In this document: one piece after another, positions 1-64,000 of the stretch | Numbering within the stretch: position 1 is the stretch's first letter | How the letters are laid out: each line of letters starts with the position of its first letter | NCBI GenBank assembly: GCA_963782945.1 | Contig: CAWALO010000021.1 | Span: 75,156 to 139,155 of the forward strand | DNA length: 64,000 nucleotides | Origin: an uncultured Bacteroidales bacterium | Lineage (GTDB): Bacteria > Bacteroidota > Bacteroidia > Bacteroidales > VadinHA17 | Reading direction: 5' to 3' | Translations under genes and position numbers: made by a program | The notes under the pieces: generated by a model | Database searches by the model: none | Told to the model about the DNA's origin: nothing | The model's input: the letters and a program-made list of their open reading frames with translations, nothing else

Positions 1-550
1 GAACAATCCAATAAAGAAAAGTACAGACGGGATGACCCCTGTTGCAAACATCCACCGCCAGTTGTTATCAATATCGTGCAACCAGTAATTGATTGTATAG
101 GAACATAATATACCCAACACAATGGTAAGCTGATAGATTGCCACAAGCATACCACGACTTTTTGGAGGTGCTACTTCCGCCACATACATAGGGGATAATA
201 CTGAAGCTGCCCCGACTGCAAGGCCTCCGAACAACCGGGCCGAAATAAACAGGACCGATGAACTTGCCAGAGCTGTAAGAGCACATGAAACAGCAAAGAA
301 TAGTGCGACAAAAATCAGCACTTTTTTACGGCCGAACATATCAGTAAGAATACCTGAACCAAAAGCACCGAATACTGCTCCTACCAGCAGAGAACTGACT
401 CCCCATCCCAATTCCAGTTCATTCCATCCGAAATAGGATTGGATAAAAGGAACCGCCCCGGATATTATAGCAATATCAAATCCAAACATCAGGCCACCCA
501 TTGTGGCAATCATACAAATGAAATACAGATACCCGGAACTTTTATTCATA
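1..550 (-). CDS. MFS sugar porter (sugar:H+ symporter family); only the N-terminal ~183 codons are present and the gene continues past the left edge
   Basis: Absent from the ORF track because no stop lies in the window. Hand translation of the reverse strand from the ATG at 550-548 gives MNKSSGYLYFICMIATMGGLMFGFDIAIISGAVPF...GILTDMFGRKKVLIFVALFF...ARLFGGLAVGAASVLSPMYVAEVAPPKSRGMLVAIYQL. These are the GFD, G-R-K/R and PMY-x-E-x-P-x-x-RG motifs of sugar-porter MFS proteins. Track ORF 68..286 is an out-of-frame shadow. Confidence 0.85.
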
Positions 551-566
551 ATTTTTCTCAGTTTAA

Positions 567-607
567 GGATTTCGGATTGTGGATTTCGGATTGGTTAAAT
601 CCGAAAT
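567..607. repeat. Word-built hairpin (tandem ggatttcggatt x2, then inverted aatccgaaat)
   Basis: ggatttcggatt occurs at 567..578 and 581..592. The stem is atttcggatt (583..592) / aatccgaaat (598..607). It lies 19 nt after the stop of 626..2119. Confidence 0.75.
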
Positions 608-625
608 AAAATCCCGATAGCTATG

Positions 626-2119
626 TCATGGCATTGAGGGTAAACTCCATCCTTCACGGTAATTATGTTTAATATACTTCTCTGCGCTTTCAAGGGCATT
701 GAAAGTTTCATATTTCTTGTCAAACGTGGGATGGCCATCAACAACTTTAAAATCGTCGGTGATCATTATTTTCAATTCCTCTGTCACCGAGATATTGGTG
801 AACTTCATGTTTTCACCATCCCACTCGAGAGCCTTACTAAGACCCTGGAGCCTGACTGCCAGAACTCCCATCATAACCATTTCGTTGAATGGTCCGGCGT
901 AAGCAAAATTTGCAGAGCCTTCGGTCCTGCTTTCAGGTGATTCCTTGCATGCCCTTATCCAATCCTGTTCGTGAGGTCCATCCGGATAAAATGTATCTCC
1001 ACCAGGAACACGTCGCAAATATGGCTTGACAACCGGCACTCTTCCTGACATCAGACGCGGGTTATATCCTCCGCAGCCGCACAAGAGGGCATCTTTCGAA
1101 CCGATAAACAGGCATCCCCCGAGTCCGTCAGCCATCAGGTTTTCACCCTGGGGAAGCAGATCTGTCAGGTTTGGAAGCAAGCCTCCGTCGTACCAGTGTA
1201 CTTTCACCATGGGCAGGGCCAGCTTCGGCATGTTATCCCGGGCCGGAAAGAAGAATTCAACAGTCTCAGCCTGAGGGGCAGATTCGGTATTTATTGAGGT
1301 TGAACTACCCCGTACCTTATCAGGATAACCAAGCTTTAAAGATCTGTAAACAGGATCAAGGACGTGGCAGGCCATATCTCCGAAAGCTCCTGTACCGAAA
1401 TCCCACCATCCCCTCCAGTTCCAGGGCGTATATATTTCGTTGAATGGGCGAACGGGTGCCGGGCCCATGAACAAATCCCAGTTTAGCGTTTTTGGAACAG
1501 GCATAACCTTTGCAGGTCTTGGAATACCCTGCGGCCATATTGGACGGTCAGTCCAGGCATGAACCTCACGTATTTCACCTATTTCATTATTCCATATCCA
1601 CTCGCACAGTTTCCTGACATCATCATGCGAATTACCCTGGTTGCCCATCTGTGTGGCAACCTTATGTTTAGCAGCCAGTTTAGTAAGCAGGCGGGATTCA
1701 TAAACCGAGTGGGTAAGAGGCTTCTGACAATAAACATGCTTGCCAAGAGTAAGTGCCGTTGCAGCTATAGGTGCATGGGTATGATCAGCAGTGGCCACCA
1801 TTACACCGTCGATTGATTTTCCAAGCTCATCGAACATCCTTCGCCAGTCCCAGTAGCGTTTTGCTCCCGGAAATTCCTTAAAGCAGAGGTCCGCATATTT
1901 CCAGTCTACATCGCACAAACCAATAATGTTCTCTGTTGCCATCCCCTTCAGATTGACATGCCCCTTGCCTCCTATTCCGACTCCTGCAATATTCAGCTTG
2001 TCGCTTGGAGCTTTATGTCCGAGACCGCTTATAACATGATTCGGCAGAATTGAAATGCCGGCAGATACAAGTCCGGCTTTTTTAAGAAATTCACGCCGTG
2101 TATTACCACTGTTTTTCAT
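626..2119 (-). CDS. Gfo/Idh/MocA-family NAD(P)-dependent oxidoreductase with twin-arginine (Tat) leader
   Basis: 497 aa. The N-terminus MKNSGNTRREFLKKAGLVSAGISIL has an RR-x-F-L-K motif plus a hydrophobic region. Rossmann start is LNIAGVGIGGKG. It is a clear paralog of 47644..49002, sharing the SGLGH.APSDKLNIA and EWIRACK blocks. Confidence 0.85.
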   Translation of the reverse strand: MKNSGNTRREFLKKAGLVSAGISILPNHVISGLGHKAPSDKLNIAGVGIGGKGHVNLKGMATENIIGLCDVDWKYADLCFKEFPGAKRYWDWRRMFDELGKSIDGVMVATADHTHAPIAATALTLGKHVYCQKPLTHSVYESRLLTKLAAKHKVATQMGNQGNSHDDVRKLCEWIWNNEIGEIREVHAWTDRPIWPQGIPRPAKVMPVPKTLNWDLFMGPAPVRPFNEIYTPWNWRGWWDFGTGAFGDMACHVLDPVYRSLKLGYPDKVRGSSTSINTESAPQAETVEFFFPARDNMPKLALPMVKVHWYDGGLLPNLTDLLPQGENLMADGLGGCLFIGSKDALLCGCGGYNPRLMSGRVPVVKPYLRRVPGGDTFYPDGPHEQDWIRACKESPESRTEGSANFAYAGPFNEMVMMGVLAVRLQGLSKALEWDGENMKFTNISVTEELKIMITDDFKVVDGHPTFDKKYETFNALESAEKYIKHNYREGWSLPSMP

Positions 2120-2139
2120 ATTAAAGGCTATAATAGAAT

Positions 2140-2901
2140 CTAAATTTCCTTAATCTTAATGGAACGATACCAGACTTTGGTTCCATGGTTCTGAAGAGAT
2201 ATGTAGCCTTCATCAAATTTACCCCAGTCAGGGAAGGCTGTCCATTTGCCACTGTTTTTCAACTTATTCCATTCATCAGAGTACTTCTCATATTTCACTA
2301 CTATCTGACCATTCAGAATCTGTGTCACTGAATTACCATTTACAACAAGAAACAGCTGGTTCCATTCCCCGAGAGGTTTATATGGCTTTGCCATAGGAGG
2401 ATACATTGCATAGTTAGCACCATTGATTTGCCATTCCTCAAGCTTGTCAGTCCAGTTCTCATGGTCAATAACCTGAAATTCCGGACCAGTTTCATAGGGG
2501 AATTTGTATTTCGGATCCTCTGCAATCTGATAAATGATCCCGCTGTTGGCTGCCTTTGTCAGCTTGTATTCAACGCTCAATGCAAAATTACGGTACTTTT
2601 TGCTGGTCAGAATATCAAGACTCTCAGCAGAACCTGTTGTTGTCATAGTTAAAGATCCATCTTCAATAGCCCAGCAGTCAGGAAATACCTTCATATTATA
2701 TCCATGCCAGCCATCAGTTGTTTTTCCATCGAAAAGCAACTGCCAGCCATTCTTCTTTTCAGCCGACGATAATGTGTTTGGAGAGTCTTTCTTATCTATT
2801 TCAGAATAAAGACCCAGTGCATCTTTTGTCTGTTTCTGGACGAATGCGACAATTATTACCATCATTATTAATACCAATACGCCTGATGTTAACTTTTTCA
2901 T
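2140..2901 (-). CDS. Secreted DUF1080 protein (PF06439, the 3-keto-disaccharide hydrolase family)
   Basis: 253 aa with an N-terminal signal/TM segment. GWQLLFDGKTTDGWHGYN, WAIEDGSLT, EFQVIDHENW and the C-terminal ISLQNHGTKVWYRSIKIKEI match the DUF1080 pattern as I remember it. Confidence 0.8.
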   Translation of the reverse strand: MKKLTSGVLVLIMMVIIVAFVQKQTKDALGLYSEIDKKDSPNTLSSAEKKNGWQLLFDGKTTDGWHGYNMKVFPDCWAIEDGSLTMTTTGSAESLDILTSKKYRNFALSVEYKLTKAANSGIIYQIAEDPKYKFPYETGPEFQVIDHENWTDKLEEWQINGANYAMYPPMAKPYKPLGEWNQLFLVVNGNSVTQILNGQIVVKYEKYSDEWNKLKNSGKWTAFPDWGKFDEGYISLQNHGTKVWYRSIKIKEI

Positions 2902-2931
2902 TTCTTTTGATTTTTCTGGTTAATATACCTG

Positions 2932-4407
2932 TTATTTAATAATAAGCTGATTACCCGTTGCTTTGGCGATCGCTCTTACGCCGGTATTTCCACCCTGGGT
3001 CAGACTGATATCGACCTTAGCATTTGTCTTGTAAGCGCCGCATGTAAAATCAGGAACGGTGATGGAATTTGAACGGTTAGCCACCGACCATTCGCTCAGT
3101 GGGGCAATGCTGCTCCAGAGTGCTCCGTCGTAAACATTCTCATCAAGAGGCAAACCATTACGTAAACAATCAATAAGTCGCCAGTCCATCATGAAATCCA
3201 TACCTCCGTGTCCGCCGACCTTCTTCGCCAGTTCGCCAATGCGTTTAACAATCTCAGGGGTATACTCTTTCTCAATTTCAGCCATTCTGGCCTCATCAAA
3301 CCATTCATGACCCGATGCAATTTTTCCAGGTTCAGGATATTTACATGCGATCCCTTTGGTTCCGCTGAGCAGATGAATACGGGAATATGGACGGGGGGAA
3401 GTAACGTCATGCTGAATCATTATAGTCTTGCCCTTTTCAGTTCTGACAGTTGTGGTGCTCATGTTTCCCCGATAACCGTTTGTTACGAATTCTTTATAGA
3501 ATGTATCGTTTTTGGCAAGCTCTGCTGCCATGTCTGCCATCTGAAAATCATTAGTAGCAACAGTTGTAAGATAATCCATCCTATCACCCCTGTTTATGTC
3601 CAATGCCTGGCAAACAGGTCCCAGTCCATGGGTCGGATAGAGGTTCCCCTTCCTGTGCTGGTTATGCTTCAGGCGCCACATATCAACATAGCCGTTTTTA
3701 TCAAAATTCAAATCTCTCAGATCATGAATATAAGCAGCTTCAGCGTGTATAATTTCCCCGAAAAAGCCCTGGCGGGTCATGTTTAATGTAAGCAATTCAA
3801 AGAAATCGTAGCAGCAATTCTCAAGCATCATGCAATGCTTCTTAGTCTTTTCTGATGTTTCAACAAGCTGCCAGGCCTCATCTATTGTAACAGCAATAGG
3901 CACTTCGGAGGCAGCGTGCTTGCCATTCTCCATCGCAAATACTGCCATAGGAGTATGCCACTCCCATGGAGTGCAGATATAAACAAGGTCAAGTTCATTG
4001 CTCTGGCATAATTCCTTCCATATTTCGGGAGAGCCTGTGTAAGCTTTGGCCGGGGGTAAACCATGAGCTTCAAGTATTTTCTGACCTTTCTCAATCCTGT
4101 CGGGCAGCTTGTCACACAAAGCTTTAATTTCGACACCCTCAATACTGGCAAGCCTCTCCACAGCGCCTGGTCCGCGCTGGCCCAATCCTATTACGCCAAC
4201 ACGCACAATGTCAATTTTAGGAGCGGCATAACCGCTCATATTAAACACCTGGCTGTGAGATCTGTTGGCAGCCTCTTCAATCGCTGCAAATGGACCTGCA
4301 GGCTTGACTTTTTCCTTTGAAACACAAGCATTAAAAGCAGTTCCGGAGACTAATCCAGCACCGGCAACGCCGGCAATTTTAAAAAAACTTCGTCGGTTGG
4401 TTTTCAT
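2932..4407 (-). CDS. GH109-like NAD-dependent glycosidase (alpha-N-acetylgalactosaminidase family, Gfo/Idh/MocA fold) with Tat leader
   Basis: 491 aa. Leader is MKTNRRSFFKIAGVAGAGLVSG. Blocks TPWEWH, LENCCYD, GNLYPTHGLGP, DINRGDR, GGHGGMDFMM and PLDENVYDGALWSSIAPLSEWS...VPDFT line up with the Elizabethkingia GH109 enzyme as I recall it. Confidence 0.85.
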   Translation of the reverse strand: MKTNRRSFFKIAGVAGAGLVSGTAFNACVSKEKVKPAGPFAAIEEAANRSHSQVFNMSGYAAPKIDIVRVGVIGLGQRGPGAVERLASIEGVEIKALCDKLPDRIEKGQKILEAHGLPPAKAYTGSPEIWKELCQSNELDLVYICTPWEWHTPMAVFAMENGKHAASEVPIAVTIDEAWQLVETSEKTKKHCMMLENCCYDFFELLTLNMTRQGFFGEIIHAEAAYIHDLRDLNFDKNGYVDMWRLKHNQHRKGNLYPTHGLGPVCQALDINRGDRMDYLTTVATNDFQMADMAAELAKNDTFYKEFVTNGYRGNMSTTTVRTEKGKTIMIQHDVTSPRPYSRIHLLSGTKGIACKYPEPGKIASGHEWFDEARMAEIEKEYTPEIVKRIGELAKKVGGHGGMDFMMDWRLIDCLRNGLPLDENVYDGALWSSIAPLSEWSVANRSNSITVPDFTCGAYKTNAKVDISLTQGGNTGVRAIAKATGNQLIIK

Positions 4408-4430
4408 AATATTAAATGATTAGAATATGA

Positions 4431-5591
4431 TTAAATTTTAATAAAAGTTTTATTCCTGTACATATACCTGAGTATAATATATAATATCAGAGTTGCCCCG
4501 AAGATGCTCAGCACATCAAACCAGTTTCCAATAAATGGTTTCAAGCCATTCAGGAAAACTTCAGCCATGCCTGAGAAGTTGTTGCTGAACAGGTGATATG
4601 CAACATAGGCAAAAATTGAATTAGATCCAATAATAATCATCCATTTTGTGCCTTTCCTGATATTCCACACATCTATTACCAGATAAAAAACTGCGAGCAT
4701 CAGGCAGCTTATCCCTCCTGAAAAGAGCACAAAAGAGCTTGTGAAAATATGTTTTATAATCGGATGCCAGATGTTAATGATCAAGCCAAGAACAATAATT
4801 GAAGTCCCAAATATCATATAATTCCAGAACCTCTTCATCTTTTCCTGTTCATACTGCATAATGTATCCGGCAAAAACCCCCAACATTACCAAAGACCCAA
4901 AATTCAGACTTGACACTATCCATGTATAAGTACCCCCGGCTATAAATCGCCCCATCACGGCCTTTTCAACAATTATTGCCACATTTCCATCAGGGGTATA
5001 TGCATTTGCAGTTGTGCCTCCAACGGGAATCAGCCCGAGTATCAGCCAATAAAGCACAAGAAGCCCTGTCGTTGACGCAATCTGATATACAACAGGCAGG
5101 TAAAGAATAAACACAGTAGCGATTAAATAACCGGCTGCAATGGACTGAAGTGTATTAGTAAAAAATTTAATCTGATTAATATCGTAAGTCAGCAGGTTTC
5201 CCTGAACCATCATCCCAAGGATCCAGAGAAGGATCACTCTTTTAATTGTATGCATCCATATTGACCTGTCGGAAGTGGCAGTGCCTAGCCTTTTCCTGTA
5301 TGAATAGACCATAGAGAAGCCTACAAGAAACAGGAAGAGAGGCATAATGATATCTTCAAAATGGAAACCAAACCATTCCACATGGTCAAATTGCATTTTG
5401 ATAAATCCTGACAGCTTATTGTGAAAGACTTTATCAAGCGCCTGAAATCCAATATCACCTCCAATTATCCAGAACATATCGAATCCTCTCAATGCATCCA
5501 CAGAAATCACTCTCTCTTTGGAGAGTATTGTTCTGTTTCTGACCTGCAATACCTCTATGTCACTGAAAAACTTTTTAATTCGTGCATTCAT
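4431..5591 (-). CDS. Polytopic membrane acyltransferase-like protein (DUF5009/DUF1624, heparan-alpha-glucosaminide N-acetyltransferase-like)
   Basis: 386 aa, strongly hydrophobic throughout. The N-terminal RVISVDALRGFDMFWIIGG is the signature start of the HGSNAT-like family. Confidence 0.7.
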   Translation of the reverse strand: MNARIKKFFSDIEVLQVRNRTILSKERVISVDALRGFDMFWIIGGDIGFQALDKVFHNKLSGFIKMQFDHVEWFGFHFEDIIMPLFLFLVGFSMVYSYRKRLGTATSDRSIWMHTIKRVILLWILGMMVQGNLLTYDINQIKFFTNTLQSIAAGYLIATVFILYLPVVYQIASTTGLLVLYWLILGLIPVGGTTANAYTPDGNVAIIVEKAVMGRFIAGGTYTWIVSSLNFGSLVMLGVFAGYIMQYEQEKMKRFWNYMIFGTSIIVLGLIINIWHPIIKHIFTSSFVLFSGGISCLMLAVFYLVIDVWNIRKGTKWMIIIGSNSIFAYVAYHLFSNNFSGMAEVFLNGLKPFIGNWFDVLSIFGATLILYIILRYMYRNKTFIKI

Positions 5592-5665
5592 TTTCGCCGG
5601 TTTATAAGGGTAATACCATCTTGCTAATATATTACGAATATTATCAATTAAACCTCTTTAGTTTA

Positions 5666-5702
5666 AGATTCCTCATATCGCTTCTCTTCATCCGGAATGA
5701 CA
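5666..5702. repeat. Degenerate single copy of the attcctc...cggaatgaca word seen in the nested repeat (P3)
   Basis: agattcctcATATCGCTTCTCTTCATccggaatgaca compared with P3 agattcctcgctgcgctcggaatgaca. It lies just downstream of the stop of 5715..7805. Confidence 0.5.
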
Positions 5703-5714
5703 ACTCATTTTACA

Positions 5715-7805
5715 TCAGGGCACTTTCAGCCAGATAAAATCGATACCGATCTTTTTACCATTACTGGCATCCATCGATTCAATTATTACTTCATTCAGAC
5801 CTTTCTTAAGTCCGACAGGTTCTGAAAAATGGTTAGCTAAAATGGTCTGAAAGGGCTCATAGGTGTTCACAGTTTCTTTTCCGTCGAAATTGATCTTTTT
5901 ACCGCTCATAGTAAAAGCAACTGTACCTCCTTCCGGATTATGTGAGAGGGTCACTCCAATTGTTGCATTTTCAACATCCGAATTACAGCTTAGATTAAAT
6001 CGTATTTTATCTCCTTTTTTCAAAGGTTTCCACATTATTATGCTGCCACCGGCACAAATTTCTTCCGGTTCAACTTTAACAGACTGACTCTCAGAGATCA
6101 GTTCTTCAGCCTGTATGTATCTGTATCCTGCAGAACCGAGATAAGCCACCGGGGTCCATTTAAGATAAGAGATGTCAGCAATATCCGGCATTGAAATCTT
6201 CTTAAAATCATCTATGGTTCCCGGAAGCGCATAGTAATATACTATCCTGCCATATGAAAAACCGGGTACAATTCCGTGATGACCGAGTTCCATGTAAAAG
6301 GCAATTTTATCTCTGAAGAGAATATCGTCTGAAATGTGCCAGCGGAAATTTGAAACATACCCCCTGTTTCCGGGACCGTCATTCCTTGGCTGACCGCAAT
6401 AAGGATAAGAGAAGATCGCTGAGGATGACCAGGAATAGTTAAAATAGTCCTCGGAACCGGTGCCAAAAAATGAGGGAAATGTATCCTGATCCACAAATAT
6501 TTTCTCATCTCCTTCACCCCACCAGTTTCCCCAGGATGTTGTTGCATTACTGGGATTGTACAAATATGCTGCGGTACCCACTACCCTTCCACTCCCTGAT
6601 GCCATCAAATATACAATATCGGGCACATTATTACTTTTAGGTTCAAAAAAGGATGCTGTCAATCCGTTATCTATCCTCCATCTTGCCCTGAAATGCATTG
6701 ATTTTCCTTCCTCCCAATTAAAACTATTCGTCCTGATTGCTGCTTTTATGCCAATGTTCTCAGAGGAGTTATTCTCAATTTCAATTCTTGCTGATCGCCT
6801 GAAGGGCATAATAAAACGGCAAATCATTGTACCGTCGGCATCCACCGAAAAAGGAAGGGAGTTGTAGGGATTCACTCCGGGGGCAGAACCAAAAAAATCT
6901 CCGGCAGGAGCCTGAATCTGGGGAACTGAAGAGTCATCGAAACTGATTGTCAGGATAATCTTACGCAAGGCATTTTCAATATTATCAGCGCTAATTCTGA
7001 GAGAAAAATATTCGACAGCCTTTGTTCCCGTTGCATAAAAGATTTCCTTCTTTGAAAAAGCCGGCAGAACAGTTTCCGGGATTTCAACCTCTGAAGTACC
7101 TGGTTCATTTCCTTTATCCGGATTTTTCATAAGATTGCTGATTTCTTCAATCTTATCCGAAATAATTTTAAAATCCGTTGCGCTGAAAGTCCTGACATTT
7201 ACACCAGGTTCATAGACCCGGAAACCTACATGGTAAAAATGTATCTCACGGATATCTCCTATCCATTCGATTCTGCATCTTCTGCTAAATGGTATTGGGA
7301 AATAGGTAGCATCGAACTGTCTGAACATAGCTGCATATCCGGGTTTTCCAAAATTTCCGGAGAGCATATCAGCTGTATTCCAAAAAAAATCCTGGGCACC
7401 TCCTTCATAAACTGGATGATCCGTATCATCAAGGAATAGTCTTATTTTTCCATTTATCCCGGCTGTCCATAGGCGCACAATTGCCCCAGGCTTATGAACA
7501 TCACAAATTAAATATTCTCCGATCCCTTCAGTATCAGGCTGCTTCAGTACTTTTTCGAAGCCAGGTATGGGTTCATTCCCGAAACCATCTTCATTTGAAA
7601 ACCAGCAGCTGTCGGTCGGGCTGGTGCTTCTCCTGTCATAGGATGAAAATTGTATTGCCCTGTAATTCTCATCGGGTAAACTTGCAAGTCTCTTCAGATC
7701 AGCCATCTCATTCAGGAGGCTGACTGTTGTGATTACCTTGTCCGATCCTTTCCCGGAGCATGAAAGAAGTAAAATAGCAAGAAGAATAGGAAGAGAGAAT
7801 TTCAT
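5715..7805 (-). CDS. DUF2961 / GH172-family glycoside hydrolase, lipoprotein
   Basis: 696 aa. Lipobox-type leader LLAILLLSCSG. Hallmark WGEGDEKIFVDQDTFPSFFGTGSEDYFNYSW. Paralog of 10363..12063. Confidence 0.8.
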   Translation of the reverse strand: MKFSLPILLAILLLSCSGKGSDKVITTVSLLNEMADLKRLASLPDENYRAIQFSSYDRRSTSPTDSCWFSNEDGFGNEPIPGFEKVLKQPDTEGIGEYLICDVHKPGAIVRLWTAGINGKIRLFLDDTDHPVYEGGAQDFFWNTADMLSGNFGKPGYAAMFRQFDATYFPIPFSRRCRIEWIGDIREIHFYHVGFRVYEPGVNVRTFSATDFKIISDKIEEISNLMKNPDKGNEPGTSEVEIPETVLPAFSKKEIFYATGTKAVEYFSLRISADNIENALRKIILTISFDDSSVPQIQAPAGDFFGSAPGVNPYNSLPFSVDADGTMICRFIMPFRRSARIEIENNSSENIGIKAAIRTNSFNWEEGKSMHFRARWRIDNGLTASFFEPKSNNVPDIVYLMASGSGRVVGTAAYLYNPSNATTSWGNWWGEGDEKIFVDQDTFPSFFGTGSEDYFNYSWSSSAIFSYPYCGQPRNDGPGNRGYVSNFRWHISDDILFRDKIAFYMELGHHGIVPGFSYGRIVYYYALPGTIDDFKKISMPDIADISYLKWTPVAYLGSAGYRYIQAEELISESQSVKVEPEEICAGGSIIMWKPLKKGDKIRFNLSCNSDVENATIGVTLSHNPEGGTVAFTMSGKKINFDGKETVNTYEPFQTILANHFSEPVGLKKGLNEVIIESMDASNGKKIGIDFIWLKVP

Positions 7806-7809
7806 AAAA

Positions 7810-9102
7810 TCAGTCGTTTACAGCTTGCCCGACAAGTACCGGGAATTTCCAGTTTGTATCATCCCCACTTTCCTCCTGGGTCTGCTTCATGATTATACCT
7901 ATCACATTTTCCTTAGGATCTGCAAAATACTGGGTATTAAAATAACCACCCCAGTGGAATGTCCCGGCACTTCCATTTCCACCCTTATCTGCTCCTCTCT
8001 GTGTAATCACACCAAATGCCATGGCATAATAGTTCTCTGCATCCTCACCCCATATCTTATAATTCTGATTGCCCATCATAGATTGTACTGTGGTACGGCT
8101 GAGAATACGTTTACCATTCAACTCACCGCCATTGAGGTACATCTGTAAAAATGTAGCATAATCCTTTGCCGTACTGGAGAGGCCGGCACCACCAGGGAAA
8201 AACTTTTTAGCACCTTTTATCGGATAATCGGGATCATAAAATGTAACCGGATATCGAACCCATTTACCATTGTCAGGCTTTTGTACTGATACCAGACGCG
8301 ACGCTTTGTCTTCAGGAAGGAAGAACCAGGTGTCATTCATTCCGAGCGGTTCAAAAATACGGGTTCTGAAAAACACATCAAGTGGCATCCCTGATTCAAT
8401 TTCTATAAGGTAACCAAGAACGTCAAGTCCTTCGCAATATTTATATTTTTCTCCCGGATTAAATAACAACGGGAGTTTTGCAAGTTTCCTGATATTTTCA
8501 CCAATAGTGACATCTTCCGTAGAAAACACATCAAGTATTCCTGCCTTCTGATAGATCTTCCTGATTCTTTCATCATCATCTATGGCTCCGTATCCAAGTC
8601 CGGAGGTGTGGTCAAGCAGCTGACGGATAGTAATTTCCCCTGCAGCCGGCATTGTTGTATAACTTGAATCAGCCGGCTTGAAAGTATTCAATACCTGCGG
8701 ATTCTTAAATTCAGGGATATACTTAGATATAGGATCGTCAAGTTGAAACTTGCCTTCTTCCCATAGTATCATCACTGCGGTAGCGGTAACAGCTTTGGTT
8801 TGTGAAGCAATACGAAAAATATCATCACGTTTCAAGCTTCTCCCTGACTGGTTGTCGGCCATTCCAAAAGCTTTCCAGTACACTATCTTCCCGTTTCGGG
8901 CAACAAGGGCAACTGCCCCGGGGATCCGACCAGTTGCAACAGACTCCTGGCACATATTGTCAATTCGGGCAAGCCGTTCTGACGACATACCGACGCTCTC
9001 AGGCGATGCCTCTGACAGAGGCAGTGATTTTTTAACAGCAACCGGTTGGGTACATGAGATAATTGTACTAATAAGCAGAACGGAAAAAATAAGGTTTTTC
9101 AT
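7810..9102 (-). CDS. Serine hydrolase of the beta-lactamase / penicillin-binding (class C-like) fold, exported
   Basis: 430 aa with a signal peptide. S-x-x-K motif in FRIASQTKAVTATAV. Overall layout is typical of the Beta-lactamase (PF00144) family. Confidence 0.8.
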   Translation of the reverse strand: MKNLIFSVLLISTIISCTQPVAVKKSLPLSEASPESVGMSSERLARIDNMCQESVATGRIPGAVALVARNGKIVYWKAFGMADNQSGRSLKRDDIFRIASQTKAVTATAVMILWEEGKFQLDDPISKYIPEFKNPQVLNTFKPADSSYTTMPAAGEITIRQLLDHTSGLGYGAIDDDERIRKIYQKAGILDVFSTEDVTIGENIRKLAKLPLLFNPGEKYKYCEGLDVLGYLIEIESGMPLDVFFRTRIFEPLGMNDTWFFLPEDKASRLVSVQKPDNGKWVRYPVTFYDPDYPIKGAKKFFPGGAGLSSTAKDYATFLQMYLNGGELNGKRILSRTTVQSMMGNQNYKIWGEDAENYYAMAFGVITQRGADKGGNGSAGTFHWGGYFNTQYFADPKENVIGIIMKQTQEESGDDTNWKFPVLVGQAVND

Positions 9103-9188
9103 AGTTGAAAGGGTATATTGATTTTAAAGTTGTATCATGATAAGGATTTTATATTTACAATTTTATGGCAGAACACTATTGTTTAGTC

Positions 9189-9258
9189 CTTTGTGGTACT
9201 TGGTGTCTTGGTGTCTTAGTGGCAAAAAAAAATGCCACCAAGGCTCCAAGGCACAAAG
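9189..9258. repeat. Word-built hairpin, cttggtg/caccaag family
   Basis: ctttgtggtacttggtgtcttggtgtcttagtggca - A9 - tgccaccaaggctccaaggcacaaag. It lies between the amidohydrolase 3' end and the start of the beta-lactamase-fold gene. Same family as 50618..50702. Confidence 0.8.
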
Positions 9259-9286
9259 ATTCACCAGGATCAATTTTATTTTGTAT

Positions 9287-9367
9287 TTATCGGAAATATT
9301 TTTCCGCATTCTTATAATATATTTTGTCAATAACATCCCGTGGTAGTTTCAGTCCTTTAACTTCAGA
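9287..9367 (-). pseudogene. Out-of-frame C-terminal continuation of the amidohydrolase gene
   Basis: A different frame of the same strand reads ...SEVKGLKLPRDVIDKIYYKNAEKYFR*. This is the canonical amidohydrolase C-terminus (…NA..…F). It belongs to track ORF 9287..9469, whose upstream part is meaningless. Confidence 0.6.
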
Positions 9368-10346
9368 TTGTCGAATCTGTAGCCAGGAAGATCCATTGAT
9401 CCAGCCATCCTTTACGAAGATTGGCCTTAACCTTTTCAGGGTCAAGCCCCTTTTCATCATGCACCTCAAAATCAGTCCCGTATAAAATCCTGTCCTGGTA
9501 TTTGATCATAAAATCGCGAACTTTTTCACGGTTTCTGACGGTGTGATACAAAAGCGGGCCCATTCTTGCAGCTATATCTACCTTTAAGTTTGGAAATTCA
9601 TCCAGCCGTTCTGCAAGTTCACCGAGATTCCACTCGAGGCTTGCAAGGTGGGCTCCAATAAAATCAATCTGCGGATATCTTTTCAGAGTGGAATCCCTTG
9701 CATTGATCTGTGCATCATATGATGGTGCATCAGGATGCAGATACATATAATACTGCGGATGATCTTTAAAATAGCTTACAGCCCCCGGGTCAATCATCTC
9801 ATTCACAGGCAGCCAGCAATCCTTTGGTTCGCCAAAGTGACCCATGACAGGTATCCTGTTCTTTTCCAGGTATTCAAATACGGGAGAAAAGGCAGGATCA
9901 TCAATCATAATATATTTGTTATCCGAGTCCTTCAGGACCATTCCGATGTTTTTCCACATTTTAATGCCTGAAGCCCCTGATTCAAGGCAATACTTTACTC
10001 GTTCAACAGTTGCAGAGGCAAAACCAGCTCTGCCAAAACTGTCAACAGGAAAAGTTCCAAAAAATGCAAAATCATACGGAAAAAAACGCTTTACCGAAAC
10101 AGAGATCTTAAGTTGTTCATCAATTGAGTACTCTCCGTCCCAGTTCGGATTGAGGAGCTTCACCTTAATTGAGGATGCAAATTGCATGTATTGTGTATCC
10201 GGGGTCAGATAATGAAAATGGGCATCAATTTTAGGTGTCTTTTCAAAATCGGCAGCCGAATAATATGCAACAGGGGAACCGCAGGAATATAACAAAGCGA
10301 GCAGAATGACAGTCGCTGAGGAGATGCAGTTGATTCTGGTATTCAT
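9363..10346 (-). CDS. Amidohydrolase-2-type metal-dependent hydrolase (TIM barrel), lipoprotein; the 3' end appears frameshifted
   Basis: The track ORF begins at a TTG (10361). The ATG at 10346 (MNTRINCISSATVILLALLYSCGS, with lipobox) is more plausible. Motifs IDAHFHY (H-x-H metal site) and ILYGTDF (C-terminal Asp) are present. The ORF stops at LATDSTI*, but the family-typical tail continues in another frame (next feature). Confidence 0.7.
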   Translation of the reverse strand: MNTRINCISSATVILLALLYSCGSPVAYYSAADFEKTPKIDAHFHYLTPDTQYMQFASSIKVKLLNPNWDGEYSIDEQLKISVSVKRFFPYDFAFFGTFPVDSFGRAGFASATVERVKYCLESGASGIKMWKNIGMVLKDSDNKYIMIDDPAFSPVFEYLEKNRIPVMGHFGEPKDCWLPVNEMIDPGAVSYFKDHPQYYMYLHPDAPSYDAQINARDSTLKRYPQIDFIGAHLASLEWNLGELAERLDEFPNLKVDIAARMGPLLYHTVRNREKVRDFMIKYQDRILYGTDFEVHDEKGLDPEKVKANLRKGWLDQWIFLATDSTI

Positions 10347-10362
10347 TACTTCTTCAGGCAAA

Positions 10363-12063
10363 CTAAGGTTGTGTAGCAGGTAAATTCTCCTCTAAGGTAA
10401 AATCTATTTTTGATAAAACCACCGGATGCTTCACACTTTCAATGTCAGGAGTTATGTTAATGGAGAATGGAGGCATAATATAATAAAAAGTGGTCAATGC
10501 ATAGTTCATCCGGATTGATGCCCAGTGCCACAATTCAATATTGGAACTTATTGATCTGCTGAACGGTATAGCATCAAGCGACCTGTGGCGCATGTTTATT
10601 GTCGGCCCCCAGGACATATTGCCTGTACCAACCGGTTGGGAAATAAACGGATGGGAAAAGGGTTCCTGCCTGCCAAAAGAGTACCCATAATAATCCTCAG
10701 AGCCAGTACCGAAACTGGAAGGGAAAGTCTCCCCGTCAACAAAGATCTTTTCATCTCCCTCACCCCACCATTCATAGGTATTATTAAACAGGGTGATCTG
10801 GTCTCCTGCATAAACTCCCTTTCCCTTAATGTCAATGAAGTTAAGATCGAAAGGCGATCCTTTTGTGTCTCTGGAGTTAATATTGTAATACTCATGCCAT
10901 GAGGCCCCGAAATACATGCTCTCAGGTTTCCACTTATAATCTTCAATTCCGGCTGCTCCTCTGACAAGAATTGTATCCAGTCCATAGTTTATTAGCCTCA
11001 ATACGCAACTATCCCTGAATGGCATTACCCAGTATGATATCATCTTCCCATTAGTATCAGCCTGATTCATCCAGGTTCTATGATTAACCCTGCAATAGCC
11101 GGTCCCAAAGAATTCGCCGACTGGTGCCCAAAGAGTTCTGAATCCGTCAAAACTACCGCTTATTACTGTTGAACGCAAAGCCTGGTTCATATTGTCAGAC
11201 TGAATTTCCATTGCCAACATGTTAATGGCATAACCTTTCTCTTTTAAAACAACCGCCATGGAATCTCCGGGAGGGACAATTCCTTCAAATCCGGTCACTT
11301 TTACGAATTTATCAGGACTCATCAGTAATTTTTCTTCAGCTACAAGAAACTGATATTTTGTATTTTCAAGGGCCTGACGGGTAACAGATTTCACTTTTAC
11401 ACCTTCTGAATATGCCCTGTAACCTATGTTGTAAAATACATCAGGCCACCAATACCCTCCGGGTACAGGTGTACCTTCATTATCATATCTTTTCTCCAGT
11501 GAATCACATTCGTAGGTGATCTTGCAATGTTTTGAAAACGGAAGAGGAACATAAAAGTTATGATCATAATCCCTGCCCTCCTCGCCAAGCGGGGCTCCTT
11601 CCTGAACGGATTCTGCAAGGGGATCCCTGGCTATCTGGACTCCACTGAGCAACTCCCGTGGTATTCCTTTTATAACAGGAGTAGTATCATTGTCCATATA
11701 AACTCTGATGATTCCGTTCTGGGCTTTGTAAAAGGTCATCCACCAGCGTACAACTGCTCCCGGTCCTTCCGCATCAAACATTACAAATTCACGTCTGCCG
11801 GAATTTTCTTCAATCCTGATGAAGTGTGACATATCGTAATTGGCAAACCATCCCTCCTTTTCAGGCGAAACAGATTCCCTGTTGTAACTGCTGAACTGTT
11901 GATGAGAGTAGGTTCTTAGTGGAAAATAAGTAAGGTTTTTCCGCGTTGTCATCTCTTCCAATAACGAAACCACTGTAACTTTTTTGGTGCAGCCACAACT
12001 TAGAACAAGACCAGTTAAAATAACACATCTTATTGAGTATAATATATTTTCAGCCATTATCAT
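10363..12063 (-). CDS. DUF2961 / GH172-family glycoside hydrolase, second paralog
   Basis: 566 aa. Hallmark WGEGDEKIFVDGETFPSSFGTGSEDYYGYSF. N-terminal hydrophobic leader with Cys (VLSCGC). Confidence 0.8.
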   Translation of the reverse strand: MIMAENILYSIRCVILTGLVLSCGCTKKVTVVSLLEEMTTRKNLTYFPLRTYSHQQFSSYNRESVSPEKEGWFANYDMSHFIRIEENSGRREFVMFDAEGPGAVVRWWMTFYKAQNGIIRVYMDNDTTPVIKGIPRELLSGVQIARDPLAESVQEGAPLGEEGRDYDHNFYVPLPFSKHCKITYECDSLEKRYDNEGTPVPGGYWWPDVFYNIGYRAYSEGVKVKSVTRQALENTKYQFLVAEEKLLMSPDKFVKVTGFEGIVPPGDSMAVVLKEKGYAINMLAMEIQSDNMNQALRSTVISGSFDGFRTLWAPVGEFFGTGYCRVNHRTWMNQADTNGKMISYWVMPFRDSCVLRLINYGLDTILVRGAAGIEDYKWKPESMYFGASWHEYYNINSRDTKGSPFDLNFIDIKGKGVYAGDQITLFNNTYEWWGEGDEKIFVDGETFPSSFGTGSEDYYGYSFGRQEPFSHPFISQPVGTGNMSWGPTINMRHRSLDAIPFSRSISSNIELWHWASIRMNYALTTFYYIMPPFSINITPDIESVKHPVVLSKIDFTLEENLPATQP

Positions 12064-12067
12064 CTTA

Positions 12068-13828
12068 TTATTCCCATCCCGGATTTTGCACCAGGTTACT
12101 GTTCAATGTAATCTCGTCACTTGGAATTGGTGATAAATAATCACGGGCAGGGTTAAAACCGAAACCAGCCGGTAAATACTTTTGATAAGGATCAACTAAA
12201 CCGTTCTCATCAACGAATAGATTCTCTCCAATTATTAAACTTGGATCACCACTGCCATCAATTGCAAAATAGGTATCTTCAAGGTTTGAACCAATATACT
12301 TTACTCCTTTAAGCCTTTTGTTAGTAATTAAATTATGGGCTCTCCAGCGAGCCACGTCATCCCACCTGACATCTTCGAACGCCAGTTCAATACGTCTTTC
12401 ACGTCTTATCTCATTTATGATAGGGGTCAGATTTGGAAAATCCCAATCCGGATCACTTGTTATGTTGTTCAGGTCCAGATGTATCATTCCGACACGATCA
12501 CGCAATTTGTTGACAGTTTTGTCTATATCAACCTGTGTAATTGTTCCGAGTTCGGCGACTGACTCTGCATAAATGAGCAATGCCTCGGCATAACGGAATA
12601 TGATAGACCCCATCCAGCCTGCTGCCTCTTGCTGTGAGTACTCCGTATTTACTCCTTTGTAGAGGCAGTACCCTGTTGTAGCCCGCCATTGTCCAACCTG
12701 GTCAAGTGGTGGTTTATCAAATACCAGATCCGGTGCATTTTCCGGCCGGTTTATTGATCTGAGGTCACCAGGCAGAAAAATTGTCTGGGCAAACCGCGGA
12801 TCACGATTCTGAGCCTCAAGGGATAGTGAATCATAACCCAAAAATAGAGGACTTACAGATATTGGCAGCCCATCTTTGCATAAATAACTGTCAGCGAAGG
12901 TTTTCGTTATTCCTATATCCCCACCCGCATTTGGCAGGTATTGACCTAAATAATGTGTGATTTCGAGCCCTATATCATATTTCTTCCACAATAAGACCTC
13001 AGGATTACCGGTATAATCCAGCTGGTTAAAAAGAGACCAGTATTCTTCTCCCTGCTGACCCTGGTAAAGGCTAAGTGTCTCCATCTGCATCAGTCGGTCT
13101 GCTGTTTCAGCTGCCATTTGAAGATATTCAGAACCATCCTCACCAGCCACTCCGAAAGGCGTTCCCTGATGGTATTTTTCCCAGGTACCCTCATACAGGC
13201 AGACTCTGGCTTTTAATAGAATTGCAGTCTCTTTATTTATACGGAATGGCTCGGTACTGCTGATATCATTCAAGTTGGCGATTGCAAAATCAAGACAGGC
13301 GATGATTGAATCCGTAACTACCTTTCTGGAATCCCGGGGAGCAAATAGTTCAGGGGAATCAGTTGTGAGTGCTCTGTTGAACCATGGTACATCACCAAAA
13401 GTTTTTAGCTTGTCAAAATAGAGAAATGCTTTAAAAAATTTGACTTCCGCGATATAAGTTTTGCCATTCAGTGTATCTTCCAGGTTTTCATAACAATGAT
13501 CAAAAAAGTAATTTGCCTCACGGATAGTGCTCCAGTCCCAACCTCCTCCGGTTGAAGGTATCGTTCTTATGCCTGATAAGCGCTTATCAGGAACTGCAGG
13601 GACCATATTATCGCTGTTCTGCTCAGCCCAGAAGGTACCTCCCCCATAGCCACTGTGAGAAGGCAATAAAGTATAGAAACTATTGGCATATAATTTCAGA
13701 TCATTTGCTGTTCTGAAGTACTCCTGTGGAGATAATTCATCAAGCGGATATCTTTCGAGAAAATCCTCCGAACATGACCAGAAGAGCATAAGCCAGCAAA
13801 TTAGCGGTATTGATATAAATTTTTTCAT
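12068..13828 (-). CDS. SusD/RagB-family outer-membrane nutrient-binding lipoprotein
   Basis: 586 aa. Leader ...LMLFWSCSEDFLERYPLDELSPQEYF is the classic SusD N-terminus. It lies immediately downstream of the SusC-like gene. Confidence 0.9.
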   Translation of the reverse strand: MKKFISIPLICWLMLFWSCSEDFLERYPLDELSPQEYFRTANDLKLYANSFYTLLPSHSGYGGGTFWAEQNSDNMVPAVPDKRLSGIRTIPSTGGGWDWSTIREANYFFDHCYENLEDTLNGKTYIAEVKFFKAFLYFDKLKTFGDVPWFNRALTTDSPELFAPRDSRKVVTDSIIACLDFAIANLNDISSTEPFRINKETAILLKARVCLYEGTWEKYHQGTPFGVAGEDGSEYLQMAAETADRLMQMETLSLYQGQQGEEYWSLFNQLDYTGNPEVLLWKKYDIGLEITHYLGQYLPNAGGDIGITKTFADSYLCKDGLPISVSPLFLGYDSLSLEAQNRDPRFAQTIFLPGDLRSINRPENAPDLVFDKPPLDQVGQWRATTGYCLYKGVNTEYSQQEAAGWMGSIIFRYAEALLIYAESVAELGTITQVDIDKTVNKLRDRVGMIHLDLNNITSDPDWDFPNLTPIINEIRRERRIELAFEDVRWDDVARWRAHNLITNKRLKGVKYIGSNLEDTYFAIDGSGDPSLIIGENLFVDENGLVDPYQKYLPAGFGFNPARDYLSPIPSDEITLNSNLVQNPGWE

Positions 13829-13847
13829 TGTATTTTCATTTATTTGA

Positions 13848-16800
13848 TTAAAATGTTACATTCAGACCAGCTGAGAGCAATTTTTGCAATGGATATTGAG
13901 TACCACTGCCATATTGCCCGCCTGTAACTTCCGGATCGAAAATTGTAATCAGCTTAGTAAAAGTCAGAAGGTTCTCTCCCGAAACATACACCCTCAATTT
14001 ATTTATTCTCACTCTTTGAGTCAGGGTTTCAGGAAGTGTATAACCTAACTGCAATGATTTCATTCGTAAATATGCCCCGTTTTGAATGTAACGTGTCTGA
14101 GTCTGCTGGTTTTTACGTTCCCATTTTTCAAAATAGGGTCGGGCCCAATATGCATCAGTATTTTCTTCAGTCCAGTAATCCATATGCTCCTGGAGACCAA
14201 TATTCCACCATTTATTTCCTACTATACCCCAGAATAGTGATCCGTCCAAAGCCAGGTCGCGTTTTGCAACACCCTGCCAGAGCATATTTAAATCAAATCC
14301 CTTCCAGTATGTGCTAAATACACCACTAAATGTAAACCGGGGTGTTGAGTTGCCTATTATTGACTTATCCCCCGGATCGTTCACTGTATTAGTACCTACA
14401 TCTATTTTGCCGTCACCATTGATATCTGAATAATTGATATCACCTGCCCTCCATAACTCAGGAGATAAATAGGACTGATCATGTGACGGGTCCTGTGCCT
14501 GTCCATCCGATACAAATAAGCCTTCGGTTGTGTACCCCCATATTTCACCAAGCCTGGCTCCCTCATAGAATGCTCCACTAAGCAACTTCTGAGGATTATA
14601 ATAACTTGTGATTGTTGAAACAGCGTCAGCAAGCATGAATTTTGCCGAATAGGAAAAATCATCGATCACATCCCTCCATTCTACAACAAACTCAAATCCG
14701 TTTGTCCTGAGTGATGCATTATTTGATTTTGGTACATCTGTTCCGAGCACAGTAGGGTAAGATTCAGCAGGTCCGAGCATATCGGAAGTATTCCGGATAA
14801 AATAGTCAAAAGAAACATTTAACCTGTTTTTCATAAAACCCGCGTCAAACCCTATATTGGAAGTCCTTACTTTCTCCCAGGTTATTCCCGGACTTATGAG
14901 TCCTGCCATATTCACATAATTCGGACGTGCATCTCCAAAAATATAGGGCAGATTTGTCCCTAGTGGCAACCGCTCCACATAGAGGTAATTTTCCACATCC
15001 TGATTACCCAGGGAGCCATAGGAGAGCCTCAATTTAAACATATTGATAACATCCTGAAAAGGTTGCCAGAAGTTTTCTCTCGAAATGACATAGGCTGCAG
15101 ATCCGGAGGGAAACAGACCCCAGCGATAGTCCTCAGGGAACTTGGAGGAACCATCATATCGTGCTGAAAATTCAAAAAGGTATTTATCAAGAAGGCTGTA
15201 ATTTATACGACCAAAAAAACTTCTGGTAGCCGAATGGCCCATTCCCCCATCATTCTCTTGTCGTCCGGTAGCAGTTGGCAGGGAGGGTATGTCATCGCTT
15301 ACCAGGTCATATCTTTTTGCCAGTACCCAATTGTACTTGTATAATTCCTGTTCATAGCCAGCCATTACAGTAAAATCAGAAATTCCAAATTTTTTATGAT
15401 AAGTAGAATATATGTTAGGCGAATTATAGGAGCTCTCATATGATGCTGATGTAAAACTATTGGTACCAGGAGGCAACAGGTGATATAATCCATAAGCATC
15501 TGTTCCATAGACTTTGGCCTGATGTTCAGTATAACCGGATGGATTCATTTTCCAACGATAATTTGTATAAATGATCCAATCCTTTACCGGCTCAATTTCA
15601 AGTCCTGGTACAATGACGTATTCATTTTGATTTTCATAATACATGCCACCCTTCTCCAGCCATATCTGAGTAGCCTCTCCTGCCAAATTGCCATCGGGAT
15701 AATAAGGTGCGTTAGTCGGCCACTGCCTGGCAAGATTATAGTAAAACTGACCTTTGTCATAACTCGGACGACTGATATTGGTCCTGCTGAATTTACTTGA
15801 GAAATTAAATCTTAACCAATCCTTGATTTTTGTATTCAACTTCACATTTATTGTTTTCCTGGTATGACTATCACTACCATATTTCAGCAATCCGTCCTGG
15901 TTAAATAATGAACCTGAGATATAGAATTGTGTTCTTGTATCTCCCCCGCTTACGCTTAAATTATGCGTATTATTTGGAGCCCATGTTTTATATGATTCCT
16001 TGTACCAGTCAGTATTGGCCCAGGAACCATTATAACTGAGCCAGTATTGCGGGTTCCATGGAAATGGCATGGTCCAGTAATCAATCTCCCCGGCTTGATA
16101 TTGCTTCATATAATCTATGATTACCGGGACAAACTGATCCGCAACTCCCGAATTTGAACTGGCATCATTAAAATATTTAGCAAAATCCAATGAATTTAAA
16201 GAATGAGGAACAATTGTCGGAGAAGCAAAAGAATAATTGCTTGAATAATTTACTGAGATGCCATCAGTTTTTCCCTTTTTAGTTGTTACGAGTATAACTC
16301 CAAAAGCTGCACGGGCACCATAAATTGCAGATGCAGCAGCATCTTTCAGTACTGTAATACTTTCAATATCATCAGGATTTATTTTATTTATATCCTGTTC
16401 TATACCATCAACCAGCACATATGGAGACCCCCCGTTTATAGATCCCATCCCCCGGATATCCATATTCATTTTACCTCCAACCTCTCCGCCATCATTTCCA
16501 ACAGTGATATTCAGGTTAGGTGAGAGACCCTGGAGAACCTGGGTAACATTAGCTACAGGCCGGTTGACGAGCTCTTTTGACGAGACAACATCAACTGCAC
16601 CAGAAAGATTTACCTTTTTCTGTGTACCGTATCCTATTACAACTACCTCTTCCATAGTCTGAAAATCAGGAATCATAGTAATGTCCGCAATGAGGATGCC
16701 CTTTATTTCCACAATCTGGGTCTTAAAGCCCATAAATGAGAAGAGAAGCTTCTGACTCTCACTGGTGGATTCAATGGTGTATTTACCATTGGAATCGGAG

Positions 16801-17021
16801 AGGGTGCCAATTGTGGTACCTTCAATCATTATTGTCGCACCCGGCAATGGCTTCCCGTTTTCGTCCGTTATTGTACCCGTAATTTTTTTCTTTTGTTGTG
16901 TCGTCTCAGCAGCAGAGGCAGATCCCATGCAAAACATACCCAGAAGTAAAACGAGCCGCATAATTATGGAACCATACCGAAGCCAAATGTTGAATTTCCT
17001 TTCTCTAAATAGTTTTTTCAT
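13848..17021 (-). CDS. SusC/RagA-family TonB-dependent outer-membrane transporter
   Basis: 1057 aa. Carboxypeptidase-regulatory-like domain KITGTITDENGKPLPGATIMIEGTTIGTLSDSNGKYTIE. Plug region IESITVLKDAAASAIYGARAA. C-terminal beta-barrel ends in ...LSAGLNVTF. No N-terminal STN (anti-sigma) extension is recognisable. Confidence 0.92.
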   Translation of the reverse strand: MKKLFRERKFNIWLRYGSIIMRLVLLLGMFCMGSASAAETTQQKKKITGTITDENGKPLPGATIMIEGTTIGTLSDSNGKYTIESTSESQKLLFSFMGFKTQIVEIKGILIADITMIPDFQTMEEVVVIGYGTQKKVNLSGAVDVVSSKELVNRPVANVTQVLQGLSPNLNITVGNDGGEVGGKMNMDIRGMGSINGGSPYVLVDGIEQDINKINPDDIESITVLKDAAASAIYGARAAFGVILVTTKKGKTDGISVNYSSNYSFASPTIVPHSLNSLDFAKYFNDASSNSGVADQFVPVIIDYMKQYQAGEIDYWTMPFPWNPQYWLSYNGSWANTDWYKESYKTWAPNNTHNLSVSGGDTRTQFYISGSLFNQDGLLKYGSDSHTRKTINVKLNTKIKDWLRFNFSSKFSRTNISRPSYDKGQFYYNLARQWPTNAPYYPDGNLAGEATQIWLEKGGMYYENQNEYVIVPGLEIEPVKDWIIYTNYRWKMNPSGYTEHQAKVYGTDAYGLYHLLPPGTNSFTSASYESSYNSPNIYSTYHKKFGISDFTVMAGYEQELYKYNWVLAKRYDLVSDDIPSLPTATGRQENDGGMGHSATRSFFGRINYSLLDKYLFEFSARYDGSSKFPEDYRWGLFPSGSAAYVISRENFWQPFQDVINMFKLRLSYGSLGNQDVENYLYVERLPLGTNLPYIFGDARPNYVNMAGLISPGITWEKVRTSNIGFDAGFMKNRLNVSFDYFIRNTSDMLGPAESYPTVLGTDVPKSNNASLRTNGFEFVVEWRDVIDDFSYSAKFMLADAVSTITSYYNPQKLLSGAFYEGARLGEIWGYTTEGLFVSDGQAQDPSHDQSYLSPELWRAGDINYSDINGDGKIDVGTNTVNDPGDKSIIGNSTPRFTFSGVFSTYWKGFDLNMLWQGVAKRDLALDGSLFWGIVGNKWWNIGLQEHMDYWTEENTDAYWARPYFEKWERKNQQTQTRYIQNGAYLRMKSLQLGYTLPETLTQRVRINKLRVYVSGENLLTFTKLITIFDPEVTGGQYGSGTQYPLQKLLSAGLNVTF

Positions 17022-17033
17022 GGTTATAAGTGA

Positions 17034-19178
17034 TTAGTATTGCAGTTTCCCTTTGTTTAGATATTCTTGCTTTTCAAGATACCGAAGAATCTCATCCTTC
17101 TCCAGCAAAGCAGGCCTTAACTTTTTATCTGACAACATTTTAAGCTGATCTCCGATATGCTTGTTCCCGGGTTGAGTGGCATTTCCATAACTGAGAAGCA
17201 CACTGGCCTTAACTTTGTCCCCAAACTCAGTTACTGCGATATATGTGTCGCCCGCTACAGCATGTTTTTTATTGTCTTTATCATCAGCAAAATACATTGT
17301 CCTGAAAACTCCTAAATTGTCTGGTCCTCCATTTCCGGGATAATCATATTTACCAATACTGAAGCGATTTACCTCACCCCATGCTATATCAGGTGAGCCA
17401 TATTTCTCTTTTACAGTTTTGGAAGCTTTAACCAATAATTCAACAGCCTTTTTATTGTCTTTCAAACCTGATGGAGTAGTCACAGGATTATCTTTATTCC
17501 ACTGGATCTCGAACATATCGTTTCTTATTTCATTCCACCAGGCTGCAAACAGCACTGCTCCACTGCTGCTGGCATCGGTTTTCCTGTCCCAGCCTTTAAG
17601 TACGGATGCTGCCTCCAAAGCTTCCTGTGAGGGAAAATCTTCAACAGCAGAAAGAAGATCGTCAAGAAAGCGGTCCGCTGCCTCCATTCCGGTATTAAGT
17701 TTATACTCCACCAGCTGATCAAAGGAGATTGAAGGATTGTCCTTTATGAGATTTATGGCCCGCTGGGCTCTCCAGTATGTACCCAGCGGTGACATATATG
17801 CAGGGAATCCGGAAGGTTCCAAAACCGGCGGATATGTACATACCCATGGAGCATCATTGCAGTTCTGAAGAAAACCGGCAGGCGGATTCAGCACCCTTGG
17901 AAGCTCTTCGTATTTATGGAACTGCTGCCATATTAATTTAGAATCGGAGCCGTCAATTGTGCCATGCCAGAATGCAAAATCACCCTCATCCCTTTCTGGT
18001 ACATTGCCACCAAACAGATATAAAATATTGCCCGATTTATCAGCGTACATAACATTGAACATCGGATTCTGAAGCAGCCTGAGTGCTGACTCGAACTCAT
18101 TCAGATTACTTGCTCCGGCCATTTTGTGATATTGCTCAATAATGCCGGCATTCTTCATTCCGGCTATCCTGACCGCATAGGCTTTATTGCCTTTCTCTCC
18201 TGTAACCGGACCATGCTTTGAATACTTAAACTCCAGCTTTTGTTCCTGCAGAGTGCCATCATCCTGCTTTATTTTTATCGTAACATCTCTTTTATCGAAT
18301 AGTTCTGTCTTCCCGTCAAGCAGATATCCGTCTCCCTTTAAAGAAAGCTCGTACCTGTCTGATGCATCTATTGTATTGACAGTATGTGTCCAGCCAAGAT
18401 TATTGTTGAAAGCAATTGTAAGAACAGGCATACCAACGAGTGCAACGCCATAAGTATGAATATCCTGAGAATTCAGATGAGCTTCAAACCAGAGAAAAAA
18501 ATCATTCCAGGGAAGATGCGGATTGGAGATCAGCATAGCCTTTCCTGACTGTGATTTGGAAGGAGCAATAGCCATGGAATTAGACCCTGGGGCGGTTAAT
18601 CTTTTCACGCTGTAAAGATCTTCAGCTGCAAGAAACTCAAGATTTATAACCCTGATTGTATGAGAGAGAATATCCTCGCCTGTTACAGGTAAAACCTGCC
18701 TGAAATCTTTACCGATGGCTTCGGGGTGAGCTTCTGCATAATCATTCATCCCTTTAATAAAGGCATCCAGGTAAGATTTATATTCCTTATCCTGATGCAA
18801 ATAACTCTCCCTGGCAAGCCCCGGAAGGTCAAAAAGCAGAATCTGTCTGTCTGATTCAATATAATCTTTCCCAAAGTATTCTGCAGCCCTGCCTCTGGCC
18901 TGCGCATAAAGCTTTAATATCAGGTCGGCATGACAATTCATTTGTGCCCATCCGAATGCATAATACATCTCCTGATTATCTTTTCCATAGATATGAGGAA
19001 CTCCATAGTTGTCCCATAAAATTTCAGGACCAGAATTTCCGGAATTATTACACGATCCTGAAATCGAAATTGCCAGAAGAAAAATAAGGCATAATTTCAG
19101 CCATAAACCGGGGAGGCAGGCAGATGACAGGCACTTTGTTTCTTTATTGATCTCTTTCATTTTTCCTGCCATTTTCAT
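17034..19178 (-). CDS. Penicillin/AHL-acylase family (peptidase S45, Ntn hydrolase), exported
   Basis: 714 aa. ILWDNYGVPHIYGKDNQEMYYAFGWAQ is the conserved alpha-subunit start. GSNSMAIAP carries the expected nucleophile Ser of the beta-subunit. The track ORF starts at 19178, which overlaps the upstream gene stop by 4 nt (19175..19178). Confidence 0.8.
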   Translation of the reverse strand: MKMAGKMKEINKETKCLSSACLPGLWLKLCLIFLLAISISGSCNNSGNSGPEILWDNYGVPHIYGKDNQEMYYAFGWAQMNCHADLILKLYAQARGRAAEYFGKDYIESDRQILLFDLPGLARESYLHQDKEYKSYLDAFIKGMNDYAEAHPEAIGKDFRQVLPVTGEDILSHTIRVINLEFLAAEDLYSVKRLTAPGSNSMAIAPSKSQSGKAMLISNPHLPWNDFFLWFEAHLNSQDIHTYGVALVGMPVLTIAFNNNLGWTHTVNTIDASDRYELSLKGDGYLLDGKTELFDKRDVTIKIKQDDGTLQEQKLEFKYSKHGPVTGEKGNKAYAVRIAGMKNAGIIEQYHKMAGASNLNEFESALRLLQNPMFNVMYADKSGNILYLFGGNVPERDEGDFAFWHGTIDGSDSKLIWQQFHKYEELPRVLNPPAGFLQNCNDAPWVCTYPPVLEPSGFPAYMSPLGTYWRAQRAINLIKDNPSISFDQLVEYKLNTGMEAADRFLDDLLSAVEDFPSQEALEAASVLKGWDRKTDASSSGAVLFAAWWNEIRNDMFEIQWNKDNPVTTPSGLKDNKKAVELLVKASKTVKEKYGSPDIAWGEVNRFSIGKYDYPGNGGPDNLGVFRTMYFADDKDNKKHAVAGDTYIAVTEFGDKVKASVLLSYGNATQPGNKHIGDQLKMLSDKKLRPALLEKDEILRYLEKQEYLNKGKLQY

Positions 19179-20440
19179 TTAAAAGTCGTAATTATCTCTT
19201 CCAGATTTTGACCAAAGAGCTTTTCTGTTATCTTACTTAGATTCTCCTTGTTTCCGGTGATATGAAAGATCCTCTGCGAATGCGTAATACTGCTGCCTGC
19301 TGTAAGCATTGCCACAGGGGAGGAACTTTCTATTTCATAAAAAGGACCCATAATACTGCCATCAGCAACGGGACCATCATTATATGAGTTTACGACATCT
19401 CCCTTAAAAGGGAAAGCCTGATCGCCCCACTTGCTGTTAACATACCTGGATGGTTTATCAGGCGCTGAATACCAGAGCAGCGTTAATACCTGTTTTTCAG
19501 GATCATAACTCCCGCAGTATGGTAAGGCACGCTGGGGAGAGATTCCGATCTTGCTCCTGTGTTTTCCATCGGTCTTAAAGAAAATTATCCCGTCTTTCAC
19601 AATGAGCCTGTCGGGTGGAACTTTTCCAAAATAATCATCACTGACAATCGGGCCCGATTCTTCTACACTTCCCTCCTTATAGGGGATGAAGACTACACCA
19701 CCGGGTGATGGATTAAACATTGCAAGCATCCAGACAGACAAAGCACCGGACTGTTCTGTCCAGTCGTTCTGACCTCTGTTTTTTAAAATGTTCTCAGATT
19801 CATAACCGACAAATGCAAGAGATGTATCAATTTTTAATCCCAGCGCAAGTTCCGTCTCTGCTGCGTTCAGTAATTTTACACTTCTCTCAATACCTATTGT
19901 CAGTTTTGTTCCTGAAGCATTGGTCAGTTCAAAATTCCTCCTGAAACTTACTTTGTTCTGTGATTTGGATACCACCTCAAACGATTCTGTATCAATCTCT
20001 TTAGGAACCACCCAGTTGGAAAAAACCTGTTCGCTCCCACTTTTAAAATAAATGGAAAAGGGGCCCCCTTCAGGACCCAGCCAGAGTCTCTCTTCTCCTC
20101 CAAAGGGATTAAACTGATTGCTGACTTTCCCCGATTCAATAAACTTGTAATTGATCCATCCGAAACTGGCGCCGCCAGCTCCATCCACAGTGCTTGTCAT
20201 AACACGTCCCTGATACCCGGGAACGATCAGCAGGCAAGCCTTTGACTGATCATCTTTTAATTCAATTGTTTCAATCTTTTTTTCATGGAAAAATGCTACA
20301 TCATAGCCATATTTTCCTTTGGGAATACTGTTTTTCATCTCTTTGGGATCTTTATTCACTGATGATGAACAGCCAATCAGAAAAACGAGCAGCATTGCTG
20401 CAGCTATATGTTTTAACTCTAATTTGTTTGGTTTTTTCAT
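19175..20440 (-). CDS. Hypothetical lipoprotein, first gene of the SusC/D operon
   Basis: 421 aa. Lipobox LVFLIGCSSS. No family recognised with confidence (NPFGGEERLWLGPEGGPFS block noted). Supported by length and by its 3' end overlapping the track start of the acylase ORF by 4 nt (19175..19178). Confidence 0.6.
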   Translation of the reverse strand: MKKPNKLELKHIAAAMLLVFLIGCSSSVNKDPKEMKNSIPKGKYGYDVAFFHEKKIETIELKDDQSKACLLIVPGYQGRVMTSTVDGAGGASFGWINYKFIESGKVSNQFNPFGGEERLWLGPEGGPFSIYFKSGSEQVFSNWVVPKEIDTESFEVVSKSQNKVSFRRNFELTNASGTKLTIGIERSVKLLNAAETELALGLKIDTSLAFVGYESENILKNRGQNDWTEQSGALSVWMLAMFNPSPGGVVFIPYKEGSVEESGPIVSDDYFGKVPPDRLIVKDGIIFFKTDGKHRSKIGISPQRALPYCGSYDPEKQVLTLLWYSAPDKPSRYVNSKWGDQAFPFKGDVVNSYNDGPVADGSIMGPFYEIESSSPVAMLTAGSSITHSQRIFHITGNKENLSKITEKLFGQNLEEIITTFK

Positions 20441-20500
20441 CTCTGCGAGTTATTTATAATTATGAAATCAATTTTGAAGATATTAAGGTATTTTATTATG

Positions 20501-20512
20501 TTAATCGATTAA
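20501..20512. promoter_or_regulatory. Candidate LacI-family operator (perfect 12-bp palindrome TTAATCGATTAA) upstream of the SusC/D operon
   Basis: Read directly in the 94-nt spacer between the lacI stop (20535) and the operon start (20440). CG-centred palindromes are the usual LacI-family operator architecture. A near-identical copy lies at 21625..21636. Confidence 0.5.
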
Positions 20513-20534
20513 GCACCCTTCAAAAAAAACTCTT

Positions 20535-21542
20535 TCAGGAGGAGTCCCTGACAATAAGAGTGGGGTCAAGTATTACATGGCTGGTTTTACTTGATCCGTT
20601 TATCAGATCCAGTAATACCCGGAATGCCTCCTTCCCCATCTCCTCAAGAGGCTGTTTCACATATGTCAGTGGGGAATGGTAGAGATCAAAACAATCACCT
20701 CCGTCAAATCCAACAAAGGCTACATCATCAGGGATCATAATATTGCATCTCTTTGCACATACCAGACCGTGGACTGAAAGAGCGTTCGTGGCACAAATTA
20801 CTGCCTCAGTGTTCTTGTCCTGACCTAACAGTTCGCTAAATACATTTTCCATATCTTTTTGGGAATGCTCCAATCGGATCTCCCTGACACAACAGTTTTC
20901 TTTATTTTCAAGCATGCTCATTGCCTCGGTATAACCTCTGATTCTTTCCCTCATATGAATTAAAGACGACTTGTAAGCGATGAGGGCAATCTTCCTGTAC
21001 CCCTTTTCATATAAGTGATGTGTTGCATCAATAGTGGCCTGGTAATTATCAAGAACTATATAACTGGCATTAATTTCAGGGAAGTAACGATCGAGAAAAA
21101 CAACCGGGAATTTCTTTTTTATAAGATTACGCATCTGATCACTGGTCCCCTCTGCAGGAACTATTATGATCCCGTCAACCTGCCTGTTCAGCAGTGTATT
21201 TATTAAAGCCTCGGATTTAAAATCATCCTCATCCGAACTGCCAAAGACTACGGTATATCCAAAATTATTGGCTTCATCTTCAATGATCCTTGCCAGATGT
21301 CCGAAAAAGGGATTGGCAATATCAGCGACTATAAGACCAATTGTCTTTGTTGATCCTGTTCTCAGGCTACGGGCAATCTGATTTGGCTGGTAGTTTAATT
21401 CCTCCGCTGCTTTCCTGATCTTCTTGACAACTTCAGCTCCCACCCTTTTCTTCTTTTCCTGGCCGTTCATAACATAAGATACCAGGGCAATTGAAACCCC
21501 TACCTTATTTGCAATATCCTTCAGGGATATCCTTTTATCCAT
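20535..21542 (-). CDS. LacI-family transcriptional regulator
   Basis: 335 aa. N-terminal HTH is ISLKDIANKVGVSIALVSYVMNG, followed by a periplasmic-binding-protein-like sugar-binding core. Confidence 0.9.
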   Translation of the reverse strand: MDKRISLKDIANKVGVSIALVSYVMNGQEKKKRVGAEVVKKIRKAAEELNYQPNQIARSLRTGSTKTIGLIVADIANPFFGHLARIIEDEANNFGYTVVFGSSDEDDFKSEALINTLLNRQVDGIIIVPAEGTSDQMRNLIKKKFPVVFLDRYFPEINASYIVLDNYQATIDATHHLYEKGYRKIALIAYKSSLIHMRERIRGYTEAMSMLENKENCCVREIRLEHSQKDMENVFSELLGQDKNTEAVICATNALSVHGLVCAKRCNIMIPDDVAFVGFDGGDCFDLYHSPLTYVKQPLEEMGKEAFRVLLDLINGSSKTSHVILDPTLIVRDSS

Positions 21543-21624
21543 ATATCACAGAAATAAATGTGCAGAACTTGTGTTGCCGGATTATAAACATGAATCGGAG
21601 AAAAAATATAAAACTAAGATATGC

Positions 21625-21636
21625 TTAATCGTTTAA
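21625..21636. promoter_or_regulatory. Second candidate LacI-family operator (TTAATCGTTTAA) upstream of the lacI-family gene
   Basis: About 85 nt upstream of the regulator ATG (21542). With flanks it reads TGCTTAATCGTTTAA. The first site, read on the minus strand, gives TGCTTAATCGATTAA (14 of 15 identical). Confidence 0.45.
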
Positions 21637-21700
21637 TTAAACAAATATTAAATCATTCTTTTTTCAACAGGTGTTAGCTATACCTCATCCCCCGGCCCCT

Positions 21701-22213
21701 TAGCCGTCAACTTAAGGAGTCTGAAAAAGGTTTTATAGGGATGATAGGTAAAGGCAAAAGGATTTTAATGTTGAAATTAAGTTAGTTCATGATATTCTCC
21801 CCTCCTTTTGAAGCTAATCTTCCATCACATTTATTTAGGTTCTGAAAATGCAGAGTATAATACACTGTAAAACAATAATGTAAGACTATCGTATAATAAG
21901 ATAGAGATTCCTCGCTGCGCTCGGAATGACAGTTCATTTTTAGGGGAGGGGAGGGAGAAGCGGCGATTCGTCACAAATAGAATTTCAAAAAAAATATCGT
22001 TCGAATCGCCGCATCTCCCTCTCTAACTATATATTAGCTTGTCATTCCGAGCACAGCGAGGAATCTTATGCACTATTCACAATTTCTCTGAAAATTGATT
22101 CACTGGTATACAGTTTATCCAGGAGGAAAGATGTGAATAAAGAGTAGCTTCAAAAGGAGGGGAGACTTTTGCTAATCTCCGTATTTACAATTTTCCTCTT
22201 AAGTTGACGGCTA
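21701..22213. repeat. Four-level nested inverted repeat (about 513 bp)
   Basis: Arm pairs read by eye. P1 is 21701..21716 / 22198..22213 (16 bp, perfect). P2 is 21796..21816 / 22145..22165 (21 bp, perfect). P3 is 21905..21931 / 22040..22066 (27 bp, 1 mismatch). P4 is 21953..21970 / 22002..22019 (18 bp, 1 mismatch). Spacers between the arm islands are not complementary and differ in length. Confidence 0.85.
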
Positions 22214-22249
22214 TCCCTCCTACTCCTTCCAAGGGAGGAGAATCATGAA

Positions 22250-23314
22250 TTAAGCAGGGGTCATCCATACAAGCTGATCATTAATATTATCGCTCAGCTT
22301 GTATGATCTCTTATGATTGCTTATTGATTCTCCGATAATTTCAATTTTATTAAGGTCAGCAACTCCTCTTCCAGCATTCGCGCAATAGTTAAGATATCCG
22401 ATTTTGGCAAAATCAATTCCCATCAGTTCAACAGCGACACGGTCTGCTGCCAGCCAGTCGGTGCCCGCCACACATACCCTGTGATCAACAGGTGTTCCGG
22501 CATTTGGACCATTGCCTTCCATACCTTCAAATCCGTCAATAAGTGCAAGATGCGGATGCAACTGCTGTGACAAAGCAAAGAGGTTATAATTGATCCCCCT
22601 GAAACCGCTTCCATGTCCAATAGGTTTGTCATTTACAGAACCCGGCTTTCTGGAGGAAGTCCAGCTGAATCCCTTATCCTTGACCGGCGCTCCGAATACA
22701 ATGTTCTTAAGCGATAATGTAGCCAGCACACGATCATGAGTTTTCATTCTGGCAACTGATACTATATAGGAATCCGGATCAAGGAGAAGACCTGACATCC
22801 TGATCGGATGGGGTCTGAAATCCTTCTCGTCAAAAACGTAAAGGGTTTCATAAGGTTCCTGATCCAGATCTACCAATTTGAGATGGTATTTTGAAACCAG
22901 CCTGAAGTATCCATAGTTGCTGAAGCCGTCAAATGTTGGCCCGCTGGCGGCTGATTCAGCAATAATGACATTATTATCCTTCTTTATTGATTTCAGAAAT
23001 TCCAGAACACCCTCAAGGGTATCAACATGAGTGGCGGCCAGCTGCACATCGGTCAGAACATTATTAGGCTTAAGCACCACACGGCGGTTGCCGATAGCTC
23101 CAGCTATTTGTTCAGAGAAGGGTTTGAGGGCACGAAAAGCAAGATCCGCCCTGTTATCACCTGAAGTTATAGCAACACCTGCGCTGTATTGTTCGGGCTG
23201 CAATAAAGAATCCAGGATATCAAAAGGTTTAATACAGGTTGCTGCGAATCCTCCTAAAACGGAGGTTTTCAAAAAATTACGCCGGCTGTAACTATTCATT
23301 AATGTAATTCTCAT
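22250..23314 (-). CDS. DUF362-domain protein with Tat leader
   Basis: 354 aa. Leader is NSYSRRNFLKTSVLGGFAATC. VVLKPNNV and ARMKTHDRVLATLSLKNIVFG resemble the PF04015 (DUF362) pattern. Confidence 0.65.
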   Translation of the reverse strand: MRITLMNSYSRRNFLKTSVLGGFAATCIKPFDILDSLLQPEQYSAGVAITSGDNRADLAFRALKPFSEQIAGAIGNRRVVLKPNNVLTDVQLAATHVDTLEGVLEFLKSIKKDNNVIIAESAASGPTFDGFSNYGYFRLVSKYHLKLVDLDQEPYETLYVFDEKDFRPHPIRMSGLLLDPDSYIVSVARMKTHDRVLATLSLKNIVFGAPVKDKGFSWTSSRKPGSVNDKPIGHGSGFRGINYNLFALSQQLHPHLALIDGFEGMEGNGPNAGTPVDHRVCVAGTDWLAADRVAVELMGIDFAKIGYLNYCANAGRGVADLNKIEIIGESISNHKRSYKLSDNINDQLVWMTPA

Positions 23315-23338
23315 TAAAGTGCGACAAACAACTGAACC

Positions 23339-24688
23339 TTATGCCAGAGAATCCCTGTTCTCATAGATCTTGGCAACGGCATTTACAATATCATCCATAT
23401 CGCTCTTGCTTCCCAGCAGAATGCTTTGGTATAAGCCTACAGCTTCATCGCACACCTTGTCATTTCCGGGAAGGATGTTTTCCTCGCGCCACTGTTTCAG
23501 CCGTGCCTCAGGGAATAATCTCTTATACCCTCTTGAGTTGAAGGCCTCCTCGAACAAGAGATCCTTATTCTGCTTCCCGTAGCCGGGAGATGCTGGAATT
23601 CCTTCAGCGTTCAGTGCCTCAATAAATTTTTCCTTAGGGATATTGTTGAATTTCTCCTTTTCATATCTGAAAGGATACAAATGATATACACCTCTCGTTG
23701 CCCCATTTGCAAGCCTGCTGGGAACAATCCCAGGTATCTTCTTAAGCTTCTCGGTGAGATAAAGCGCGTTTGAGAGTCTGATATCATTGTCTTTCTCAAT
23801 TCGTTTCATCTGGGATAAAAGGATCAGCGCCTGTGATTGCTGCATCCTGAAGTTACCTCCGCGGTAGGGATGACCAGTCACTGGTTTCATATTTCCAAAT
23901 GCCCTTCCGCAGTTATGATATGAATGACAACGGTCAAGCAGGTCACCATCCATCCCCAGGATTGCTCCACCTTCACCTGAGGGAAGGTGTTTTGAATTCT
24001 GAAAGCTGAAGCAACCCAGATCCCCAAGTGAGCCAACCCTTTTACCCTTGTATTCTGCCAGCCAGGCCTGGCACGCATCTTCCACAACCTTAAGTTTATG
24101 AGCTTTCGCCACTTTATTGACACTGTCCATGTCTACCGGAAGACCATAAATATGAACCGGAAGCAGAGCAACAGTCCTGTCGGTTATCCTCGATTCAATT
24201 TTTGATGGATCCATAAGGAAAGTGTCGGGATCAGTGTCGACAAATACAGGAAGGGCTTTGTGAAAAAAGATCGCATTATATGTTGCAATAAAAGTATACG
24301 GGGAAACCAATACCTCATCACCTGCATCAACACCAAGTGTACCAAGGGCAGTTATGAGTGCCGTTGTTCCGCTGGAAGTAGCCACGCACTGTCTGGCACC
24401 CATCAGAGCTGCATATTTCTTCTCAAATTCCTCAACATGTTCCCCGCTTCCTCTCCACCATCTTCCCGTGCGCAGCATTTCAATTATTTCCGGCTCGGCT
24501 GTCTGATCCCATACAGGCCATTCAGGCCAGGTCCCTTTATGAACCTTTTCTCCGCCCATAATTGCAAGCTTTTCCTTGCTGAAGGAACCAATCCCAAACG
24601 AGGATACTGGCCAGTTAATCATTGTCCCGATGGCTCCTGCCGTTGTGGTTGCAATAACCTGGCGACGGGTAAATTTTCTTGTTTTCAT
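23339..24688 (-). CDS. DegT/DnrJ/EryC1/StrS-family PLP-dependent aminotransferase with Tat leader
   Basis: 449 aa. Leader is MKTRKFTRRQVIATTTAGAIGTM. PLP-lysine context is GCFSFQNSKHLPSGEGGAI. Paralog of 59717..61117 and 61139..62503. Confidence 0.85.
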   Translation of the reverse strand: MKTRKFTRRQVIATTTAGAIGTMINWPVSSFGIGSFSKEKLAIMGGEKVHKGTWPEWPVWDQTAEPEIIEMLRTGRWWRGSGEHVEEFEKKYAALMGARQCVATSSGTTALITALGTLGVDAGDEVLVSPYTFIATYNAIFFHKALPVFVDTDPDTFLMDPSKIESRITDRTVALLPVHIYGLPVDMDSVNKVAKAHKLKVVEDACQAWLAEYKGKRVGSLGDLGCFSFQNSKHLPSGEGGAILGMDGDLLDRCHSYHNCGRAFGNMKPVTGHPYRGGNFRMQQSQALILLSQMKRIEKDNDIRLSNALYLTEKLKKIPGIVPSRLANGATRGVYHLYPFRYEKEKFNNIPKEKFIEALNAEGIPASPGYGKQNKDLLFEEAFNSRGYKRLFPEARLKQWREENILPGNDKVCDEAVGLYQSILLGSKSDMDDIVNAVAKIYENRDSLA

Positions 24689-24752
24689 TGCTATTTAATT
24701 AATAAAGTTACATTTCAATGAATGAATATCAAAGATCCAGGAAAGTGATAAC

Positions 24753-24760
24753 CAAATTTA
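24753..24760 (-). promoter_or_regulatory. Candidate Bacteroidota-type -7 promoter box (TAAATTTG) upstream of the DegT gene
   Basis: The minus strand reads TAAATTTG, an exact match to the published Bacteroides TAnnTTTG -7 consensus. It is ~65 nt upstream of ATG 24688. I found no convincing -33 TTTG partner. Confidence 0.3.
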
Positions 24761-24826
24761 GTTATTATGCTCAATAAAATTAAAATCAATGTGCTAAAGT
24801 TTGTTAAATAAACTTATTAAACCCGA

Positions 24827-24850
24827 AGGGACGTTGCATGCAACGTCCCT
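24827..24850 (-). terminator. Perfect 24-nt palindrome agggacgttgcatgcaacgtccct at the stop of the DUF1338 gene
   Basis: Read directly. It overlaps the stop codon (24849..24851) by 2 nt. It shares the 14-nt core cgttgcatgcaacg with 29538..29557. Confidence 0.6.
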
Positions 24851-25661
24851 ACGCATCCTTGGAATAGAAATCTGTGCTTTCGAAGATCTTATCGGCAGAA
24901 CTGGCAATGAACCCGCTAAAAAGTTTCCCGTCGGATCGCGGATACCTCTGAGCAAACTCATAATAGCATGAGGGAATATCAAATGAGCCTTCAATGAAAT
25001 TTACACTGACAATATCTGCCATTGTACTTGATTGCTGAAGCAGATCTTCAGGTTTGCCTTTTATCTCACCGCCTGAACTGTTAAGAATAAAGCCATTTTT
25101 TTTGATCAGATCATTGACTTTATGAATATTGTTATTTTTCTTCAGGGAATTTATACTTACCGTAAAATGGTTTGCTCTGAATCCAAAAACGTAAAACCAG
25201 GCGGCGTATTCAGATTCCTCTCTCAGCCGGTTGTAGATATCAAAGGATAAAGGAATAAATAAAGTACCGGAAAATATCAGCTCTTCGGAAGAGAATATTC
25301 CAGGATCAGTTGCCATTATCAAACCATTGAAAGTTTCCTGAATAAAAGCGGAACATTCCTGTAAAATCAGCTGGCTGATAAATACCCTTGGTGCCCCGGC
25401 GTCAACCGGATTCTCAAAATGCCTGGCAAAAAGATGCTTGTCCCTGAAAACATATTCACCTTTTGGTACATATCCCGCAGAGGTAAAGGGCTTTGCCAGG
25501 ACATCAATATTCATTTCATTAATATCGAGTGTCCTGAAGGCAATATGGTCATTAACAAGCTCTTCACCTTCATTTATAAAAAGATCAGAGATCTGCTTAA
25601 CAGAAGGATTCTGTTCGGAATAATCCCTCCAAAGCCTGTCAAAAATGTATTTTAGTCCCAT
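24849..25661 (-). CDS. DUF1338 protein (HglS-type 2-oxoadipate dioxygenase/decarboxylase family)
   Basis: Motif VNDHIAFRT (H-x-A-x-R-T) and overall length fit DUF1338. I place the start at MGLKYIF (25661). The 23 extra codons of the track ORF (MFFRVPLPGGGRGG...) are encoded by a GC-rich hairpin word. Confidence 0.7.
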   Translation of the reverse strand: MGLKYIFDRLWRDYSEQNPSVKQISDLFINEGEELVNDHIAFRTLDINEMNIDVLAKPFTSAGYVPKGEYVFRDKHLFARHFENPVDAGAPRVFISQLILQECSAFIQETFNGLIMATDPGIFSSEELIFSGTLFIPLSFDIYNRLREESEYAAWFYVFGFRANHFTVSINSLKKNNNIHKVNDLIKKNGFILNSSGGEIKGKPEDLLQQSSTMADIVSVNFIEGSFDIPSCYYEFAQRYPRSDGKLFSGFIASSADKIFESTDFYSKDA

Positions 25662-25885
25662 ATCTATAGGTTTTTTACCTGAAAATAACCCACCCCTGCC
25701 CCCTCCAGGGAGGGGAACCCTAAAGAACATGTCTTTTCATAAACCGATAATTTCTCAGTTTTTATATCCTCTGATGCAATATATAAATTCATATTTAAAG
25801 TGAAGTATGTTTCTATTAGAAGTTATCGGAAGTGGTCAATATTTCCACAATAACCACTGTTCCTCAAAAGTTTCTCAAACCTGTA

Positions 25886-25966
25886 AGGCCGTAGGCCTCA
25901 GATAAGATAAGGCAGCGGCGAAGCCCTGCCTGAATAACCTCCAGTCTCTGCAAGCCCCGTAGGGGC
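25886..25966. repeat. Cluster of three short GC-rich hairpins
   Basis: aggccGTAggcct (25886..25898), aggcag-cggcgaagcc-ctgcct (25910..25931) and gccccGTAggggc (25954..25966). They lie in the divergent spacer between the DUF1338 and TolC genes. Confidence 0.6.
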
Positions 25967-26085
25967 GAAATACAAAATCTCCGGAATCATCCATAAGGTG
26001 TAATAATTTCACACACACTACTGTCTATTTTTTTTACATTAAAACCAACCACCGCATTTCTATACTGCTTATATATTGATACTTA

Positions 26086-26110
26086 CAATTTTGGCATGCT
26101 CTTTGGCATA
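26086..26110 (+). promoter_or_regulatory. Candidate promoter of the TolC/HlyD/ABC operon: either a sigma-54-like -24/-12 element or a Bacteroidota -7 box
   Basis: caatTTTGGCATGCTCTTTGGCATA. TGGCAT-N5-TTGG is one mismatch from TGGCAC-N5-TTGC, but the mismatch hits the conserved -12 C. Overlapping caatTTTG is 7/8 to TAnnTTTG. It lies 24-48 nt upstream of ATG 26134. A sigma-54 activator gene lies 100 nt beyond the operon end. Confidence 0.3.
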
Positions 26111-26133
26111 AAGGTATTAAACATTACCCGAAA

Positions 26134-27486
26134 ATGAAAAAGATCATTTGGATAACAATAATGCTCATGACCCTGGGATTTCAGGAAGTTTCATCTCAGG
26201 TGAAGCAATGGACTCTTGAGGATTGTATAAATTACGCCATCGCAAACAATATAGACCTGCAGCGGCAAAAGCTCCAGACAAAATCAGCAGAGGTCGATCT
26301 CGTAAAGTCCAGGATGGATATCGTGCCATCCCTGAATATGGGTTCTGACGCAAATCTCCAATTCGGGCGGTCTGTTAACCCGGTTGATTACAGTATTACT
26401 TTCGAGAAAAACTTCGGTAACCAATATTACTTAAACTCCAGCATGAACTTATTCACCGGATTTGTTACGATGAATACTATCGCAGCCAATAAGTTTATGG
26501 TTCAAGCCGGGCTGGAATCCGAAAAAATTGTCAGGAACAGGCTAATTGTCGATATTCTGGGTCAGTTCTACCAGATTCTGTACGCCAAAGGACTTGAGAA
26601 TGCTTCAAAAATGCAGCTCGATCTTTCTGAGAGGCAGCTTTTCAGAATCACCAAGATGGTAGAAACCGGAAAGGAAGCGCTTTCCCGGAAATTAGAAATT
26701 GAGAGCCGTGTTTCGGCTGACAGACTTTCCTATATAATCACACAGAATACTACCAGTCAAGCAATTACAACCATGAAGCAAATACTTCAGCTTCAACCTG
26801 GTTCTGACTTTGATATATTTTTGCCGGATCTTAATAATATCCTGATGCCAGACATCACATTTAATTCTGACAGTGTTTATGCCATTGCATCAGTAATACT
26901 TCCCCGTCTGAAAGAAATTAACTTTGAACTTAATGCAGCTAAAAAACAATATGCCGCATCAAAAGGATATATCTCTCCAAAATTATCGGCTCAGGGACAA
27001 GTATATACAGGATATTATAATGTCATTAGCGGGAATGACGTGGCACAGGATCCTTTTAAAACCCAGTTAAAGAACAATAATAGCCAGTATGTCAATCTTA
27101 CCCTCAGTATTCCCATATTTAACAATTACTCAACGGGAAGTAATATCAAAAAGGCAAAATTAAAAAGAGATGATACTGCCTTAAGGCTTGAACTTGAGAA
27201 GAATAATCTTTATTCGGAGATTGAAAACGCCTGTCTCAATTATAACAGGGGGAAAGGTGAGTTTGAAGCTTCACTTGCCAATTTAGAGTTCAACAGGAAA
27301 TCGTTCAATGCCGTTGAGAAAAAATTTGAATCAGGACTTGTTGATGTAACAGATTACACAGTGGCAAAAACCACCCTGTTTTCTGCGGAGACTGAGGCAT
27401 TAAGAACCAAACTTCAATTAATTGTCAGAAAGCTGGCTATCCAGCTCTACTCAACCGGCGAATACGAAAACCTAATAATGAACTAA
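26134..27486 (+). CDS. TolC-family outer-membrane efflux protein
   Basis: 450 aa with a signal peptide. LEDCINYAIANNIDLQ start and a two-repeat coiled-coil/beta layout typical of the OEP family. Confidence 0.85.
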   Translation: MKKIIWITIMLMTLGFQEVSSQVKQWTLEDCINYAIANNIDLQRQKLQTKSAEVDLVKSRMDIVPSLNMGSDANLQFGRSVNPVDYSITFEKNFGNQYYLNSSMNLFTGFVTMNTIAANKFMVQAGLESEKIVRNRLIVDILGQFYQILYAKGLENASKMQLDLSERQLFRITKMVETGKEALSRKLEIESRVSADRLSYIITQNTTSQAITTMKQILQLQPGSDFDIFLPDLNNILMPDITFNSDSVYAIASVILPRLKEINFELNAAKKQYAASKGYISPKLSAQGQVYTGYYNVISGNDVAQDPFKTQLKNNNSQYVNLTLSIPIFNNYSTGSNIKKAKLKRDDTALRLELEKNNLYSEIENACLNYNRGKGEFEASLANLEFNRKSFNAVEKKFESGLVDVTDYTVAKTTLFSAETEALRTKLQLIVRKLAIQLYSTGEYENLIMN

Positions 27487-27505
27487 ATCAATAAAAACAA
27501 TTAAA

Positions 27506-28786
27506 ATGGATACTCCCCGTGAAACAATGGATAAATTGATCCCGAAGAAAAAAGGCCTTCAGAAGAAGCACCTGGGATATATAGGAATTGGCATAGCAAT
27601 GATAGTACTTATTTACATGGCTTTCTTTGCAGACCGCACATCAACATACAAAGTTGAAAAAGACAAACTTATCATTGAAACCGTCACCGAAGATCAGTTC
27701 AATGATTACATAACAGTTCCCGGCACAGTTGAACCAATCAGCACGATCTTCCTTGATGCACAGGAAGGCGGACGTGTAGAGGAAAAAGTTATAGAAGAAG
27801 GGTCCATGGTGAAAAAAGGAGATATTATCCTGAAGCTTTCCAACCCTGACCTTCACCTCAATATTCTCGACAGCGAGGCACAGCTTGCAGAGAAAGAAAA
27901 CTTCCTCCGGAATACCCTGACAAATATGGAGCAGCAAAGACTCGAGATTAAAAGAGGGCTTGTCAATATCAAATATGAAATTGCAAGGAAGGAGAGGAAC
28001 TATCAGCAGAATGTCATACTTATGGAAGATAATCTTATTTCGAGAGAAGAATTCATTCGCTCAAAAGAGGATCTGGATATGGCCATTCAATCAAAAGATC
28101 TCTATGTTGAGCGCCAGAAACAGGACTCACTTTTCTATTCAACCAACATAAACAGCATGCAAGCCAATCTGGCGAATATGCGTAAAAACCTGCAGCTTGT
28201 GAGGGAAAGGGCTGAGAATCTGAATGTAAGGGCTCCTGTTGATGGTCAGCTCGGCCTGTTGGTCCCGGAGATCGGACAATCTATACAGAGGGGAGCAAAC
28301 ATGGGCCAGATAAATGTGCTCACATCATATAAAGTTACTGCTCAGATTGACGAACACTATATCGACAGGGTAAGAACCCAGCTGACAGCAACACTTGACA
28401 GACAGGGGAGTGAATTTAACCTTGTCGTGAGAAGGGTTTACCCTGAAGTAAGGAACGGAACCTTTAAGATTGATATGATTTTCAGGGATACAATGCCGGA
28501 TAATATCAGAACAGGGCAAACCTATTACACCAGCCTGCAACTCGGACAACCAAAAGTATCAGTTCTTGTACCGATAGGCGGGTTCTTTCAGGAGACAGGC
28601 GGCCAGTGGATATTCGTACTTGATCCGACGGAATCCTTTGCAACAAAACGCGACATATCAATCGGCAGAAAGAACCCAAGATACTATGAAGTCCTTGAAG
28701 GACTCAAACCCGGGGAGAAGGTCATAGTATCCGGTTATGAAACTTTCGGCAAAAATGAAAAGCTCATTCTTAAAAAATCTAAATAA
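27506..28786 (+). CDS. HlyD/MacA-type periplasmic adaptor (membrane fusion protein)
   Basis: 426 aa. Single N-terminal TM, lipoyl-like GDIILKLSNPDL, a long coiled-coil, then a beta-barrel. Confidence 0.8.
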   Translation: MDTPRETMDKLIPKKKGLQKKHLGYIGIGIAMIVLIYMAFFADRTSTYKVEKDKLIIETVTEDQFNDYITVPGTVEPISTIFLDAQEGGRVEEKVIEEGSMVKKGDIILKLSNPDLHLNILDSEAQLAEKENFLRNTLTNMEQQRLEIKRGLVNIKYEIARKERNYQQNVILMEDNLISREEFIRSKEDLDMAIQSKDLYVERQKQDSLFYSTNINSMQANLANMRKNLQLVRERAENLNVRAPVDGQLGLLVPEIGQSIQRGANMGQINVLTSYKVTAQIDEHYIDRVRTQLTATLDRQGSEFNLVVRRVYPEVRNGTFKIDMIFRDTMPDNIRTGQTYYTSLQLGQPKVSVLVPIGGFFQETGGQWIFVLDPTESFATKRDISIGRKNPRYYEVLEGLKPGEKVIVSGYETFGKNEKLILKKSK

Positions 28787-28804
28787 CTATTAATAACAAG
28801 AGTC

Positions 28805-29479
28805 ATGATTAAAACAAATGATTTAACGAAGATCTTCAGAACTGAAGAAGTTGAGACCACCGCTTTAAATAAAGTGACCCTCAATGTAAAAGAAGGCGAG
28901 TATGTCGCTGTCATGGGTCCGTCAGGATGCGGGAAATCCACGCTTCTTAACATACTTGGACTGCTTGATAATCCATCATCCGGAAGCTATATCTTTAACG
29001 GAACAGAAGTGGCAAACCTGAAAGAACGTGACAGAACTATCTTCCGCAAAGGAAACATCGGTTTCGTATTCCAGAGCTTTAACCTTATTGACGAACTCAA
29101 TGTCTATGAGAACGTTGAACTACCTCTTATTTACCTTAAGATGAAATCATCTGACAGGAAAAAAAGCGTTGAGGATGTACTTGAAAGGATGAAGATATCG
29201 CACAGGGCGAAACATTTTCCGCAACAGCTCTCAGGCGGTCAGCAACAGAGGGTAGCCATTGCACGTGCCGTTGTTGCCAACCCCAAGCTGATCCTGGCGG
29301 ATGAGCCCACAGGTAACCTCGACTCAAAAAATGGTATCGAGGTTATTAACCTGCTCACCGAACTGAATAAGGAGGGAACAACTATAATCATGGTAACCCA
29401 CTCGGACAGGGATGCAGGTTATGCCCACAGAATAGTAAACCTCTTTGACGGACAGGTGGTTACCGAAAAAATAATGTAA
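28805..29479 (+). CDS. ABC transporter ATP-binding protein (MacB/LolD-type)
   Basis: 224 aa. Walker [10 protein letters not shown], signature [14 protein letters not shown], Walker [13 protein letters not shown]. Confidence 0.92.
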
Positions 29480-29508
29480 AACGTATATTTTACTGGATTT
29501 CGGTCATT

Positions 29509-29557
29509 GTAGCGGCGTTGAATTCATCGCCGCTACACGGCGTTGCATGCAACGCCG
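29509..29557. terminator. Two adjacent GC-rich hairpins between convergent genes (bidirectional terminator candidate)
   Basis: gtagcggcg-ttgaattcat-cgccgctac (29509..29536) and the 20-nt palindrome cggcgttgcatgcaacgccg (29538..29557). They lie between the ABC ATPase stop (29479) and the response-regulator stop (29582). Confidence 0.65.
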
Positions 29558-29581
29558 CAACAACATTTTTACCATACATAT

Positions 29582-30946
29582 CTACAGGTCATATTTCCTG
29601 ATCTTATTATAAAGAGTCTGGCGGGTTATGCCGAGCTTTTCTGCTACCATGCTCATATTGCTGCCATATCGCTTCATGCTGTCGGAGATAAATCTTTTCT
29701 CCATCTCCTCAAGGGTAATTCCGGCATGTACATCACTCCTCGGTGTAAGATGAAAAACAAAATCAGTGGGTTTGAGTACAGGTGAATCAGACATGATAAC
29801 TGCCTTCTCAATCGCATGCTGCAATTCCCTGACATTACCGGGCCAGTTATGATTTGCCAGTTTTTCGAGGGCATGGGTACTCATCTTCATACCACTTTTC
29901 CCATATCGTTCGCTATTGACCCTGAGGAAATAATTGGCCAGAATGGGTATGTCATCAACCCTGTCGCGAAGCGGCGGCACCTCAATGAGAATAGTGTTGA
30001 TACGATAAAGGAGGTCTTCCCTGAACCTACCCTCTTCGACCATTTGCATAAGGTCACAGTTTGTTGCACAGATAAGCCTGATATCTGTCAGTATTTGTTT
30101 ATTTGATCCCACTCTCACAACATGCCTGTTCTGAAGGACACTTAGCAGCTTCGCCTGCGACTGTAATGAAAGGTTACCGATCTCATCAAGAAAAAGGGTG
30201 CCATTATGCGCTATCTCAAATTTGCCTTTGCGGTCCTCCCTGGCATCTGTGAATGCTCCCTTTACATGTCCGAACAGTTCACTTTCAAAAAGAGTTTCGG
30301 TAATTGACCCCATGTCGACGCTAACCATTAGCTCCCCTGCCCTCTCAGACTGATTATGAATTTCCCTGGCGACCAGCTCCTTTCCAGTGCCATTCTCTCC
30401 TGTTATAAGCACATTGGCCTCAGTGGCTGCAACCTTTCTTACAATATTCATAACATTTATCATAGTTGGAGAGGCTCCAAGGATGATTTTCTCACCTCCC
30501 TTATTAATCTCTTTTTTCAAGAGCTGGTTGTCTTTTTTAAGGGTGGTTGCCTCAATCCTTGAATGTCGAAGCTGCCAGGCCACATTTATCGTTGCCAAAA
30601 GCTTTGTATTGTCCCATGGCTTAAGTATAAAATCAACTGCTCCCTCTTTTATTGCTCTAACTGCCAGCTCGATATCTCCTGAGGCTGTTAAAATAATAAT
30701 ACTAATATTGCTGTCGTAGGCAAAGATCTCCTTCATCCAGAACAGCCCTTCATTCCCGTTATGAATGCCTGATTTAAAATTCATATCGAGCATCACAATA
30801 TCGACGTCGTTCTTTCTCAGCAATTCATTTATGCGGTTAGGATCGGTAAGAGAAAAAACCTTTTCGACCTCATTCAACATGATCTTTTCAAGTGAATTCA
30901 GTGTGCTCCTGTTTTCATCAACGATAAGAATAGTGCCCTTTAACAT
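29582..30946 (-). CDS. Sigma-54-dependent response regulator (NtrC family: receiver + AAA+ + Fis-type HTH)
   Basis: 454 aa. Receiver domain with DIVMLDMNF. AAA+ motifs GENGTGKE, ESELFGH and GAFTDA. C-terminal HTH VAEKLGITRQTLYNKIRKY. Confidence 0.9.
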   Translation of the reverse strand: MLKGTILIVDENRSTLNSLEKIMLNEVEKVFSLTDPNRINELLRKNDVDIVMLDMNFKSGIHNGNEGLFWMKEIFAYDSNISIIILTASGDIELAVRAIKEGAVDFILKPWDNTKLLATINVAWQLRHSRIEATTLKKDNQLLKKEINKGGEKIILGASPTMINVMNIVRKVAATEANVLITGENGTGKELVAREIHNQSERAGELMVSVDMGSITETLFESELFGHVKGAFTDAREDRKGKFEIAHNGTLFLDEIGNLSLQSQAKLLSVLQNRHVVRVGSNKQILTDIRLICATNCDLMQMVEEGRFREDLLYRINTILIEVPPLRDRVDDIPILANYFLRVNSERYGKSGMKMSTHALEKLANHNWPGNVRELQHAIEKAVIMSDSPVLKPTDFVFHLTPRSDVHAGITLEEMEKRFISDSMKRYGSNMSMVAEKLGITRQTLYNKIRKYDL

Positions 30947-31047
30947 TTATATTGTTTTTACAAAAGACGGCAGAAAAAGTAAAATGTGTCAAAAAAATAG
31001 ACATTTATTTAGGAAATTTTCAGCCAGAAACAACAAAATTTCCATGT

Positions 31048-33456
31048 CTACTCGCTTCTTAAATTTTCCGCAGGGCTTACAGATGCTGCTTTGCTTACGA
31101 TGAATCCTGTTGTAAGAAGAGTAATAAACAGTGTAAATATAAATGGTCCGAGGAAATTCCATACTGAAATCTCAATTTTTACTTCAAAGGAGTTTAACCA
31201 TTCAGAAAGCCAGAAATAACAGATCGGTACAGCAATAAGGAAAGATAGTGACGTGAGAATGATAAAATCTTTGGAGAACAGCAAAATTATTCCAGACACA
31301 CTTGATCCTGTGACTCTCCGTATACTGATTTCCCTGGTTTTCTGCTGCATTAAAAAGGATGTCAGTCCAAATATCCCCAGACATGTAACAATTATTGCAA
31401 GAATGGCAAAGATTCCAAAAACCGTACCAAGCAATTTTTCGTCTTTATACTGCTGACCGTAATAATCATCAAGGAAAAAATAGTCAAAAGGGTTATCAGG
31501 AAAGAACTCTGCATACTTCATTTCAACAAGTTTAAGAACACCGGTTTCAGTTCCTGGCAATATCTTCATCATAAAATATCCTCTGACGTCCCTTCCATAA
31601 GGCATAAACCTGAAGAGATGAGGCTCAAAAGCTTCCTTTGGAGATTGCTGACGATAATCTTTTACCACACCAACAATTGAATATATTTTATCCCAATAAT
31701 TGACCATCTTGTTAACTGCTTCTGCAGCTGATCCGAATCCCATCCATTTTACAGCCTTTTCGTTAAGTATAAGTGAAGAAGAGTCGGAAGTGAAAGATCT
31801 TTCGAAATTCCTGCCGGCAATTATCTTCGCCCCAAGAAGGTCAAGATAATCATAATCAATACCCAAAATCTGATAATTTTTACTCTGGTCTGATCCAACC
31901 CTGAAGATTCCTCCTGCATCCCATAAGATCTGCCTGCCTGGCACTTCAGTTCCAACGCTGAACTTTACAACAACCTGATTTTTAACCAATTCATCCTTGA
32001 AGGTACCCAGTTTTCGGCTGAATGAAGCATCCCGCACACGGGGAGCCCTTACTGCAAGAACATTTGCAATTGAAATGCCCTTATCCTGGCTCTCAAGAAA
32101 TTTTACCTGTCTGAATACAAAAAGTGTACAGGTAATCAAGCAGATAGCCATAAGCAGCTGGAAGATGACCAATGCTTTTCTGATAAAAACTCCACTTTTT
32201 GAATTAACATATTTCCCTTTCAGCACCTCTGATGATTTAAATGAAGTTACGACAAAAACGGGGTACACTCCTGAAATAAAAATGCTTATGATAAAAAGAA
32301 GAAGGAGAGCCTGCCAGAACCAGCTTTCCATCCACAGGACATAATCAGATGAGATCCCGGTAAGGTTTCGGAACAAAGGCATCAGTGCAGCCAGCAAAAA
32401 AAGCGAGGTGATAAATGCTGCAAGATTTATTAGAAATGTCTCTATGAAGAATTGACTGATCAGCTGCGACCCTGAAGCACCTGCAATCTTGCTCAATCCG
32501 ACTTCGGTTGCTCTTGTGAGCGACCTGGCAGTGGTAATGTTTATATAGTTTACCCATGCTATTATCAGTATAAAAACTGCAACAATACTAAGGAATGTCA
32601 CGGTATCCTCGTTACCATTGGCTTCCATCTCCTGCATATAGCTGGAATTCAGGTGAATCCCGGCCAGTGGCTGTACTTTAAGATCACATGTAAGCTTATA
32701 TTGTTTAAGAACCTCTCCAAAATCTCTTTCTACAAGAGATTTAAGTTTTTGCTCAAATGTGCCAGGACTGACTGATTGTTTCAGAATAAAGTAAGTAAAA
32801 AAGCCGGTATCTCCCCAGGAATATTCAATATCTGAACCATAATGAGTCAATAGATTTGGCCATGAGAGTAAGATATCAAATTTCAGATGTGAGTTTTGCG
32901 GGATATCGCTGAAAATACCAGTTACAACAAAACTCATCTCTTTATCGACCGTTATGGTCTGTCCCAGGGGGTCATCATCTCCAAAATACTTCCTGGAATA
33001 TGACTCTGAAATAAAAGCACAATTTGCACTGGAGATTCCATTGGACCTGTCTCCTGATATTAGCTTAAAATCAAAGACTTCCAATATCTGAGGTTCTGCA
33101 AAATACATTCTCTCCTCATAAAACTTCCTGTCTTCGAAAATTACTGTTGCCCTGTACCGGAATATTCTGGCTATTTTTTCTACCTCAGGATACAATTCCC
33201 TTATCCTCAGGGCAGCCGGCGGACAACAGGATGCAAATCTTACAGATTCCCCTTCGGCACTTGAACGCTCATAACGGAGTCTGTAAATCCGGTCACTGTT
33301 TTTATAAAAAGTATCAAAGCTCCTTTCATATTTTACAAAGAAATAAATGAGAAGGAAAGCAGTTATGCCAACAGCAAGACCAGCTATATTAATTAAAGAA
33401 TAAAGCTTATACCTGAGGAGATTCCTGAATGCTATTTTTAAATAATACAACTTCAT
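31048..33456 (-). CDS. MacB-like ABC transporter permease (two FtsX domains + MacB periplasmic domains)
   Basis: 802 aa. N-terminus is MKLYYLKIAFRNLLRYKLYSLINIAGLAVG. Two 4-TM FtsX modules. Paralog of 39423..41840 and 41954..44329. Confidence 0.85.
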   Translation of the reverse strand: MKLYYLKIAFRNLLRYKLYSLINIAGLAVGITAFLLIYFFVKYERSFDTFYKNSDRIYRLRYERSSAEGESVRFASCCPPAALRIRELYPEVEKIARIFRYRATVIFEDRKFYEERMYFAEPQILEVFDFKLISGDRSNGISSANCAFISESYSRKYFGDDDPLGQTITVDKEMSFVVTGIFSDIPQNSHLKFDILLSWPNLLTHYGSDIEYSWGDTGFFTYFILKQSVSPGTFEQKLKSLVERDFGEVLKQYKLTCDLKVQPLAGIHLNSSYMQEMEANGNEDTVTFLSIVAVFILIIAWVNYINITTARSLTRATEVGLSKIAGASGSQLISQFFIETFLINLAAFITSLFLLAALMPLFRNLTGISSDYVLWMESWFWQALLLLFIISIFISGVYPVFVVTSFKSSEVLKGKYVNSKSGVFIRKALVIFQLLMAICLITCTLFVFRQVKFLESQDKGISIANVLAVRAPRVRDASFSRKLGTFKDELVKNQVVVKFSVGTEVPGRQILWDAGGIFRVGSDQSKNYQILGIDYDYLDLLGAKIIAGRNFERSFTSDSSSLILNEKAVKWMGFGSAAEAVNKMVNYWDKIYSIVGVVKDYRQQSPKEAFEPHLFRFMPYGRDVRGYFMMKILPGTETGVLKLVEMKYAEFFPDNPFDYFFLDDYYGQQYKDEKLLGTVFGIFAILAIIVTCLGIFGLTSFLMQQKTREISIRRVTGSSVSGIILLFSKDFIILTSLSFLIAVPICYFWLSEWLNSFEVKIEISVWNFLGPFIFTLFITLLTTGFIVSKAASVSPAENLRSE

Positions 33457-33654
33457 AACCGAAGATTAATTAGCCGATTTCTTCAGACCGGAATCAGGAA
33501 AGATATAAAACCAGCTATATCAAAGTAAATAAATAAAGCAGTCATAAAAAAGTCTTTTTCATGCAACATTTATCAGCGAAGTACGTCTTTAGATCAGAAA
33601 GAGCAGAAGTGAGAAATATCCTACGCATAGAGGAACAAATAAATAACCAGAGCC

Positions 33655-33963
33655 ATGACAGTCAAATTAAATGCAAACGAGGTTGTTCTTAATGCCGGTG
33701 ACACAAACCAGGTAATAGACAATAACAAAGTGGAGGGCAAGCTGATAGTAACAAATCAGAGGATCTATTTCAAGGCTTTGAAGGAAGAGGCAGAAAAATT
33801 CAACCTTGAAATACTATTCGACAATATCCTTGAGGTAATATTTTACAGTAAAGGGTTATTTGCTGTAAAAGGGTTGAATGTTGTCACCAGAGATGGCAAA
33901 AGCCATAGTTTTCCGCTGAAGAAGAGGGATGAGATAGGTCAGCTTATAAATAAAATGTATTAG
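33655..33963 (+). CDS. Small PH/GRAM-like domain protein, hypothetical
   Basis: 102 aa. GKLIVTNQRIYFKA resembles the GRAM/bacterial-PH signature. Followed by a perfect 11-bp-stem hairpin. Confidence 0.45.
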   Translation: MTVKLNANEVVLNAGDTNQVIDNNKVEGKLIVTNQRIYFKALKEEAEKFNLEILFDNILEVIFYSKGLFAVKGLNVVTRDGKSHSFPLKKRDEIGQLINKMY

Positions 33964-34006
33964 TCTTATATCATACTATATATACAATCCGTTTACTAAT
34001 TTACAT

Positions 34007-34037
34007 CAGAATATCTGTCCTCAGGGCAGATATTCTG
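34007..34037. terminator. Hairpin with perfect 11-bp stem (cagaatatctg / cagatattctg)
   Basis: Read directly. The loop is tcctcaggg, followed by cttt. It lies between the convergent 33655..33963 (+) and the FISUMP remnant (-). Confidence 0.6.
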
Positions 34038-34070
34038 CTTTATGGAATATTCAGACAAATAAGGCGCATC

Positions 34071-34624
34071 CTAATCCTTAACACAACGTACAGAAAGACC
34101 ATTATAATCCTCTCCGACGCCTCTTGTAATATCTCCTGTAGTATTGTTCATCGACCACGCCCAAACAGTATTGACATCATAGTAAGTAGAACTCCACCAG
34201 GAACCTGCAAATCCAAGGCTACTGAATCCATAGCCAGCTAGTCGAATACCACCCGGAATTGCTGTAAAGCCGGTTTCGTTGGTAGCGTCAGTGTTTGGTT
34301 CTAACCAATTGATCAGACCGCTTTCTTTTAGTTTGGCACCAGAAACGCTGCTACCTCCCAGAAAATCTCTCAGTATCCTCCATTCTTCATCAGTCGGGAT
34401 ATGCCAGCCGGTTGGGCATACCTGACGGCTATCGCTCACTGCATACATGTGTATAACCTGCCGTAAGTGGGCACAAGGCTCTCAGTACATCATATGACCA
34501 TTGATATTTTGGTTCAGCTTCGGCAGTTATTCAATAAGCAATGTATTAAATCTCTAATGTTGCGGTTTTATTTTTACTGAAGGTTAGTGTCGATAGCTAT
34601 AGTCTTGTAAACATTGCCTTCATT
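34071..34624 (-). pseudogene. Decayed FISUMP-domain gene (Fibrobacter succinogenes major paralogous domain, TIGR02145)
   Basis: Track ORF 34071..34448 carries CPTGWHIPTDEEW...GFTAIPGG...WWSS...GLSVRCVKD (the C-terminal half of the domain). Upstream in another frame I read YGRLY (34451..34465) and NEGNVYKTIAI (34592..34624). The latter is followed by an in-frame stop (DTNLQ*). So there is at least one frameshift and one nonsense codon. Confidence 0.7.
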
Positions 34625-35923
34625 CAAAACGACGTAAGTATGATCAGAATTGAAATGTCGTCCAGGATTTCCATAGGTAGTATTAGAGCGTACAAGTGTA
34701 CCAATTGATCAGAACCTGTTTGATTTTTCAGTCCAAAAAGCTACTGAATTAAAGCGTATTGATTTACTGCATGGGAGTCAATGCAAATTACACATGTAAT
34801 GAAACTTTCTCATTACATCCATAAGGATACACACTGGATGCTGTAACATAAGAATTTAACTGTCAGATTTATGATTCGGTTTTTTCCCTTTGAAGCGGCC
34901 AACAAACGTTATTTCGCATAATGAATTTCGGACAAGGCTTTCATTTTTAAACATAAGTGGTAAATAATCTCATTGTAATATCGCAATAAGAGAACAAAAT
35001 TCAAGTTTACAATCCTTCAACAACGACAGAGACCAATGTTACGTTATTCCGTTGCTTTCGGATATGATCCACGGCATCGCAAGTTCCTGTTGAACTTATC
35101 CTTACCAGTCCAGACAGAGAATAAAGCCTTTAAACGGCATGGCTCCGGTAGAGCTAAAACCGATTAGTGACTCCAGCAGCCTGGTCCTTCAATCGCACCA
35201 ACATTAATACACAAAAAGCGTGATATCAATTATGCGGGAGATGCCATCATGTCGGATTGTATAACTGCTTAGCAGGATTCTCATTACATAATAGAGCCGC
35301 ATTGTAATCATTAGGTGCAATTTCTGAATATCCAAAAATTATCTCGGGTTGCATGATAAGTGAACATAGAATCTGTTATTACCGGATACAGTTGATGCTC
35401 AAGTCAATATTTCTGATCCGGATAGGACTATTTTCCACACTAATATTCATGCTGTGAATATTATTACGGTTGGAGATAATTAACCACAAGAATCAATATG
35501 TTTTCCTGCATTAATATCTTTGATCCGAACCTGATTACTTTACAAAATCGAGAACTTTATGATTTGTATCCAGAATATATAATTGCTCTATTTTTATTTA
35601 GACTAATTAAACAATATCTAATGATTTATGTTCATTAAACAAGAATATTTTCAAAATTTTAACAGAAATATAATTGTTTGGCCAGTAAAAAATTTTCATC
35701 TGCATGTTACTATTGTATGTTTAACTTCTACGAGGTATTTAGTATTCTGGTTTGATTTTACTGTGAAATCACAAACCTGATAAGTTAAGAAACTTTTATC
35801 TGCCTCGGTTGTTTATTGTAAGATTCTTGAAATATTATTTCAAATATTTAACCATAGCCATGACATAATGAGGATATTGATGAATTTAGGTTTAAGTTAA
35901 TGTATTCATTAAAATTTTTAATT

Positions 35924-36286
35924 ATGAAAAGTGCTGAATTAAAAAGTTTCGGGAAACCTGATGAGATCAGGGAGTTTCCCAATGGTCGTCTTGAAATGGT
36001 AACTGTGGCAGGTTCTGCTATAGGTCGCGGGGTATTCAAGCCAGGATGGAAATGGTCCACTTCTGTCAAGCCTATTGCTAAAACAAAAAGCTGTGAAGCT
36101 CCCCATTTCCAGTATCAGATCTCGGGAGTTATGCGTATAGTTATGGATGACGGAACTGAATTAACATCCAGGGCAGGGGATGTGGTGTCGCTGCCGTCGG
36201 GACATGACGCCTGGGTTGTAGGAGATGAAAATGTGATTGTGGTGGACTTCCAGGGAATGGCTGATTATGCAAAACATTTCCACTGA
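35924..36286 (+). CDS. Cupin-domain protein
   Basis: Start placed at ATG 35924 (MKSAELKSFGKPDEIREFPNGRLEMV...). A single cupin barrel with HFQYQISGVMRIVMDDG...GDVVSLPSGHDAWVVGDE. Confidence 0.7.
   Translation: MKSAELKSFGKPDEIREFPNGRLEMVTVAGSAIGRGVFKPGWKWSTSVKPIAKTKSCEAPHFQYQISGVMRIVMDDGTELTSRAGDVVSLPSGHDAWVVGDENVIVVDFQGMADYAKHFH
35972..36017 (+). repeat. 46-nt segment of the cupin CDS that recurs at 36593..36638 (1 mismatch)
   Basis: agtttcccaatggtcg[t/c]cttgaaatggtaactgtggcaggttctgc. The copies are direct and 621 bp apart. Confidence 0.85.
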
Positions 36287-36384
36287 AAAGAAAGGAACAC
36301 ACAAAGACCGGGTTTGTCAGAATCTGAATATTATTCAATTAATGACCAACCCGGTAATATTTAACTGAAATTGAACATATTACG

Positions 36385-36585
36385 TCATAATTTCCCCTGG
36401 TCCTTGAGCCACACCTCTACATTTTTATGAAGTACCTGGTATTTTGTATCAACATTTCTGACAATCTTTTGATACTCAGGTTCGTTACTAATGCTATTGA
36501 AAACGGGATGCTTTTTATTATCATTTAATAATGTCAATGAAACTGAAACAGATATTAATATTCTGAACTGTAAAATCGCATGCAT
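36385..36585 (-). pseudogene. Probable 3' remnant of a larger gene (tail resembles the TPR end-of-group type)
   Basis: 66-aa ORF whose tail ...NEPEYQKIVRNVDTKYQVLHKNVEVWLKDQGKL resembles the C-termini of TPR-containing proteins. The N-terminal part has no credible start context. It sits in the decayed island. Confidence 0.3.
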
Positions 36586-36592
36586 TTAAATT

Positions 36593-36674
36593 AGTTTCCC
36601 AATGGTCGCCTTGAAATGGTAACTGTGGCAGGTTCTGCAGATACCGACATTTTCATGCTTTACCTGGTATTTTG
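36593..36674 (+). repeat. Truncated duplicate of 35972..36446 (cupin fragment joined to a copy of 36416..36446)
   Basis: 36593..36638 matches 35972..36017. 36645..36674 (acattttcatgctttacctggtattttg) matches 36416..36446 (acatttttatgaagtacctggtattttg). About 400 nt present in the first copy is missing in between. Confidence 0.7.
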
Positions 36675-36675
36675 C

Positions 36676-37068
36676 TCAAAACCATGATTGAACCAGAATC
36701 TTATCATCATCAAGGAATTCGCTTATCCTGTAAAAAACAGAAGAATCATTTTCTATCTGGTAAAACCAATATCCAAATCCTCCGGATGTTGAATATGTTT
36801 TTCTGAGGTATAATTTATCCCCGGCAGAGAATTCACATTTTTCGCTGTATGCCGATATCTGACTGTAAGTGGTGTCAAGAGTAGTTTTAATGTAGATAAT
36901 ATGAGGCCCTCCAAATGATACCGGGCCTGTATATTTATAATCAATAAAATTTCCTACGTACTTTCTTGTTATATACAATTCATCTTCTTTCAGAGTTGAA
37001 GAAGTTTTATTTGCCGGACTGCATGATATGTATACCACTATTAAAGCTAAGAAAAACAGTTTTTGCAT
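36676..37068 (-). CDS. Small hypothetical lipoprotein
   Basis: 130 aa. Leader is MQKLFFLALIVVYISCSP (lipobox). No family recognised. Confidence 0.5.
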   Translation of the reverse strand: MQKLFFLALIVVYISCSPANKTSSTLKEDELYITRKYVGNFIDYKYTGPVSFGGPHIIYIKTTLDTTYSQISAYSEKCEFSAGDKLYLRKTYSTSGGFGYWFYQIENDSSVFYRISEFLDDDKILVQSWF

Positions 37069-37087
37069 ATGTATGTTTGCTCCCGAT

Positions 37088-39247
37088 TTATTTTGACGAC
37101 TTTAAAGTGAAAGCGATATATTCATCTCCTGATTTAGTACCCATCTTGCCGCCGCCACAGGCAATTACAACATACTGTTTTCCTCCTGCCTCATATACAC
37201 CTGGTGTTGCATAACCTCCCGCCGGTAGTTTATATTTCCACAATTCTTTCCCGGTATCCTTATCAAAAGCCCTGAAATATTCATCTTTTGAAGCCCCGAT
37301 AAAAATTAAGCCTCCTGCCGTTACTACTGGGCCACCGTAGTTTTCCGTTCCTGTCTGCGGAACTCCCTTTGCAGTCAGTTCCGGAAATTCTCCAAGCGGA
37401 ACCTGCCAGAGAATAGTGCCTTTATTCAGGTCAATTGCAGAGAGAAGCCCCCAGGGTGGCTTGACTGCCGGATAACCAAACCTGTCGAAAAACCGGTTAT
37501 AGCCGGTGGTAGTATATGGGACTTTCAGTGAATTGGTATCTTTTCCGTCGGTCTTTGCAACTTGTTGAGGATTATTTCCGGTGAGAAATGAAACGAGTGC
37601 CTCTTTTTCCTGCAACGGAATTTGCTTAAATGAAGGCATCACTCCTTTTCCCCTGTCGATCAATGTCATGATATCTTTATCAGTGAACTTTCCAGAAACT
37701 TTTCTCAGATCAGGAAATGTGCCGGTAGGATCGCCCTGGAGTTTTGATCCATGACATACTGCACAGTTCACCTGATAAACAAGCTCTCCCTTTCCGCTTG
37801 CTTCAGAATTAGCTTTAGTGATATCCACCATTTTCAGGATCCACGGCATAATGTTCGAATTGACAAACAGCACTCCTTTTTCCGGATCTGTTGCAGCTCC
37901 TCCCCATTCACCGCCACCGTCGAAACCTGGAAAAATGATTGTCCCCTGAGTACTTGGCGGCATAAATAATTCACCTGTCCGGACCGAATCAAGAATATCA
38001 GCCACATAATCATGCGATTCTCTGCTGATGTTGGTTATTTCATCTTTAGTGAAAAGCTGGGGGACAAATGGTGGCGGAACAAGAGGAAAAGGCTGCGTTG
38101 GCCAGGCCTCTTCATCCTTCAGATCAGAAGCTGGTACCCGTCTCTCCTCCACCGGGAATAATGGCTCACCGGTTTCCCTGTTGAGCAGGAAAACAAAACC
38201 TGATTTGGTGATCTGAGCCACTGCGTCAATTCTTTTACCCTTATGCGTTACTGTTATCAGGTTCGGAGGGGCGGGAAGGTCCCTGTCCCAAAGGTCGTGG
38301 TGTACAGTCTGATAATGCCAGATCCGTTCCCCTGTCTGAGCATTGAGCGCCAGTATGCAGTTGGCAAAAAGGTTGGCACCTTTCCTGTTCCCTCCCCAGA
38401 AATCGAAGGCAGCAGAACCTGTAGGAATGTAAACGACCCCGCGTGCTTCATCAAGGCTCATTCCTGACCATGAATTGGCTCCTCCTGCTGTTTTCCAGGC
38501 ATCAGGCGGCCATGTATCATAACCGAACTCACCCGGGTTGGGAATAGTTTTGAATGTCCAGGCCAGTTTTCCTGAGGGTATATCGAATGCACGGATATAA
38601 CCAGGTGCGCCTCCTGCCTCTTCCGACACCCTGGAACCAGTTATGATCAGATCATTATAAACAATACCAGGGGTGGTGGTTACAACGTACAGATCTTTTG
38701 ATCTGTCACCCAATCCCTCTTTTATATCAGCTCTTCCCGAGGTCCCAAAGTTTTCAACCGGCTTGCCTGTCTCAGCATTTAATGCAAATAAACCGGCACC
38801 GGATGTGAATAGAATCCGTTTGTCACTTCCTTTTTGCCAGTAACTGACACCTCTGTTCACATTTTGTGCATACTGGTTTTCAGGATCGGGATCAAATTCC
38901 CAGAGCTGCCTGCCTGTCGCAGCATCAAGAGCAAAAACTTTGAGCCTTGGAGAGGTCGCATACATGATACCCCCGATGATAATCGGATTGCACTGGATCT
39001 GAGTATGGTTCTCAGAAATATCATCGCCGGTATGATAAGTCCAGGCAAGCTCAAGCTGGTTTATATTATCCTTATTTATTTCGGTAAGGCTTGAATAATG
39101 GCTGCTGGAGTTATCGCCGAGATAAACAGGCCAGTCCTTGCCGGCACCTGCTAACTCCTTGTCATATGAAGAGCACCCTGAAAAAACAGATATTACCAGA
39201 ATAAATACCAGGTAAAGAAAAAGGACTGGGCAGAGGTTCTTTTGCAT
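37088..39247 (-). CDS. PQQ-dependent dehydrogenase (quinoprotein beta-propeller) with an internal c-type cytochrome module, lipoprotein
   Basis: 719 aa. Lipobox VFSGCSS. Propeller blocks GGANSWSGMSLD and HHDLWDRDLPAPPNL. Heme motif CAVCH is encoded at 37751..37765, followed by GKGVMPSF (Met ligand context). Propeller sequence resumes afterwards. Confidence 0.85.
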   Translation of the reverse strand: MQKNLCPVLFLYLVFILVISVFSGCSSYDKELAGAGKDWPVYLGDNSSSHYSSLTEINKDNINQLELAWTYHTGDDISENHTQIQCNPIIIGGIMYATSPRLKVFALDAATGRQLWEFDPDPENQYAQNVNRGVSYWQKGSDKRILFTSGAGLFALNAETGKPVENFGTSGRADIKEGLGDRSKDLYVVTTTPGIVYNDLIITGSRVSEEAGGAPGYIRAFDIPSGKLAWTFKTIPNPGEFGYDTWPPDAWKTAGGANSWSGMSLDEARGVVYIPTGSAAFDFWGGNRKGANLFANCILALNAQTGERIWHYQTVHHDLWDRDLPAPPNLITVTHKGKRIDAVAQITKSGFVFLLNRETGEPLFPVEERRVPASDLKDEEAWPTQPFPLVPPPFVPQLFTKDEITNISRESHDYVADILDSVRTGELFMPPSTQGTIIFPGFDGGGEWGGAATDPEKGVLFVNSNIMPWILKMVDITKANSEASGKGELVYQVNCAVCHGSKLQGDPTGTFPDLRKVSGKFTDKDIMTLIDRGKGVMPSFKQIPLQEKEALVSFLTGNNPQQVAKTDGKDTNSLKVPYTTTGYNRFFDRFGYPAVKPPWGLLSAIDLNKGTILWQVPLGEFPELTAKGVPQTGTENYGGPVVTAGGLIFIGASKDEYFRAFDKDTGKELWKYKLPAGGYATPGVYEAGGKQYVVIACGGGKMGTKSGDEYIAFTLKSSK

Positions 39248-39342
39248 GGCATTATGTTTAAGGCAATGTAGCTAAATTTTCACTAATTTCAATTGAAATA
39301 ACATGATTTTTCAAAGAACTGAGCCTGAACATTTTTTTATTT

Positions 39343-39382
39343 ACCACGGATTACACGGAGAACACAGAGAACACACGGATTA
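39343..39382. repeat. One-armed word repeat (cacggat/cacggag/cacagag units), related to 58068..58169
   Basis: accacggattacacggagaacacagagaacacacggatt. I see no complementary arm nearby. It lies 41 nt after the stop of 39423..41840. Confidence 0.55.
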
Positions 39383-39422
39383 AATTTCCGGCAGGAGGTT
39401 TCTAATCTTAGTTTAAAGAAAT

Positions 39423-41840
39423 CTATTCATACTTGAGTGACTGGGCAGGATTGACCCTTGCTGCGGCAATTACCCGATAACTGATAGTAATTACAGCTAT
39501 ACCAAGTGCAATAGACAGCCCGGCAACAAAACTGAAAACACCCAGGTTTATCTTGTAATAAAAGTTCTCCAGCCATTTTCCGGCGTAATAGTAGATAACC
39601 GGCCAGGCGATCAAAGCTGATATTGAAACAAGTATTATTATCTCCTTTGATATTACTACATAAATTCCCGCAATTGAAGAGCCCATTGCCTTCCTGACAC
39701 CTATCTCCTTAGTGCGCTGTTCGACAGTATAAGAGGTAAGTCCGAATAAACCAAGTGCTGCAATGAATATGGCAAGAATAGCAAAAATGACAGCCATCCT
39801 GGCATTCTGTTTTTCCTGACTGTACATCTTCTCAAAATCAGCATCGAGGAAATAATATTGCAGCGGGCTGTTTGAGGCATATTCTTTCCATATCTTTTCA
39901 ATTGCATTAATTGTAGAGGCATAATTTGAGGTTGTCAACTTCACAGAAATATATCCCCAATAGTTATTTTCATCCTGCAGCAGCAGAATGTAAGGCTGAA
40001 TTGGATTGCGAAGAGATTCAAAATTAAAATTCTTTACCACCCCTATAATGGGTAAGCTTATTGGTGCCGGCTGGTCTGGTTTCAGGATCCTCGTTTTTTC
40101 AAGGTCCGTGATGCTGAAATTTTTAACAGCGCTTTCATTTACAATACATGCCTGCTTATCGGTCGTAAAGGATTCACTGAAAGACCTGCCCGATGCGAGT
40201 GTCATGCCATATGTTTCAAGATAATCATAATCAACCCAGCTGGTCGACATCAGGAAAGTCTCATCCTTTCTGCCCTCCATCATATACCCGTTATTATTGT
40301 TCGTTCGTCCGGGAACTGCTGTGGAACTTGCAATATTAACCACCCCGGGAATTCTTTTTACACTCTCTTTAAAGGATTTGATCTGTTTGCCAATTACATT
40401 CGCCCGTTCAATGACTATCAGTTGTTCCTTGCTGAATCCTACATCTTTATTAAGCATATATTTTATCTGCCTGTTCATAATGAGTGTACCCACGATGAGA
40501 AGTATTGATACTGCGAATTGAAAAACAACGAGTATTCTTCTTAGCCTGCCGTTGCTCGTACTGTTTTTTGCACTCCCCTTAAGTACTTCGTACGGATTAA
40601 AGGATGAAAGGAAGAATGCAGGATAGCTTCCGGCCATGATTCCGACAGTGATAGTGAACAGAAGAAGTACCGGGATTGTATACCAGGGAATAAAAAGGTC
40701 AAGAGCTAGTTTCACTCCTAGCAGATCATTGATATAAGGTAAACTTATCTTAATGAATATAAGTGCAATAACGAGTGAGATAAAAGAGAGAATAAATGAT
40801 TCCGATAGAAACTGAGTTATCAGCATGCCTCTTGTTGACCCCCCAAGTTTCTTAATCCCAACCTCTTTAGCCCTTCTTGCTGCCTGTGCGGTTGCAAGAT
40901 TCATGAAATTTATGGCTGCTATCACAACTATCAGAATTGCAACACTTCCGAAAATAATTAGATATTTCGGGTCGTTGGGTGCTTTGAACCCACCCTGGAC
41001 AGTGTTGTCGAGATGAATATCAGTAAGGTTCTGCAGGAAGAAACGGTATTTATTACCCTTTTTAATAAACTCCTCTATTGTTGTTCCCAGATATTGTTGC
41101 ACCTCCGGACCAATATACTTGACAATCAGATCCTGGAATTTGGCATCAACCGTCGCTGAGCTGGTATTTGGTTTCAGAAGCAGATAAAGGGAGAAACTGT
41201 TGTTTAACCAGACAGCCTCCTTCGACCTTGGATTTGTCAGAAAAGATGTAAGCATGCTAGCACTGAAATGCGAATTCTCAGGTATGTCACCCATAACCCC
41301 GGTAACCAGGAACCTGGTAGAATCCGATCCGACCTTTATCATCTTGTCAATCGGATTCTCATTACCGAATATCTTTTTTGCGGTGGATTCAGACAGAACT
41401 ACTTTATGCGGACTGTTCAGCAGATTCTTAATGTCACCTTTCAGAACAGGTACAGTGAAGAAATTGAAAAAAGATGAATCAGCCTCGACAATATTATCCT
41501 CTGTAAATATCTGCTTTTCATATTCAACTGCGGTCGTACCATGATCGTTCATCCGGAGAAAGTCTTCGACCTCAGGAAACTCTCTTGGGAGAGTCGGCCC
41601 CATTACAGCAGGGGTGTAGGCACCTGTGATCTCCTGACCTCCTATTTTGCCATTAAGTATTACCCGGAAAATCCTCTCTTTCTTTAAATTGAACTTGTCG
41701 TAACTGGCCTCATTGATAACAAACAGGGCAATAATCAGACTGCAGGCTATCCCAATGGAAAGACCAAGAATATTGATGATTACATATGCACGTTGTCTTT
41801 TAAAAGATCTGAAACTATGCTTAATTAAATTATTGAACAT
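39423..41840 (-). CDS. MacB-like ABC transporter permease (double FtsX)
   Basis: 805 aa. N-terminus is MFNNLIKHSFRSFKRQRAYVIINILGLSIGIA. C-terminal FtsX module ends ...ARVNPAQSLKYE. Confidence 0.85.
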   Translation of the reverse strand: MFNNLIKHSFRSFKRQRAYVIINILGLSIGIACSLIIALFVINEASYDKFNLKKERIFRVILNGKIGGQEITGAYTPAVMGPTLPREFPEVEDFLRMNDHGTTAVEYEKQIFTEDNIVEADSSFFNFFTVPVLKGDIKNLLNSPHKVVLSESTAKKIFGNENPIDKMIKVGSDSTRFLVTGVMGDIPENSHFSASMLTSFLTNPRSKEAVWLNNSFSLYLLLKPNTSSATVDAKFQDLIVKYIGPEVQQYLGTTIEEFIKKGNKYRFFLQNLTDIHLDNTVQGGFKAPNDPKYLIIFGSVAILIVVIAAINFMNLATAQAARRAKEVGIKKLGGSTRGMLITQFLSESFILSFISLVIALIFIKISLPYINDLLGVKLALDLFIPWYTIPVLLLFTITVGIMAGSYPAFFLSSFNPYEVLKGSAKNSTSNGRLRRILVVFQFAVSILLIVGTLIMNRQIKYMLNKDVGFSKEQLIVIERANVIGKQIKSFKESVKRIPGVVNIASSTAVPGRTNNNNGYMMEGRKDETFLMSTSWVDYDYLETYGMTLASGRSFSESFTTDKQACIVNESAVKNFSITDLEKTRILKPDQPAPISLPIIGVVKNFNFESLRNPIQPYILLLQDENNYWGYISVKLTTSNYASTINAIEKIWKEYASNSPLQYYFLDADFEKMYSQEKQNARMAVIFAILAIFIAALGLFGLTSYTVEQRTKEIGVRKAMGSSIAGIYVVISKEIIILVSISALIAWPVIYYYAGKWLENFYYKINLGVFSFVAGLSIALGIAVITISYRVIAAARVNPAQSLKYE

Positions 41841-41953
41841 AACTTATGGAATTAAGGGGGATTGTTTATTAAATCAATTTTTATCGGTTTTTATCTTCTT
41901 AAATAATCACACTTAAAAGACAGAAAAAAAACGTTTCCGCTGCAAATAAATAA

Positions 41954-44329
41954 TTATTCAATCTTAAGTGCTTCTGCCGGATTTATCCCGGTTGCCTTAT
42001 ATGCCTGAAAACTTACCGTGAGAATGGCAATTATCAGAGCACCTGCTGATATACCCGCAAAAACAAGCGGATTAATATCAATTCTGTATGCAAACTGATG
42101 AAGCAATTTTGCTACAAGGAACCATCCGACAGGGACTGAAATTATGATTGCAAGCATGACAAAAACAAGAAATTCTTTTGTAAGCGTGTACATAACAGTT
42201 AAGGAACCCGCTCCCATGACTTTTCTTATGCCAACCTCATTTGTACGCCTTTCTGCAGAATATGAAGCAAGTCCGTAAAGTCCCAGGCAAGCGATAATGA
42301 CAGCCAGAATGGTAAAATATTTTAATAACCCGCTGAGCCGCATCTGCGATCTGAAAAGGTTTTCATAGTCCTGATCTATGAAAGTGTATTGAAGAGGATA
42401 TTCAGGCAATATTTCCTTCCAGTTTTTTTCCACTGATTTTAGAGAGGCTGGAATATTGCCGGGTGTAAGCCTGATAAGGATTGTCCTCAGATAGCTTGTA
42501 TCTGCAAGGGCAAATGCAACCGGCTCAATTGGCTGATCTGCACCCTTAAAATGGAAATTCTTCATTACGCCTACTATCCTGCCATTAAGTCCCATAAACC
42601 TGAAGCTCTTGCCAACAGGATCACCGATACCCATAATTCTGACTGTCTCCTCATTTACCAGGAAATTCCCTGTTGTGTCCCTCGCCATGTCAGATGGAAA
42701 ATCTCTGGAGAAATCACGGCCTGATACTAATTCCATCTTCATCGTTTTCAGATAGTCATAGTCGATGCCATTAGTTCCTATTAATACATTTTTTTCAGGG
42801 TCCTTTCCCTCCCAGGTGGCTCCGCCCGAATTGCTCCCTATCATTACAGGATTCCATAATGATGCTGTAACTCCCTGGACCAATGTTTCTTTCTCAAGCT
42901 CTTTCTTTAAAGAATAGTATTTAGGCTTCATATTATCAGCCATAGGAATTGCAATGAGATTATTCTTGTTGAAACCAAGATCTTTATCCAGCATGAATTG
43001 GAGCTGCATGTACATAAAAATCGCAGAAATGGCAATCAGCATTGAGAGTGAGAACTGGATAACCACCAGAATCTGTCTGAGTATCACATTTTTTCTGCCT
43101 GAGACAGTATCTCCCTTGAGAACTGCAACAGGCTTAAATGAAGATAAGTAGAGCGCCGGATAAATACCTGCAACAAATCCCGCCAGAAGACCAACGGAGA
43201 TGAAACTGATAATAAATTTAAACTGAACCAGATCTGTGAGATCAAAGTGTTTACCGGAAACATTGTTGAATACATTGAGAAACAAGCCTACAAGGATCAG
43301 TGCCAGCACCATTGCTGCTGCAACAAGAAGAAGAGATTCAAGCATGAACTGAATAATCATTGTCATCTGATCAGCACCGGCTACTTTTTTTATCCCTATC
43401 TCCTTACCTCTTGATGAAGCTTTTGCTGTTGAAAGATTAATGAAGTTAATGCAGGCAATGAGAAGGACAAAAACCGCTATCATTATAAAGATGTAAACAA
43501 TAATTACCGGTCCATTGGATTCCCTGAAGCCGAATTGCTGATGAAGATGAATATCGAGCAATGGGAATAGCAGGTATTTTGTTGTCGTCTCTGGCTGATG
43601 CTCAATAACAATATCTGTAAGCTTCTTATTGACCGCCTGAATATCTGCATTCCTGTCAATCCTGACAAAGGTAAAAATCGAGTTACTGCCCCAGTGATCA
43701 CTATATGCACCTATTTCCTTCATAAATGAAAAGGGAAGAACCCCTTCAAAAGTAAACATCGAGTTTTTGGGCAGTTCTTTCAGGACACCTGTTACCATGA
43801 ACTCATATTTGTTCTCCAGGGTAATTGTCTCTCCGACAGGATTTGTTTCACCGAAGTATTTCCTGGCAAGCTTTTCTGTAAGCAGGATGGAATGAGGAGT
43901 GTTTAATACAGTGCTTTTGTCGCCGGACAAAAGAGGAAAGGTAAACATATTGAGAAAGGAAGAGTCAGCCGCTATTAGAGATGACTCATAGAATACCTTA
44001 TCACCCCTTCTGAAAAGCATTCTCGGCATCCATGGGTTAATACGCGTCTGCTCCGAAATTTCAGGAGTTTTTTCTTTCCACTCTGGCCCGCTGGGAAAAG
44101 GGGTAACTGTCACATGATAACGTTCTCCGGAATAAAACTGATCCTCCTCCACACGGTAAATATCTGATCCGGATTTGTTAAATCGCTCGAAACTCAGCTC
44201 ATCCTGTACCCATAATAGTATCAGAAGCGATGCTGCAAGGCCTACTGCGAGCCCTGTAACATTAATAAAAGAGAAGACTTTGTGTTTGAATATATTCCGG
44301 ATTGCAATTGTGAAGAAATTCTTTATCAT
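41954..44329 (-). CDS. MacB-like ABC transporter permease (double FtsX)
   Basis: 791 aa. N-terminus is MIKNFFTIAIRNIFKHKVFSFINVTGLAVGLA. C-terminus is ...TGINPAEALKIE. Confidence 0.85.
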   Translation of the reverse strand: MIKNFFTIAIRNIFKHKVFSFINVTGLAVGLAASLLILLWVQDELSFERFNKSGSDIYRVEEDQFYSGERYHVTVTPFPSGPEWKEKTPEISEQTRINPWMPRMLFRRGDKVFYESSLIAADSSFLNMFTFPLLSGDKSTVLNTPHSILLTEKLARKYFGETNPVGETITLENKYEFMVTGVLKELPKNSMFTFEGVLPFSFMKEIGAYSDHWGSNSIFTFVRIDRNADIQAVNKKLTDIVIEHQPETTTKYLLFPLLDIHLHQQFGFRESNGPVIIVYIFIMIAVFVLLIACINFINLSTAKASSRGKEIGIKKVAGADQMTMIIQFMLESLLLVAAAMVLALILVGLFLNVFNNVSGKHFDLTDLVQFKFIISFISVGLLAGFVAGIYPALYLSSFKPVAVLKGDTVSGRKNVILRQILVVIQFSLSMLIAISAIFMYMQLQFMLDKDLGFNKNNLIAIPMADNMKPKYYSLKKELEKETLVQGVTASLWNPVMIGSNSGGATWEGKDPEKNVLIGTNGIDYDYLKTMKMELVSGRDFSRDFPSDMARDTTGNFLVNEETVRIMGIGDPVGKSFRFMGLNGRIVGVMKNFHFKGADQPIEPVAFALADTSYLRTILIRLTPGNIPASLKSVEKNWKEILPEYPLQYTFIDQDYENLFRSQMRLSGLLKYFTILAVIIACLGLYGLASYSAERRTNEVGIRKVMGAGSLTVMYTLTKEFLVFVMLAIIISVPVGWFLVAKLLHQFAYRIDINPLVFAGISAGALIIAILTVSFQAYKATGINPAEALKIE

Positions 44330-44725
44330 GGTCTGAAGGGGTTAGGTTCAATCTAATGACGAACTCAATTCAAATATGTTGCACAAAAATTGTTATGACA
44401 GAAGGTAATTTTTTCAATTTTATCAAACCATCCAAATGCCTCCTCTCTGAACTGAAATTCTCCCTGAGTATTAACTTCAGCAGTCATGACTACAGTAAGA
44501 TTTCGGGATGGCAGACTGCAGGAATATACATGTTTAAATATTTTGTTTGAGTCCGGATAGTTTGTACGGCCTGATAATTTACAGAAGATTCAGCTGTAAA
44601 AACAAAATTGAACAAAATTAATTATAAGGTGTTTATAGATTCAGCCACTTTAAAAAGTGCATCCGGATAATTTCAGGCCTTAGATTTAGCAGCTCCCCCC
44701 TGCTTTGAGAAATAATATTTACTCA

Positions 44726-44929
44726 ATGGCAACAATTGCAGAGGGATATGAAAATTACACTTTCAGCAGCTTTCACCAGGATTATGACAGTTACGATAAG
44801 CTTGTTCAGCGCTTTATAGCAGATCTGAACAAAACGGGTGAGGCTTTGATTAAAGAAAAGATAAAGATTCACCTGCAGAATAATCATGTATCAGGAATCA
44901 ATGTTCCAATTATAAACCTTAAAAAATAA
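44726..44929 (+). CDS. Small hypothetical protein
   Basis: The track ORF starts at TTG 44705. The ATG at 44726 (MATIAEGYENY...) is more likely. It ends 4 nt before the FAD oxidase start, which suggests co-transcription. No family recognised. Confidence 0.4.
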   Translation: MATIAEGYENYTFSSFHQDYDSYDKLVQRFIADLNKTGEALIKEKIKIHLQNNHVSGINVPIINLKK

Positions 44930-44933
44930 AGCT

Positions 44934-46319
44934 ATGATCAACGAATCTTCTCTTAAAGAGTTTAAGGAAAGTCTGCGGGGTAGTTTATTGGAGCCTCACG
45001 ACAAGGGGTATGATGATGCCCGGAAAGTATATAATGCTATGATAAATAAACGTCCTCGCCTGATCGTATTTTGCAAGGATATAGCTGATGTAATAAGCTC
45101 CGTGAATTTTGCCAGAAACAATAACTTACTTCTCTCTGTCCGAAGCGGAGGACACAATGGAGGTGGACTCGGAATATGTGACGACGGATTGGTTATTGAC
45201 CTTTCAGGCATCAAATATACCCTGGTGGATCCGGTGGCAAAAACCGTCGTAGCCGGAGGAGGGTGTACATGGGGAGATATTGACCATGCTACCCACGTTT
45301 TCGGATTGGCAACCCCCAGTGGTATTATCTCCACTACTGGTGTAGGCGGTTTGACTACAGGAGGTGGTCTGGGCCATTTTACAAGGCAGTATGGATTAAG
45401 TATCGATAACCTTCTGTCAGTTGATATGGTATTGGCTGACGGCAGTTTTGTTTCAGCCAATGCAGATCAGAACAAGGATCTGTTCTGGGCTGTAAGAGGA
45501 GGAGGTGGAAACTTCGGAGTAGTTACTGCTTTCACTTTTAGGCTTCATCCTATTGATACAGTCTATGCAGGTCCCATACTATATGAAATGAGCGAGGCAA
45601 AGGAAGTTATGAGATGGTATGATAATATGATAAGAAAAGATATGCCAGATGATCTGAATGGGTTTTTTGCAATAATGACTATTCCTCCTGCTCCTATGTT
45701 CCCGGAACATCTTCGTCTGAAGAAAATGTGCGGAGTTATTTGGTCGTACACCGGTCCGATGAAGAAGGCAGAAGAAGTATTTAAGCCAATACGTGCTTTC
45801 AAAAAACCAGCTCTTGATATGGCAGGTCCGATTCCTCAACCTGTCTTACAGGGTCTTTTCGATGCCGTATATCCAACAGGATTACAATGGTACTGGCGGG
45901 CCGACTTTGTGAATGAATTATCTGACAAAGCAATAGATGAACACATCAGATTCGGTAATAATATGCCTACATGGCAATCCGGGATGCACTTATACCCTAT
46001 TAATGGTGCTGCTTCAAAAATAGGTAAAAATGATACGGCCTGGAATTACAGGGATGCAACATGGGCAATGGTAATAATAGGTGTTGACTCAGATCCTGCA
46101 AACAAGGAGATCATTTCTTGGTCAAAAGAGTACTGGAAAGCAGTGCATCCGTATGCAGCAGGTGGCGCATATGTGAATTTTATGATGGATGAAGGTGAAG
46201 ATCGGGTAAGGGCAACTTATGGCGATAATTATGACAGGCTGGTATCCATTAAAAATAAATATGATCCGGATAACCTGTTCAGAGTGAATCAAAACATTAA
46301 ACCTACATTAAAAAGATAA
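44934..46319 (+). CDS. FAD-linked oxidase (FAD_binding_4 + berberine-bridge-enzyme-like C-terminus)
   Basis: 461 aa. RPRLIVFCKDIADVISSVNFARNNNLLLSVRSGGHN and GGGNFGVVTAFTFRLHP are the PCMH-type FAD-binding motifs. The C-terminal YDPDNLFRVNQNI is the BBE tail. Confidence 0.85.
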   Translation: MINESSLKEFKESLRGSLLEPHDKGYDDARKVYNAMINKRPRLIVFCKDIADVISSVNFARNNNLLLSVRSGGHNGGGLGICDDGLVIDLSGIKYTLVDPVAKTVVAGGGCTWGDIDHATHVFGLATPSGIISTTGVGGLTTGGGLGHFTRQYGLSIDNLLSVDMVLADGSFVSANADQNKDLFWAVRGGGGNFGVVTAFTFRLHPIDTVYAGPILYEMSEAKEVMRWYDNMIRKDMPDDLNGFFAIMTIPPAPMFPEHLRLKKMCGVIWSYTGPMKKAEEVFKPIRAFKKPALDMAGPIPQPVLQGLFDAVYPTGLQWYWRADFVNELSDKAIDEHIRFGNNMPTWQSGMHLYPINGAASKIGKNDTAWNYRDATWAMVIIGVDSDPANKEIISWSKEYWKAVHPYAAGGAYVNFMMDEGEDRVRATYGDNYDRLVSIKNKYDPDNLFRVNQNIKPTLKR

Positions 46320-46355
46320 ATTATCAGAACGAGGAAGTTTTTTTAATATTAATTA

Positions 46356-46685
46356 ATGAAAGGGGAAATTATGAAGTACATTATGAAAGTTAGTATGCCA
46401 GGTGAAACAGCAAACCTGAGAATCAAGGACCCTCAATTTGCAGCTAAAATGAAGGAGGCCCTCACTGAAGTTAAAGCGGAAGCTGCTTATTTCGGGTCTA
46501 TTTGCGGAAGCAGGGGAGCCTATATTGTAGTTAATATGGACGATGCTTCACAAATGGTTGCAAAAGCCGAACCATTTTTTCTATGGCTCCAGGCCGATGT
46601 AGATTTCATCCCTGTAATGACTCCTGAGGATCTTGGTAAAGGAGGTCCAGCCATGGAGGCAGCAGTTAAAAAATGGGGAAAATAA
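46356..46685 (+). CDS. Small conserved hypothetical protein
   Basis: 109 aa (alternative start MKYIMK at 46371). The AAYFG...RGAYIVVNMDDASQ...EPFFLWLQADVDFIPVMTPEDL block looks like a conserved small alpha/beta protein that I cannot name reliably. Followed by a hairpin plus T-run. Confidence 0.5.
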   Translation: MKGEIMKYIMKVSMPGETANLRIKDPQFAAKMKEALTEVKAEAAYFGSICGSRGAYIVVNMDDASQMVAKAEPFFLWLQADVDFIPVMTPEDLGKGGPAMEAAVKKWGK

Positions 46686-46715
46686 AAGAAGATATTTTCC
46701 TGATTAAAAAATCAA

Positions 46716-46745
46716 AGGGGTTACATTGACTGAAACCCCTTTTTT
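46716..46745 (+). terminator. Rho-independent terminator candidate
   Basis: Stem aggggtt (46716..46722) / aacccct (46734..46740), then ttttt. It lies 31 nt after the stop of 46356..46685 and abuts the stop of the convergent 46744.. gene. Confidence 0.7.
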
Positions 46746-47193
46746 AATACTTCATAATCAATGGTATCCATTCTATCTGACGGATTACAATATTTCTTAT
46801 CCTGAGGCAGCTGCTCCACGCTGTGAAAGCTACTTTGGTAAATCTTGTCGAATCCAGTGGATCCGGATCATTTAATTCGATTGCCAGCTTCCCGTCAATA
46901 AAAATGAAGCAGTTGCCATTTATGCTGCCGGCCTGGACCCTATAGGCCCTGCCGGGTTCAAAATTATAATTTGGTGTTGTTGCAATAAGTTTATAATCAG
47001 GGGATTTCTCAATTCCAATCCTGTTGTTGTACCAACCACAGATACTTCCTATATACGCATTTCCGCAGCTGTTAAGGCTATCGCTCCATTCCCCGTTCCA
47101 CATAAAATTGATGTCATGGGTTGAAGGGAGTATGGTACCAGCTTCAAAGTCGAGTAAAATATTTCCGGGAAAATCTTGTTTCAGAATTGCCAT
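46744..47193 (-). CDS. Concanavalin/LamG-like domain protein, probably longer than the called ORF or 5'-damaged
   Basis: 149-aa track ORF. The same frame stays open up to 47328 (a stop lies at 47329..47331) and reads IYESKILFKTIITPDNFEEHFITYNSKWAVEDGWITGRNQNETAG before the called Met. That is a typical domain start (W.VEDGW), yet there is no ATG/GTG/TTG in that stretch. Confidence 0.5.
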   Translation of the reverse strand: MAILKQDFPGNILLDFEAGTILPSTHDINFMWNGEWSDSLNSCGNAYIGSICGWYNNRIGIEKSPDYKLIATTPNYNFEPGRAYRVQAGSINGNCFIFIDGKLAIELNDPDPLDSTRFTKVAFTAWSSCLRIRNIVIRQIEWIPLIMKY

Positions 47194-47643
47194 TCCGGCC
47201 GTCTCATTCTGATTCCGTCCGGTAATCCAGCCATCTTCAACTGCCCATTTACTGTTATATGTTATGAAATGTTCTTCGAAATTATCCGGAGTAATAATTG
47301 TTTTAAACAGGATTTTGGATTCGTAGATCTATTTCCTATTTATTAACTGTAAACATACTCATTAAATCAGTTATAATTAACTAGTTAAGTACTCAAGGAC
47401 ATATCTGTTTATTTAGGGATCTGCAGCAGCAGGGGTACCCTTGTACCTAAGAAGTGTATATGTACTCTCTGTACTGGCTGAAAATTCAAGACCTTGTTCT
47501 GTTGAAGAAGTTTGATTTTCATCGATAAAAAGTAATAAAAAAGGAATAAATCAAACGGCGGGAAATAAAAATGTATAATGAATAAGATCTATTCCCTTGT
47601 TAAGCAGCTCAAGCATATATCTGTGTTATTTAGGGATCCTCAC

Positions 47644-49002
47644 CTAAAGGCTCCACCCCTTTCTGTATTCAGTATGTAAAAACCTGTTTGCTTCAGGCAG
47701 ATTGGTAAAACTGAATTTTTCAGCATCCCATTCCAGTATCTGTCCGCTGAGCTTTTCCTTCAGTTCACGCCGTAAAGCTATATTCCCCAAAAGCACTGTT
47801 TCGGTAAGTGGTCCGGCCCATTCAAAATCTGAACCTCCTGCTGCGCCGCCTTTGCAGGCACGTATCCATTCCTCCTCATGACCCGGGGATGAAGGGATAG
47901 ATGGTGCAGGAGCTTTATATGATTCCCGAAGCGATTTCGGAAGAATTTTATCATCTAGGATCTTTCCCTTATCACCGACATACAGAGTTCCTCCGCTACC
48001 CATCTGCATTCCCTCCTCCATATCCTTCAGCAGCATTGGACGAAGACCTCCGTCATACCATGTAAGACTCACAGGTGGCATACCCTCACGGGCAGGAAAC
48101 TCGTATTTCACTATTGAACCTGAGGGATATGTCTCAAGATTGACAAGTGTTGAGACTGCCTGAACGCTTGTCGGGTATTTAAGTTTCAAAGCCCGGAAAA
48201 TCGGATCGAGTGAATGACATCCGATATCGCCCAATGCCCCGGTACCAAAGTCCCACCAGCCTCTCCAGCTGAACGGATGATAGGCAGGGTGATAAGGACG
48301 CTCCGGAGCAGGCCCTAAAAAGAGGTCCCAGTCAAGTTCTGCAGGGGTAGCAGGAGTATCCAACGGACGGGCAACTCCCTGTGGCCAGTATGTCTTCAAC
48401 AAGCCGTTATTGGGACGATCTGTCCAGACATGAACTTCACGTACCGGTCCTATCACTCCGTCCCATATCATTTCCCGGAGACGTCTGGGGCCATCACTGG
48501 CCTGCCCCTGGTTACCCATCTGGCTTGCAACCTTATACTGTTTGGCTGCTTTTGCAAGCTCTTTAGCCTCGAATACACTATGGGTAAGTGGCTTCTGTGT
48601 ATAAACATGCTTGCCCCTCTTCATTGCTTCCATACTTATAACAGCATGGGTATGATCGGGGGTGGCGATAATAACAGCATCAATATCTTTCTGCTTGTCA
48701 AGCATGATCCGAAAGTCCTTGTATTGTTTTGCACCCGGATAGGTTTTGAATATTTTCATTGTCGGTTCCCTCCAGTCAACGTCGCACAGGGCTGCTATAT
48801 TCTCTGTTTTGGCAACGTTTTCAATGTTTACCCGCCCCATACCGGCTATTCCCACAGCGGCAATATTAAGCTTGTCGCTCGGAGCAGTATGCCCTAATCC
48901 TGAAACAGCATGACGCGGAATAATTGTCAGACCTGCCAGTGCCAGAGAAGAGGTTTCTATGAACCCTCTCCTGCTTATCGGTTTTGTAGTTTTGTCTTTC
49001 AT
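47644..49002 (-). CDS. Gfo/Idh/MocA-family oxidoreductase with Tat leader
   Basis: 452 aa. Leader is KPISRRGFIETSSLALAGLTII. Rossmann start is LNIAAVGIAGMG. Paralog of 626..2119. Confidence 0.85.
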   Translation of the reverse strand: MKDKTTKPISRRGFIETSSLALAGLTIIPRHAVSGLGHTAPSDKLNIAAVGIAGMGRVNIENVAKTENIAALCDVDWREPTMKIFKTYPGAKQYKDFRIMLDKQKDIDAVIIATPDHTHAVISMEAMKRGKHVYTQKPLTHSVFEAKELAKAAKQYKVASQMGNQGQASDGPRRLREMIWDGVIGPVREVHVWTDRPNNGLLKTYWPQGVARPLDTPATPAELDWDLFLGPAPERPYHPAYHPFSWRGWWDFGTGALGDIGCHSLDPIFRALKLKYPTSVQAVSTLVNLETYPSGSIVKYEFPAREGMPPVSLTWYDGGLRPMLLKDMEEGMQMGSGGTLYVGDKGKILDDKILPKSLRESYKAPAPSIPSSPGHEEEWIRACKGGAAGGSDFEWAGPLTETVLLGNIALRRELKEKLSGQILEWDAEKFSFTNLPEANRFLHTEYRKGWSL

Positions 49003-49054
49003 CTGTTCTGAAATGTGTTAGTGTCGTGTAAACTCAATATTGATGTAATACTAT

Positions 49055-49135
49055 AAGTTGGCAGTTAGCAAATAGCAGTTGGCAATTTTGTTATGAATCA
49101 ATTTTTGCCAACTGCTTTTTGCCATTTGCCAACTT
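49055..49135. repeat. Word-built hairpin (ttggca/tgccaa family)
   Basis: aagttggcagttagcaaatagcagttggcaa - loop - ttgccaactgctttttgccatttgccaactt. It lies 21 nt after the stop of the sialate O-acetylesterase gene. Confidence 0.8.
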
Positions 49136-49155
49136 TATATTTATTGCAAATCAGA

Positions 49156-50577
49156 TCATTCAGCTGCCCAGTCATCGGTACGGAATGATGAAGCAGGCAG
49201 TCCTTCTGTATTGAACAGATCTCCTATAATAAAATCCTTGAATGCATATCTTACTGCAACCGGAGCAGAAACTTCAGGACTCATCAGTGTTACCCCGTCA
49301 TCCGTGATAAATGCCTTTGCCGGGACAAACCTTTTATTAGCTCCTGCCACTTCAAAACAGGACAATTCTTTACCAAAAGAGGTCAGACCGTTATCCGCGT
49401 TTTTGAAAGTCATCTTCACAACGGCTCCCTCAACAGTCATTTCTTTGAACAAAGGGCCGCTGAAAGCAAATCCTGATTTACCGTAGGTTTTTGCCAGTGC
49501 CAGAAGTGCCAGACGTTCCGAACCGGTTTTTTTAGCAGCCGGATGGATGTTATCTTTTTCACCGAGATCCATAATACAAGCCATACCAATATTGGGAATT
49601 GCTGTCGAGGCTTTCAGCTGGGCCTCCCTGAGATAAGCCGAACTCAAACCGTGTGTTCCATAGTCGAAGGGTGCTATCTGTATATAGTAGAACGGGAATT
49701 CACCCACTCCCCAGACAGACCTCCAGTTTTCTACCATTCCCGGCAATAATCTTACATATTTGTCAGCCTCATTCCTGTTCGACTCCCCCTGGTACCAGAT
49801 AGCACCTCTTATGCCAAAACCAGCCATTGGATTTATCATGGCATTATACAGCACAGTAGGTGTTTGCGGAGAAAGGGTTCCCTGCTGGCTTTTATCGGGA
49901 AGGGTAACAAAATCAAATTTTTTGATTCCGGCTTCGCTGATCCATGGCTCGATACGTGTACCTCCCCAGCTGGAATTGATAAGTCCAACAGGCACATTTA
50001 ATACCTTATTGAGCAACAGTCCGAAATAATAACCTGTGGCACTGAATTCACTTACATTCTCAGGCTCGCAAACTTTCCATGCTCCTTCAAAATCATAAAC
50101 TGGCTCAAGACTTGTTGCTTTTGTAACAGTAAACATCCGGATAGAAGGATTTGAAGATGTCACAATTGCATCATTGGATCCGGTAATCGGCTGATTGAAA
50201 TATCCCTTTACCGGCATCTCCATATTCGACTGGCCAGAACAGACCCATACTTCACCTATCAGCACATTCTTAAGCTTTACCGTTTTGCCATCGCTGATTG
50301 ATATTTCATAAGGTCCCCCGGCAGAAGGAGTAGCTACTTTTAGCTTCCATTTACCATCGCTGCCTGCCTTTACGTTATACATCTTATTGTTCCAGGAAGT
50401 AATAACCTTTACAGTGCCATTTTTTTCGGCCGATCCCCAGATTGCAGCATCGGTCTTTTGCTGCAATACCATATTGTCACCGAATATGGCAGGCAATTTT
50501 ACCTCTCCGAAAAGAGAGTTTGATGTGACAACAAATACAATCAGCACTGCTGTCATAGATGAAAAGATACGTTTCAT
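49156..50577 (-). CDS. Sialate O-acetylesterase-family (SGNH-type) carbohydrate esterase, exported
   Basis: 473 aa with a signal peptide. LPAIFGDNMVLQQ is the family-typical N-terminal block. Also GEVWVCSGQSNM and IWYQGESN. Confidence 0.8.
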   Translation of the reverse strand: MKRIFSSMTAVLIVFVVTSNSLFGEVKLPAIFGDNMVLQQKTDAAIWGSAEKNGTVKVITSWNNKMYNVKAGSDGKWKLKVATPSAGGPYEISISDGKTVKLKNVLIGEVWVCSGQSNMEMPVKGYFNQPITGSNDAIVTSSNPSIRMFTVTKATSLEPVYDFEGAWKVCEPENVSEFSATGYYFGLLLNKVLNVPVGLINSSWGGTRIEPWISEAGIKKFDFVTLPDKSQQGTLSPQTPTVLYNAMINPMAGFGIRGAIWYQGESNRNEADKYVRLLPGMVENWRSVWGVGEFPFYYIQIAPFDYGTHGLSSAYLREAQLKASTAIPNIGMACIMDLGEKDNIHPAAKKTGSERLALLALAKTYGKSGFAFSGPLFKEMTVEGAVVKMTFKNADNGLTSFGKELSCFEVAGANKRFVPAKAFITDDGVTLMSPEVSAPVAVRYAFKDFIIGDLFNTEGLPASSFRTDDWAAE

Positions 50578-50617
50578 ATTTATATTTACTTAAGTTAAAG
50601 ATGCGAATTCATATTCC

Positions 50618-50702
50618 CTTGGTGAAACTTGGCGCCTTTGTGCCTTAGTGGCATTTTTTTAAAACTTGCCACCAAGACACCAGGACACCAAGGAACACCA
50701 AG
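50618..50702. repeat. Word-built hairpin, cttggtg/caccaag family (second copy)
   Basis: cttggtgaaacttggcgcctttgtgccttagtggca - loop - tgccaccaagacaccaggacaccaaggaacaccaag. It shares cttagtggca...tgccaccaag with 9189..9258. It lies 58 nt after the stop of 50760..52154. Confidence 0.8.
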
Positions 50703-50759
50703 ATTTATTTTATGGTTTCGAGCAATGCCAATAGCAAGGCTCCTGCGAGGTATGGCATT

Positions 50760-52154
50760 TTAAACTTCGTCATTAATCACATACGGTTTCCGGTAAACCC
50801 TTGTCAGCATTGCATCGGCTTCGGGATCGTTTACGAACTTTTCGTAATCACCCATAAATTTCAGTTCGCGGCCAAGCCTGTATGAGATATTTGCCAGGTG
50901 CGGAAGCGCTGAGGAGTAAAATCCATCAATAATATCACAATTAAGTGCCTCATTATTCCCTGCTCTTATTGCATCAATAAAATTCGCGTAGTGCTCGGTT
51001 CCTCCAGGTGCTGCAAGATATTTTGCATCGGCTGGCTTCTTCTCAGCGGTCTCTGAACCTGCGATTGGTTCCTTCCCCCTTTCTGCAAATGGTTCTTTCT
51101 CCCTTTTCCTGAACGCCTTCCAGGTTTCATCATTAAGCTCAAGGTATCCGTCTGTGCCATAAAAGATATTTCCGATTTTTATACCAAGACTTGATTCTGC
51201 ATTGGTGAATCTTCCCCTGGTTTCAAACTCAAGGATCTTCCCATCCCTGTATCTGAAAACTGACGTCTGTGTATTTGGTGTTTCCTGTTCACATTCGTCC
51301 GGACTTATTCCATATATGCCACCGGTTGAATAAACCGAAACAGGATGCTCATTTTTGTTAAGTCCCCACCGTGCAAGGTCGAACTGATGTGGTCCCTGAT
51401 TGCCGGTATCGCCGTTTCCTGTAGGCCAAAACCAGTGCCAGTTGTAATGAACGTGTTTTTCATTGTAAGGGCGCCAGGGAGCAGGTCCGAGCCATCTGTC
51501 ATAGTGCAGCGTTGCAGGAGGGGTTGTGTCTTTTGCTATTCCAAAAGAGTCGCGCGGCTTATAACACATACCCTTGGCCATATAAACAGAGCCTATCCCT
51601 CCAGCATGCAGGAATTGCATTGCTTCCATCACACTTGAGATTGAACGGTTCTGAAATCCTGTCTGCACCCTTACATTATACTTCCTGGATGCCTCAATCA
51701 TCTTCCTCCCTTCAAAAATATTATGGCATGCAGGTTTTTCAACATATACATGTTTTCCTGCCTGGCAGGCCCATATTGTTCCAAGTGCATGCCAGTGATT
51801 TGGTATGGCAAACGATACCGCGTTAATCTCCTTATCATCAAAGACCTTACGCATATCCCACTCTGTAACAGGTTTGATGCCAGTCTTGTCAAAAATGAAT
51901 TTTGATTTCTCCGCATAATACTGTTCATCGACATCACATATCGTTTTTAATCTGATATTACGGTTCTCCGTAAGATCACACCAGCTTTCTATATGAGATC
52001 CTCCCTGTCCGCGAATGCCAACTACTGCAAGAAAGAGTCTGTCATTCGCTCCGACTACTGAATCATAGGATTTTGCGCTGAATCCCATTCCTCCTATTGT
52101 TATCCCGGCGGTGCCGAGGATGCTTTTTTTGATAAATTCCCGTCTCTTTGTCAT
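50760..52154 (-). CDS. Gfo/Idh/MocA-family oxidoreductase with Tat leader
   Basis: 464 aa. Leader is MTKRREFIKKSILGTAGITIGG. Rossmann start is LAVVGIRGQGGSH. EKP motif is VYVEKPACHN. Confidence 0.85.
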   Translation of the reverse strand: MTKRREFIKKSILGTAGITIGGMGFSAKSYDSVVGANDRLFLAVVGIRGQGGSHIESWCDLTENRNIRLKTICDVDEQYYAEKSKFIFDKTGIKPVTEWDMRKVFDDKEINAVSFAIPNHWHALGTIWACQAGKHVYVEKPACHNIFEGRKMIEASRKYNVRVQTGFQNRSISSVMEAMQFLHAGGIGSVYMAKGMCYKPRDSFGIAKDTTPPATLHYDRWLGPAPWRPYNEKHVHYNWHWFWPTGNGDTGNQGPHQFDLARWGLNKNEHPVSVYSTGGIYGISPDECEQETPNTQTSVFRYRDGKILEFETRGRFTNAESSLGIKIGNIFYGTDGYLELNDETWKAFRKREKEPFAERGKEPIAGSETAEKKPADAKYLAAPGGTEHYANFIDAIRAGNNEALNCDIIDGFYSSALPHLANISYRLGRELKFMGDYEKFVNDPEADAMLTRVYRKPYVINDEV

Positions 52155-52321
52155 TAGATGATTTTTTTGATAAGATATTGTTTATTAAGATTTTCCAAAC
52201 AATTACAACCTCTATGGGTTTGAAAATATCATAAATTTACTCTTTTTTAAATTACAATTTTAGATTAACTTACACGTTTATAATAATTGTTGGATCAAAA
52301 TCTCATTTATTTATTAAAACC

Positions 52322-52936
52322 ATGGAAATAAAGAGTAAGTTTCACCTGAGATCTTTAACGATGGGTCTTTTTCTGATGGTGGTTATATTCAGGGCAGAAG
52401 GGCAAACATCCATGCCGGATGTACTTCTTCACAATTCCATAAAAGAACAATTGAATTATCTGGAGGAGCGGACAAGGATCTATGAATATTACAGGGCAAT
52501 CAGAGAGGATATGTTTCAGAAAGTCAAGGGAAATATTTCAGATACTCTTACAAAAGCTTTTGGGACAATAAATCAGCTGAAGGGCTCAATAACTGCACTG
52601 AACTTCACAATCGATTCGCTTGGCTCTGAACTGAAGAGTACAAAAACCAGCCTTGAGGATATAACCCGGACAAAAAACAGTATCAGATTACTGGGTATGG
52701 AGGTAAATAAGACGACTTATAATGGAATAATGTGGTTGATAATAGCCGGACTGGCAGCTTGCCTGGTAATAGGTTTCCTCTTGTTCAAGGCTAACCTTAT
52801 CTCTGTTCACCATATGAAGAAAGAGTTAAATGAGACTAAGGTTGAATTTGAGGCCTATCGCAAGAGTTCCAGGGAAGCCCGCGAAAAGATGTCGATGGAT
52901 CATTTCAATGAAATCAAGAGGCTGAAGGGGGGCTGA
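52322..52936 (+). CDS. Hypothetical membrane protein with coiled-coil region
   Basis: 204 aa. An N-terminal hydrophobic segment, a heptad-like central region, and a second TM (IMWLIIAGLAACLVIGFLLF). No family recognised. Confidence 0.5.
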   Translation: MEIKSKFHLRSLTMGLFLMVVIFRAEGQTSMPDVLLHNSIKEQLNYLEERTRIYEYYRAIREDMFQKVKGNISDTLTKAFGTINQLKGSITALNFTIDSLGSELKSTKTSLEDITRTKNSIRLLGMEVNKTTYNGIMWLIIAGLAACLVIGFLLFKANLISVHHMKKELNETKVEFEAYRKSSREAREKMSMDHFNEIKRLKGG

Positions 52937-52938
52937 GA

Positions 52939-53973
52939 TTAAATAATCGGTTTCACTTCTGCCTTTGCCCTCTTCATCACATCTTCCATCTCAATAGCAA
53001 CACCTCCTTTAAACTTACTCTCTTCTGCGGCAGCCATAAAAGCGAAGATCTCAATGGTTTCAGCAGAGGTCACTGGTACCACTCCTGTTTTAAAGAATTC
53101 AATTATTTTTATCAGGAGCGGGTTATAGCTATGGTCTTTCCCAAGAGACAGATTGGCCTTTTCCCCGAATGCTGTTCCTCCGATGTCATATATCCCGGAG
53201 CGTATTCCCCTGAATGTACCGATCCTGTTATCATTCCACAAACCTGTGACGATATCGGTATTTTCCGTGTAAATACGTGAAACGCTCTTGCATCCTTGTC
53301 CCATGAGTGTAAAAAGCATTTCTACACCATGCACTCCATACCAGAAAAGATCCGGATGCGTCGGTTCTATGGTTGCCGGACTGTAGGTATCAGCGCCCAA
53401 TACTTTTCCTATGCTGCCTCCGGCAATTTCCTGAGTAACCTGTTCAAATCTTAAGGAGGAGGATGAAAAAACCGGAACATTGTAATGCTTTGCTGCTTCA
53501 AAAATAGCAATGGCATCGCTGAGTGAGCCAGCAACAGGCTTATCAATAAACATTCTTTTACCCGATTTAAATACCGGTAGTGCCTGTTCGAGGTGGAGCC
53601 GGCCATCATTAGTTTCAAGCAACACAACATCGACTTTTGCCAGAAGTTCTTCAATTGAATTCGTTATTTCAACTCCAAGGTTTTTAACTTCCTCAGTATA
53701 ACCTGGTATCCTTTCAGCGCTTGATTTGATATCCCTGCTTCCCCGGGGATAGGCAGCTGTAATTTTGTAGCCTCCGAATTCAGGACCAGCATCAGCACTG
53801 TTAAGAGCTTTGGTGAAGGCGATAGAATGAGAGGTGTCAAGTCCGATAATCCCGACTTTTCCTCCATCGGTACTGTTAATGCCAAATATTGGCTGAAAGT
53901 TGCCAGCCAGGCCCAGGGATATTCCTCCCATTGAGGCTGTCTTAACAAAATCACGGCGGTTAAATCTGTTCAT
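52939..53973 (-). CDS. Gfo/Idh/MocA-family oxidoreductase (short form) with Tat leader
   Basis: Start placed at ATG 53973 (MNRFNRRDFVKTASMGGISLGLAG) rather than the track start at 54012. Rossmann start is VGIIGLDTSHS. EKP-like motif is MFIDKPVA. Confidence 0.8.
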   Translation of the reverse strand: MNRFNRRDFVKTASMGGISLGLAGNFQPIFGINSTDGGKVGIIGLDTSHSIAFTKALNSADAGPEFGGYKITAAYPRGSRDIKSSAERIPGYTEEVKNLGVEITNSIEELLAKVDVVLLETNDGRLHLEQALPVFKSGKRMFIDKPVAGSLSDAIAIFEAAKHYNVPVFSSSSLRFEQVTQEIAGGSIGKVLGADTYSPATIEPTHPDLFWYGVHGVEMLFTLMGQGCKSVSRIYTENTDIVTGLWNDNRIGTFRGIRSGIYDIGGTAFGEKANLSLGKDHSYNPLLIKIIEFFKTGVVPVTSAETIEIFAFMAAAEESKFKGGVAIEMEDVMKRAKAEVKPII

Positions 53974-54064
53974 AATATCCAAATAAGGTAAATGGTGAAA
54001 AAAGTACTCCAAATTAAGAAAAATTAAGTAGGTTTGATACAGAAATCACTAAATCAGATCCGCA

Positions 54065-55468
54065 ATGTCATCAAAAACAACCCGCCGTTCATTTCTTGCC
54101 CAGACAGGCATGATATCCGCAGGGATCACCCTGGGCGTAAATCCTTTAAGTGCAGCCAGCTATAACAGGATAAAAGGGGCCAATGAAAAGATCCGGGTAG
54201 GTTTCATTGGTGTCGGAAATCGGGGAACCCAACTCCTGAATATCTTTATGGATCAGCCTGATGTTGAAATTGCAGCATTATGTGACGTTTATGAACCGTA
54301 TATTAACCGTGACCGTTCCAGGGTTGATCCAAGATATATCAAAGACAGACCCGGACAGATCCCGGAAATGGGAGAATCTTTTCCGAATAAGGTCGAAAGA
54401 TATTCTGACTACAGGAAGTTACTGGAAAACAAGACTATAGATGCTGTATGCATAGCAACACCTGACCACTGGCATGCACTTATGACTATCGATGCAATAA
54501 ACGCAGGTAAAGATGTTTATATAGAGAAACCTCTTTCAAAGACTATCCATGAAGGCAGAGCAATGGTAAATGCCGGTAAGAACAGCAAACAAATTGTGAC
54601 CGTAGGGCTGAACAGGCGGGGTGCTCCCACTTTTCAGAAGCTTGCTAAGGATATTCCTTCAGGGAAGATAGGAAAAGTTACATATACGAGCGCATGCCAT
54701 GTAGGTAACATGTTTCCTTCAGGCATAGGTAAACTGAAACCGGAAAATCCTCCAAAAGATTTCAACTGGGATGCCTGGCTGGGTCCACGGGCCTTCAGGC
54801 CATATCAATATAACATAGCTCCGTATATGTTCCGGTGGTGGGAAGATTATTGCAATCAGATCAGTAATCAGGGCGTTCATTATCTCGATCTGATCAGGTG
54901 GCTGCTCAACGAAGAGGCTCCTGCAGCCGTAAGTGCGATGGGAGGGAAATATGCAGTAGATGATGACCGTACCATTCCGGATACCTTTCAGGTTACCTAT
55001 GAATTTGCTTCAGGATCTATAGCTACAGTAAAAGTTTTAGAGGCAAGCTCAGGCAGTTTCATTCCGTATGGTTTCATTGAAATGCGTGGAACTAAAGGGA
55101 CACTTTATACAAATGAAAATGATTATAAGATTGTTCCTGCCAGTCCCGGGCAATTCCAAAGCTGGGATAAACTTATGGAAGCTGAAGAATATAGCCTGGA
55201 GACAAAGGACACCCTCCTTGCAGACAATAGTTATCTCAACAGCACTGCAAACCTCATCCGTAATTTCCTCGATTGTATAAAATCACGGGAAACACCATTT
55301 TCAACCCTGGAAACCGGACATCGCTCGACCTCTCTCGCTCATATGGCTACAATTTCAATGTTAACAAAACAGAGGCTGGAATGGGATCCGGCAAAGGAAC
55401 GTTTCACCAACTCAGAAGAGGCCAATAAGATGCTGCATTATGAGTACCGGAAACCCTATAAATTATAA
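54065..55468 (+). CDS. Gfo/Idh/MocA-family oxidoreductase with Tat leader
   Basis: 467 aa. Leader is MSSKTTRRSFLAQTGMISAGITLG. Rossmann start is VGFIGVGNRG. EKP motif is VYIEKPLS. Confidence 0.85.
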   Translation: MSSKTTRRSFLAQTGMISAGITLGVNPLSAASYNRIKGANEKIRVGFIGVGNRGTQLLNIFMDQPDVEIAALCDVYEPYINRDRSRVDPRYIKDRPGQIPEMGESFPNKVERYSDYRKLLENKTIDAVCIATPDHWHALMTIDAINAGKDVYIEKPLSKTIHEGRAMVNAGKNSKQIVTVGLNRRGAPTFQKLAKDIPSGKIGKVTYTSACHVGNMFPSGIGKLKPENPPKDFNWDAWLGPRAFRPYQYNIAPYMFRWWEDYCNQISNQGVHYLDLIRWLLNEEAPAAVSAMGGKYAVDDDRTIPDTFQVTYEFASGSIATVKVLEASSGSFIPYGFIEMRGTKGTLYTNENDYKIVPASPGQFQSWDKLMEAEEYSLETKDTLLADNSYLNSTANLIRNFLDCIKSRETPFSTLETGHRSTSLAHMATISMLTKQRLEWDPAKERFTNSEEANKMLHYEYRKPYKL

Positions 55469-57028
55469 CTAAGCATACCACTGCCTTTCGCGCTTCAGGT
55501 CTGAATTAAGTATATTATAGGCCAGATTGGCATTTTCAACAACCTGAAAATCAAACATTCCAACACATGCGAAATCGGCTCCGCTGGCAAATGCGTGCCT
55601 GAAGCCCTCTTCCGGTTTTATCGCACCGGCTGCCAGTACTTTATATGCAATCCATGGAGTTGTATTTTCCCTGAAGAAATCGGCAACTACCTTATCCGAC
55701 ATGCACCAGATATTGTCGTGTGCCATATTATGATCATCTCCGTCCACAGGCAGCTCCGGGTTTGCCGGATCAATGGGTGTTGCAGACCAGTAATTATGGC
55801 TGTGAAAGGTTTTCATGTAGAAATCAGGCTTGATCCCATGTTCAATGCAGGTTTTCAGAACCATCATGGAATGAGCAGCGGTTCCGGCAATAAGTCCTTG
55901 CTTCTGAATAAGTTCAACAGGCTTACGAAGAAAATCAATCTGCTTGTCGGTAACAATTTTGTCGGCAATACCTCCCATTACAAACGCACCGATTGCGCCA
56001 TGATCGATAGCAGTCTGAACATTGGACAGATCTTCTCCTTTGGGATATGTTTGCGCCAGCCACTGGACCTTACCTCCCCTTTTCCAGTATTTTTCAAGAA
56101 TCCTAATTGTGTTTTCATCACAACGGAAAATGGCAGTGTTGATGCCGCATGCTTCACACAGCCACAACGTTTCAATCACTTTTTCATCGCTGAAATACTT
56201 TTTAAGCCAGGTGGAAACATAAATTAGGTCGCGTGCATGAGCAAAGCCGCTGATAAGATTCCCGCCGATCATGATCCGGCTAAGGGTTCTTTCTTTAATC
56301 TTACCTGAAGGAACCTGTCCTTTCAGTTCACTTATTGACTGGGACTTTCCCATCAGAAGTGATGCGCTGCTCACAGCATCAGTTTTAGATGCAAGGTTTT
56401 TCTCTTCAAAACTTATCCATCCACGCTTTTTCGCCATCCCGAAAAAGGCAGCTCCGAAAAGTGGTAACACTGCAAGGTTCTTAATCAACTCTCTCCGGGA
56501 AGTGTCATATGATTCAAGTATCTCATGATTATCCTGTGACGGGAACTTTTCATCTTTCCGTTTTTCATGCCAATATGCTGCAAGCCTCTGCATGCCCCAG
56601 AGTGCCTCCTTCCTGAGGGAAGCCAGGGCAATAAGGACAATTGCCTCAATGAGATTGTAATTGAGTATGTAAAAATGACTGGTTGAAGGAATTGTTGAAG
56701 GTACAAACGGAGGATTTGCCACATAGTAAAGCAAAAGAAGCAATGCTCCTGAAATAGCGGCTGGTCTGGTAAACAATCCGACAAACAGGCAAAATCCTAT
56801 TATTATCAATCCCCAGATATTCAGAAAATCAACAATATGCAATGTAGTGCTATTACCAATAAGCCAATGGAAAAACCCTGAAAACAGCCATTTTGATTCC
56901 ATCAGATAAAGTGAGGATGACCAGTTTGGATTAGCCAGCTTGGCCAGGCCTTCATAAAGGAAATGCCAGCCTATTACAATCCTCAGAGCCGAGAGAAGCC
57001 ATATTGTGATACTATTTGTTTTTTTCAT
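55469..57028 (-). CDS. DoxX-like membrane domain fused to an uncharacterised ~340-aa domain
   Basis: Start placed at ATG 57028 (MKKTNSIT...); the track start is a TTG. The N-terminal part ALRIVIGWHFLYEGLAKL plus four hydrophobic segments resembles DoxX. An internal TSRRELIKNLAVLPLFGAAFFGMA segment is followed by a soluble domain that I cannot assign. Confidence 0.6.
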   Translation of the reverse strand: MKKTNSITIWLLSALRIVIGWHFLYEGLAKLANPNWSSSLYLMESKWLFSGFFHWLIGNSTTLHIVDFLNIWGLIIIGFCLFVGLFTRPAAISGALLLLLYYVANPPFVPSTIPSTSHFYILNYNLIEAIVLIALASLRKEALWGMQRLAAYWHEKRKDEKFPSQDNHEILESYDTSRRELIKNLAVLPLFGAAFFGMAKKRGWISFEEKNLASKTDAVSSASLLMGKSQSISELKGQVPSGKIKERTLSRIMIGGNLISGFAHARDLIYVSTWLKKYFSDEKVIETLWLCEACGINTAIFRCDENTIRILEKYWKRGGKVQWLAQTYPKGEDLSNVQTAIDHGAIGAFVMGGIADKIVTDKQIDFLRKPVELIQKQGLIAGTAAHSMMVLKTCIEHGIKPDFYMKTFHSHNYWSATPIDPANPELPVDGDDHNMAHDNIWCMSDKVVADFFRENTTPWIAYKVLAAGAIKPEEGFRHAFASGADFACVGMFDFQVVENANLAYNILNSDLKRERQWYA

Positions 57029-57151
57029 GCAGACATATTTAATCAATCCAAAATCAGTCAAAAGATAATGTCTTCTTGTTATATTTCAAACAAACATGAT
57101 AACTATTACATTTTGATGTGATTCTATTTTATATCTGGCATCAGCCGGTTG

Positions 57152-58039
57152 TTAGTCAAACAGGTGAAGCGGATTCTCAATTACCTTCTCCCTTGTCATA
57201 AGTTTTGGCTGGATTGAAGAGGGTGCTTTTTCAAGCCATTCCTCCTTAACTTTTATGGGTGTTTGCATTATATAAGGCTTACATTTCGGGATTGCAGCAA
57301 TAGACTTTTTTGCACCTTCATAAAGAGCTTTCCGAACCTCTTCAAATGGATAGAGAACAGCTGATTCGCGTGCCAGACCCTGCTTGGTGGCTACTGTCAC
57401 AACACCCTCCCCGAAAAACTTCCTGGCTTCCCGGCAGGCAGCTTCATCACCTGTGACAAGGATTGGAGGTACGCCATAATAACCGGCCACAGAAGCAGAT
57501 TGTGCCAGCTCTCCTGATTCAACACCATTGTACCAGTACCTGTTCTCTGATTCGGAGGATTGGGTATGGCACAAAACTCCATCGGGAGTTCCATTCATTG
57601 CATGGAACCCAAATAAAACCATTCCCGAATAAGATTTATCAAGACTCCAGGTGTTATTTTGAGGTCGTGGCAATCCTGTTACATATTTTGCGCCTGCAAC
57701 CATCAGTTCCGGAATCATTGCCTGGTTCCCATGCCCGTCAATTATCAGTATTTCGGTGGCACCACCATCACGAAGACCTCGAACTACAGCTGCGAGATCT
57801 CCCATGAAATATTCGCATGCCTTGAGATTTTCAGGGCTGCCTTTATCACGTGTCTGCGAAAATCTGTATACGCCGCTGACACCTTCAAGATCCGTTTCAA
57901 TGTAGATCTTTATCTGGGCTGTCAGTGAATCTAATCCTGTTAACAGAATCAGGGTTACAAGAGTAAAAATCTTCAATGCTGATTTCACTATTGATAACAG
58001 GTGAATCTTTTTTGTTAAATCTATTCTCTTCATATTCAA
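57152..58039 (-). CDS. Peptidase M55 (DppA-type D-aminopeptidase) family protein with N-terminal export/anchor segment
   Basis: 295 aa. IYIETDLEGVSGV matches the DppA N-terminal metal-binding block. Here it is preceded by a ~40-aa hydrophobic leader. Confidence 0.7.
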   Translation of the reverse strand: MNMKRIDLTKKIHLLSIVKSALKIFTLVTLILLTGLDSLTAQIKIYIETDLEGVSGVYRFSQTRDKGSPENLKACEYFMGDLAAVVRGLRDGGATEILIIDGHGNQAMIPELMVAGAKYVTGLPRPQNNTWSLDKSYSGMVLFGFHAMNGTPDGVLCHTQSSESENRYWYNGVESGELAQSASVAGYYGVPPILVTGDEAACREARKFFGEGVVTVATKQGLARESAVLYPFEEVRKALYEGAKKSIAAIPKCKPYIMQTPIKVKEEWLEKAPSSIQPKLMTREKVIENPLHLFD

Positions 58040-58067
58040 TAATTTATCAATGTTTTAAAAGCTTTTC

Positions 58068-58169
58068 TTAACCACAGAGTGGCACGGAGTTGGCACGGAG
58101 TTACACGGCTTTTACTTCCTGCATAACTCCGTGTAACTCTGTGATAACTCCGTGAAACACAGTGGTTAA
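58068..58169. repeat. Word-built hairpin (cacggagtt/aactccgtg family)
   Basis: ttaaccacagagtggcacggagttggcacggagttacacgg - loop - ataactccgtgtaactctgtgataactccgtgaaacacagtggttaa. It lies 16 nt after the stop of 58185..59564. Confidence 0.8.
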
Positions 58170-58184
58170 ATTCTTCATTTTATA

Positions 58185-59564
58185 TTATTTTTTAAATGGC
58201 CCCGGAAAGCTTATAAGATCAGTTCTGGTCTTTCCGTTTTCTGTTATTCTTGCCAGGGTATATACTGTACCGTCGTCACCAATTGCAATAGAGTTGACAT
58301 ATAGCGGACGCTGTCCGTCAGGGTAGAAGACAGCACCATTGTCGAGATATTTTCCAGTAGGAATATCATATGTTATCAGATGCAGGTCTTCCAGCCCTTT
58401 TGCCTCTCCCTTTGCAGTCGAGGTTGCCCCCATAACACGCTTACCATCAATGTAAATTGGTCCCCCGGTAAGGTAATAGATTGTCCTTCCGTCGGGCCCC
58501 AGCTTGAAGCCCAGATAACCATAGCTGAACTGGTCGCCCATACCTGTCAGTTTTGAAGGAACAGAGGTTAATCGTTCAAGAACATCTATCCGCTTTATCG
58601 CCGGGTCGAATCTGAACAGGTAACCGGAGTTGCCATGAACGCCATAAATCTTTTTCTCAGGGGCATACCAGAAAACCTGACGCCAGTTATAAGCCATACT
58701 TCCTGAGGTAAATATTTCATATGTCCCGAAGTAGTCCTTCTTCATATCCTCACCTTCTACAGTTTCAACTTGATCACTACCCAGTTGAAGACTTTTTATC
58801 TGACCCTCCGCATTTGTGAAATATACTGAGCCATTATCAGTATCTATTGCAATTGACCGGCATACAACACGAAAATCTTTTCCAAAACCATCTTCCCCCA
58901 TGCCGGTGGCCGGCCCAAGGTCTTTAAGTTCTTTCTTCGCCACATCATACCTGAACAGATATCCTGTCGGCCAGGAAAGGCCGTAGATCAGTCCTCTTGC
59001 CACATCCATATTCATTGTAATAATTCCCTCGTTATGCGGCCCGATTCCCAGATCCTCAAAGGTCTTTGTTTTCATATCGTATGCAAGCAGGTGGCCACCG
59101 CGGTATGCCTTATAATCTCCGGTAGGAAGACCGGTTTTTTCCATTCCGTTTATAATGCTGTAATACCCGAGATGGGTAGCAAAATATAACTTCCCTCCCG
59201 ATTCAACAAAGTTTACATGACTCTTACCCTGGGCCACCACCTTCATATCCTTTTCACCGCATATCTCCGTAAGATCGCCAAGGTGTTCAGTTGTTCCCGT
59301 CTTTGGATCGAAGGAGTACATCTGTCCTGCAATATCCATCAGCTGTGAGCAGAGAACATAATATATCTTTCCGTCGCTGGCAGATGAAATCCCATTATAG
59401 GTATCGTGTGCATGTTCAAAACCTGAATTATAGACTGTGGCAATTATCCGGGCATCAGGAGTTGAGACAGGATCAGTCTTTGCTATTGGTTGCGGAGACT
59501 GGCTGCATGATACTGAAAGTAGTGAGATAAACACCGGAATAATAGAAAGGAATTGTAGCTTCAT
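58185..59564 (-). CDS. Hypothetical beta-propeller-like lipoprotein
   Basis: 459 aa. Lipobox FISLLSVSCS. Recurrent G..Y(F/Y)-type blade-like repeats (GKIYYV, GKLYFAT, GSVYFTN, KKIYGVH, RTIYYLT, GTVYTLA). No family name assigned. Confidence 0.55.
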   Translation of the reverse strand: MKLQFLSIIPVFISLLSVSCSQSPQPIAKTDPVSTPDARIIATVYNSGFEHAHDTYNGISSASDGKIYYVLCSQLMDIAGQMYSFDPKTGTTEHLGDLTEICGEKDMKVVAQGKSHVNFVESGGKLYFATHLGYYSIINGMEKTGLPTGDYKAYRGGHLLAYDMKTKTFEDLGIGPHNEGIITMNMDVARGLIYGLSWPTGYLFRYDVAKKELKDLGPATGMGEDGFGKDFRVVCRSIAIDTDNGSVYFTNAEGQIKSLQLGSDQVETVEGEDMKKDYFGTYEIFTSGSMAYNWRQVFWYAPEKKIYGVHGNSGYLFRFDPAIKRIDVLERLTSVPSKLTGMGDQFSYGYLGFKLGPDGRTIYYLTGGPIYIDGKRVMGATSTAKGEAKGLEDLHLITYDIPTGKYLDNGAVFYPDGQRPLYVNSIAIGDDGTVYTLARITENGKTRTDLISFPGPFKK

Positions 59565-59716
59565 TTTAAAATTGTTAAATCAGAGTTTGTCTTTATATTT
59601 ATTTGCACCCCATCCTAACCTTCCCCAGGGGGAGGAACAAAACCTTCCCATGGGGAAATTAGAAAGGGGTAAATCGTAAAAAGCATGACAAATTTTGTTT
59701 CCAAAATACTGAAGTA

Positions 59717-61117
59717 TTACATAGCTACCGGTTTGGGGGTCTCATTTCTATTTTTAATCTTTTCAGCATTCTTACGTATTCTTTCAATTGCGGAGGCAAC
59801 ATCATCCAGATCGGATTTTTCAGCCAGAAGCATATTTTGCTGGATCCAAACAGCCTCTACACATAATTCATCGTTTTCCGGACATTCATTTTCAGCTTTG
59901 AATTTTTCAAAATCAAGCATCTCCTTCGGGTACATCTTTTTGAAATTCTTCGATTGGAAAGCATTTTCAAGGTATGGTTGCTTATTCAGGAAGGGAGAAT
60001 ATCCGCTTAAATTTGGAATTCCTTCTGCGGTAAGAGCCTCGAGAAAAAGATCTCTTGATAAACCCTTGAATTCTTCTTTTTTGTAACGGAAACAGAACAT
60101 ATGAAAGGCAGCTCTCGTTACATTATCATAGAGTTTATATGGTCTTATTCCAGGGATACCCTTTATCTGAGACTTCAGGTATGCGGCATTTGTATTCCTC
60201 AGGGAGGTTTGTTCGTCAAGTACACCTAACTGGGCAAGTCCGATAGCTGCCTGATATTCTGTTATGCGGAGCTTAGTGGCAAGCATTACTGAACCGGCAC
60301 CTACTGCACCAATTACTGCTCCATGAGGAAATCCTACATTATGATATGAATAGCACCTGTCCATAAATTCTTCATCATCGCTAACAATTGCTCCTCCTTC
60401 TCCAAGAGGCAGATGTTTGGAATTCTGAAAACTAAAACAGCCCACATTGCCGAATGTCCCTACTTTCTTATTGTCTATTTCTGCCAGCCAGGCCTGGCAG
60501 GCATCTTCTATTACAAGGAGGTTATGCTTCTTAGCTATCTCCATTATTTTCACCATATTGGCTGGCATCCCAAGGATATGAACCGGCATAATCGCCCTTG
60601 TACGGGGGGTGATCTTCGCTTCAATTTTAGCGGGGTCAATCTGATATGTTTCCGGATCCACATCCACAAATACAGGCATTGCTCCGGCAATCAGAACAGC
60701 CTGAATGGTTGAAATCCAGGTATACGGAGTAACAATAACCTCGTCACCAGCTCCTATATCAAGCTGAACAACGGAGGTTATCAGCGCATTAGTGCCGTTG
60801 ACCACCGCCAGGCAGCGCTTTGTACCGATTGTTTCAGCCCATTTATTTTCGAATTCAGTAACTACTTCCGCCCTTGACCAGACTCCGCTTCTGAGAACCT
60901 TAAGCACCTGTTCCTCATACACTTCAGGTTTCCACTGCGGCCATACTGGCCATTCCTTTGTCCTGATCTTCTGTCCGCCAAGGATAGCAGGAACTCCGGT
61001 ATCAGCTGCACAATTGGCAAGAAGTGCCGGCCCTGCACTCAATGCTACTGCTGCACCTATGCCGGCCATTGAATTTTTCTTTACAAATTCACGCCTTGTA
61101 TAATTACTTTTTGACAT
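59717..61117 (-). CDS. DegT/DnrJ/EryC1/StrS-family PLP-dependent aminotransferase with Tat leader
   Basis: 466 aa. Leader is MSKSNYTRREFVKKNSMAGIGAAVALSAG. PLP-lysine context is GCFSFQNSKHLPLGEGGAI. Confidence 0.85.
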   Translation of the reverse strand: MSKSNYTRREFVKKNSMAGIGAAVALSAGPALLANCAADTGVPAILGGQKIRTKEWPVWPQWKPEVYEEQVLKVLRSGVWSRAEVVTEFENKWAETIGTKRCLAVVNGTNALITSVVQLDIGAGDEVIVTPYTWISTIQAVLIAGAMPVFVDVDPETYQIDPAKIEAKITPRTRAIMPVHILGMPANMVKIMEIAKKHNLLVIEDACQAWLAEIDNKKVGTFGNVGCFSFQNSKHLPLGEGGAIVSDDEEFMDRCYSYHNVGFPHGAVIGAVGAGSVMLATKLRITEYQAAIGLAQLGVLDEQTSLRNTNAAYLKSQIKGIPGIRPYKLYDNVTRAAFHMFCFRYKKEEFKGLSRDLFLEALTAEGIPNLSGYSPFLNKQPYLENAFQSKNFKKMYPKEMLDFEKFKAENECPENDELCVEAVWIQQNMLLAEKSDLDDVASAIERIRKNAEKIKNRNETPKPVAM

Positions 61118-61138
61118 ATATTTCAGATTTGATTTATC

Positions 61139-62503
61139 TTATATTGAATTCAGCTTATCCCTGTTATCATATACTTTCATTACTGCGTTTATCAGGTCAT
61201 CCATATCAGCAAGCGATCCAAGAAGCGGACCGGATGCCCATAGCATAACCATTTCATCACACACCTGGTCGCATTTGGGAAGGAACAATTCCTCTTTGAA
61301 TTTTTTCAGACGGGCGTTTCCATACATCTTCTTGTATTCCGGCAATGTCATTATATGATCCGTCCATGGCTCCCTGTGTAATCCGTTAGCTATATATGGG
61401 CTAAGGCCGATACCTTCGGCAGCGATGGCTTTGAAGAATTTTTCACGGGGGGCATTATTGAAAAGTTCCTTTTTATAAGACCATGTATAGAGGTAGAAAG
61501 AACCTGCTGTGGTCCCTTCATAAAGCTTCTGGGGAACAAGGCCCGGGCAGCCCTTTAATTTTTCGGTCAGATACCTGGCATTCCTGTTGCGGATCTCATG
61601 CCGTTCCCTGACACCAGGCAACTGCCCCAGAAGGACAGCTCCTTCAAACTCATTCATCCTGTATTTTGAACCAATGGTAAGTGTCTTCCCGTTTTTTGCA
61701 GTCCCGTGATTCATAACAGTATAACAATTTTCCATCACGTCATCATTATGGCTTACTATTGCACCGCCTTCCCCGCAGCAAAAAACTTTGCTGGTCTGGA
61801 AACTGAAGCATCCTGCATCACCTATGGTTCCAAGCAGTTTACCCTGGTACTCTGCAAGAAAAGCCTGACAGGAATCTTCAATAACTTTAAGATTATATTT
61901 CTTTGCAAGCGCCATAATACTCTGCATATCACAAGGCTGACCCATTATATGTACAGGCATAAGAGCTTTGGTGCGTTTTGTGATCTTTCTTTCCACATCT
62001 GCAGGATCGAGCTGGAATGATTCAGTGTCAAGATCTGCCATAACAGGAAGCGCACGGCTTACCAGTATGCCCTGAATGGTTCCCGGATCGGTATATGGAG
62101 AAGTAATGACTTCGTCACCCGGACCAATGCCAAGTGCCTCAACCACAGTATTCAAAGCCTGCGTACCCGATCCTGTACTCACGCTGGTTTTTGTCCCGTA
62201 GATTTTTGCAAACTCCTGCTCGAATGTCGGCACAGTTCCATTTGGTGATTGGATCCTGCACCAGATACCACTGCGGGTGGTCTTAACAACTTCCTCAACA
62301 ATCCGTTCGTCGACATAGGGCCATTCGGGCCAGACTTTATCTTTGGCAACCGGAGTACCGCCAAGTATTGCCAGTTTGTCAGGATTACCGCTGCCAATGG
62401 TAATATTCCTGAATGCCGGAATATAGCCTGAAGCAGCAACAGCTGCCGAACCGGCAGAGAGAGTTGCAATAAAATTCCGCCTGGAAAAGCTTTTTTTCTT
62501 CAT
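61139..62503 (-). CDS. DegT/DnrJ/EryC1/StrS-family PLP-dependent aminotransferase with Tat leader
   Basis: The track start at 62527 is a TTG. The ATG at 62503 gives MKKKSFSRRNFIATLSAGSAAVAASG. PLP-lysine context is GCFSFQTSKVFCCGEGGAI. It lies 21 nt upstream of its paralog. Confidence 0.85.
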   Translation of the reverse strand: MKKKSFSRRNFIATLSAGSAAVAASGYIPAFRNITIGSGNPDKLAILGGTPVAKDKVWPEWPYVDERIVEEVVKTTRSGIWCRIQSPNGTVPTFEQEFAKIYGTKTSVSTGSGTQALNTVVEALGIGPGDEVITSPYTDPGTIQGILVSRALPVMADLDTESFQLDPADVERKITKRTKALMPVHIMGQPCDMQSIMALAKKYNLKVIEDSCQAFLAEYQGKLLGTIGDAGCFSFQTSKVFCCGEGGAIVSHNDDVMENCYTVMNHGTAKNGKTLTIGSKYRMNEFEGAVLLGQLPGVRERHEIRNRNARYLTEKLKGCPGLVPQKLYEGTTAGSFYLYTWSYKKELFNNAPREKFFKAIAAEGIGLSPYIANGLHREPWTDHIMTLPEYKKMYGNARLKKFKEELFLPKCDQVCDEMVMLWASGPLLGSLADMDDLINAVMKVYDNRDKLNSI

Positions 62504-62561
62504 TTCACCTGATGTTAATAATTTCAATATGTTTAGTTTTTTAATTAGCAGACTGGAAACA

Positions 62562-63950
62562 CTATTGTGCTATTTGCTTAACACCTGCCTTCAGTGCCAG
62601 CTTTTTGATTTCATCAAATATCATGACCTCAATGCCGGGTGCCCATTTGGCAGGCATGCCATATACCATCTGTGATGATTCTCCTTCATAGCCGCCCTCC
62701 TTAAGTATTGTTTCCGAGGGAATGTAAGCCATGTCATCATTGACATATCCCAATACAAATATATCGGGCCCGAATAACTTTTTTAACCCGATTGAGTATT
62801 CAATAACCAGCTCCCCTCCCAGCGCTATAACTGCCTGATCTCCAAGCTTCCAGACCTGAACCGGATAAGGATATGAAGTTATGAGAGAGCCGTTGTTTCT
62901 AAGTGCCCTGAGCTGATTTGAGGCCCAGCTCTTCTGGTATCCGTCTTTTTCACTTTCTATTTTAATAAGAGCATCCATTGCCGGAGGGTCCGAGAATTTC
63001 AGATTCACTTCCGAATAGGAAGCAGAAAGTACAGGGTCAAGTTTTTTCATCTCCTCACTTAATACTCTTTCAACCGATGCTGCCAGTTCTTTTCCATACT
63101 GACGGGCAAGAGGTATTGTTCTGCGGGGTAATGGATTCTGATCTGCCCCTGCTCCCTGGAAAAACAATGCAGTCACTCCCGGATGTGATTTTTCAAGTTC
63201 AATCTGTGCAAATCCGGGGTAATCACCTGAGATCTGGTAAATATCCAGTACAGTAGAGTGACAGGCATATCCAAAAGCAATTGCCATGAGACTTCCCGAT
63301 TCGTCAGTAACCTTAAGGACAGGAACTGCATAATCATTTGGTCCGTTTAAAACAGTCTGAGCGGTCAGTGATGCTTCAATGTTGTTGCGTCTGTTTACCT
63401 GGAAGCGTGTAATCCCGGACCTGGAAAAGATCTGAGCCGGAACCATGGCACGAATAGCATCACCGGTAAGATCAACAATCTTCTTTTCCAGATAATCAGA
63501 GTACTCCTGTATAACCTTCAGCTGCTTCTCATCAAGAGGATAAATGTCGAAAAGGGCCTCCATGAGAACTGGTCCGGAGTGTGTATGTGAATAACTTAAG
63601 ATTATCTGTGATCTGGTAAGCCCGTATCTGACCGCAATCTGATTCCTTATCCGGTCTGACATCTTCTTCGGAAACCCAAGGAGGTCGGAGGTGATAAGGA
63701 CGGCCTTCTTCCCTTTTGCATCCTCAACAGCAAGAACTTTTACCCATAAGTCAGTCAGGATGCCGTCAGAGGGATGGGTGCGTGATGCATATCCCGCGAG
63801 CCAGATAGGTCCCTCAGGGGTTATTATTTCCCGTGAGATGCCAGCTTTCCATCCATTTGAATTTGCCGGATGACCAGCTGCAGCAAGTGAATAATTTAAA
63901 TAACAGATCAGTAAGCCGGAAAAAATAATAAACGAGCCAGATTTCTTCAT
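62562..63950 (-). CDS. Neutral/alkaline non-lysosomal ceramidase N-terminal-domain-like hydrolase, exported
   Basis: About 462 aa from ATG 63950, with a signal peptide. GWKAGISREIITPEGPIWLAGYASRTHPSDGILTDLWVKVLAVED...VLITSDLLGF follows the pattern of the ceramidase_alk N-terminal domain as I remember it. Confidence 0.55.
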   Translation of the reverse strand: MKKSGSFIIFSGLLICYLNYSLAAAGHPANSNGWKAGISREIITPEGPIWLAGYASRTHPSDGILTDLWVKVLAVEDAKGKKAVLITSDLLGFPKKMSDRIRNQIAVRYGLTRSQIILSYSHTHSGPVLMEALFDIYPLDEKQLKVIQEYSDYLEKKIVDLTGDAIRAMVPAQIFSRSGITRFQVNRRNNIEASLTAQTVLNGPNDYAVPVLKVTDESGSLMAIAFGYACHSTVLDIYQISGDYPGFAQIELEKSHPGVTALFFQGAGADQNPLPRRTIPLARQYGKELAASVERVLSEEMKKLDPVLSASYSEVNLKFSDPPAMDALIKIESEKDGYQKSWASNQLRALRNNGSLITSYPYPVQVWKLGDQAVIALGGELVIEYSIGLKKLFGPDIFVLGYVNDDMAYIPSETILKEGGYEGESSQMVYGMPAKWAPGIEVMIFDEIKKLALKAGVKQIAQ

Positions 63951-64000
63951 CAACGGATGATGTTAGTAATGGTTCCCCGTGAATATTCCCGAAAAATATC
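63950..64000 (-). CDS. 3' end (16 codons) of an unidentified gene continuing past the right edge
   Basis: The reverse strand reads ...DIFREYSRGTITNIIR* with stop TGA at 63950..63952. This overlaps the downstream ATG by 1 nt (TGATG coupling). Too short to name. Confidence 0.35.
   Translation of the reverse strand, partial: DIFREYSRGTITNIIR

Follow-up and report, generated by a model that had tools for sequence, protein, structure and literature searches.

Why do ten proteins encoded within one stretch of DNA carry twin-arginine (RR) leaders, and do they serve one pathway? The window, by which we mean the whole 64-kb stretch analysed here, had been read from its sequence as encoding a dedicated periplasmic redox toolkit in place of ordinary hydrolytic glycan breakdown. 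We examine the leaders, then the genes that surround them, and then what the proteins might do together.

Twin-arginine leaders in the window

The ten open reading frames (ORFs) to which the sequence-only reading had assigned RR leaders are all present in the ORF list at the coordinates it gave (Table 1), and the leaders at their N-termini are borne out by sequence, a chance control, hydrophobicity and conservation. The list extends two of them to an upstream TTG (52939..54012 and 61139..62527); if translation begins at the ATG codons at 53973 and 62503, both leaders have a normal length. A near-consensus S/T-R-R-x-F-L-K leader opens each of the ten, with preferred residues beyond the RR (S, T or N at -1, F at +2, K at +4) and 12 or more uncharged residues in a row after the motif. 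Under our own TATFIND-like rule, Tat leaders are predicted for 10 of the 44 called ORFs (23%), in agreement with the earlier estimate of about one gene in five, and the same rule flags 30 of 4433 internal 35-residue windows from the same protein set (0.7%). The probability of at least 10 hits among 44 is 6e-13 at this background, 1e-8 at 2%, 5e-5 at 5% and 0.01 at 10%. The best 12-residue Kyte-Doolittle hydrophobicity lies between 1.2 and 1.8 in the ten leaders and between 2.2 and 3.6 in the 17 Sec or lipoprotein leaders of the window, with no overlap.

The family counts of the earlier reading were also right: Pfam finds six Gfo/Idh/MocA proteins (PF01408 above cut-off in all six), three DegT proteins (PF01041, 285-315 bits) and one DUF362 protein. 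The Tat-leader paralogues in the window are at most 44% identical and therefore old, which suggests that their leaders were maintained independently. The RR is retained in 38 of 45 large Gfo proteins, 18 of 20 orthologues of the short Gfo protein (GfoS), all four DUF362 proteins and three of four GH109-like proteins in the loci that we fetched, and 118 of 120 homologues of the DegT protein 59717..61117 retain an SRREFVK leader, with the RR conserved across phyla.

An eleventh protein may belong to this set. In the DoxX fusion, the twin-arginine (residues 189-190, about nt 56492-56497) precedes the last helix, which is weakly hydrophobic and accompanied by KKR, and a globular C-terminal domain follows. 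Both arginines, R189 and R190, are conserved without exception in all 26 homologues of the fusion, at identities down to 42%. The AF2 model (pLDDT 72.5) contains an 8-stranded barrel, and its best Foldseek match is the aldo-keto reductase 4EXB (E 2.5e-6, TMt 0.71); given the medium confidence of the model and the weak Foldseek E-values, we regard the C-terminal domain as a candidate TIM barrel. The fusion co-occurs with DegT in five other loci, and in aerobic relatives the corresponding position is occupied by a Tat-HiPIP and a DUF7133 protein. To judge from the sequences, the Tat set of the window comprises ten enzymes, and probably eleven with the DoxX fusion.

Table 1. Genes of the window discussed in the text, with leaders and family evidence
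Position	Strand	Assignment	Leader	Evidence
626..2119	-	Gfo/Idh/MocA, BT2158-family glycoside 3-dehydrogenase	Tat, TRREFLK	NF058561, PDB
2140..2901	-	DUF1080 protein, 3-keto-glycoside lyase/hydratase type	Sec-type	PF06439 3keto-disac_hyd 2e-46
2932..4407	-	GH109-like NAD-dependent glycosidase (predicted)	Tat, NRRSFFK	PF21252 GH109_C 2e-45
4431..5591	-	NagX-like transmembrane glucosamine N-acetyltransferase relative		NF046061
5715..21542	-	Rest of the co-directional polysaccharide-utilisation locus (PUL)		Pfam
22250..23314	-	DUF362 protein	Tat, SRRNFLK	PF04015 2.7e-28
23339..24688	-	DegT aminotransferase, paralogue 1	Tat, TRRQVIA	PF01041 7e-90; in Tat-DegT clade
47644..49002	-	Gfo/Idh/MocA, BT2158-family paralogue	Tat, SRRGFIE	NF058561
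49156..50577	-	SASA-type carbohydrate acetylesterase	Sec	PF03629 5e-17
50760..52154	-	Gfo/Idh/MocA, distant from BT2158	Tat, KRREFIK	8TDF 6e-29; NF058561 140 bits
52939..53973	-	Short Gfo/Idh/MocA (GfoS)	Tat, NRRDFVK	TIGR01409 TAT_signal 19.3 bits, cut-off 16.7
54065..55468	+	Gfo/Idh/MocA, distant from BT2158	Tat, TRRSFLA	8TDF 8e-29
55469..57061	-	DoxX membrane domain with C-terminal TIM barrel (predicted); candidate eleventh Tat-dependent protein	Internal twin-arginine
57152..58039	-	M55 (DppA-like) D-aminopeptidase family	Sec	PF04951 4e-56
58185..59564	-	Lipoprotein beta-propeller (Prop)		Lipobox LLSVSC
59717..61117	-	DegT aminotransferase, paralogue 2	Tat, TRREFVK	PF01041 1e-93
61139..62503	-	DegT aminotransferase, paralogue 3	Tat, SRRNFIA	PF01041 1e-84
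62562..63953	-	Ceramidase-fold amidase (Cer)	Sec	PF04734 N-terminal domain 3e-11

Four gene groups and a recurring DegT cassette

The idea of a single dedicated toolkit does not survive the gene order. The leaders fall into four gene groups. The first closes a SusC/D operon under LacI control, the second pairs DUF362 with DegT, the third is built around Gfo genes, and the fourth is an operon with DegT, amidase and propeller genes; unrelated genes lie in between, for example those for MacB/FtsX efflux at 26-44 kb. Nor do the Tat enzymes form a redox set that replaces glycan breakdown, as they lie inside polysaccharide-utilisation loci with GH172 proteins, amidases and esterases. The proposed periplasmic, non-hydrolytic chemistry is supported by family membership in part of the set: 626..2119 scores 857.9 bits against NCBIfam NF058561 (cut-off 750, equivalog level) and matches 8TDF (E 2.6e-204) and 8TDH (E 3.9e-200), and 2932..4407 is GH109-like (6T2B, 1.3e-96; 2IXA, 4e-69; TAT_signal 17.4 bits) and, by its FNAC motif, possibly a lipoprotein. 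Among the other Gfo proteins, 47644..49002 reaches 521.8 bits against NF058561, below the cut-off, and is 44% identical to 626..2119.

In the first group, the DUF1080 gene (leader Hmax 3.6) immediately adjoins 626..2119, and the NagX-like protein, with six predicted transmembrane segments, scores 193 bits against NF046061, under the cut-off of 480. The remaining genes, all on the minus strand and spaced by 0-260 nt, encode two DUF2961/GH172 proteins, a beta-lactamase-fold protein, Amidohydro_2, SusD, SusC, a penicillin amidase, DUF6786 and a LacI regulator. The window contains neither an AL1/BT2156-type sugar-phosphate-isomerase-like lyase nor, as far as we found, a cytosolic AL4/BT2159-type partner; the lack of the lyase counts against the reading that we favour below. 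The second group, in which both proteins have Tat leaders, recurs in three Rikenellaceae MAG loci. All ten proteins had been taken for cofactor-binding enzymes, and this stands for the NAD(P) and PLP families; for the DUF362 protein we found no PDB relative, no conserved Cys cluster and no other sign of a cofactor.

The three DegT paralogues of the window all fall inside one supported Tat-DegT clade (23 rows, 19 with leader, SH-like support 97), and leaderless relatives fall outside. The invariant alignment columns include the Lys of SFQ-N/T-SK, presumably the lysine that binds PLP, as well as Asp and Gln in EDACQ (D205, Q208, K234). Among solved structures, Gln:2-deoxy-scyllo-inosose aminotransferases come closest (2e-59), and their substrates are free cyclitols and not nucleotide sugars. 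No window DegT protein reaches a nucleotide-sugar NCBIfam equivalog, and 61139..62503 reaches no equivalog.

The DegT/amidase/propeller cassette is widespread and unstudied, whereas the Gfo/DUF1080/GH109 part has already been described (Liu 2021, PMC8121099; Nasseri preprint 10.1101/2024.03.25.586180). Cassette loci number more than 560 and come mostly from Bacteroidota, with three other phyla contributing a few; the 80 that we kept include Pirellulaceae (3), Fodinibius (Balneolota) and one Aminicenantes MAG. Six Tat proteins and the DoxX fusion, at 47.6-62.5 kb, map onto this one cross-phylum cassette. The propeller, whose AF2 model (pLDDT 83.6) matches generic propellers only, occurs in 45 of 81 DegT loci, 40 times alone and 5 times in a fusion. 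Cer matches 4WGK (1e-7) and 2ZWS (3e-6) weakly and to the N-terminal domain of neutral ceramidases only. Cer, the fusion or a weakly Cer-like family is present in 47 of 81 loci (Cer itself in 34), Tat-Gfo in 33 and SusC/D in 24. In five genomes Cer and Prop are fused as one ORF, with 52-58% identity to both window proteins. GfoS orthologues occur in 20 DegT loci, in nine of which DegT adjoins GfoS, and M55 in seven. Along with M55, the other neighbours of amine-freeing type, judged by family, are PIG-L, sulfamidase-type sulfatase, creatininase and CN-hydrolase; MFS transporter, NagA-like and NagB-like genes lie downstream. The Tat fraction among DegT neighbours in relatives is 15% within 6 kb and falls to 3.3% at 8-10 kb, which indicates local clustering.

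A putative amino-sugar pathway and its alternatives

We think it reasonably likely that the window, which belongs to an uncultured Bacteroidales from freshwater or sediment, forms an island for the use of glycans and amino sugars, with NAD(P) and PLP enzymes that work in the periplasm via Tat. Plausibly, these enzymes carry Tat leaders because folding and cofactor binding must happen in the cytoplasm. With leaders, families, conservation and synteny observed as above, we infer substrates and reaction direction as follows. In the first group, the BT2158-family dehydrogenase, with NAD tightly bound, would oxidise the C3 hydroxyl of a glycoside, and the DUF1080 enzyme, whose role we take from the Nasseri preprint (10.1101/2024.03.25.586180), would next eliminate the aglycone and hydrate the product; the GH109-type NAD enzyme and the NagX-like N-acetyltransferase would deal with hexosamine residues. 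In the third and fourth groups, the SASA, M55 and ceramidase-fold proteins and the lipoprotein propeller would free amino groups, and the Tat-DegT enzymes would convert the freed amine into a ketone by transamination. The resulting keto sugar might then be reduced by the Tat-Gfo enzymes, or the ketone might activate elimination of the glycosidic bond. The probable function of the cassette is deamination of amino sugars outside the cytoplasm, by putative periplasmic deacylation and transamination. For the transamination step, a keto acid or keto sugar would have to serve as amino acceptor in the periplasm, and we count this requirement against the role proposed for DegT. As to the putative electron route, the DoxX-anchored TIM-barrel domain may link redox steps to the membrane. 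A further point against this reading is that the four groups could act on unrelated substrates.

The ten leaders could instead be the cargo of several unrelated PULs in a lineage with a Tat-rich secretome, so that their density would be neither local nor the mark of a shared toolkit. We consider this possible but the less likely account. The distribution over four groups with unrelated genes between them and the median of three Tat proteins per related 21-kb DegT locus agree with it; however, the Tat fraction drops away from DegT in relatives, the right-hand part of the window fits one cross-phylum cassette, and amino-sugar or amide chemistry (NagX-like, GH109, amidases, DegT) is common to every group.

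The chemistry might also run the other way, with Tat-DegT and Gfo enzymes aminating or remodelling the cell's own envelope glycans in the periplasm, as in the cytoplasmic 3-amino-sugar routes of WbpB/WbpE and NtdC/NtdA. Gfo/Idh/MocA and DegT are a classical biosynthetic pair, the PLP residues of DegT are intact, and NtdA and WbpE are among its solved relatives. However, the neighbours are SusC/SusD, LacI and GntR regulators of catabolic type, amidases, esterases, an MFS transporter and NagA/NagB-like genes, the surroundings include no glycosyltransferase, flippase or polymerase, and the periplasm lacks nucleotide sugars; a biosynthetic role thus appears improbable. Least credible of all, and very improbable, is that the RR motifs are non-functional, either chance pairs in Sec signals or relics in a Tat-less genome. 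In tblastn, E. coli TatC matched nothing in the window or in all 81 loci, as expected in so small a sample. Against non-functional motifs stand the consensus beyond the RR in ten independent leaders, h-regions uniformly weaker than those of all Sec leaders of the window, the conservation of the RR in DegT orthologues across phyla, the predicted Tat signals of the BT2158 and AL3 orthologues (PMC8121099; Nasseri preprint 10.1101/2024.03.25.586180), and the generality of tatC in Bacteroidetes, with 45 tatC in 44 genomes (PMC3827258).

Comparison with known systems

Among the systems closest to the window are the periplasmic oxidation-elimination-hydration pathways BT2156-BT2160 of Bacteroides thetaiotaomicron and AL1-AL5 of Alistipes, in which BT2158 and AL3 combine a predicted Tat signal with tightly bound NAD (PMC8121099; Nasseri preprint 10.1101/2024.03.25.586180). 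The window has a Tat-leader BT2158 equivalog beside DUF1080 and more distant Tat-leader relatives (47644, 50760 and 54065), and the logic of exporting tightly bound NAD with the folded protein would be shared. Unlike in those pathways, the window genes follow on from a SusC/D operon rich in amidases and GH172, and PLP aminotransferases are present. The GH109-like protein shares the GH109 C-domain, the Gfo Rossmann domain and an export signal with alpha-N-acetylgalactosaminidases (Elizabethkingia NagA, 2IXA; Akkermansia, 6T2B); it is a GH109 candidate by sequence and is paired with the NagX-like N-acetyltransferase.

The DoxX fusion resembles polytopic membrane proteins with dual Sec/Tat integration (actinobacterial Rieske, the Sco3746 MoCo protein, polyferredoxin and long YkuE; Tooke et al. 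2017, PMC5449189) in its RR before a last, weakly hydrophobic helix, its positive charges and its globular C-terminal domain. However, the DoxX family is absent from that study, and the C-terminal domain is a predicted TIM barrel without a recognised cofactor. The scyllo-inosose and L-glutamine:2-deoxy-scyllo-inosose aminotransferases (BtrR, 2C7T/2C81; 5W70/5W71; 7B0D), the closest solved kin of the three DegT proteins, are cytoplasmic, biosynthetic and without leader, whereas the window proteins belong to a Tat-bearing clade in a catabolic context.

The glucose-fructose oxidoreductase (GFOR) of Zymomonas mobilis is described as Tat-exported with non-dissociating NADP and as working by a redox-neutral ping-pong mechanism in the periplasm (Halbig et al. 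1999, as cited in PMC8121099 and PMC13673990). The window Gfo proteins are likewise Gfo/Idh/MocA proteins with Tat leaders, but the similarity is confined to the Rossmann domain (E about 1e-9 to 1e-10), and substrates and gene context differ. For Tat-exported PLP enzymes, the only precedents that we found are PvdN and PtaA, pyoverdine-tailoring enzymes of Pseudomonas exported with their cofactor bound (Ringel et al. 2016/2017, as cited in PMC13673990; PMC6206403). These belong to other PLP subfamilies and to siderophore tailoring, not to the DegT family or to glycan loci. By analogy, GFOR, BT2158/AL3 and PvdN/PtaA are precedents for the cofactor-loaded Tat export that we propose here.

Twin-arginine leaders and their conservation

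Ten ORFs, comprising six Gfo/Idh/MocA enzymes, three DegT enzymes and one DUF362 protein, had been assigned twin-arginine (RR) leaders in the sequence-only reading. All ten are found in the window and fit the Tat consensus, taken here as S/T-R-R-x-F-L-K within about the first 35 residues and followed by an uncharged h-region. The family calls were upheld by Pfam (six Gfo/Idh/MocA, one of them with a GH109 C-terminal domain, three DegT/DnrJ/EryC1 and one DUF362). In window order the motifs are TRREFLK, NRRSFFK, SRRNFLK, TRRQVIA, SRRGFIE, KRREFIK, NRRDFVK, TRRSFLA, TRREFVK and SRRNFIA, each with an uncharged stretch after it. The ORF listing preferred an upstream TTG for two of the genes (52939..54012 and 61139..62527); the ATG starts of the sequence-only reading give leaders of normal length.

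Both the simple greedy ORF caller and the custom, TATFIND-like Tat rule are crude, and a chance control was applied. The rule flags exactly these ten among the 44 substantial ORFs of the window, which agrees with the earlier estimate that about one gene in five is predicted to be Tat-targeted. Applied to internal 35-residue segments of similar proteins, the rule fires at a rate of 0.7% (30/4433), so the density of leaders lies far above chance, and also above any plausible genome mean of up to about 5-10%. An internal-start match in the FtsX permease at 39423..41840 was a false positive of the rule and disappeared once start codons were restricted. A weaker h-region is the classical difference between Tat and Sec leaders, and the best 12-residue Kyte-Doolittle means are 1.2-1.8 for the ten Tat leaders versus 2.2-3.6 for 17 Sec or lipoprotein leaders of the window, with no overlap. 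The TAT_signal models match the leaders only weakly, as is usual with such short profiles. One could assume that the leaders were copied in a recent duplication; however, the paralogues in the window are at most 44% identical, which rules out this origin.

The leaders are also conserved among relatives. S/T-R-R-E-F-V-K is kept in 118 of the 120 best homologues of the DegT at 59717..61117 (71-91% identity), the two exceptions being gene calls, one mis-started and the other truncated. In orthologues from 81 related loci an RR leader is present in 38/45 large Gfo proteins, 18/20 short Gfo proteins, 4/4 DUF362 proteins and 3/4 GH109-like proteins. A wider search covered 1.84 billion cluster representatives. 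Its best full-length DegT matches bear Tat leaders, and below about 300 bits leaderless proteins of about 400-420 residues prevail. A FastTree phylogeny of 122 mature DegT domains places the leader-bearing proteins in one supported group of 23 rows, 19 of which have a leader (SH-like support 97). All three window DegTs fall inside this group, each nearest a different representative; they are thus old members of an exported clade.

Several of the Tat leaders have a terminal Cys whose surroundings resemble a lipobox (FNAC in 2932-4407, AATC in 22250-23314, LANC in 59717-61117), and the motif LANC(A/S)(T/A)DTG is widely kept in DegT orthologues. These residues hint that some of the products may be Tat-exported lipoproteins. 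A search for TatC (tblastn and phmmer with an approximate E. coli TatC query) gave no match in the window and the 81 loci, a sample too small to be informative.

The DegT cassette in related loci

Relatives of the DegT were found in at least 561 loci of the species-representative genomes scanned. We kept the best 80, and called and clustered ORFs in 81 related loci. The best 80 include Rikenellaceae, other Bacteroidales, Cytophagales (Dyadobacter, Runella, Larkinella, Nibrella, Arsenicibacter), Prolixibacteraceae, Sphingobacteriales, Chitinophagaceae, Flavobacteriaceae, Fodinibius, Pirellulaceae and one Aminicenantes MAG; the related loci span at least four phyla. The partners of the exported DegT are collected in the table, together with other features of the window.

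Partners of the Tat-leader DegT in 81 related loci, and further features. Positions are those of the window unless a locus (L) is named; an asterisk marks a Tat leader.
Feature	Position	Strand	Observation
Prop, lipoprotein beta-propeller	58185..59564	-	homologue, alone or in fusion, beside Tat-DegT in 45/81 loci
Cer, predicted ceramidase-fold amidase	62562..63953	-	homologue (alone, fused, or the weakly similar family c7) beside Tat-DegT in 47/81 loci
At least one Tat-Gfo			beside Tat-DegT in 33/81 loci
SusC or SusD			beside Tat-DegT in 24/81 loci
Second DegT			beside Tat-DegT in 19/81 loci
Cer-Prop fusion	L021:9671-12352
Cer-Prop fusion	L026:11356-14073
Cer-Prop fusion	L031:18689-21355
Cer-Prop fusion	L036:9623-12535
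Cer-Prop fusion	L045:11377-14097
DUF7133+HEAT and small HiPIP*	L056 (Runella defluvii):14286-16569		between Prop and large Gfo*; also in L053, L054, L062 and L065, all Cytophagales aerobes
NagX / HGSNAT-type transmembrane glucosamine N-acetyltransferase relative	4431-5591	-	six TM; adjoins GH109-like 2932..4407
DoxX fusion, candidate eleventh Tat-dependent protein	55469..57061	-	four DoxX helices, TSRRELIKNLAVLPLFGAAFFGMAKKRGW, then ~320 residues
PQQ-dependent dehydrogenase lipoprotein	37088-39247	-	inserted cytochrome c domain; Sec/lipoprotein leader
Efflux-type block between the Tat-rich groups	26134-44329		TolC-like, HlyD-like, ABC ATPase, sigma-54-type response regulator, three paralogous FtsX/MacB-type permeases (790-805 aa); only small ORFs at 33.5-37.0 kb

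Cer and Prop are two separate genes in the window. In five loci they are joined in a single ORF of 890-970 residues just downstream of the DegT, whose first half is 52-58% identical to Cer and whose second half is 54-57% identical to Prop. By the Rosetta-stone argument these fusions tie the two proteins functionally. The fullest cassette, found in Runella, Arsenicibacter and Dyadobacter, combines SusC-SusD-GntR with short Gfo*, DegT*, Cer, Prop, DUF7133/HEAT, HiPIP*, large Gfo*, an MFS transporter, and NagA-like and NagB-like proteins. The DUF7133+HEAT and HiPIP proteins are possible electron acceptors for periplasmic dehydrogenases.

The segment at 47.6-64 kb of the window represents this cassette in a rich local form. 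It contains large Gfo*, a SASA esterase, large Gfo*, short Gfo*, large Gfo*, the DoxX fusion, M55, Prop, DegT*, DegT* and Cer, and it encodes six Tat proteins in 21 kb, compared with a median of 3 and a maximum of 7 in 44 full-length related loci. Among the non-DegT ORFs of the 81 loci, the Tat fraction is 15%, 13.5% and 16% in successive 2-kb bins up to 6 kb from the DegT, 9% at 6-8 kb and 3.3% at 8-10 kb. This drop reveals that in the relatives the leaders cluster locally around the cassette.

The closest long-contig relative (L001, 4369-13736; 88% at the DegT protein) contains neither Cer nor Prop. Here the Tat-DegT lies behind SusC/SusD, among four PIG-L family deacetylases and Tat-leader MR_MLE proteins of the enolase superfamily: the same aminotransferase with another set of amine-freeing enzymes around it. 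Other DegT loci add a sulfamidase-type sulfatase, a creatininase-family amidohydrolase, a CN-hydrolase and M55 peptidases. The pair of DUF362* and DegT* at 22-25 kb of the window recurs in three Rikenellaceae MAGs.

The three window DegTs match PF01041 with 285-315 bits. D205 and Q208 (EDACQ) and K234 (SFQ-N/T-SK) are invariant in our DegT alignment, and we take this Lys to be the PLP lysine. The DegTs do not reach any named nucleotide-sugar aminotransferase equivalog in NCBIfam (PseC, LegC, WecE, ArnB, DesI), scoring at best 160-191 bits against cut-offs of 375-650. For Cer, only the neutral-ceramidase N-terminal domain is matched (43 bits in Pfam, 1e-7 to 4WGK), and the protein has 463 residues versus 646-688. 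Cer lacks both the full two-domain architecture of neutral ceramidases and strong similarity to the characterised enzymes; at the level of the fold it is ceramidase-like, but it is not a ceramidase. A lactonase-type propeller identity for Prop likewise finds no support, since Foldseek returns only generic Kelch, WD40 and YncE propellers and the assignment stays at the level of the fold. We also dropped the idea that the DUF362 protein is an Fe-S protein, because four orthologues lack a conserved Cys cluster. Searches of the PDB by sequence gave no match for DUF362, Prop or the DoxX fusion. Pfam at E values up to 1 yielded no useful family for Prop, the C-terminal domain of the DoxX fusion, c7 and the ORFs at 52322 and 4431, beyond a weak ceramidase hint for c7.

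Gfo/Idh/MocA enzymes, the DoxX fusion and redox surroundings

Comparison of the six Gfo/Idh/MocA proteins with characterised glycoside 3-dehydrogenases and GH109 was proposed in the sequence-only reading. The protein at 626..2119 belongs to the BT2158 family: it scores 857.9 bits on NF058561 (BT_2158_fam glycoside 3-dehydrogenase), above the equivalog cut-off of 750, and matches PDB 8TDF/8TDH at E of about 1e-204. The protein at 2932..4407 combines a Gfo Rossmann domain with the GH109 C-terminal domain PF21252 (154.8 bits), matches 6T2B (1.3e-96) and 2IXA (4e-69), and is GH109-like, a putative glycosidase; on NF058561 it scores 32.1 bits. The other four lie below the cut-off. Among these, 47644..49002 is a BT2158-family paralogue (521.8 bits), the proteins at 50760 and 54065 are distant relatives (139.7 and 142.2 bits; 8TDF at about 1e-29), and the short Gfo at 52939..53973 (18.3 bits) has only weak links, to 1,5-anhydrofructose reductase.

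The two Tat enzymes at the start of the window, 626..2119 and 2932..4407 (Group 1, 626-4407), are encoded by the final genes of a co-directional LacI-SusC/D operon whose remaining cargo is two GH172 proteins, a penicillin amidase, a beta-lactamase-fold protein and an amidohydrolase. Only 20 nt from 626..2119 lies 2140..2901, a member of PF06439 (DUF1080, the "3-keto-disaccharide hydrolase" family). The position of the NagX-like protein suggests that free glucosamine residues are re-acetylated ahead of cleavage. For BT2158 itself, Liu et al. proposed a Tat signal and tightly bound NAD(P) (PMC8121099). In the AL/BT pathway, AL3/BT3 oxidises C3, DUF1080 proteins act as lyases and hydratases on 3-keto-glycosides, and reduction of 3-keto-glucose probably recycles the bound NAD, with cytochromes raised as possible re-oxidants of the bound nicotinamide (Nasseri preprint, 10.1101/2024.03.25.586180). 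A sugar-phosphate-isomerase-like lyase of the AL1/BT2156 type was sought through AP_endonuc_2/xylose-isomerase-like Pfam matches, with none among the 30 window ORFs scanned, those other than the SusC, efflux and small ORFs; its gene could lie beyond the window borders. The Gfo/DUF1080/GH109 part is a new member of a known pathway and known families.

The DoxX fusion carries an internal RR motif. In TSRRELIKNLAVLPLFGAAFFGMAKKRGW the RR stands directly before the weakly hydrophobic last (fifth) helix, with positive charges (KKR) after it, and R189 and R190 are invariant in 26/26 aligned homologues, including ones that are 42-56% identical. About 5000 homologues exist, and in five other loci the gene accompanies the DegT. 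The AlphaFold model (mean pLDDT 72.5, above 85 over most of the C-terminal domain) has an eight-stranded alpha/beta barrel, whose nearest Foldseek matches are aldo-keto reductases (4EXB, E 2.5e-6, TMt 0.71), IMPDH and FMN-type barrels; these matches are weak and hold at the level of the fold only.

Another periplasmic redox enzyme, the PQQ-dependent dehydrogenase, is encoded between the Tat-rich groups, and its cytochrome c domain implies a respiratory chain that accepts electrons through cytochrome c.

A proposed periplasmic route and its relation to known systems

NAD(P) and PLP are not expected to be loaded in the periplasm, which argues that the enzymes are exported by Tat as holo-proteins. 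According to a 2026 review, the cofactors that Tat substrates carry include NADP (GFOR) and PLP (PvdN, PtaA) (PMC13673990). The export signals, family memberships, conservation and synteny are observed, and the route that follows is inferred. Group 1 would oxidise glycosides at C3 and cut them by subsequent elimination and hydration. Within the DegT cassette, amines would be exposed by SASA, Cer with Prop, and M55, and in other genomes by PIG-L, sulfamidase or CN-hydrolase. The DegTs would then convert the exposed amine to a ketone, and the keto sugar would either be reduced to an ordinary sugar by Gfo enzymes or be activated by its ketone for elimination. Where the cassette is complete, the products would enter through the MFS transporter and pass to the NagA- and NagB-type enzymes. 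Turnover of the bound nicotinamide may follow the redox-neutral scheme of GFOR and AL3, or it may run through the DoxX-TIM-barrel protein here and through HiPIP and DUF7133 in aerobic relatives.

According to the Nasseri preprint, 3-modified and 3-amino sugars, including aminoglycosides, escape the AL/BT pathway (10.1101/2024.03.25.586180). In our boldest reading the Tat-DegTs extend 3-keto glycoside cleavage to amino sugars, and the DoxX-TIM-barrel proteins form a new dual Sec/Tat family linked to the quinone pool; we consider this combination unlikely. After removal of the N-acyl group by Cer/Prop and amidases, the DegT would transaminate a ring amine of the glycoside (e.g., a 3- or 4-amino group) to the ketone. 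The resulting keto-glycoside, made without oxidation, would be a substrate for DUF1080-type lyases and Gfo reductases and would thereby close that gap, and the DoxX-TIM-barrel protein would link the periplasmic redox steps to the quinone pool.

Accounts of glycan breakdown usually centre on hydrolases and lyases, and recognition of the oxidation-elimination route dates only from 2021-2024 (PMC8121099; 10.1101/2024.03.25.586180). Taken as a whole, our finding is a periplasmic, cofactor-assisted glycan catabolism that appears to be extended by PLP chemistry. DNA nearly identical to parts of the window is present in sediment, freshwater and wetland metagenomes, and the data suggest that soil, freshwater and sediment bacteria export PLP aminotransferases with amidases and NAD enzymes. 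If so, nitrogen could be removed from amino sugars outside the cytoplasm, independently of nucleotides. With confirmation, polysaccharide-utilisation loci (PULs) would gain a class of reaction, and three large uncharacterised families (the Tat-DegTs, the ceramidase-fold amidase and its propeller partner) would receive functions. The result would also be relevant to how sugars of the bacterial cell wall, capsule and O-antigen, and amino-glycoside natural products, are turned over. Further candidates would join the few PLP-carrying Tat substrates and the few dual Sec/Tat membrane proteins.

In the literature we found no description of a Tat-exported DegT, of a DegT in PULs or of the DegT-Cer-Prop cassette, and PvdN and PtaA are the sole precedents that we found for Tat-exported PLP enzymes. 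In membrane proteins integrated by both Sec and Tat, the last helix is weakly hydrophobic, with an RR directly ahead of it and positive charges behind (Tooke et al. 2017, PMC5449189). The DoxX fusion shares this signature, but DoxX is absent from that study, which makes the fusion a candidate for a new family of such proteins. The nearest solved relatives of the window DegTs are glutamine:2-deoxy-scyllo-inosose aminotransferases, whose substrates are nucleotide-free.

Follow-up and report, generated by a model that had tools for sequence, protein, structure and literature searches.

Enzymes of the DegT family are textbook cytoplasmic, biosynthetic enzymes that make unusual amino sugars and aminoglycosides. 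Several function as couples with a Gfo-type dehydrogenase, including NtdC/NtdA (kanosamine), WbpB/WbpE (UDP-ManNAc3NAcA), and GnnA/GnnB (UDP-GlcNAc3N). In these couples, two folds interconvert a ring hydroxyl, a ketone, and an amine; the couples are cytoplasmic, use phosphorylated or nucleotide-linked substrates, and operate in the aminating direction. BtrR/BtrS and RbmB, the L-glutamine:2-deoxy-scyllo-inosose aminotransferases of aminoglycoside biosynthesis (PDB 2c7t, 5w71, 5w70), are also cytoplasmic, leaderless, and biosynthetic. They are encoded in antibiotic gene clusters and their substrates are free cyclitols, not NDP-sugars.

Two other systems are relevant because of where they function. 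PtaA and PvdN, which tailor pyoverdine in Pseudomonas, are periplasmic PLP enzymes that are exported by Tat, folded and with their cofactor, and turn over in the periplasm (PMC6206403). Their target is a glutamate residue of the siderophore, and their role is biosynthetic. In Bacteroides thetaiotaomicron, the periplasmic 3-keto-glycoside pathway BT2157-BT2159 consists of Gfo-type dehydrogenases with Tat leaders and a DUF1080 hydrolase, and one of these Gfo-type enzymes, BT2158, is proposed to be periplasmic with bound NAD(P) (PMC8121099).

We analyzed a stretch of 64,000 nucleotides from an uncultured Bacteroidales bacterium (the window; Table 1) that encodes three DegT proteins, each with a twin-arginine (RR) leader. 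It contains a Gfo/DUF1080 trio (626-4407) like that of BT2157-BT2159, a pathway that, unlike the window, has no aminotransferase. In the window, unlike in the biosynthetic couples, DegT and Gfo proteins alike have RR leaders, and their gene context points to the opposite, catabolic direction. On balance, we think it rather likely that DegT-A, DegT-B, and DegT-C are Tat-exported PLP aminotransferases in periplasmic catabolic PUL-like modules that deacylate, transaminate, and then reduce N-acylated amino sugars or aminocyclitols.

Table 1. Features of the window and their positions.
Feature	Position	Strand	Description
DegT-A	59717..61117	(-)	466-aa DegT-family PLP aminotransferase; PF01041 E 1.2e-93
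DegT-A leader	60998-61117		residues 1 to ~40
DegT-A RR	61091-61096		
DegT-A PLP lysine	60416-60418		K234
DegT-B	61139..62503	(-)	454-aa paralog; PF01041 E 1e-84; 21 bp upstream of DegT-A
DegT-B RR	62477-62482		
DegT-B PLP lysine	61787-61789		K239
DegT-C	23339..24688	(-)	449-aa third paralog; PF01041 E 7e-90
DegT-C RR	24662-24667		
DegT-C PLP lysine	23990-23992		K233
Ceramidase-like amidohydrolase	62562..63953	(-)	putatively Zn-dependent; Sec-type signal; PF04734 E 3e-11
Beta-propeller lipoprotein	58185..59564	(-)	signal ending LSVSC; weak Kelch and DUF6923 Pfam matches only
Peptidase M55	57152..58039	(-)	D-aminopeptidase family; signal peptide; secondary partner; PF04951 E 4e-56
DoxX-domain membrane protein	55469..57061	(-)	530 aa; secondary partner; PF07681
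Gfo5	54065..55468	(+)	Tat-leader Gfo/Idh/MocA (Pfam); leader TRRSFLA; syntenic in loci L006 and L013
Gfo4	52939..54012	(-)	Tat-leader, 357 aa; PF01408; leader NRRDFVK
Gfo3	50760..52154	(-)	Tat-leader Gfo/Idh/MocA (Pfam); leader KRREFIK; syntenic in locus L006
RR-leader Gfo/Idh/MocA	47644-49002		
RR-leader Gfo/Idh/MocA	2932-4407		
RR-leader Gfo/Idh/MocA	626-2119		
DUF362 protein	22250..23314	(-)	RR leader; PF04015 E 3e-28; 24 bp downstream of DegT-C

All three proteins belong to the DegT family, as had been proposed from the sequence. DegT-A, DegT-B, and DegT-C scored 314.6, 285.3, and 302.2 bits, respectively, against PF01041 (cut-off 19.8 bits; profile positions 3-324 of 360), and their genes are on the minus strand, with exactly the positions and N-terminal strings given in the original prediction. 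The public record places the start of DegT-B at the ATG at 62503; the TTG at 62527 is only a mechanical ORF start. The paralogs are 41% (A and B), 42% (A and C), and 45% (B and C) identical. Each contains GCFSFQ(N/T)SK and an intact (I/V)ED(A/S)CQA. In alignments with BtrR, the lysine of the first motif matches the PLP lysine and the second motif is also matched; this lysine and the PLP-holding Asp and Gln likewise align with their equivalents in 5w71. The lysine and the ED-x-x-Q motif were invariant in the 20 orthologs compared. A Schiff-base lysine marks the DegT aminotransferases; ColD/E1-type dehydratases have a histidine at that position.

We found that the RR leader is a conserved property of these proteins. 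The two arginines are residues 8-9 in all three (DegT-B counted from the ATG), in the motifs TRREFVK (DegT-A), SRRNFIA (DegT-B), and TRRQVIA (DegT-C) at residues 7-13, and are followed by an uncharged stretch of 22-28 residues (24 in DegT-A and 28 in DegT-C). An S/T-RR-x-F-V/I-K leader was present at residues 7-13 in 118/120 DegT-A orthologs, and 14/14 DegT-B orthologs in related loci had an RR leader. Among 73 leader motifs from 80 loci, all six Arg codons were used for both arginines. Leaderless relatives, and BtrR, align with the DegT proteins only from residues 44-51 onward, after the leader. In an AlphaFold2 (AF2) model of DegT-A, residues 1-39 had a pLDDT below 50 and were outside of the predicted fold, which begins at about residue 41. 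(This model, from a shallow alignment, had a pLDDT of 68, adequate for ranking folds and not for pocket analysis.) We considered that the leader might be an annotation artefact; conservation in orthologs, the start of homology, and the synonymous change of Arg codons rule this out.

The region after the RR, originally described as hydrophobic, is weakly so. The best 12-residue Kyte-Doolittle mean was 1.2-1.8 in ten RR proteins of the window (1.25-1.82 in the three DegT proteins), and the Sec and lipoprotein signals of the same window were more hydrophobic (2.25-3.6). None of 20 other window proteins examined had an RR motif. Together with the conservation in orthologs, these results speak against a chance pattern. 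The Pfam model TAT_signal (PF10518; cut-off 22.7 bits) gave 17.5 bits for DegT-B and no match for DegT-A or DegT-C, a result that weakens the case for Tat without excluding it, because the model has only 21 positions and low sensitivity. These sequences show that the RR leader is translated and conserved, adding ~40 residues with Tat-like properties to the N-terminus. We infer that DegT-A, DegT-B, and DegT-C are exported by Tat.

When the mature regions were placed in a distance tree (neighbour-joining, midpoint-rooted, without support values), all leader-bearing proteins grouped in a single clade, adjacent to leaderless relatives, which begin only at residue ~44. DegT-A, DegT-B, and DegT-C fell in three separate subclades, and that of DegT-C also contained the leader-bearing protein P0122. 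The nearest solved structures, by sequence and by fold, were BtrR and RbmB; Fic25 and AHBA synthase were also among the best. NtdA, to which the original prediction had compared these proteins, was among the PDB sequence matches, and WbpE was among the sequence and fold matches; the closest characterised relatives are instead the free-cyclitol enzymes BtrR and RbmB. The likeness to these two extends over query residues 44-450 (196-204 bits; fold E 4e-29) and includes a C-terminal extension and the PLP Lys, Asp, and Gln; at 31% identity it is a resemblance, not membership, and does not fix the substrate. In contrast to BtrR and RbmB, the window DegTs have an RR leader and are in catabolic PUL-like loci, and there were no aminoglycoside cluster genes in the window or in related loci. 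The NCBIfam equivalogs for NDP-sugar enzymes (PseC, WecE, ArnB, LegC, DesI, RfbH) gave at best 162.7-191.1 bits, against cut-offs of 375-650 (among them 189 bits against 423). Public names such as 'perosamine synthetase' are therefore unsupported. The leader-bearing DegT proteins are best explained as an old, diversified clade in the part of the family that includes BtrR, RbmB, and AHBA-synthase-like enzymes, a wing whose substrates are free cyclitol or sugar-like amines and not nucleotide-linked ones.

We surveyed the context of DegT genes in 80 related loci, 45 of them full-length. Every neighbour family that recurred in at least 4 of the 80 loci was catabolic or extracytoplasmic. Glycosyltransferase and NDP-sugar genes did not recur among the 80, and there was no flippase or acyltransferase set in the related loci. 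These gene contents support the view that the DegT context is neither O-antigen nor nucleotide-sugar biosynthesis; a conventional context of either kind was looked for and not found. SusC/D and NagP/NagA/NagB-like genes were frequent. In Cytophagales, the gene order was SusC/SusD, GntR, Gfo4, DegT, ceramidase-like, propeller, DUF7133, Gfo, MFS, NagA, NagB-like, with NagA above its equivalog cut-off and the MFS transporter above the gluP subfamily cut-off (best match, NagP). Two of the related loci (L006 and L013) were syntenic with the window. A promoter and terminator scan of 55000-64000 was uninformative; the sigma-70 consensus is unsuited to Bacteroidota.

In the conserved core of these loci, DegT was joined by a beta-propeller lipoprotein and by one ceramidase-like amidohydrolase or two, a grouping that the original prediction did not mention. 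The ceramidase-like gene, 34-58 bp upstream of DegT-B in the window, adjoined DegT-A in 34-41 of the 80 loci, and orthologs of the propeller gene, 152 bp downstream of DegT-A, did so in 37-43; these two are the most conserved partners. The best 120 homologs of the propeller were 80-100% identical, and those with names were all labelled hypothetical. A PDB search with its sequence gave no match, and the PDB structures that resembled its AF2 model (pTM 0.82) were all generic propellers of the Kelch, WD40, and YncE kinds (TM <=0.5), which gave no functional clue. The ceramidase-like, M55, esterase, and propeller neighbours have Sec or lipoprotein signals.

All six of the Tat-leader Gfo/Idh/MocA proteins that had been predicted in the window were found. 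Gfo genes were present in 24/45 full-length loci, and 53/61 Gfo ORFs had an RR. Orthologs of Gfo4 were found in 16/80 loci. In seven of these (L059, L068-L071, L077, L080) they were adjacent and on the same strand, and in Runella, Arsenicibacter, and Dyadobacter the next gene downstream of them was DegT-A. The original prediction raised the question of whether Tat-DegT and Tat-Gfo genes stay adjacent. They are frequently together; the tightest partners are the ceramidase-like and propeller genes (ceramidase-like, propeller, or U486 genes at DegT in 32/45 full-length loci). We dropped the DegT/Gfo pair as the conserved unit in favor of DegT, ceramidase-like, and propeller. The best NCBIfam match of Gfo5 and Gfo3 was the BT2158-type glycoside 3-dehydrogenase (BT_2158_fam, NF058561), with 142.2 and 139.7 bits, respectively, against an equivalog cut-off of 750, so they are not BT2158 orthologs.

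We propose the following pathway. The DegT enzymes would be folded and loaded with PLP in the cytoplasm and then exported by Tat. Exported amidohydrolases, ceramidase-like and other, would first deacylate the nitrogen of the substrate, which would be an amino sugar, a diamino sugar, or a compound of the aminocyclitol type. DegT would then transaminate the exposed amine of the ring to give a ketone, its cofactor alternating between PLP and PMP. Tat-exported Gfo/Idh/MocA proteins with bound NAD(P) would reduce or otherwise process the keto product. In many genomes, a NagP-type MFS transporter would then take up the resulting GlcNAc-like sugar, and NagA and NagB-like enzymes would complete its conversion. 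This would be the reverse of the dehydrogenase/aminotransferase logic of WbpB/WbpE, GnnA/GnnB, and NtdC/NtdA. Within this proposal we infer export, the deaminating direction, the class of substrate, the order of steps, and a periplasmic amino acceptor. Partners varied by lineage, with NagA/NagB in some, KduI/UxaC/SDR in others, and DoxX/M55 in still others, so the substrate may not be a single compound, and no neighbour fixes it. KduI, UxaC, SDR, and an SGSH_C sulfatase were found in a minority of loci; they are only a lead toward a glycosaminoglycan or heparan substrate.

A broader version, which we hold tentatively and think rather doubtful, is that amine removal in the periplasm is widespread: the Tat-DegT clade, Tat-Gfo proteins, and ceramidase-like deacylases would make ordinary sugars from N-acylated amino or diamino sugars or aminocyclitols prior to import. 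DegT (PLP/PMP) and Gfo (NAD(P)/H) would each have a non-exchangeable cofactor, whose cycle would be completed without leaving the periplasm, for instance through keto-sugar/amino-sugar or keto-acid/hydroxy-acid couples. Bacteroidota and Planctomycetota would then have a new type of catabolism of glycans or antibiotic-like compounds.

It is also possible, and in our view unlikely, that DegT is exported and that the amine is of a lipid or amino-acid type: sphingoid bases released by the ceramidase-like enzymes, or D-amino acids or peptide amines released by M55. The tightest partners are ceramidase-like amidohydrolases, in which the HTHSGP metal motif is retained, M55 and DoxX genes are beside DegT-A in 9 loci, and Fic25, a close structural relative, uses an amine derived from an amino acid. 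Many other C-N hydrolases also recur near the DegT genes. However, the neutral ceramidases 4wgk and 2zws match only weakly, with E 1e-7 and over the N-terminal domain alone, the best-matching characterised enzymes work on cyclitols, and the NagP/NagA/NagB-like, KduI/UxaC, SusC/D, DUF1080, and Gfo neighbours suggest carbohydrate metabolism.

An exported DegT could also have a biosynthetic or remodelling role, in which Tat-Gfo would carry out the oxidation and DegT would then aminate a periplasmic or envelope glycan or produce an aminated signal or osmolyte. To our knowledge, all characterised DegT enzymes are biosynthetic. Transaminases are reversible, and oxidation by Gfo followed by amination by DegT is the standard pairing, with NtdA and WbpE among the PDB matches. 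We think this role quite improbable: the loci contain SusC/SusD, regulators of the GntR or LacI type, importers, and catabolic enzymes like NagA/NagB, and do not contain a glycosyltransferase, flippase, or acyltransferase set. It is most improbable that these are ordinary cytoplasmic NDP-sugar aminotransferases with an RR segment that is incidental or upstream of the true start, as the automated names (including 'dTDP-4-amino-4,6-dideoxygalactose transaminase') and the missed TAT_signal cut-off might indicate, given the missed equivalog cut-offs, a leader limited to one clade and conserved as protein through synonymous change, and exported neighbours without nucleotide-sugar or O-antigen genes.

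A search of full-text literature found no characterised periplasmic DegT enzyme, in agreement with the original prediction. PtaA and PvdN, which we take to be in PLP enzyme families other than DegT, are precedents for a Tat-exported periplasmic PLP enzyme. Overall, the earlier interpretation is partly supported. PtaA poses the question of how PLP is regenerated from PMP in the periplasm (PMC6206403), which exported DegTs would share. If our preferred reading, periplasmic deamination of sugars or cyclitols, is correct, this question of transaminase recycling beyond the cytoplasm would become sharper. DegT chemistry would shift to the periplasm and to catabolism, and a large, conserved clade would be seen to be mislabelled as perosamine synthetase and the like. 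Removal of a ring amine would be a missing step in the newly recognised periplasmic oxidative breakdown of glycans in Bacteroidota, and the abundant ceramidase-like and propeller proteins would have a function. Cultured carriers exist (Runella, for example Runella limosa DSM 17973; Dyadobacter, for example Dyadobacter frigoris; Larkinella; Nibrella; Fodinibius), so the idea is directly testable.

The DUF362 protein encoded next to DegT-C scored 20.1 bits against TAT_signal, under the cut-off. The DUF362-DegT pair recurs in three of the related loci (L007-L009).

We found that the three DegT genes of the window lie exactly where the original prediction had placed them, on the minus strand (see table), and that all three products belong to family PF01041, with E values of 1e-84 to 1e-94, far over the Pfam cut-off. 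The lysine of GCFSFQ(N/T)SK and the motif (I/V)ED(A/S)CQA are retained in DegT-A, DegT-B, and DegT-C. These residues match the PLP-binding residues of BtrR in alignment and are invariant in 20 orthologs. Given the start of DegT-B at the ATG in the public record, the twin arginine occupies residues 8-9 in each protein. The three proteins are 41-45% identical to one another and are old paralogs.

Four lines of evidence indicate that the N-terminal twin-arginine (RR) leader is real. The sequence S/T-RR-x-F-V/I-K followed by an Ala/Gly-rich stretch was present in 118 of the 120 closest DegT-A homologs (71-91% identity, 455-461 aa); the two exceptions were a fragment and a mis-called start. Conserved starts downstream of the RR segment, which the original prediction had named as contrary to it, were not seen. 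DegT-B orthologs in related loci had the leader in 14 of 14 cases. Among the 73 leader motifs retrieved from 80 loci, all six Arg codons are used at both arginines, indicating that the leader is translated. The leader also appears to be an addition to the fold: Pfam homology begins at residues 67-72 and the BtrR alignment at residues 51-54, relatives of 400-420 aa that lack the leader start at about query residue 44 ('LAILGG'), and residues 1-39 of DegT-A form a low-confidence helix outside the fold in the AF2 model. The best 12-residue Kyte-Doolittle mean of the h-region was 1.2-1.8 in the window's ten proteins with RR leaders, compared to 2.25-3.6 for Sec and lipoprotein signals in the same window, and this lower hydrophobicity is Tat-like rather than Sec-like. 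The 21-position Pfam TAT_signal model gave 17.5 bits for DegT-B, under its cut-off of 22.7, and no match for DegT-A or DegT-C. All six Gfo/Idh/MocA proteins predicted to carry RR leaders were found, as was one DUF362 protein with such a leader; the other 20 window proteins examined had none. The three DegT proteins are likely to be exported aminotransferases.

The leader marks a widespread clade. A search of 1.84 billion cluster representatives with DegT-A retrieved 61,220 family members. When the mature regions of 122 full-length sequences (119 search matches and the three window paralogs) were placed in a neighbour-joining tree, every leader-bearing protein fell in one clade, with DegT-A, DegT-B, and DegT-C in three different subclades. 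The only entries inside this clade not scored as leader-bearing were N-terminally truncated records and two whose leaders a strict filter had missed. Because the tree is without support values, we regard a single origin of the leader as provisional. With one genome taken per species, a pattern-limited scan yielded at least 596 loci, the majority in Bacteroidota: environmental Bacteroidales, Ferruginibacter, Balneolales such as Fodinibius, and Cytophagales including Runella, Larkinella, Dyadobacter, Nibrella, and Arsenicibacter. Other carriers were Pirellulaceae, Aminicenantes, and Anaerolineales MAGs. Another, more distant RR-leader lineage, 30-33% identical to DegT-A, adjoins the A type in four loci, and in two of these (L026 and L029) it comes immediately after SusC/SusD.

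The closest solved relatives of the DegT proteins, by both sequence and fold, are BtrR and RbmB, which are L-glutamine:2-deoxy-scyllo-inosose aminotransferases (PDB matches). Fic25 and AHBA synthase come next and NDP-sugar enzymes rank lower. These four enzymes share a C-terminal extension with the window proteins and, a side activity of AHBA synthase excepted, their substrates are not linked to nucleotides. At about 31% identity, the match to BtrR and RbmB is only a resemblance and not a substrate assignment. The scores fell short of every NCBIfam equivalog cut-off for nucleotide-sugar aminotransferases (best scores of 162.7-191.1 bits against cut-offs of 375-650), and the labels 'perosamine synthetase' and 'dTDP-4-amino-4,6-dideoxygalactose transaminase' given in public records are thus unsupported. 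The fold-search matches also included a 'heterooligomeric aminotransferase' of Serratia sp. ATCC 39006 composed of two DegT-type chains (PDB 8y96), a precedent for the tandem A and B genes forming a heteromer.

We compared gene neighbourhoods across 80 related loci, of which 45 had full 10-kb flanks. The pairing of Tat-DegT with Tat-Gfo genes that had been anticipated was partly borne out: a Gfo-family gene was present in 24 of the 45 full loci (34/80), and 53 of 61 Gfo ORFs had the RR motif, but more full loci (32/45) had a ceramidase-like gene, its paralog U486, or a beta-propeller gene. Individually, the ceramidase-like amidohydrolase was found in 25 full loci (34-41/80), the propeller lipoprotein in 28 (37-43/80), and U486 in 11 (16/80). 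The ceramidase-like protein retains the HTHSGP motif of neutral ceramidases. U486 is more divergent (Pfam Ceramidase_alk, E 2e-4). It is directly upstream of the ceramidase-like gene in the syntenic loci L006 and L013 and is therefore expected here just beyond the window end, upstream of 63953; the operon is probably cut by the window end at the ceramidase-like gene. The window's ceramidase-like, M55, esterase, and propeller proteins start with Sec or lipoprotein signals. At least two tandem DegT paralogs co-occur in loci, with as many as four in L019.

In Runella, Larkinella, Arsenicibacter, and relatives, one strand encodes a 3-hydroxyacyl-CoA dehydrogenase-like protein, a creatininase-like protein, SusD, SusC, and GntR. 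The other encodes the Tat-leader protein Gfo4, DegT, the ceramidase-like and propeller proteins, a PVC-type haem protein, Gfo, an MFS transporter over the gluP subfamily cut-off (best match NagP), an amidohydrolase over the NagA equivalog cut-off, and, last, a NagB-like protein under its cut-off. Neighbours in other lineages include KduI/IolB, UxaC, SDR, Amidohydro_2, carbon-nitrogen hydrolase, and esterases, and in some lineages a sulfatase with an N-sulphoglucosamine sulphohydrolase C-domain. DoxX and M55 aminopeptidase are neighbours in some loci, as in the window. Neighbour families present in at least 4 of the 80 loci included no glycosyltransferase, nucleotidyltransferase, or NDP-sugar dehydratase or epimerase. 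The recurrent neighbours of DegT-A are non-biosynthetic, and O-antigen biosynthesis, the context that the original prediction had named as contrary to it, is not the context of these genes.

Taking the family, catalytic residues, leader, clade, and gene context as observed, we infer export, direction, substrate, and amino acceptor. The most economical reading of the loci, and one that we moderately favor, would be a periplasmic catabolic route. Tentatively, the order could be deacylation, transamination, and reduction, acting on amino sugars or cyclitols. Exported amidohydrolases would take off an N-acyl group, DegT transamination would turn the ring amine so released into a ketone, and Gfo-type enzymes with bound nicotinamide cofactor would reduce or further process the ketone. 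The product would then be imported, as a GlcNAc-like compound in genomes with NagP, NagA, and NagB-like genes. Tandem DegT paralogs would fit a heteromeric enzyme or substrates bearing multiple amino groups. The proposed direction is the reverse of that of the biosynthetic dehydrogenase/aminotransferase couples, which include NtdC/NtdA, WbpB/WbpE, and GnnA/GnnB. NtdA and WbpE were among the sequence or fold matches of the DegT proteins.

There are precedents for parts of such a route. PtaA and PvdN of Pseudomonas are established Tat-exported PLP enzymes whose periplasmic recycling of PLP is likewise unexplained (PMC6206403). BT2158 is a Tat-leader Gfo-type enzyme of a 3-keto-disaccharide route, proposed to work in the periplasm with bound NAD(P) (PMC8121099), and a trio of window genes resembles the BT2157-BT2159 3-keto-glycoside module. 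We found no description of an exported or periplasmic DegT in full-text searches of literature largely outside subscription journals. The new element would be the presence of the DegT family in the periplasm, in the form of a large clade that has conserved partners of its own.

Features of the window and of related loci (locus coordinates are the locus's own)
Feature	Location	Coordinates	Strand	Remark
DegT-A	window	59717-61117	-	466 aa
DegT-B	window	61139-62527 (ORF); ATG 62503 in public record	-	454 aa from ATG
DegT-C	window	23339-24688	-	449 aa
Tat-leader Gfo	window	626-2119	-	trio member
DUF1080 3-keto-disaccharide hydrolase	window	2140-2901	-	trio member
Tat-leader GH109-C-domain oxidoreductase	window	2932-4407	-	trio member
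Membrane protein	window	4431-5591	-	386 aa
PUL-like block	window	5715-21542
SusD	window	12068-13828
SusC	window	13848-17021
Penicillin amidase	window	17034-19178
DUF362 protein	window	22250-23314		RR leader
HGLS-family protein	window	24849-25730	-	no signal peptide
Efflux and regulatory region	window	26134-44329
PQQ dehydrogenase	window	37088-39247
U486	L006	5694-7100
Distant RR-leader DegT	L019	5470-6879
Distant RR-leader DegT	L026	11424-12800
Distant RR-leader DegT	L029	11419-12774
Distant RR-leader DegT	L056	7087-8412
Leaderless DegT	L010	6384-7607	-
Leaderless DegT	L016	6397-8615 (with leaderless Gfo)	-

In two loci (L010 and L016), a leaderless DegT of 404-408 aa lies on the opposite strand beside an MFS transporter and the module of exported DegT, propeller, and Gfo; in L016 it is paired with a leaderless Gfo (332 aa). 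These genes may represent the cytoplasmic equivalent of the pair in the periplasm.

The DUF362 gene is 24 bp from DegT-C, and a DUF362 gene whose product is 65-69% identical is directly upstream of a DegT-A-type gene in three Rikenellaceae-labelled MAGs (L007-L009). This suggests a putative second conserved Tat-Tat pair. The HGLS-family gene (2-oxoadipate dioxygenase/decarboxylase-like), lies 160 bp upstream of DegT-C, and a tie to the supply of keto acids would be speculative. The membrane protein had no significant Pfam match; a weak full-length alignment to Acyl_transf_3 (E 0.038) was seen, and the protein is a possible transmembrane acyltransferase of the NagX/HGSNAT type, which would bear on how amino sugars are handled. 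The PUL-like block also contains two DUF2961 proteins, a beta-lactamase-fold protein, Amidohydro_2, DUF6786, and a LacI regulator, and its combination of glycan uptake genes with C-N hydrolases is an unusual mix. The efflux and regulatory region encodes an outer-membrane efflux protein, an HlyD protein, an ABC ATPase, three large MacB/FtsX permeases, a sigma-54 response regulator, and the PQQ dehydrogenase, which has an inserted cytochrome c domain.
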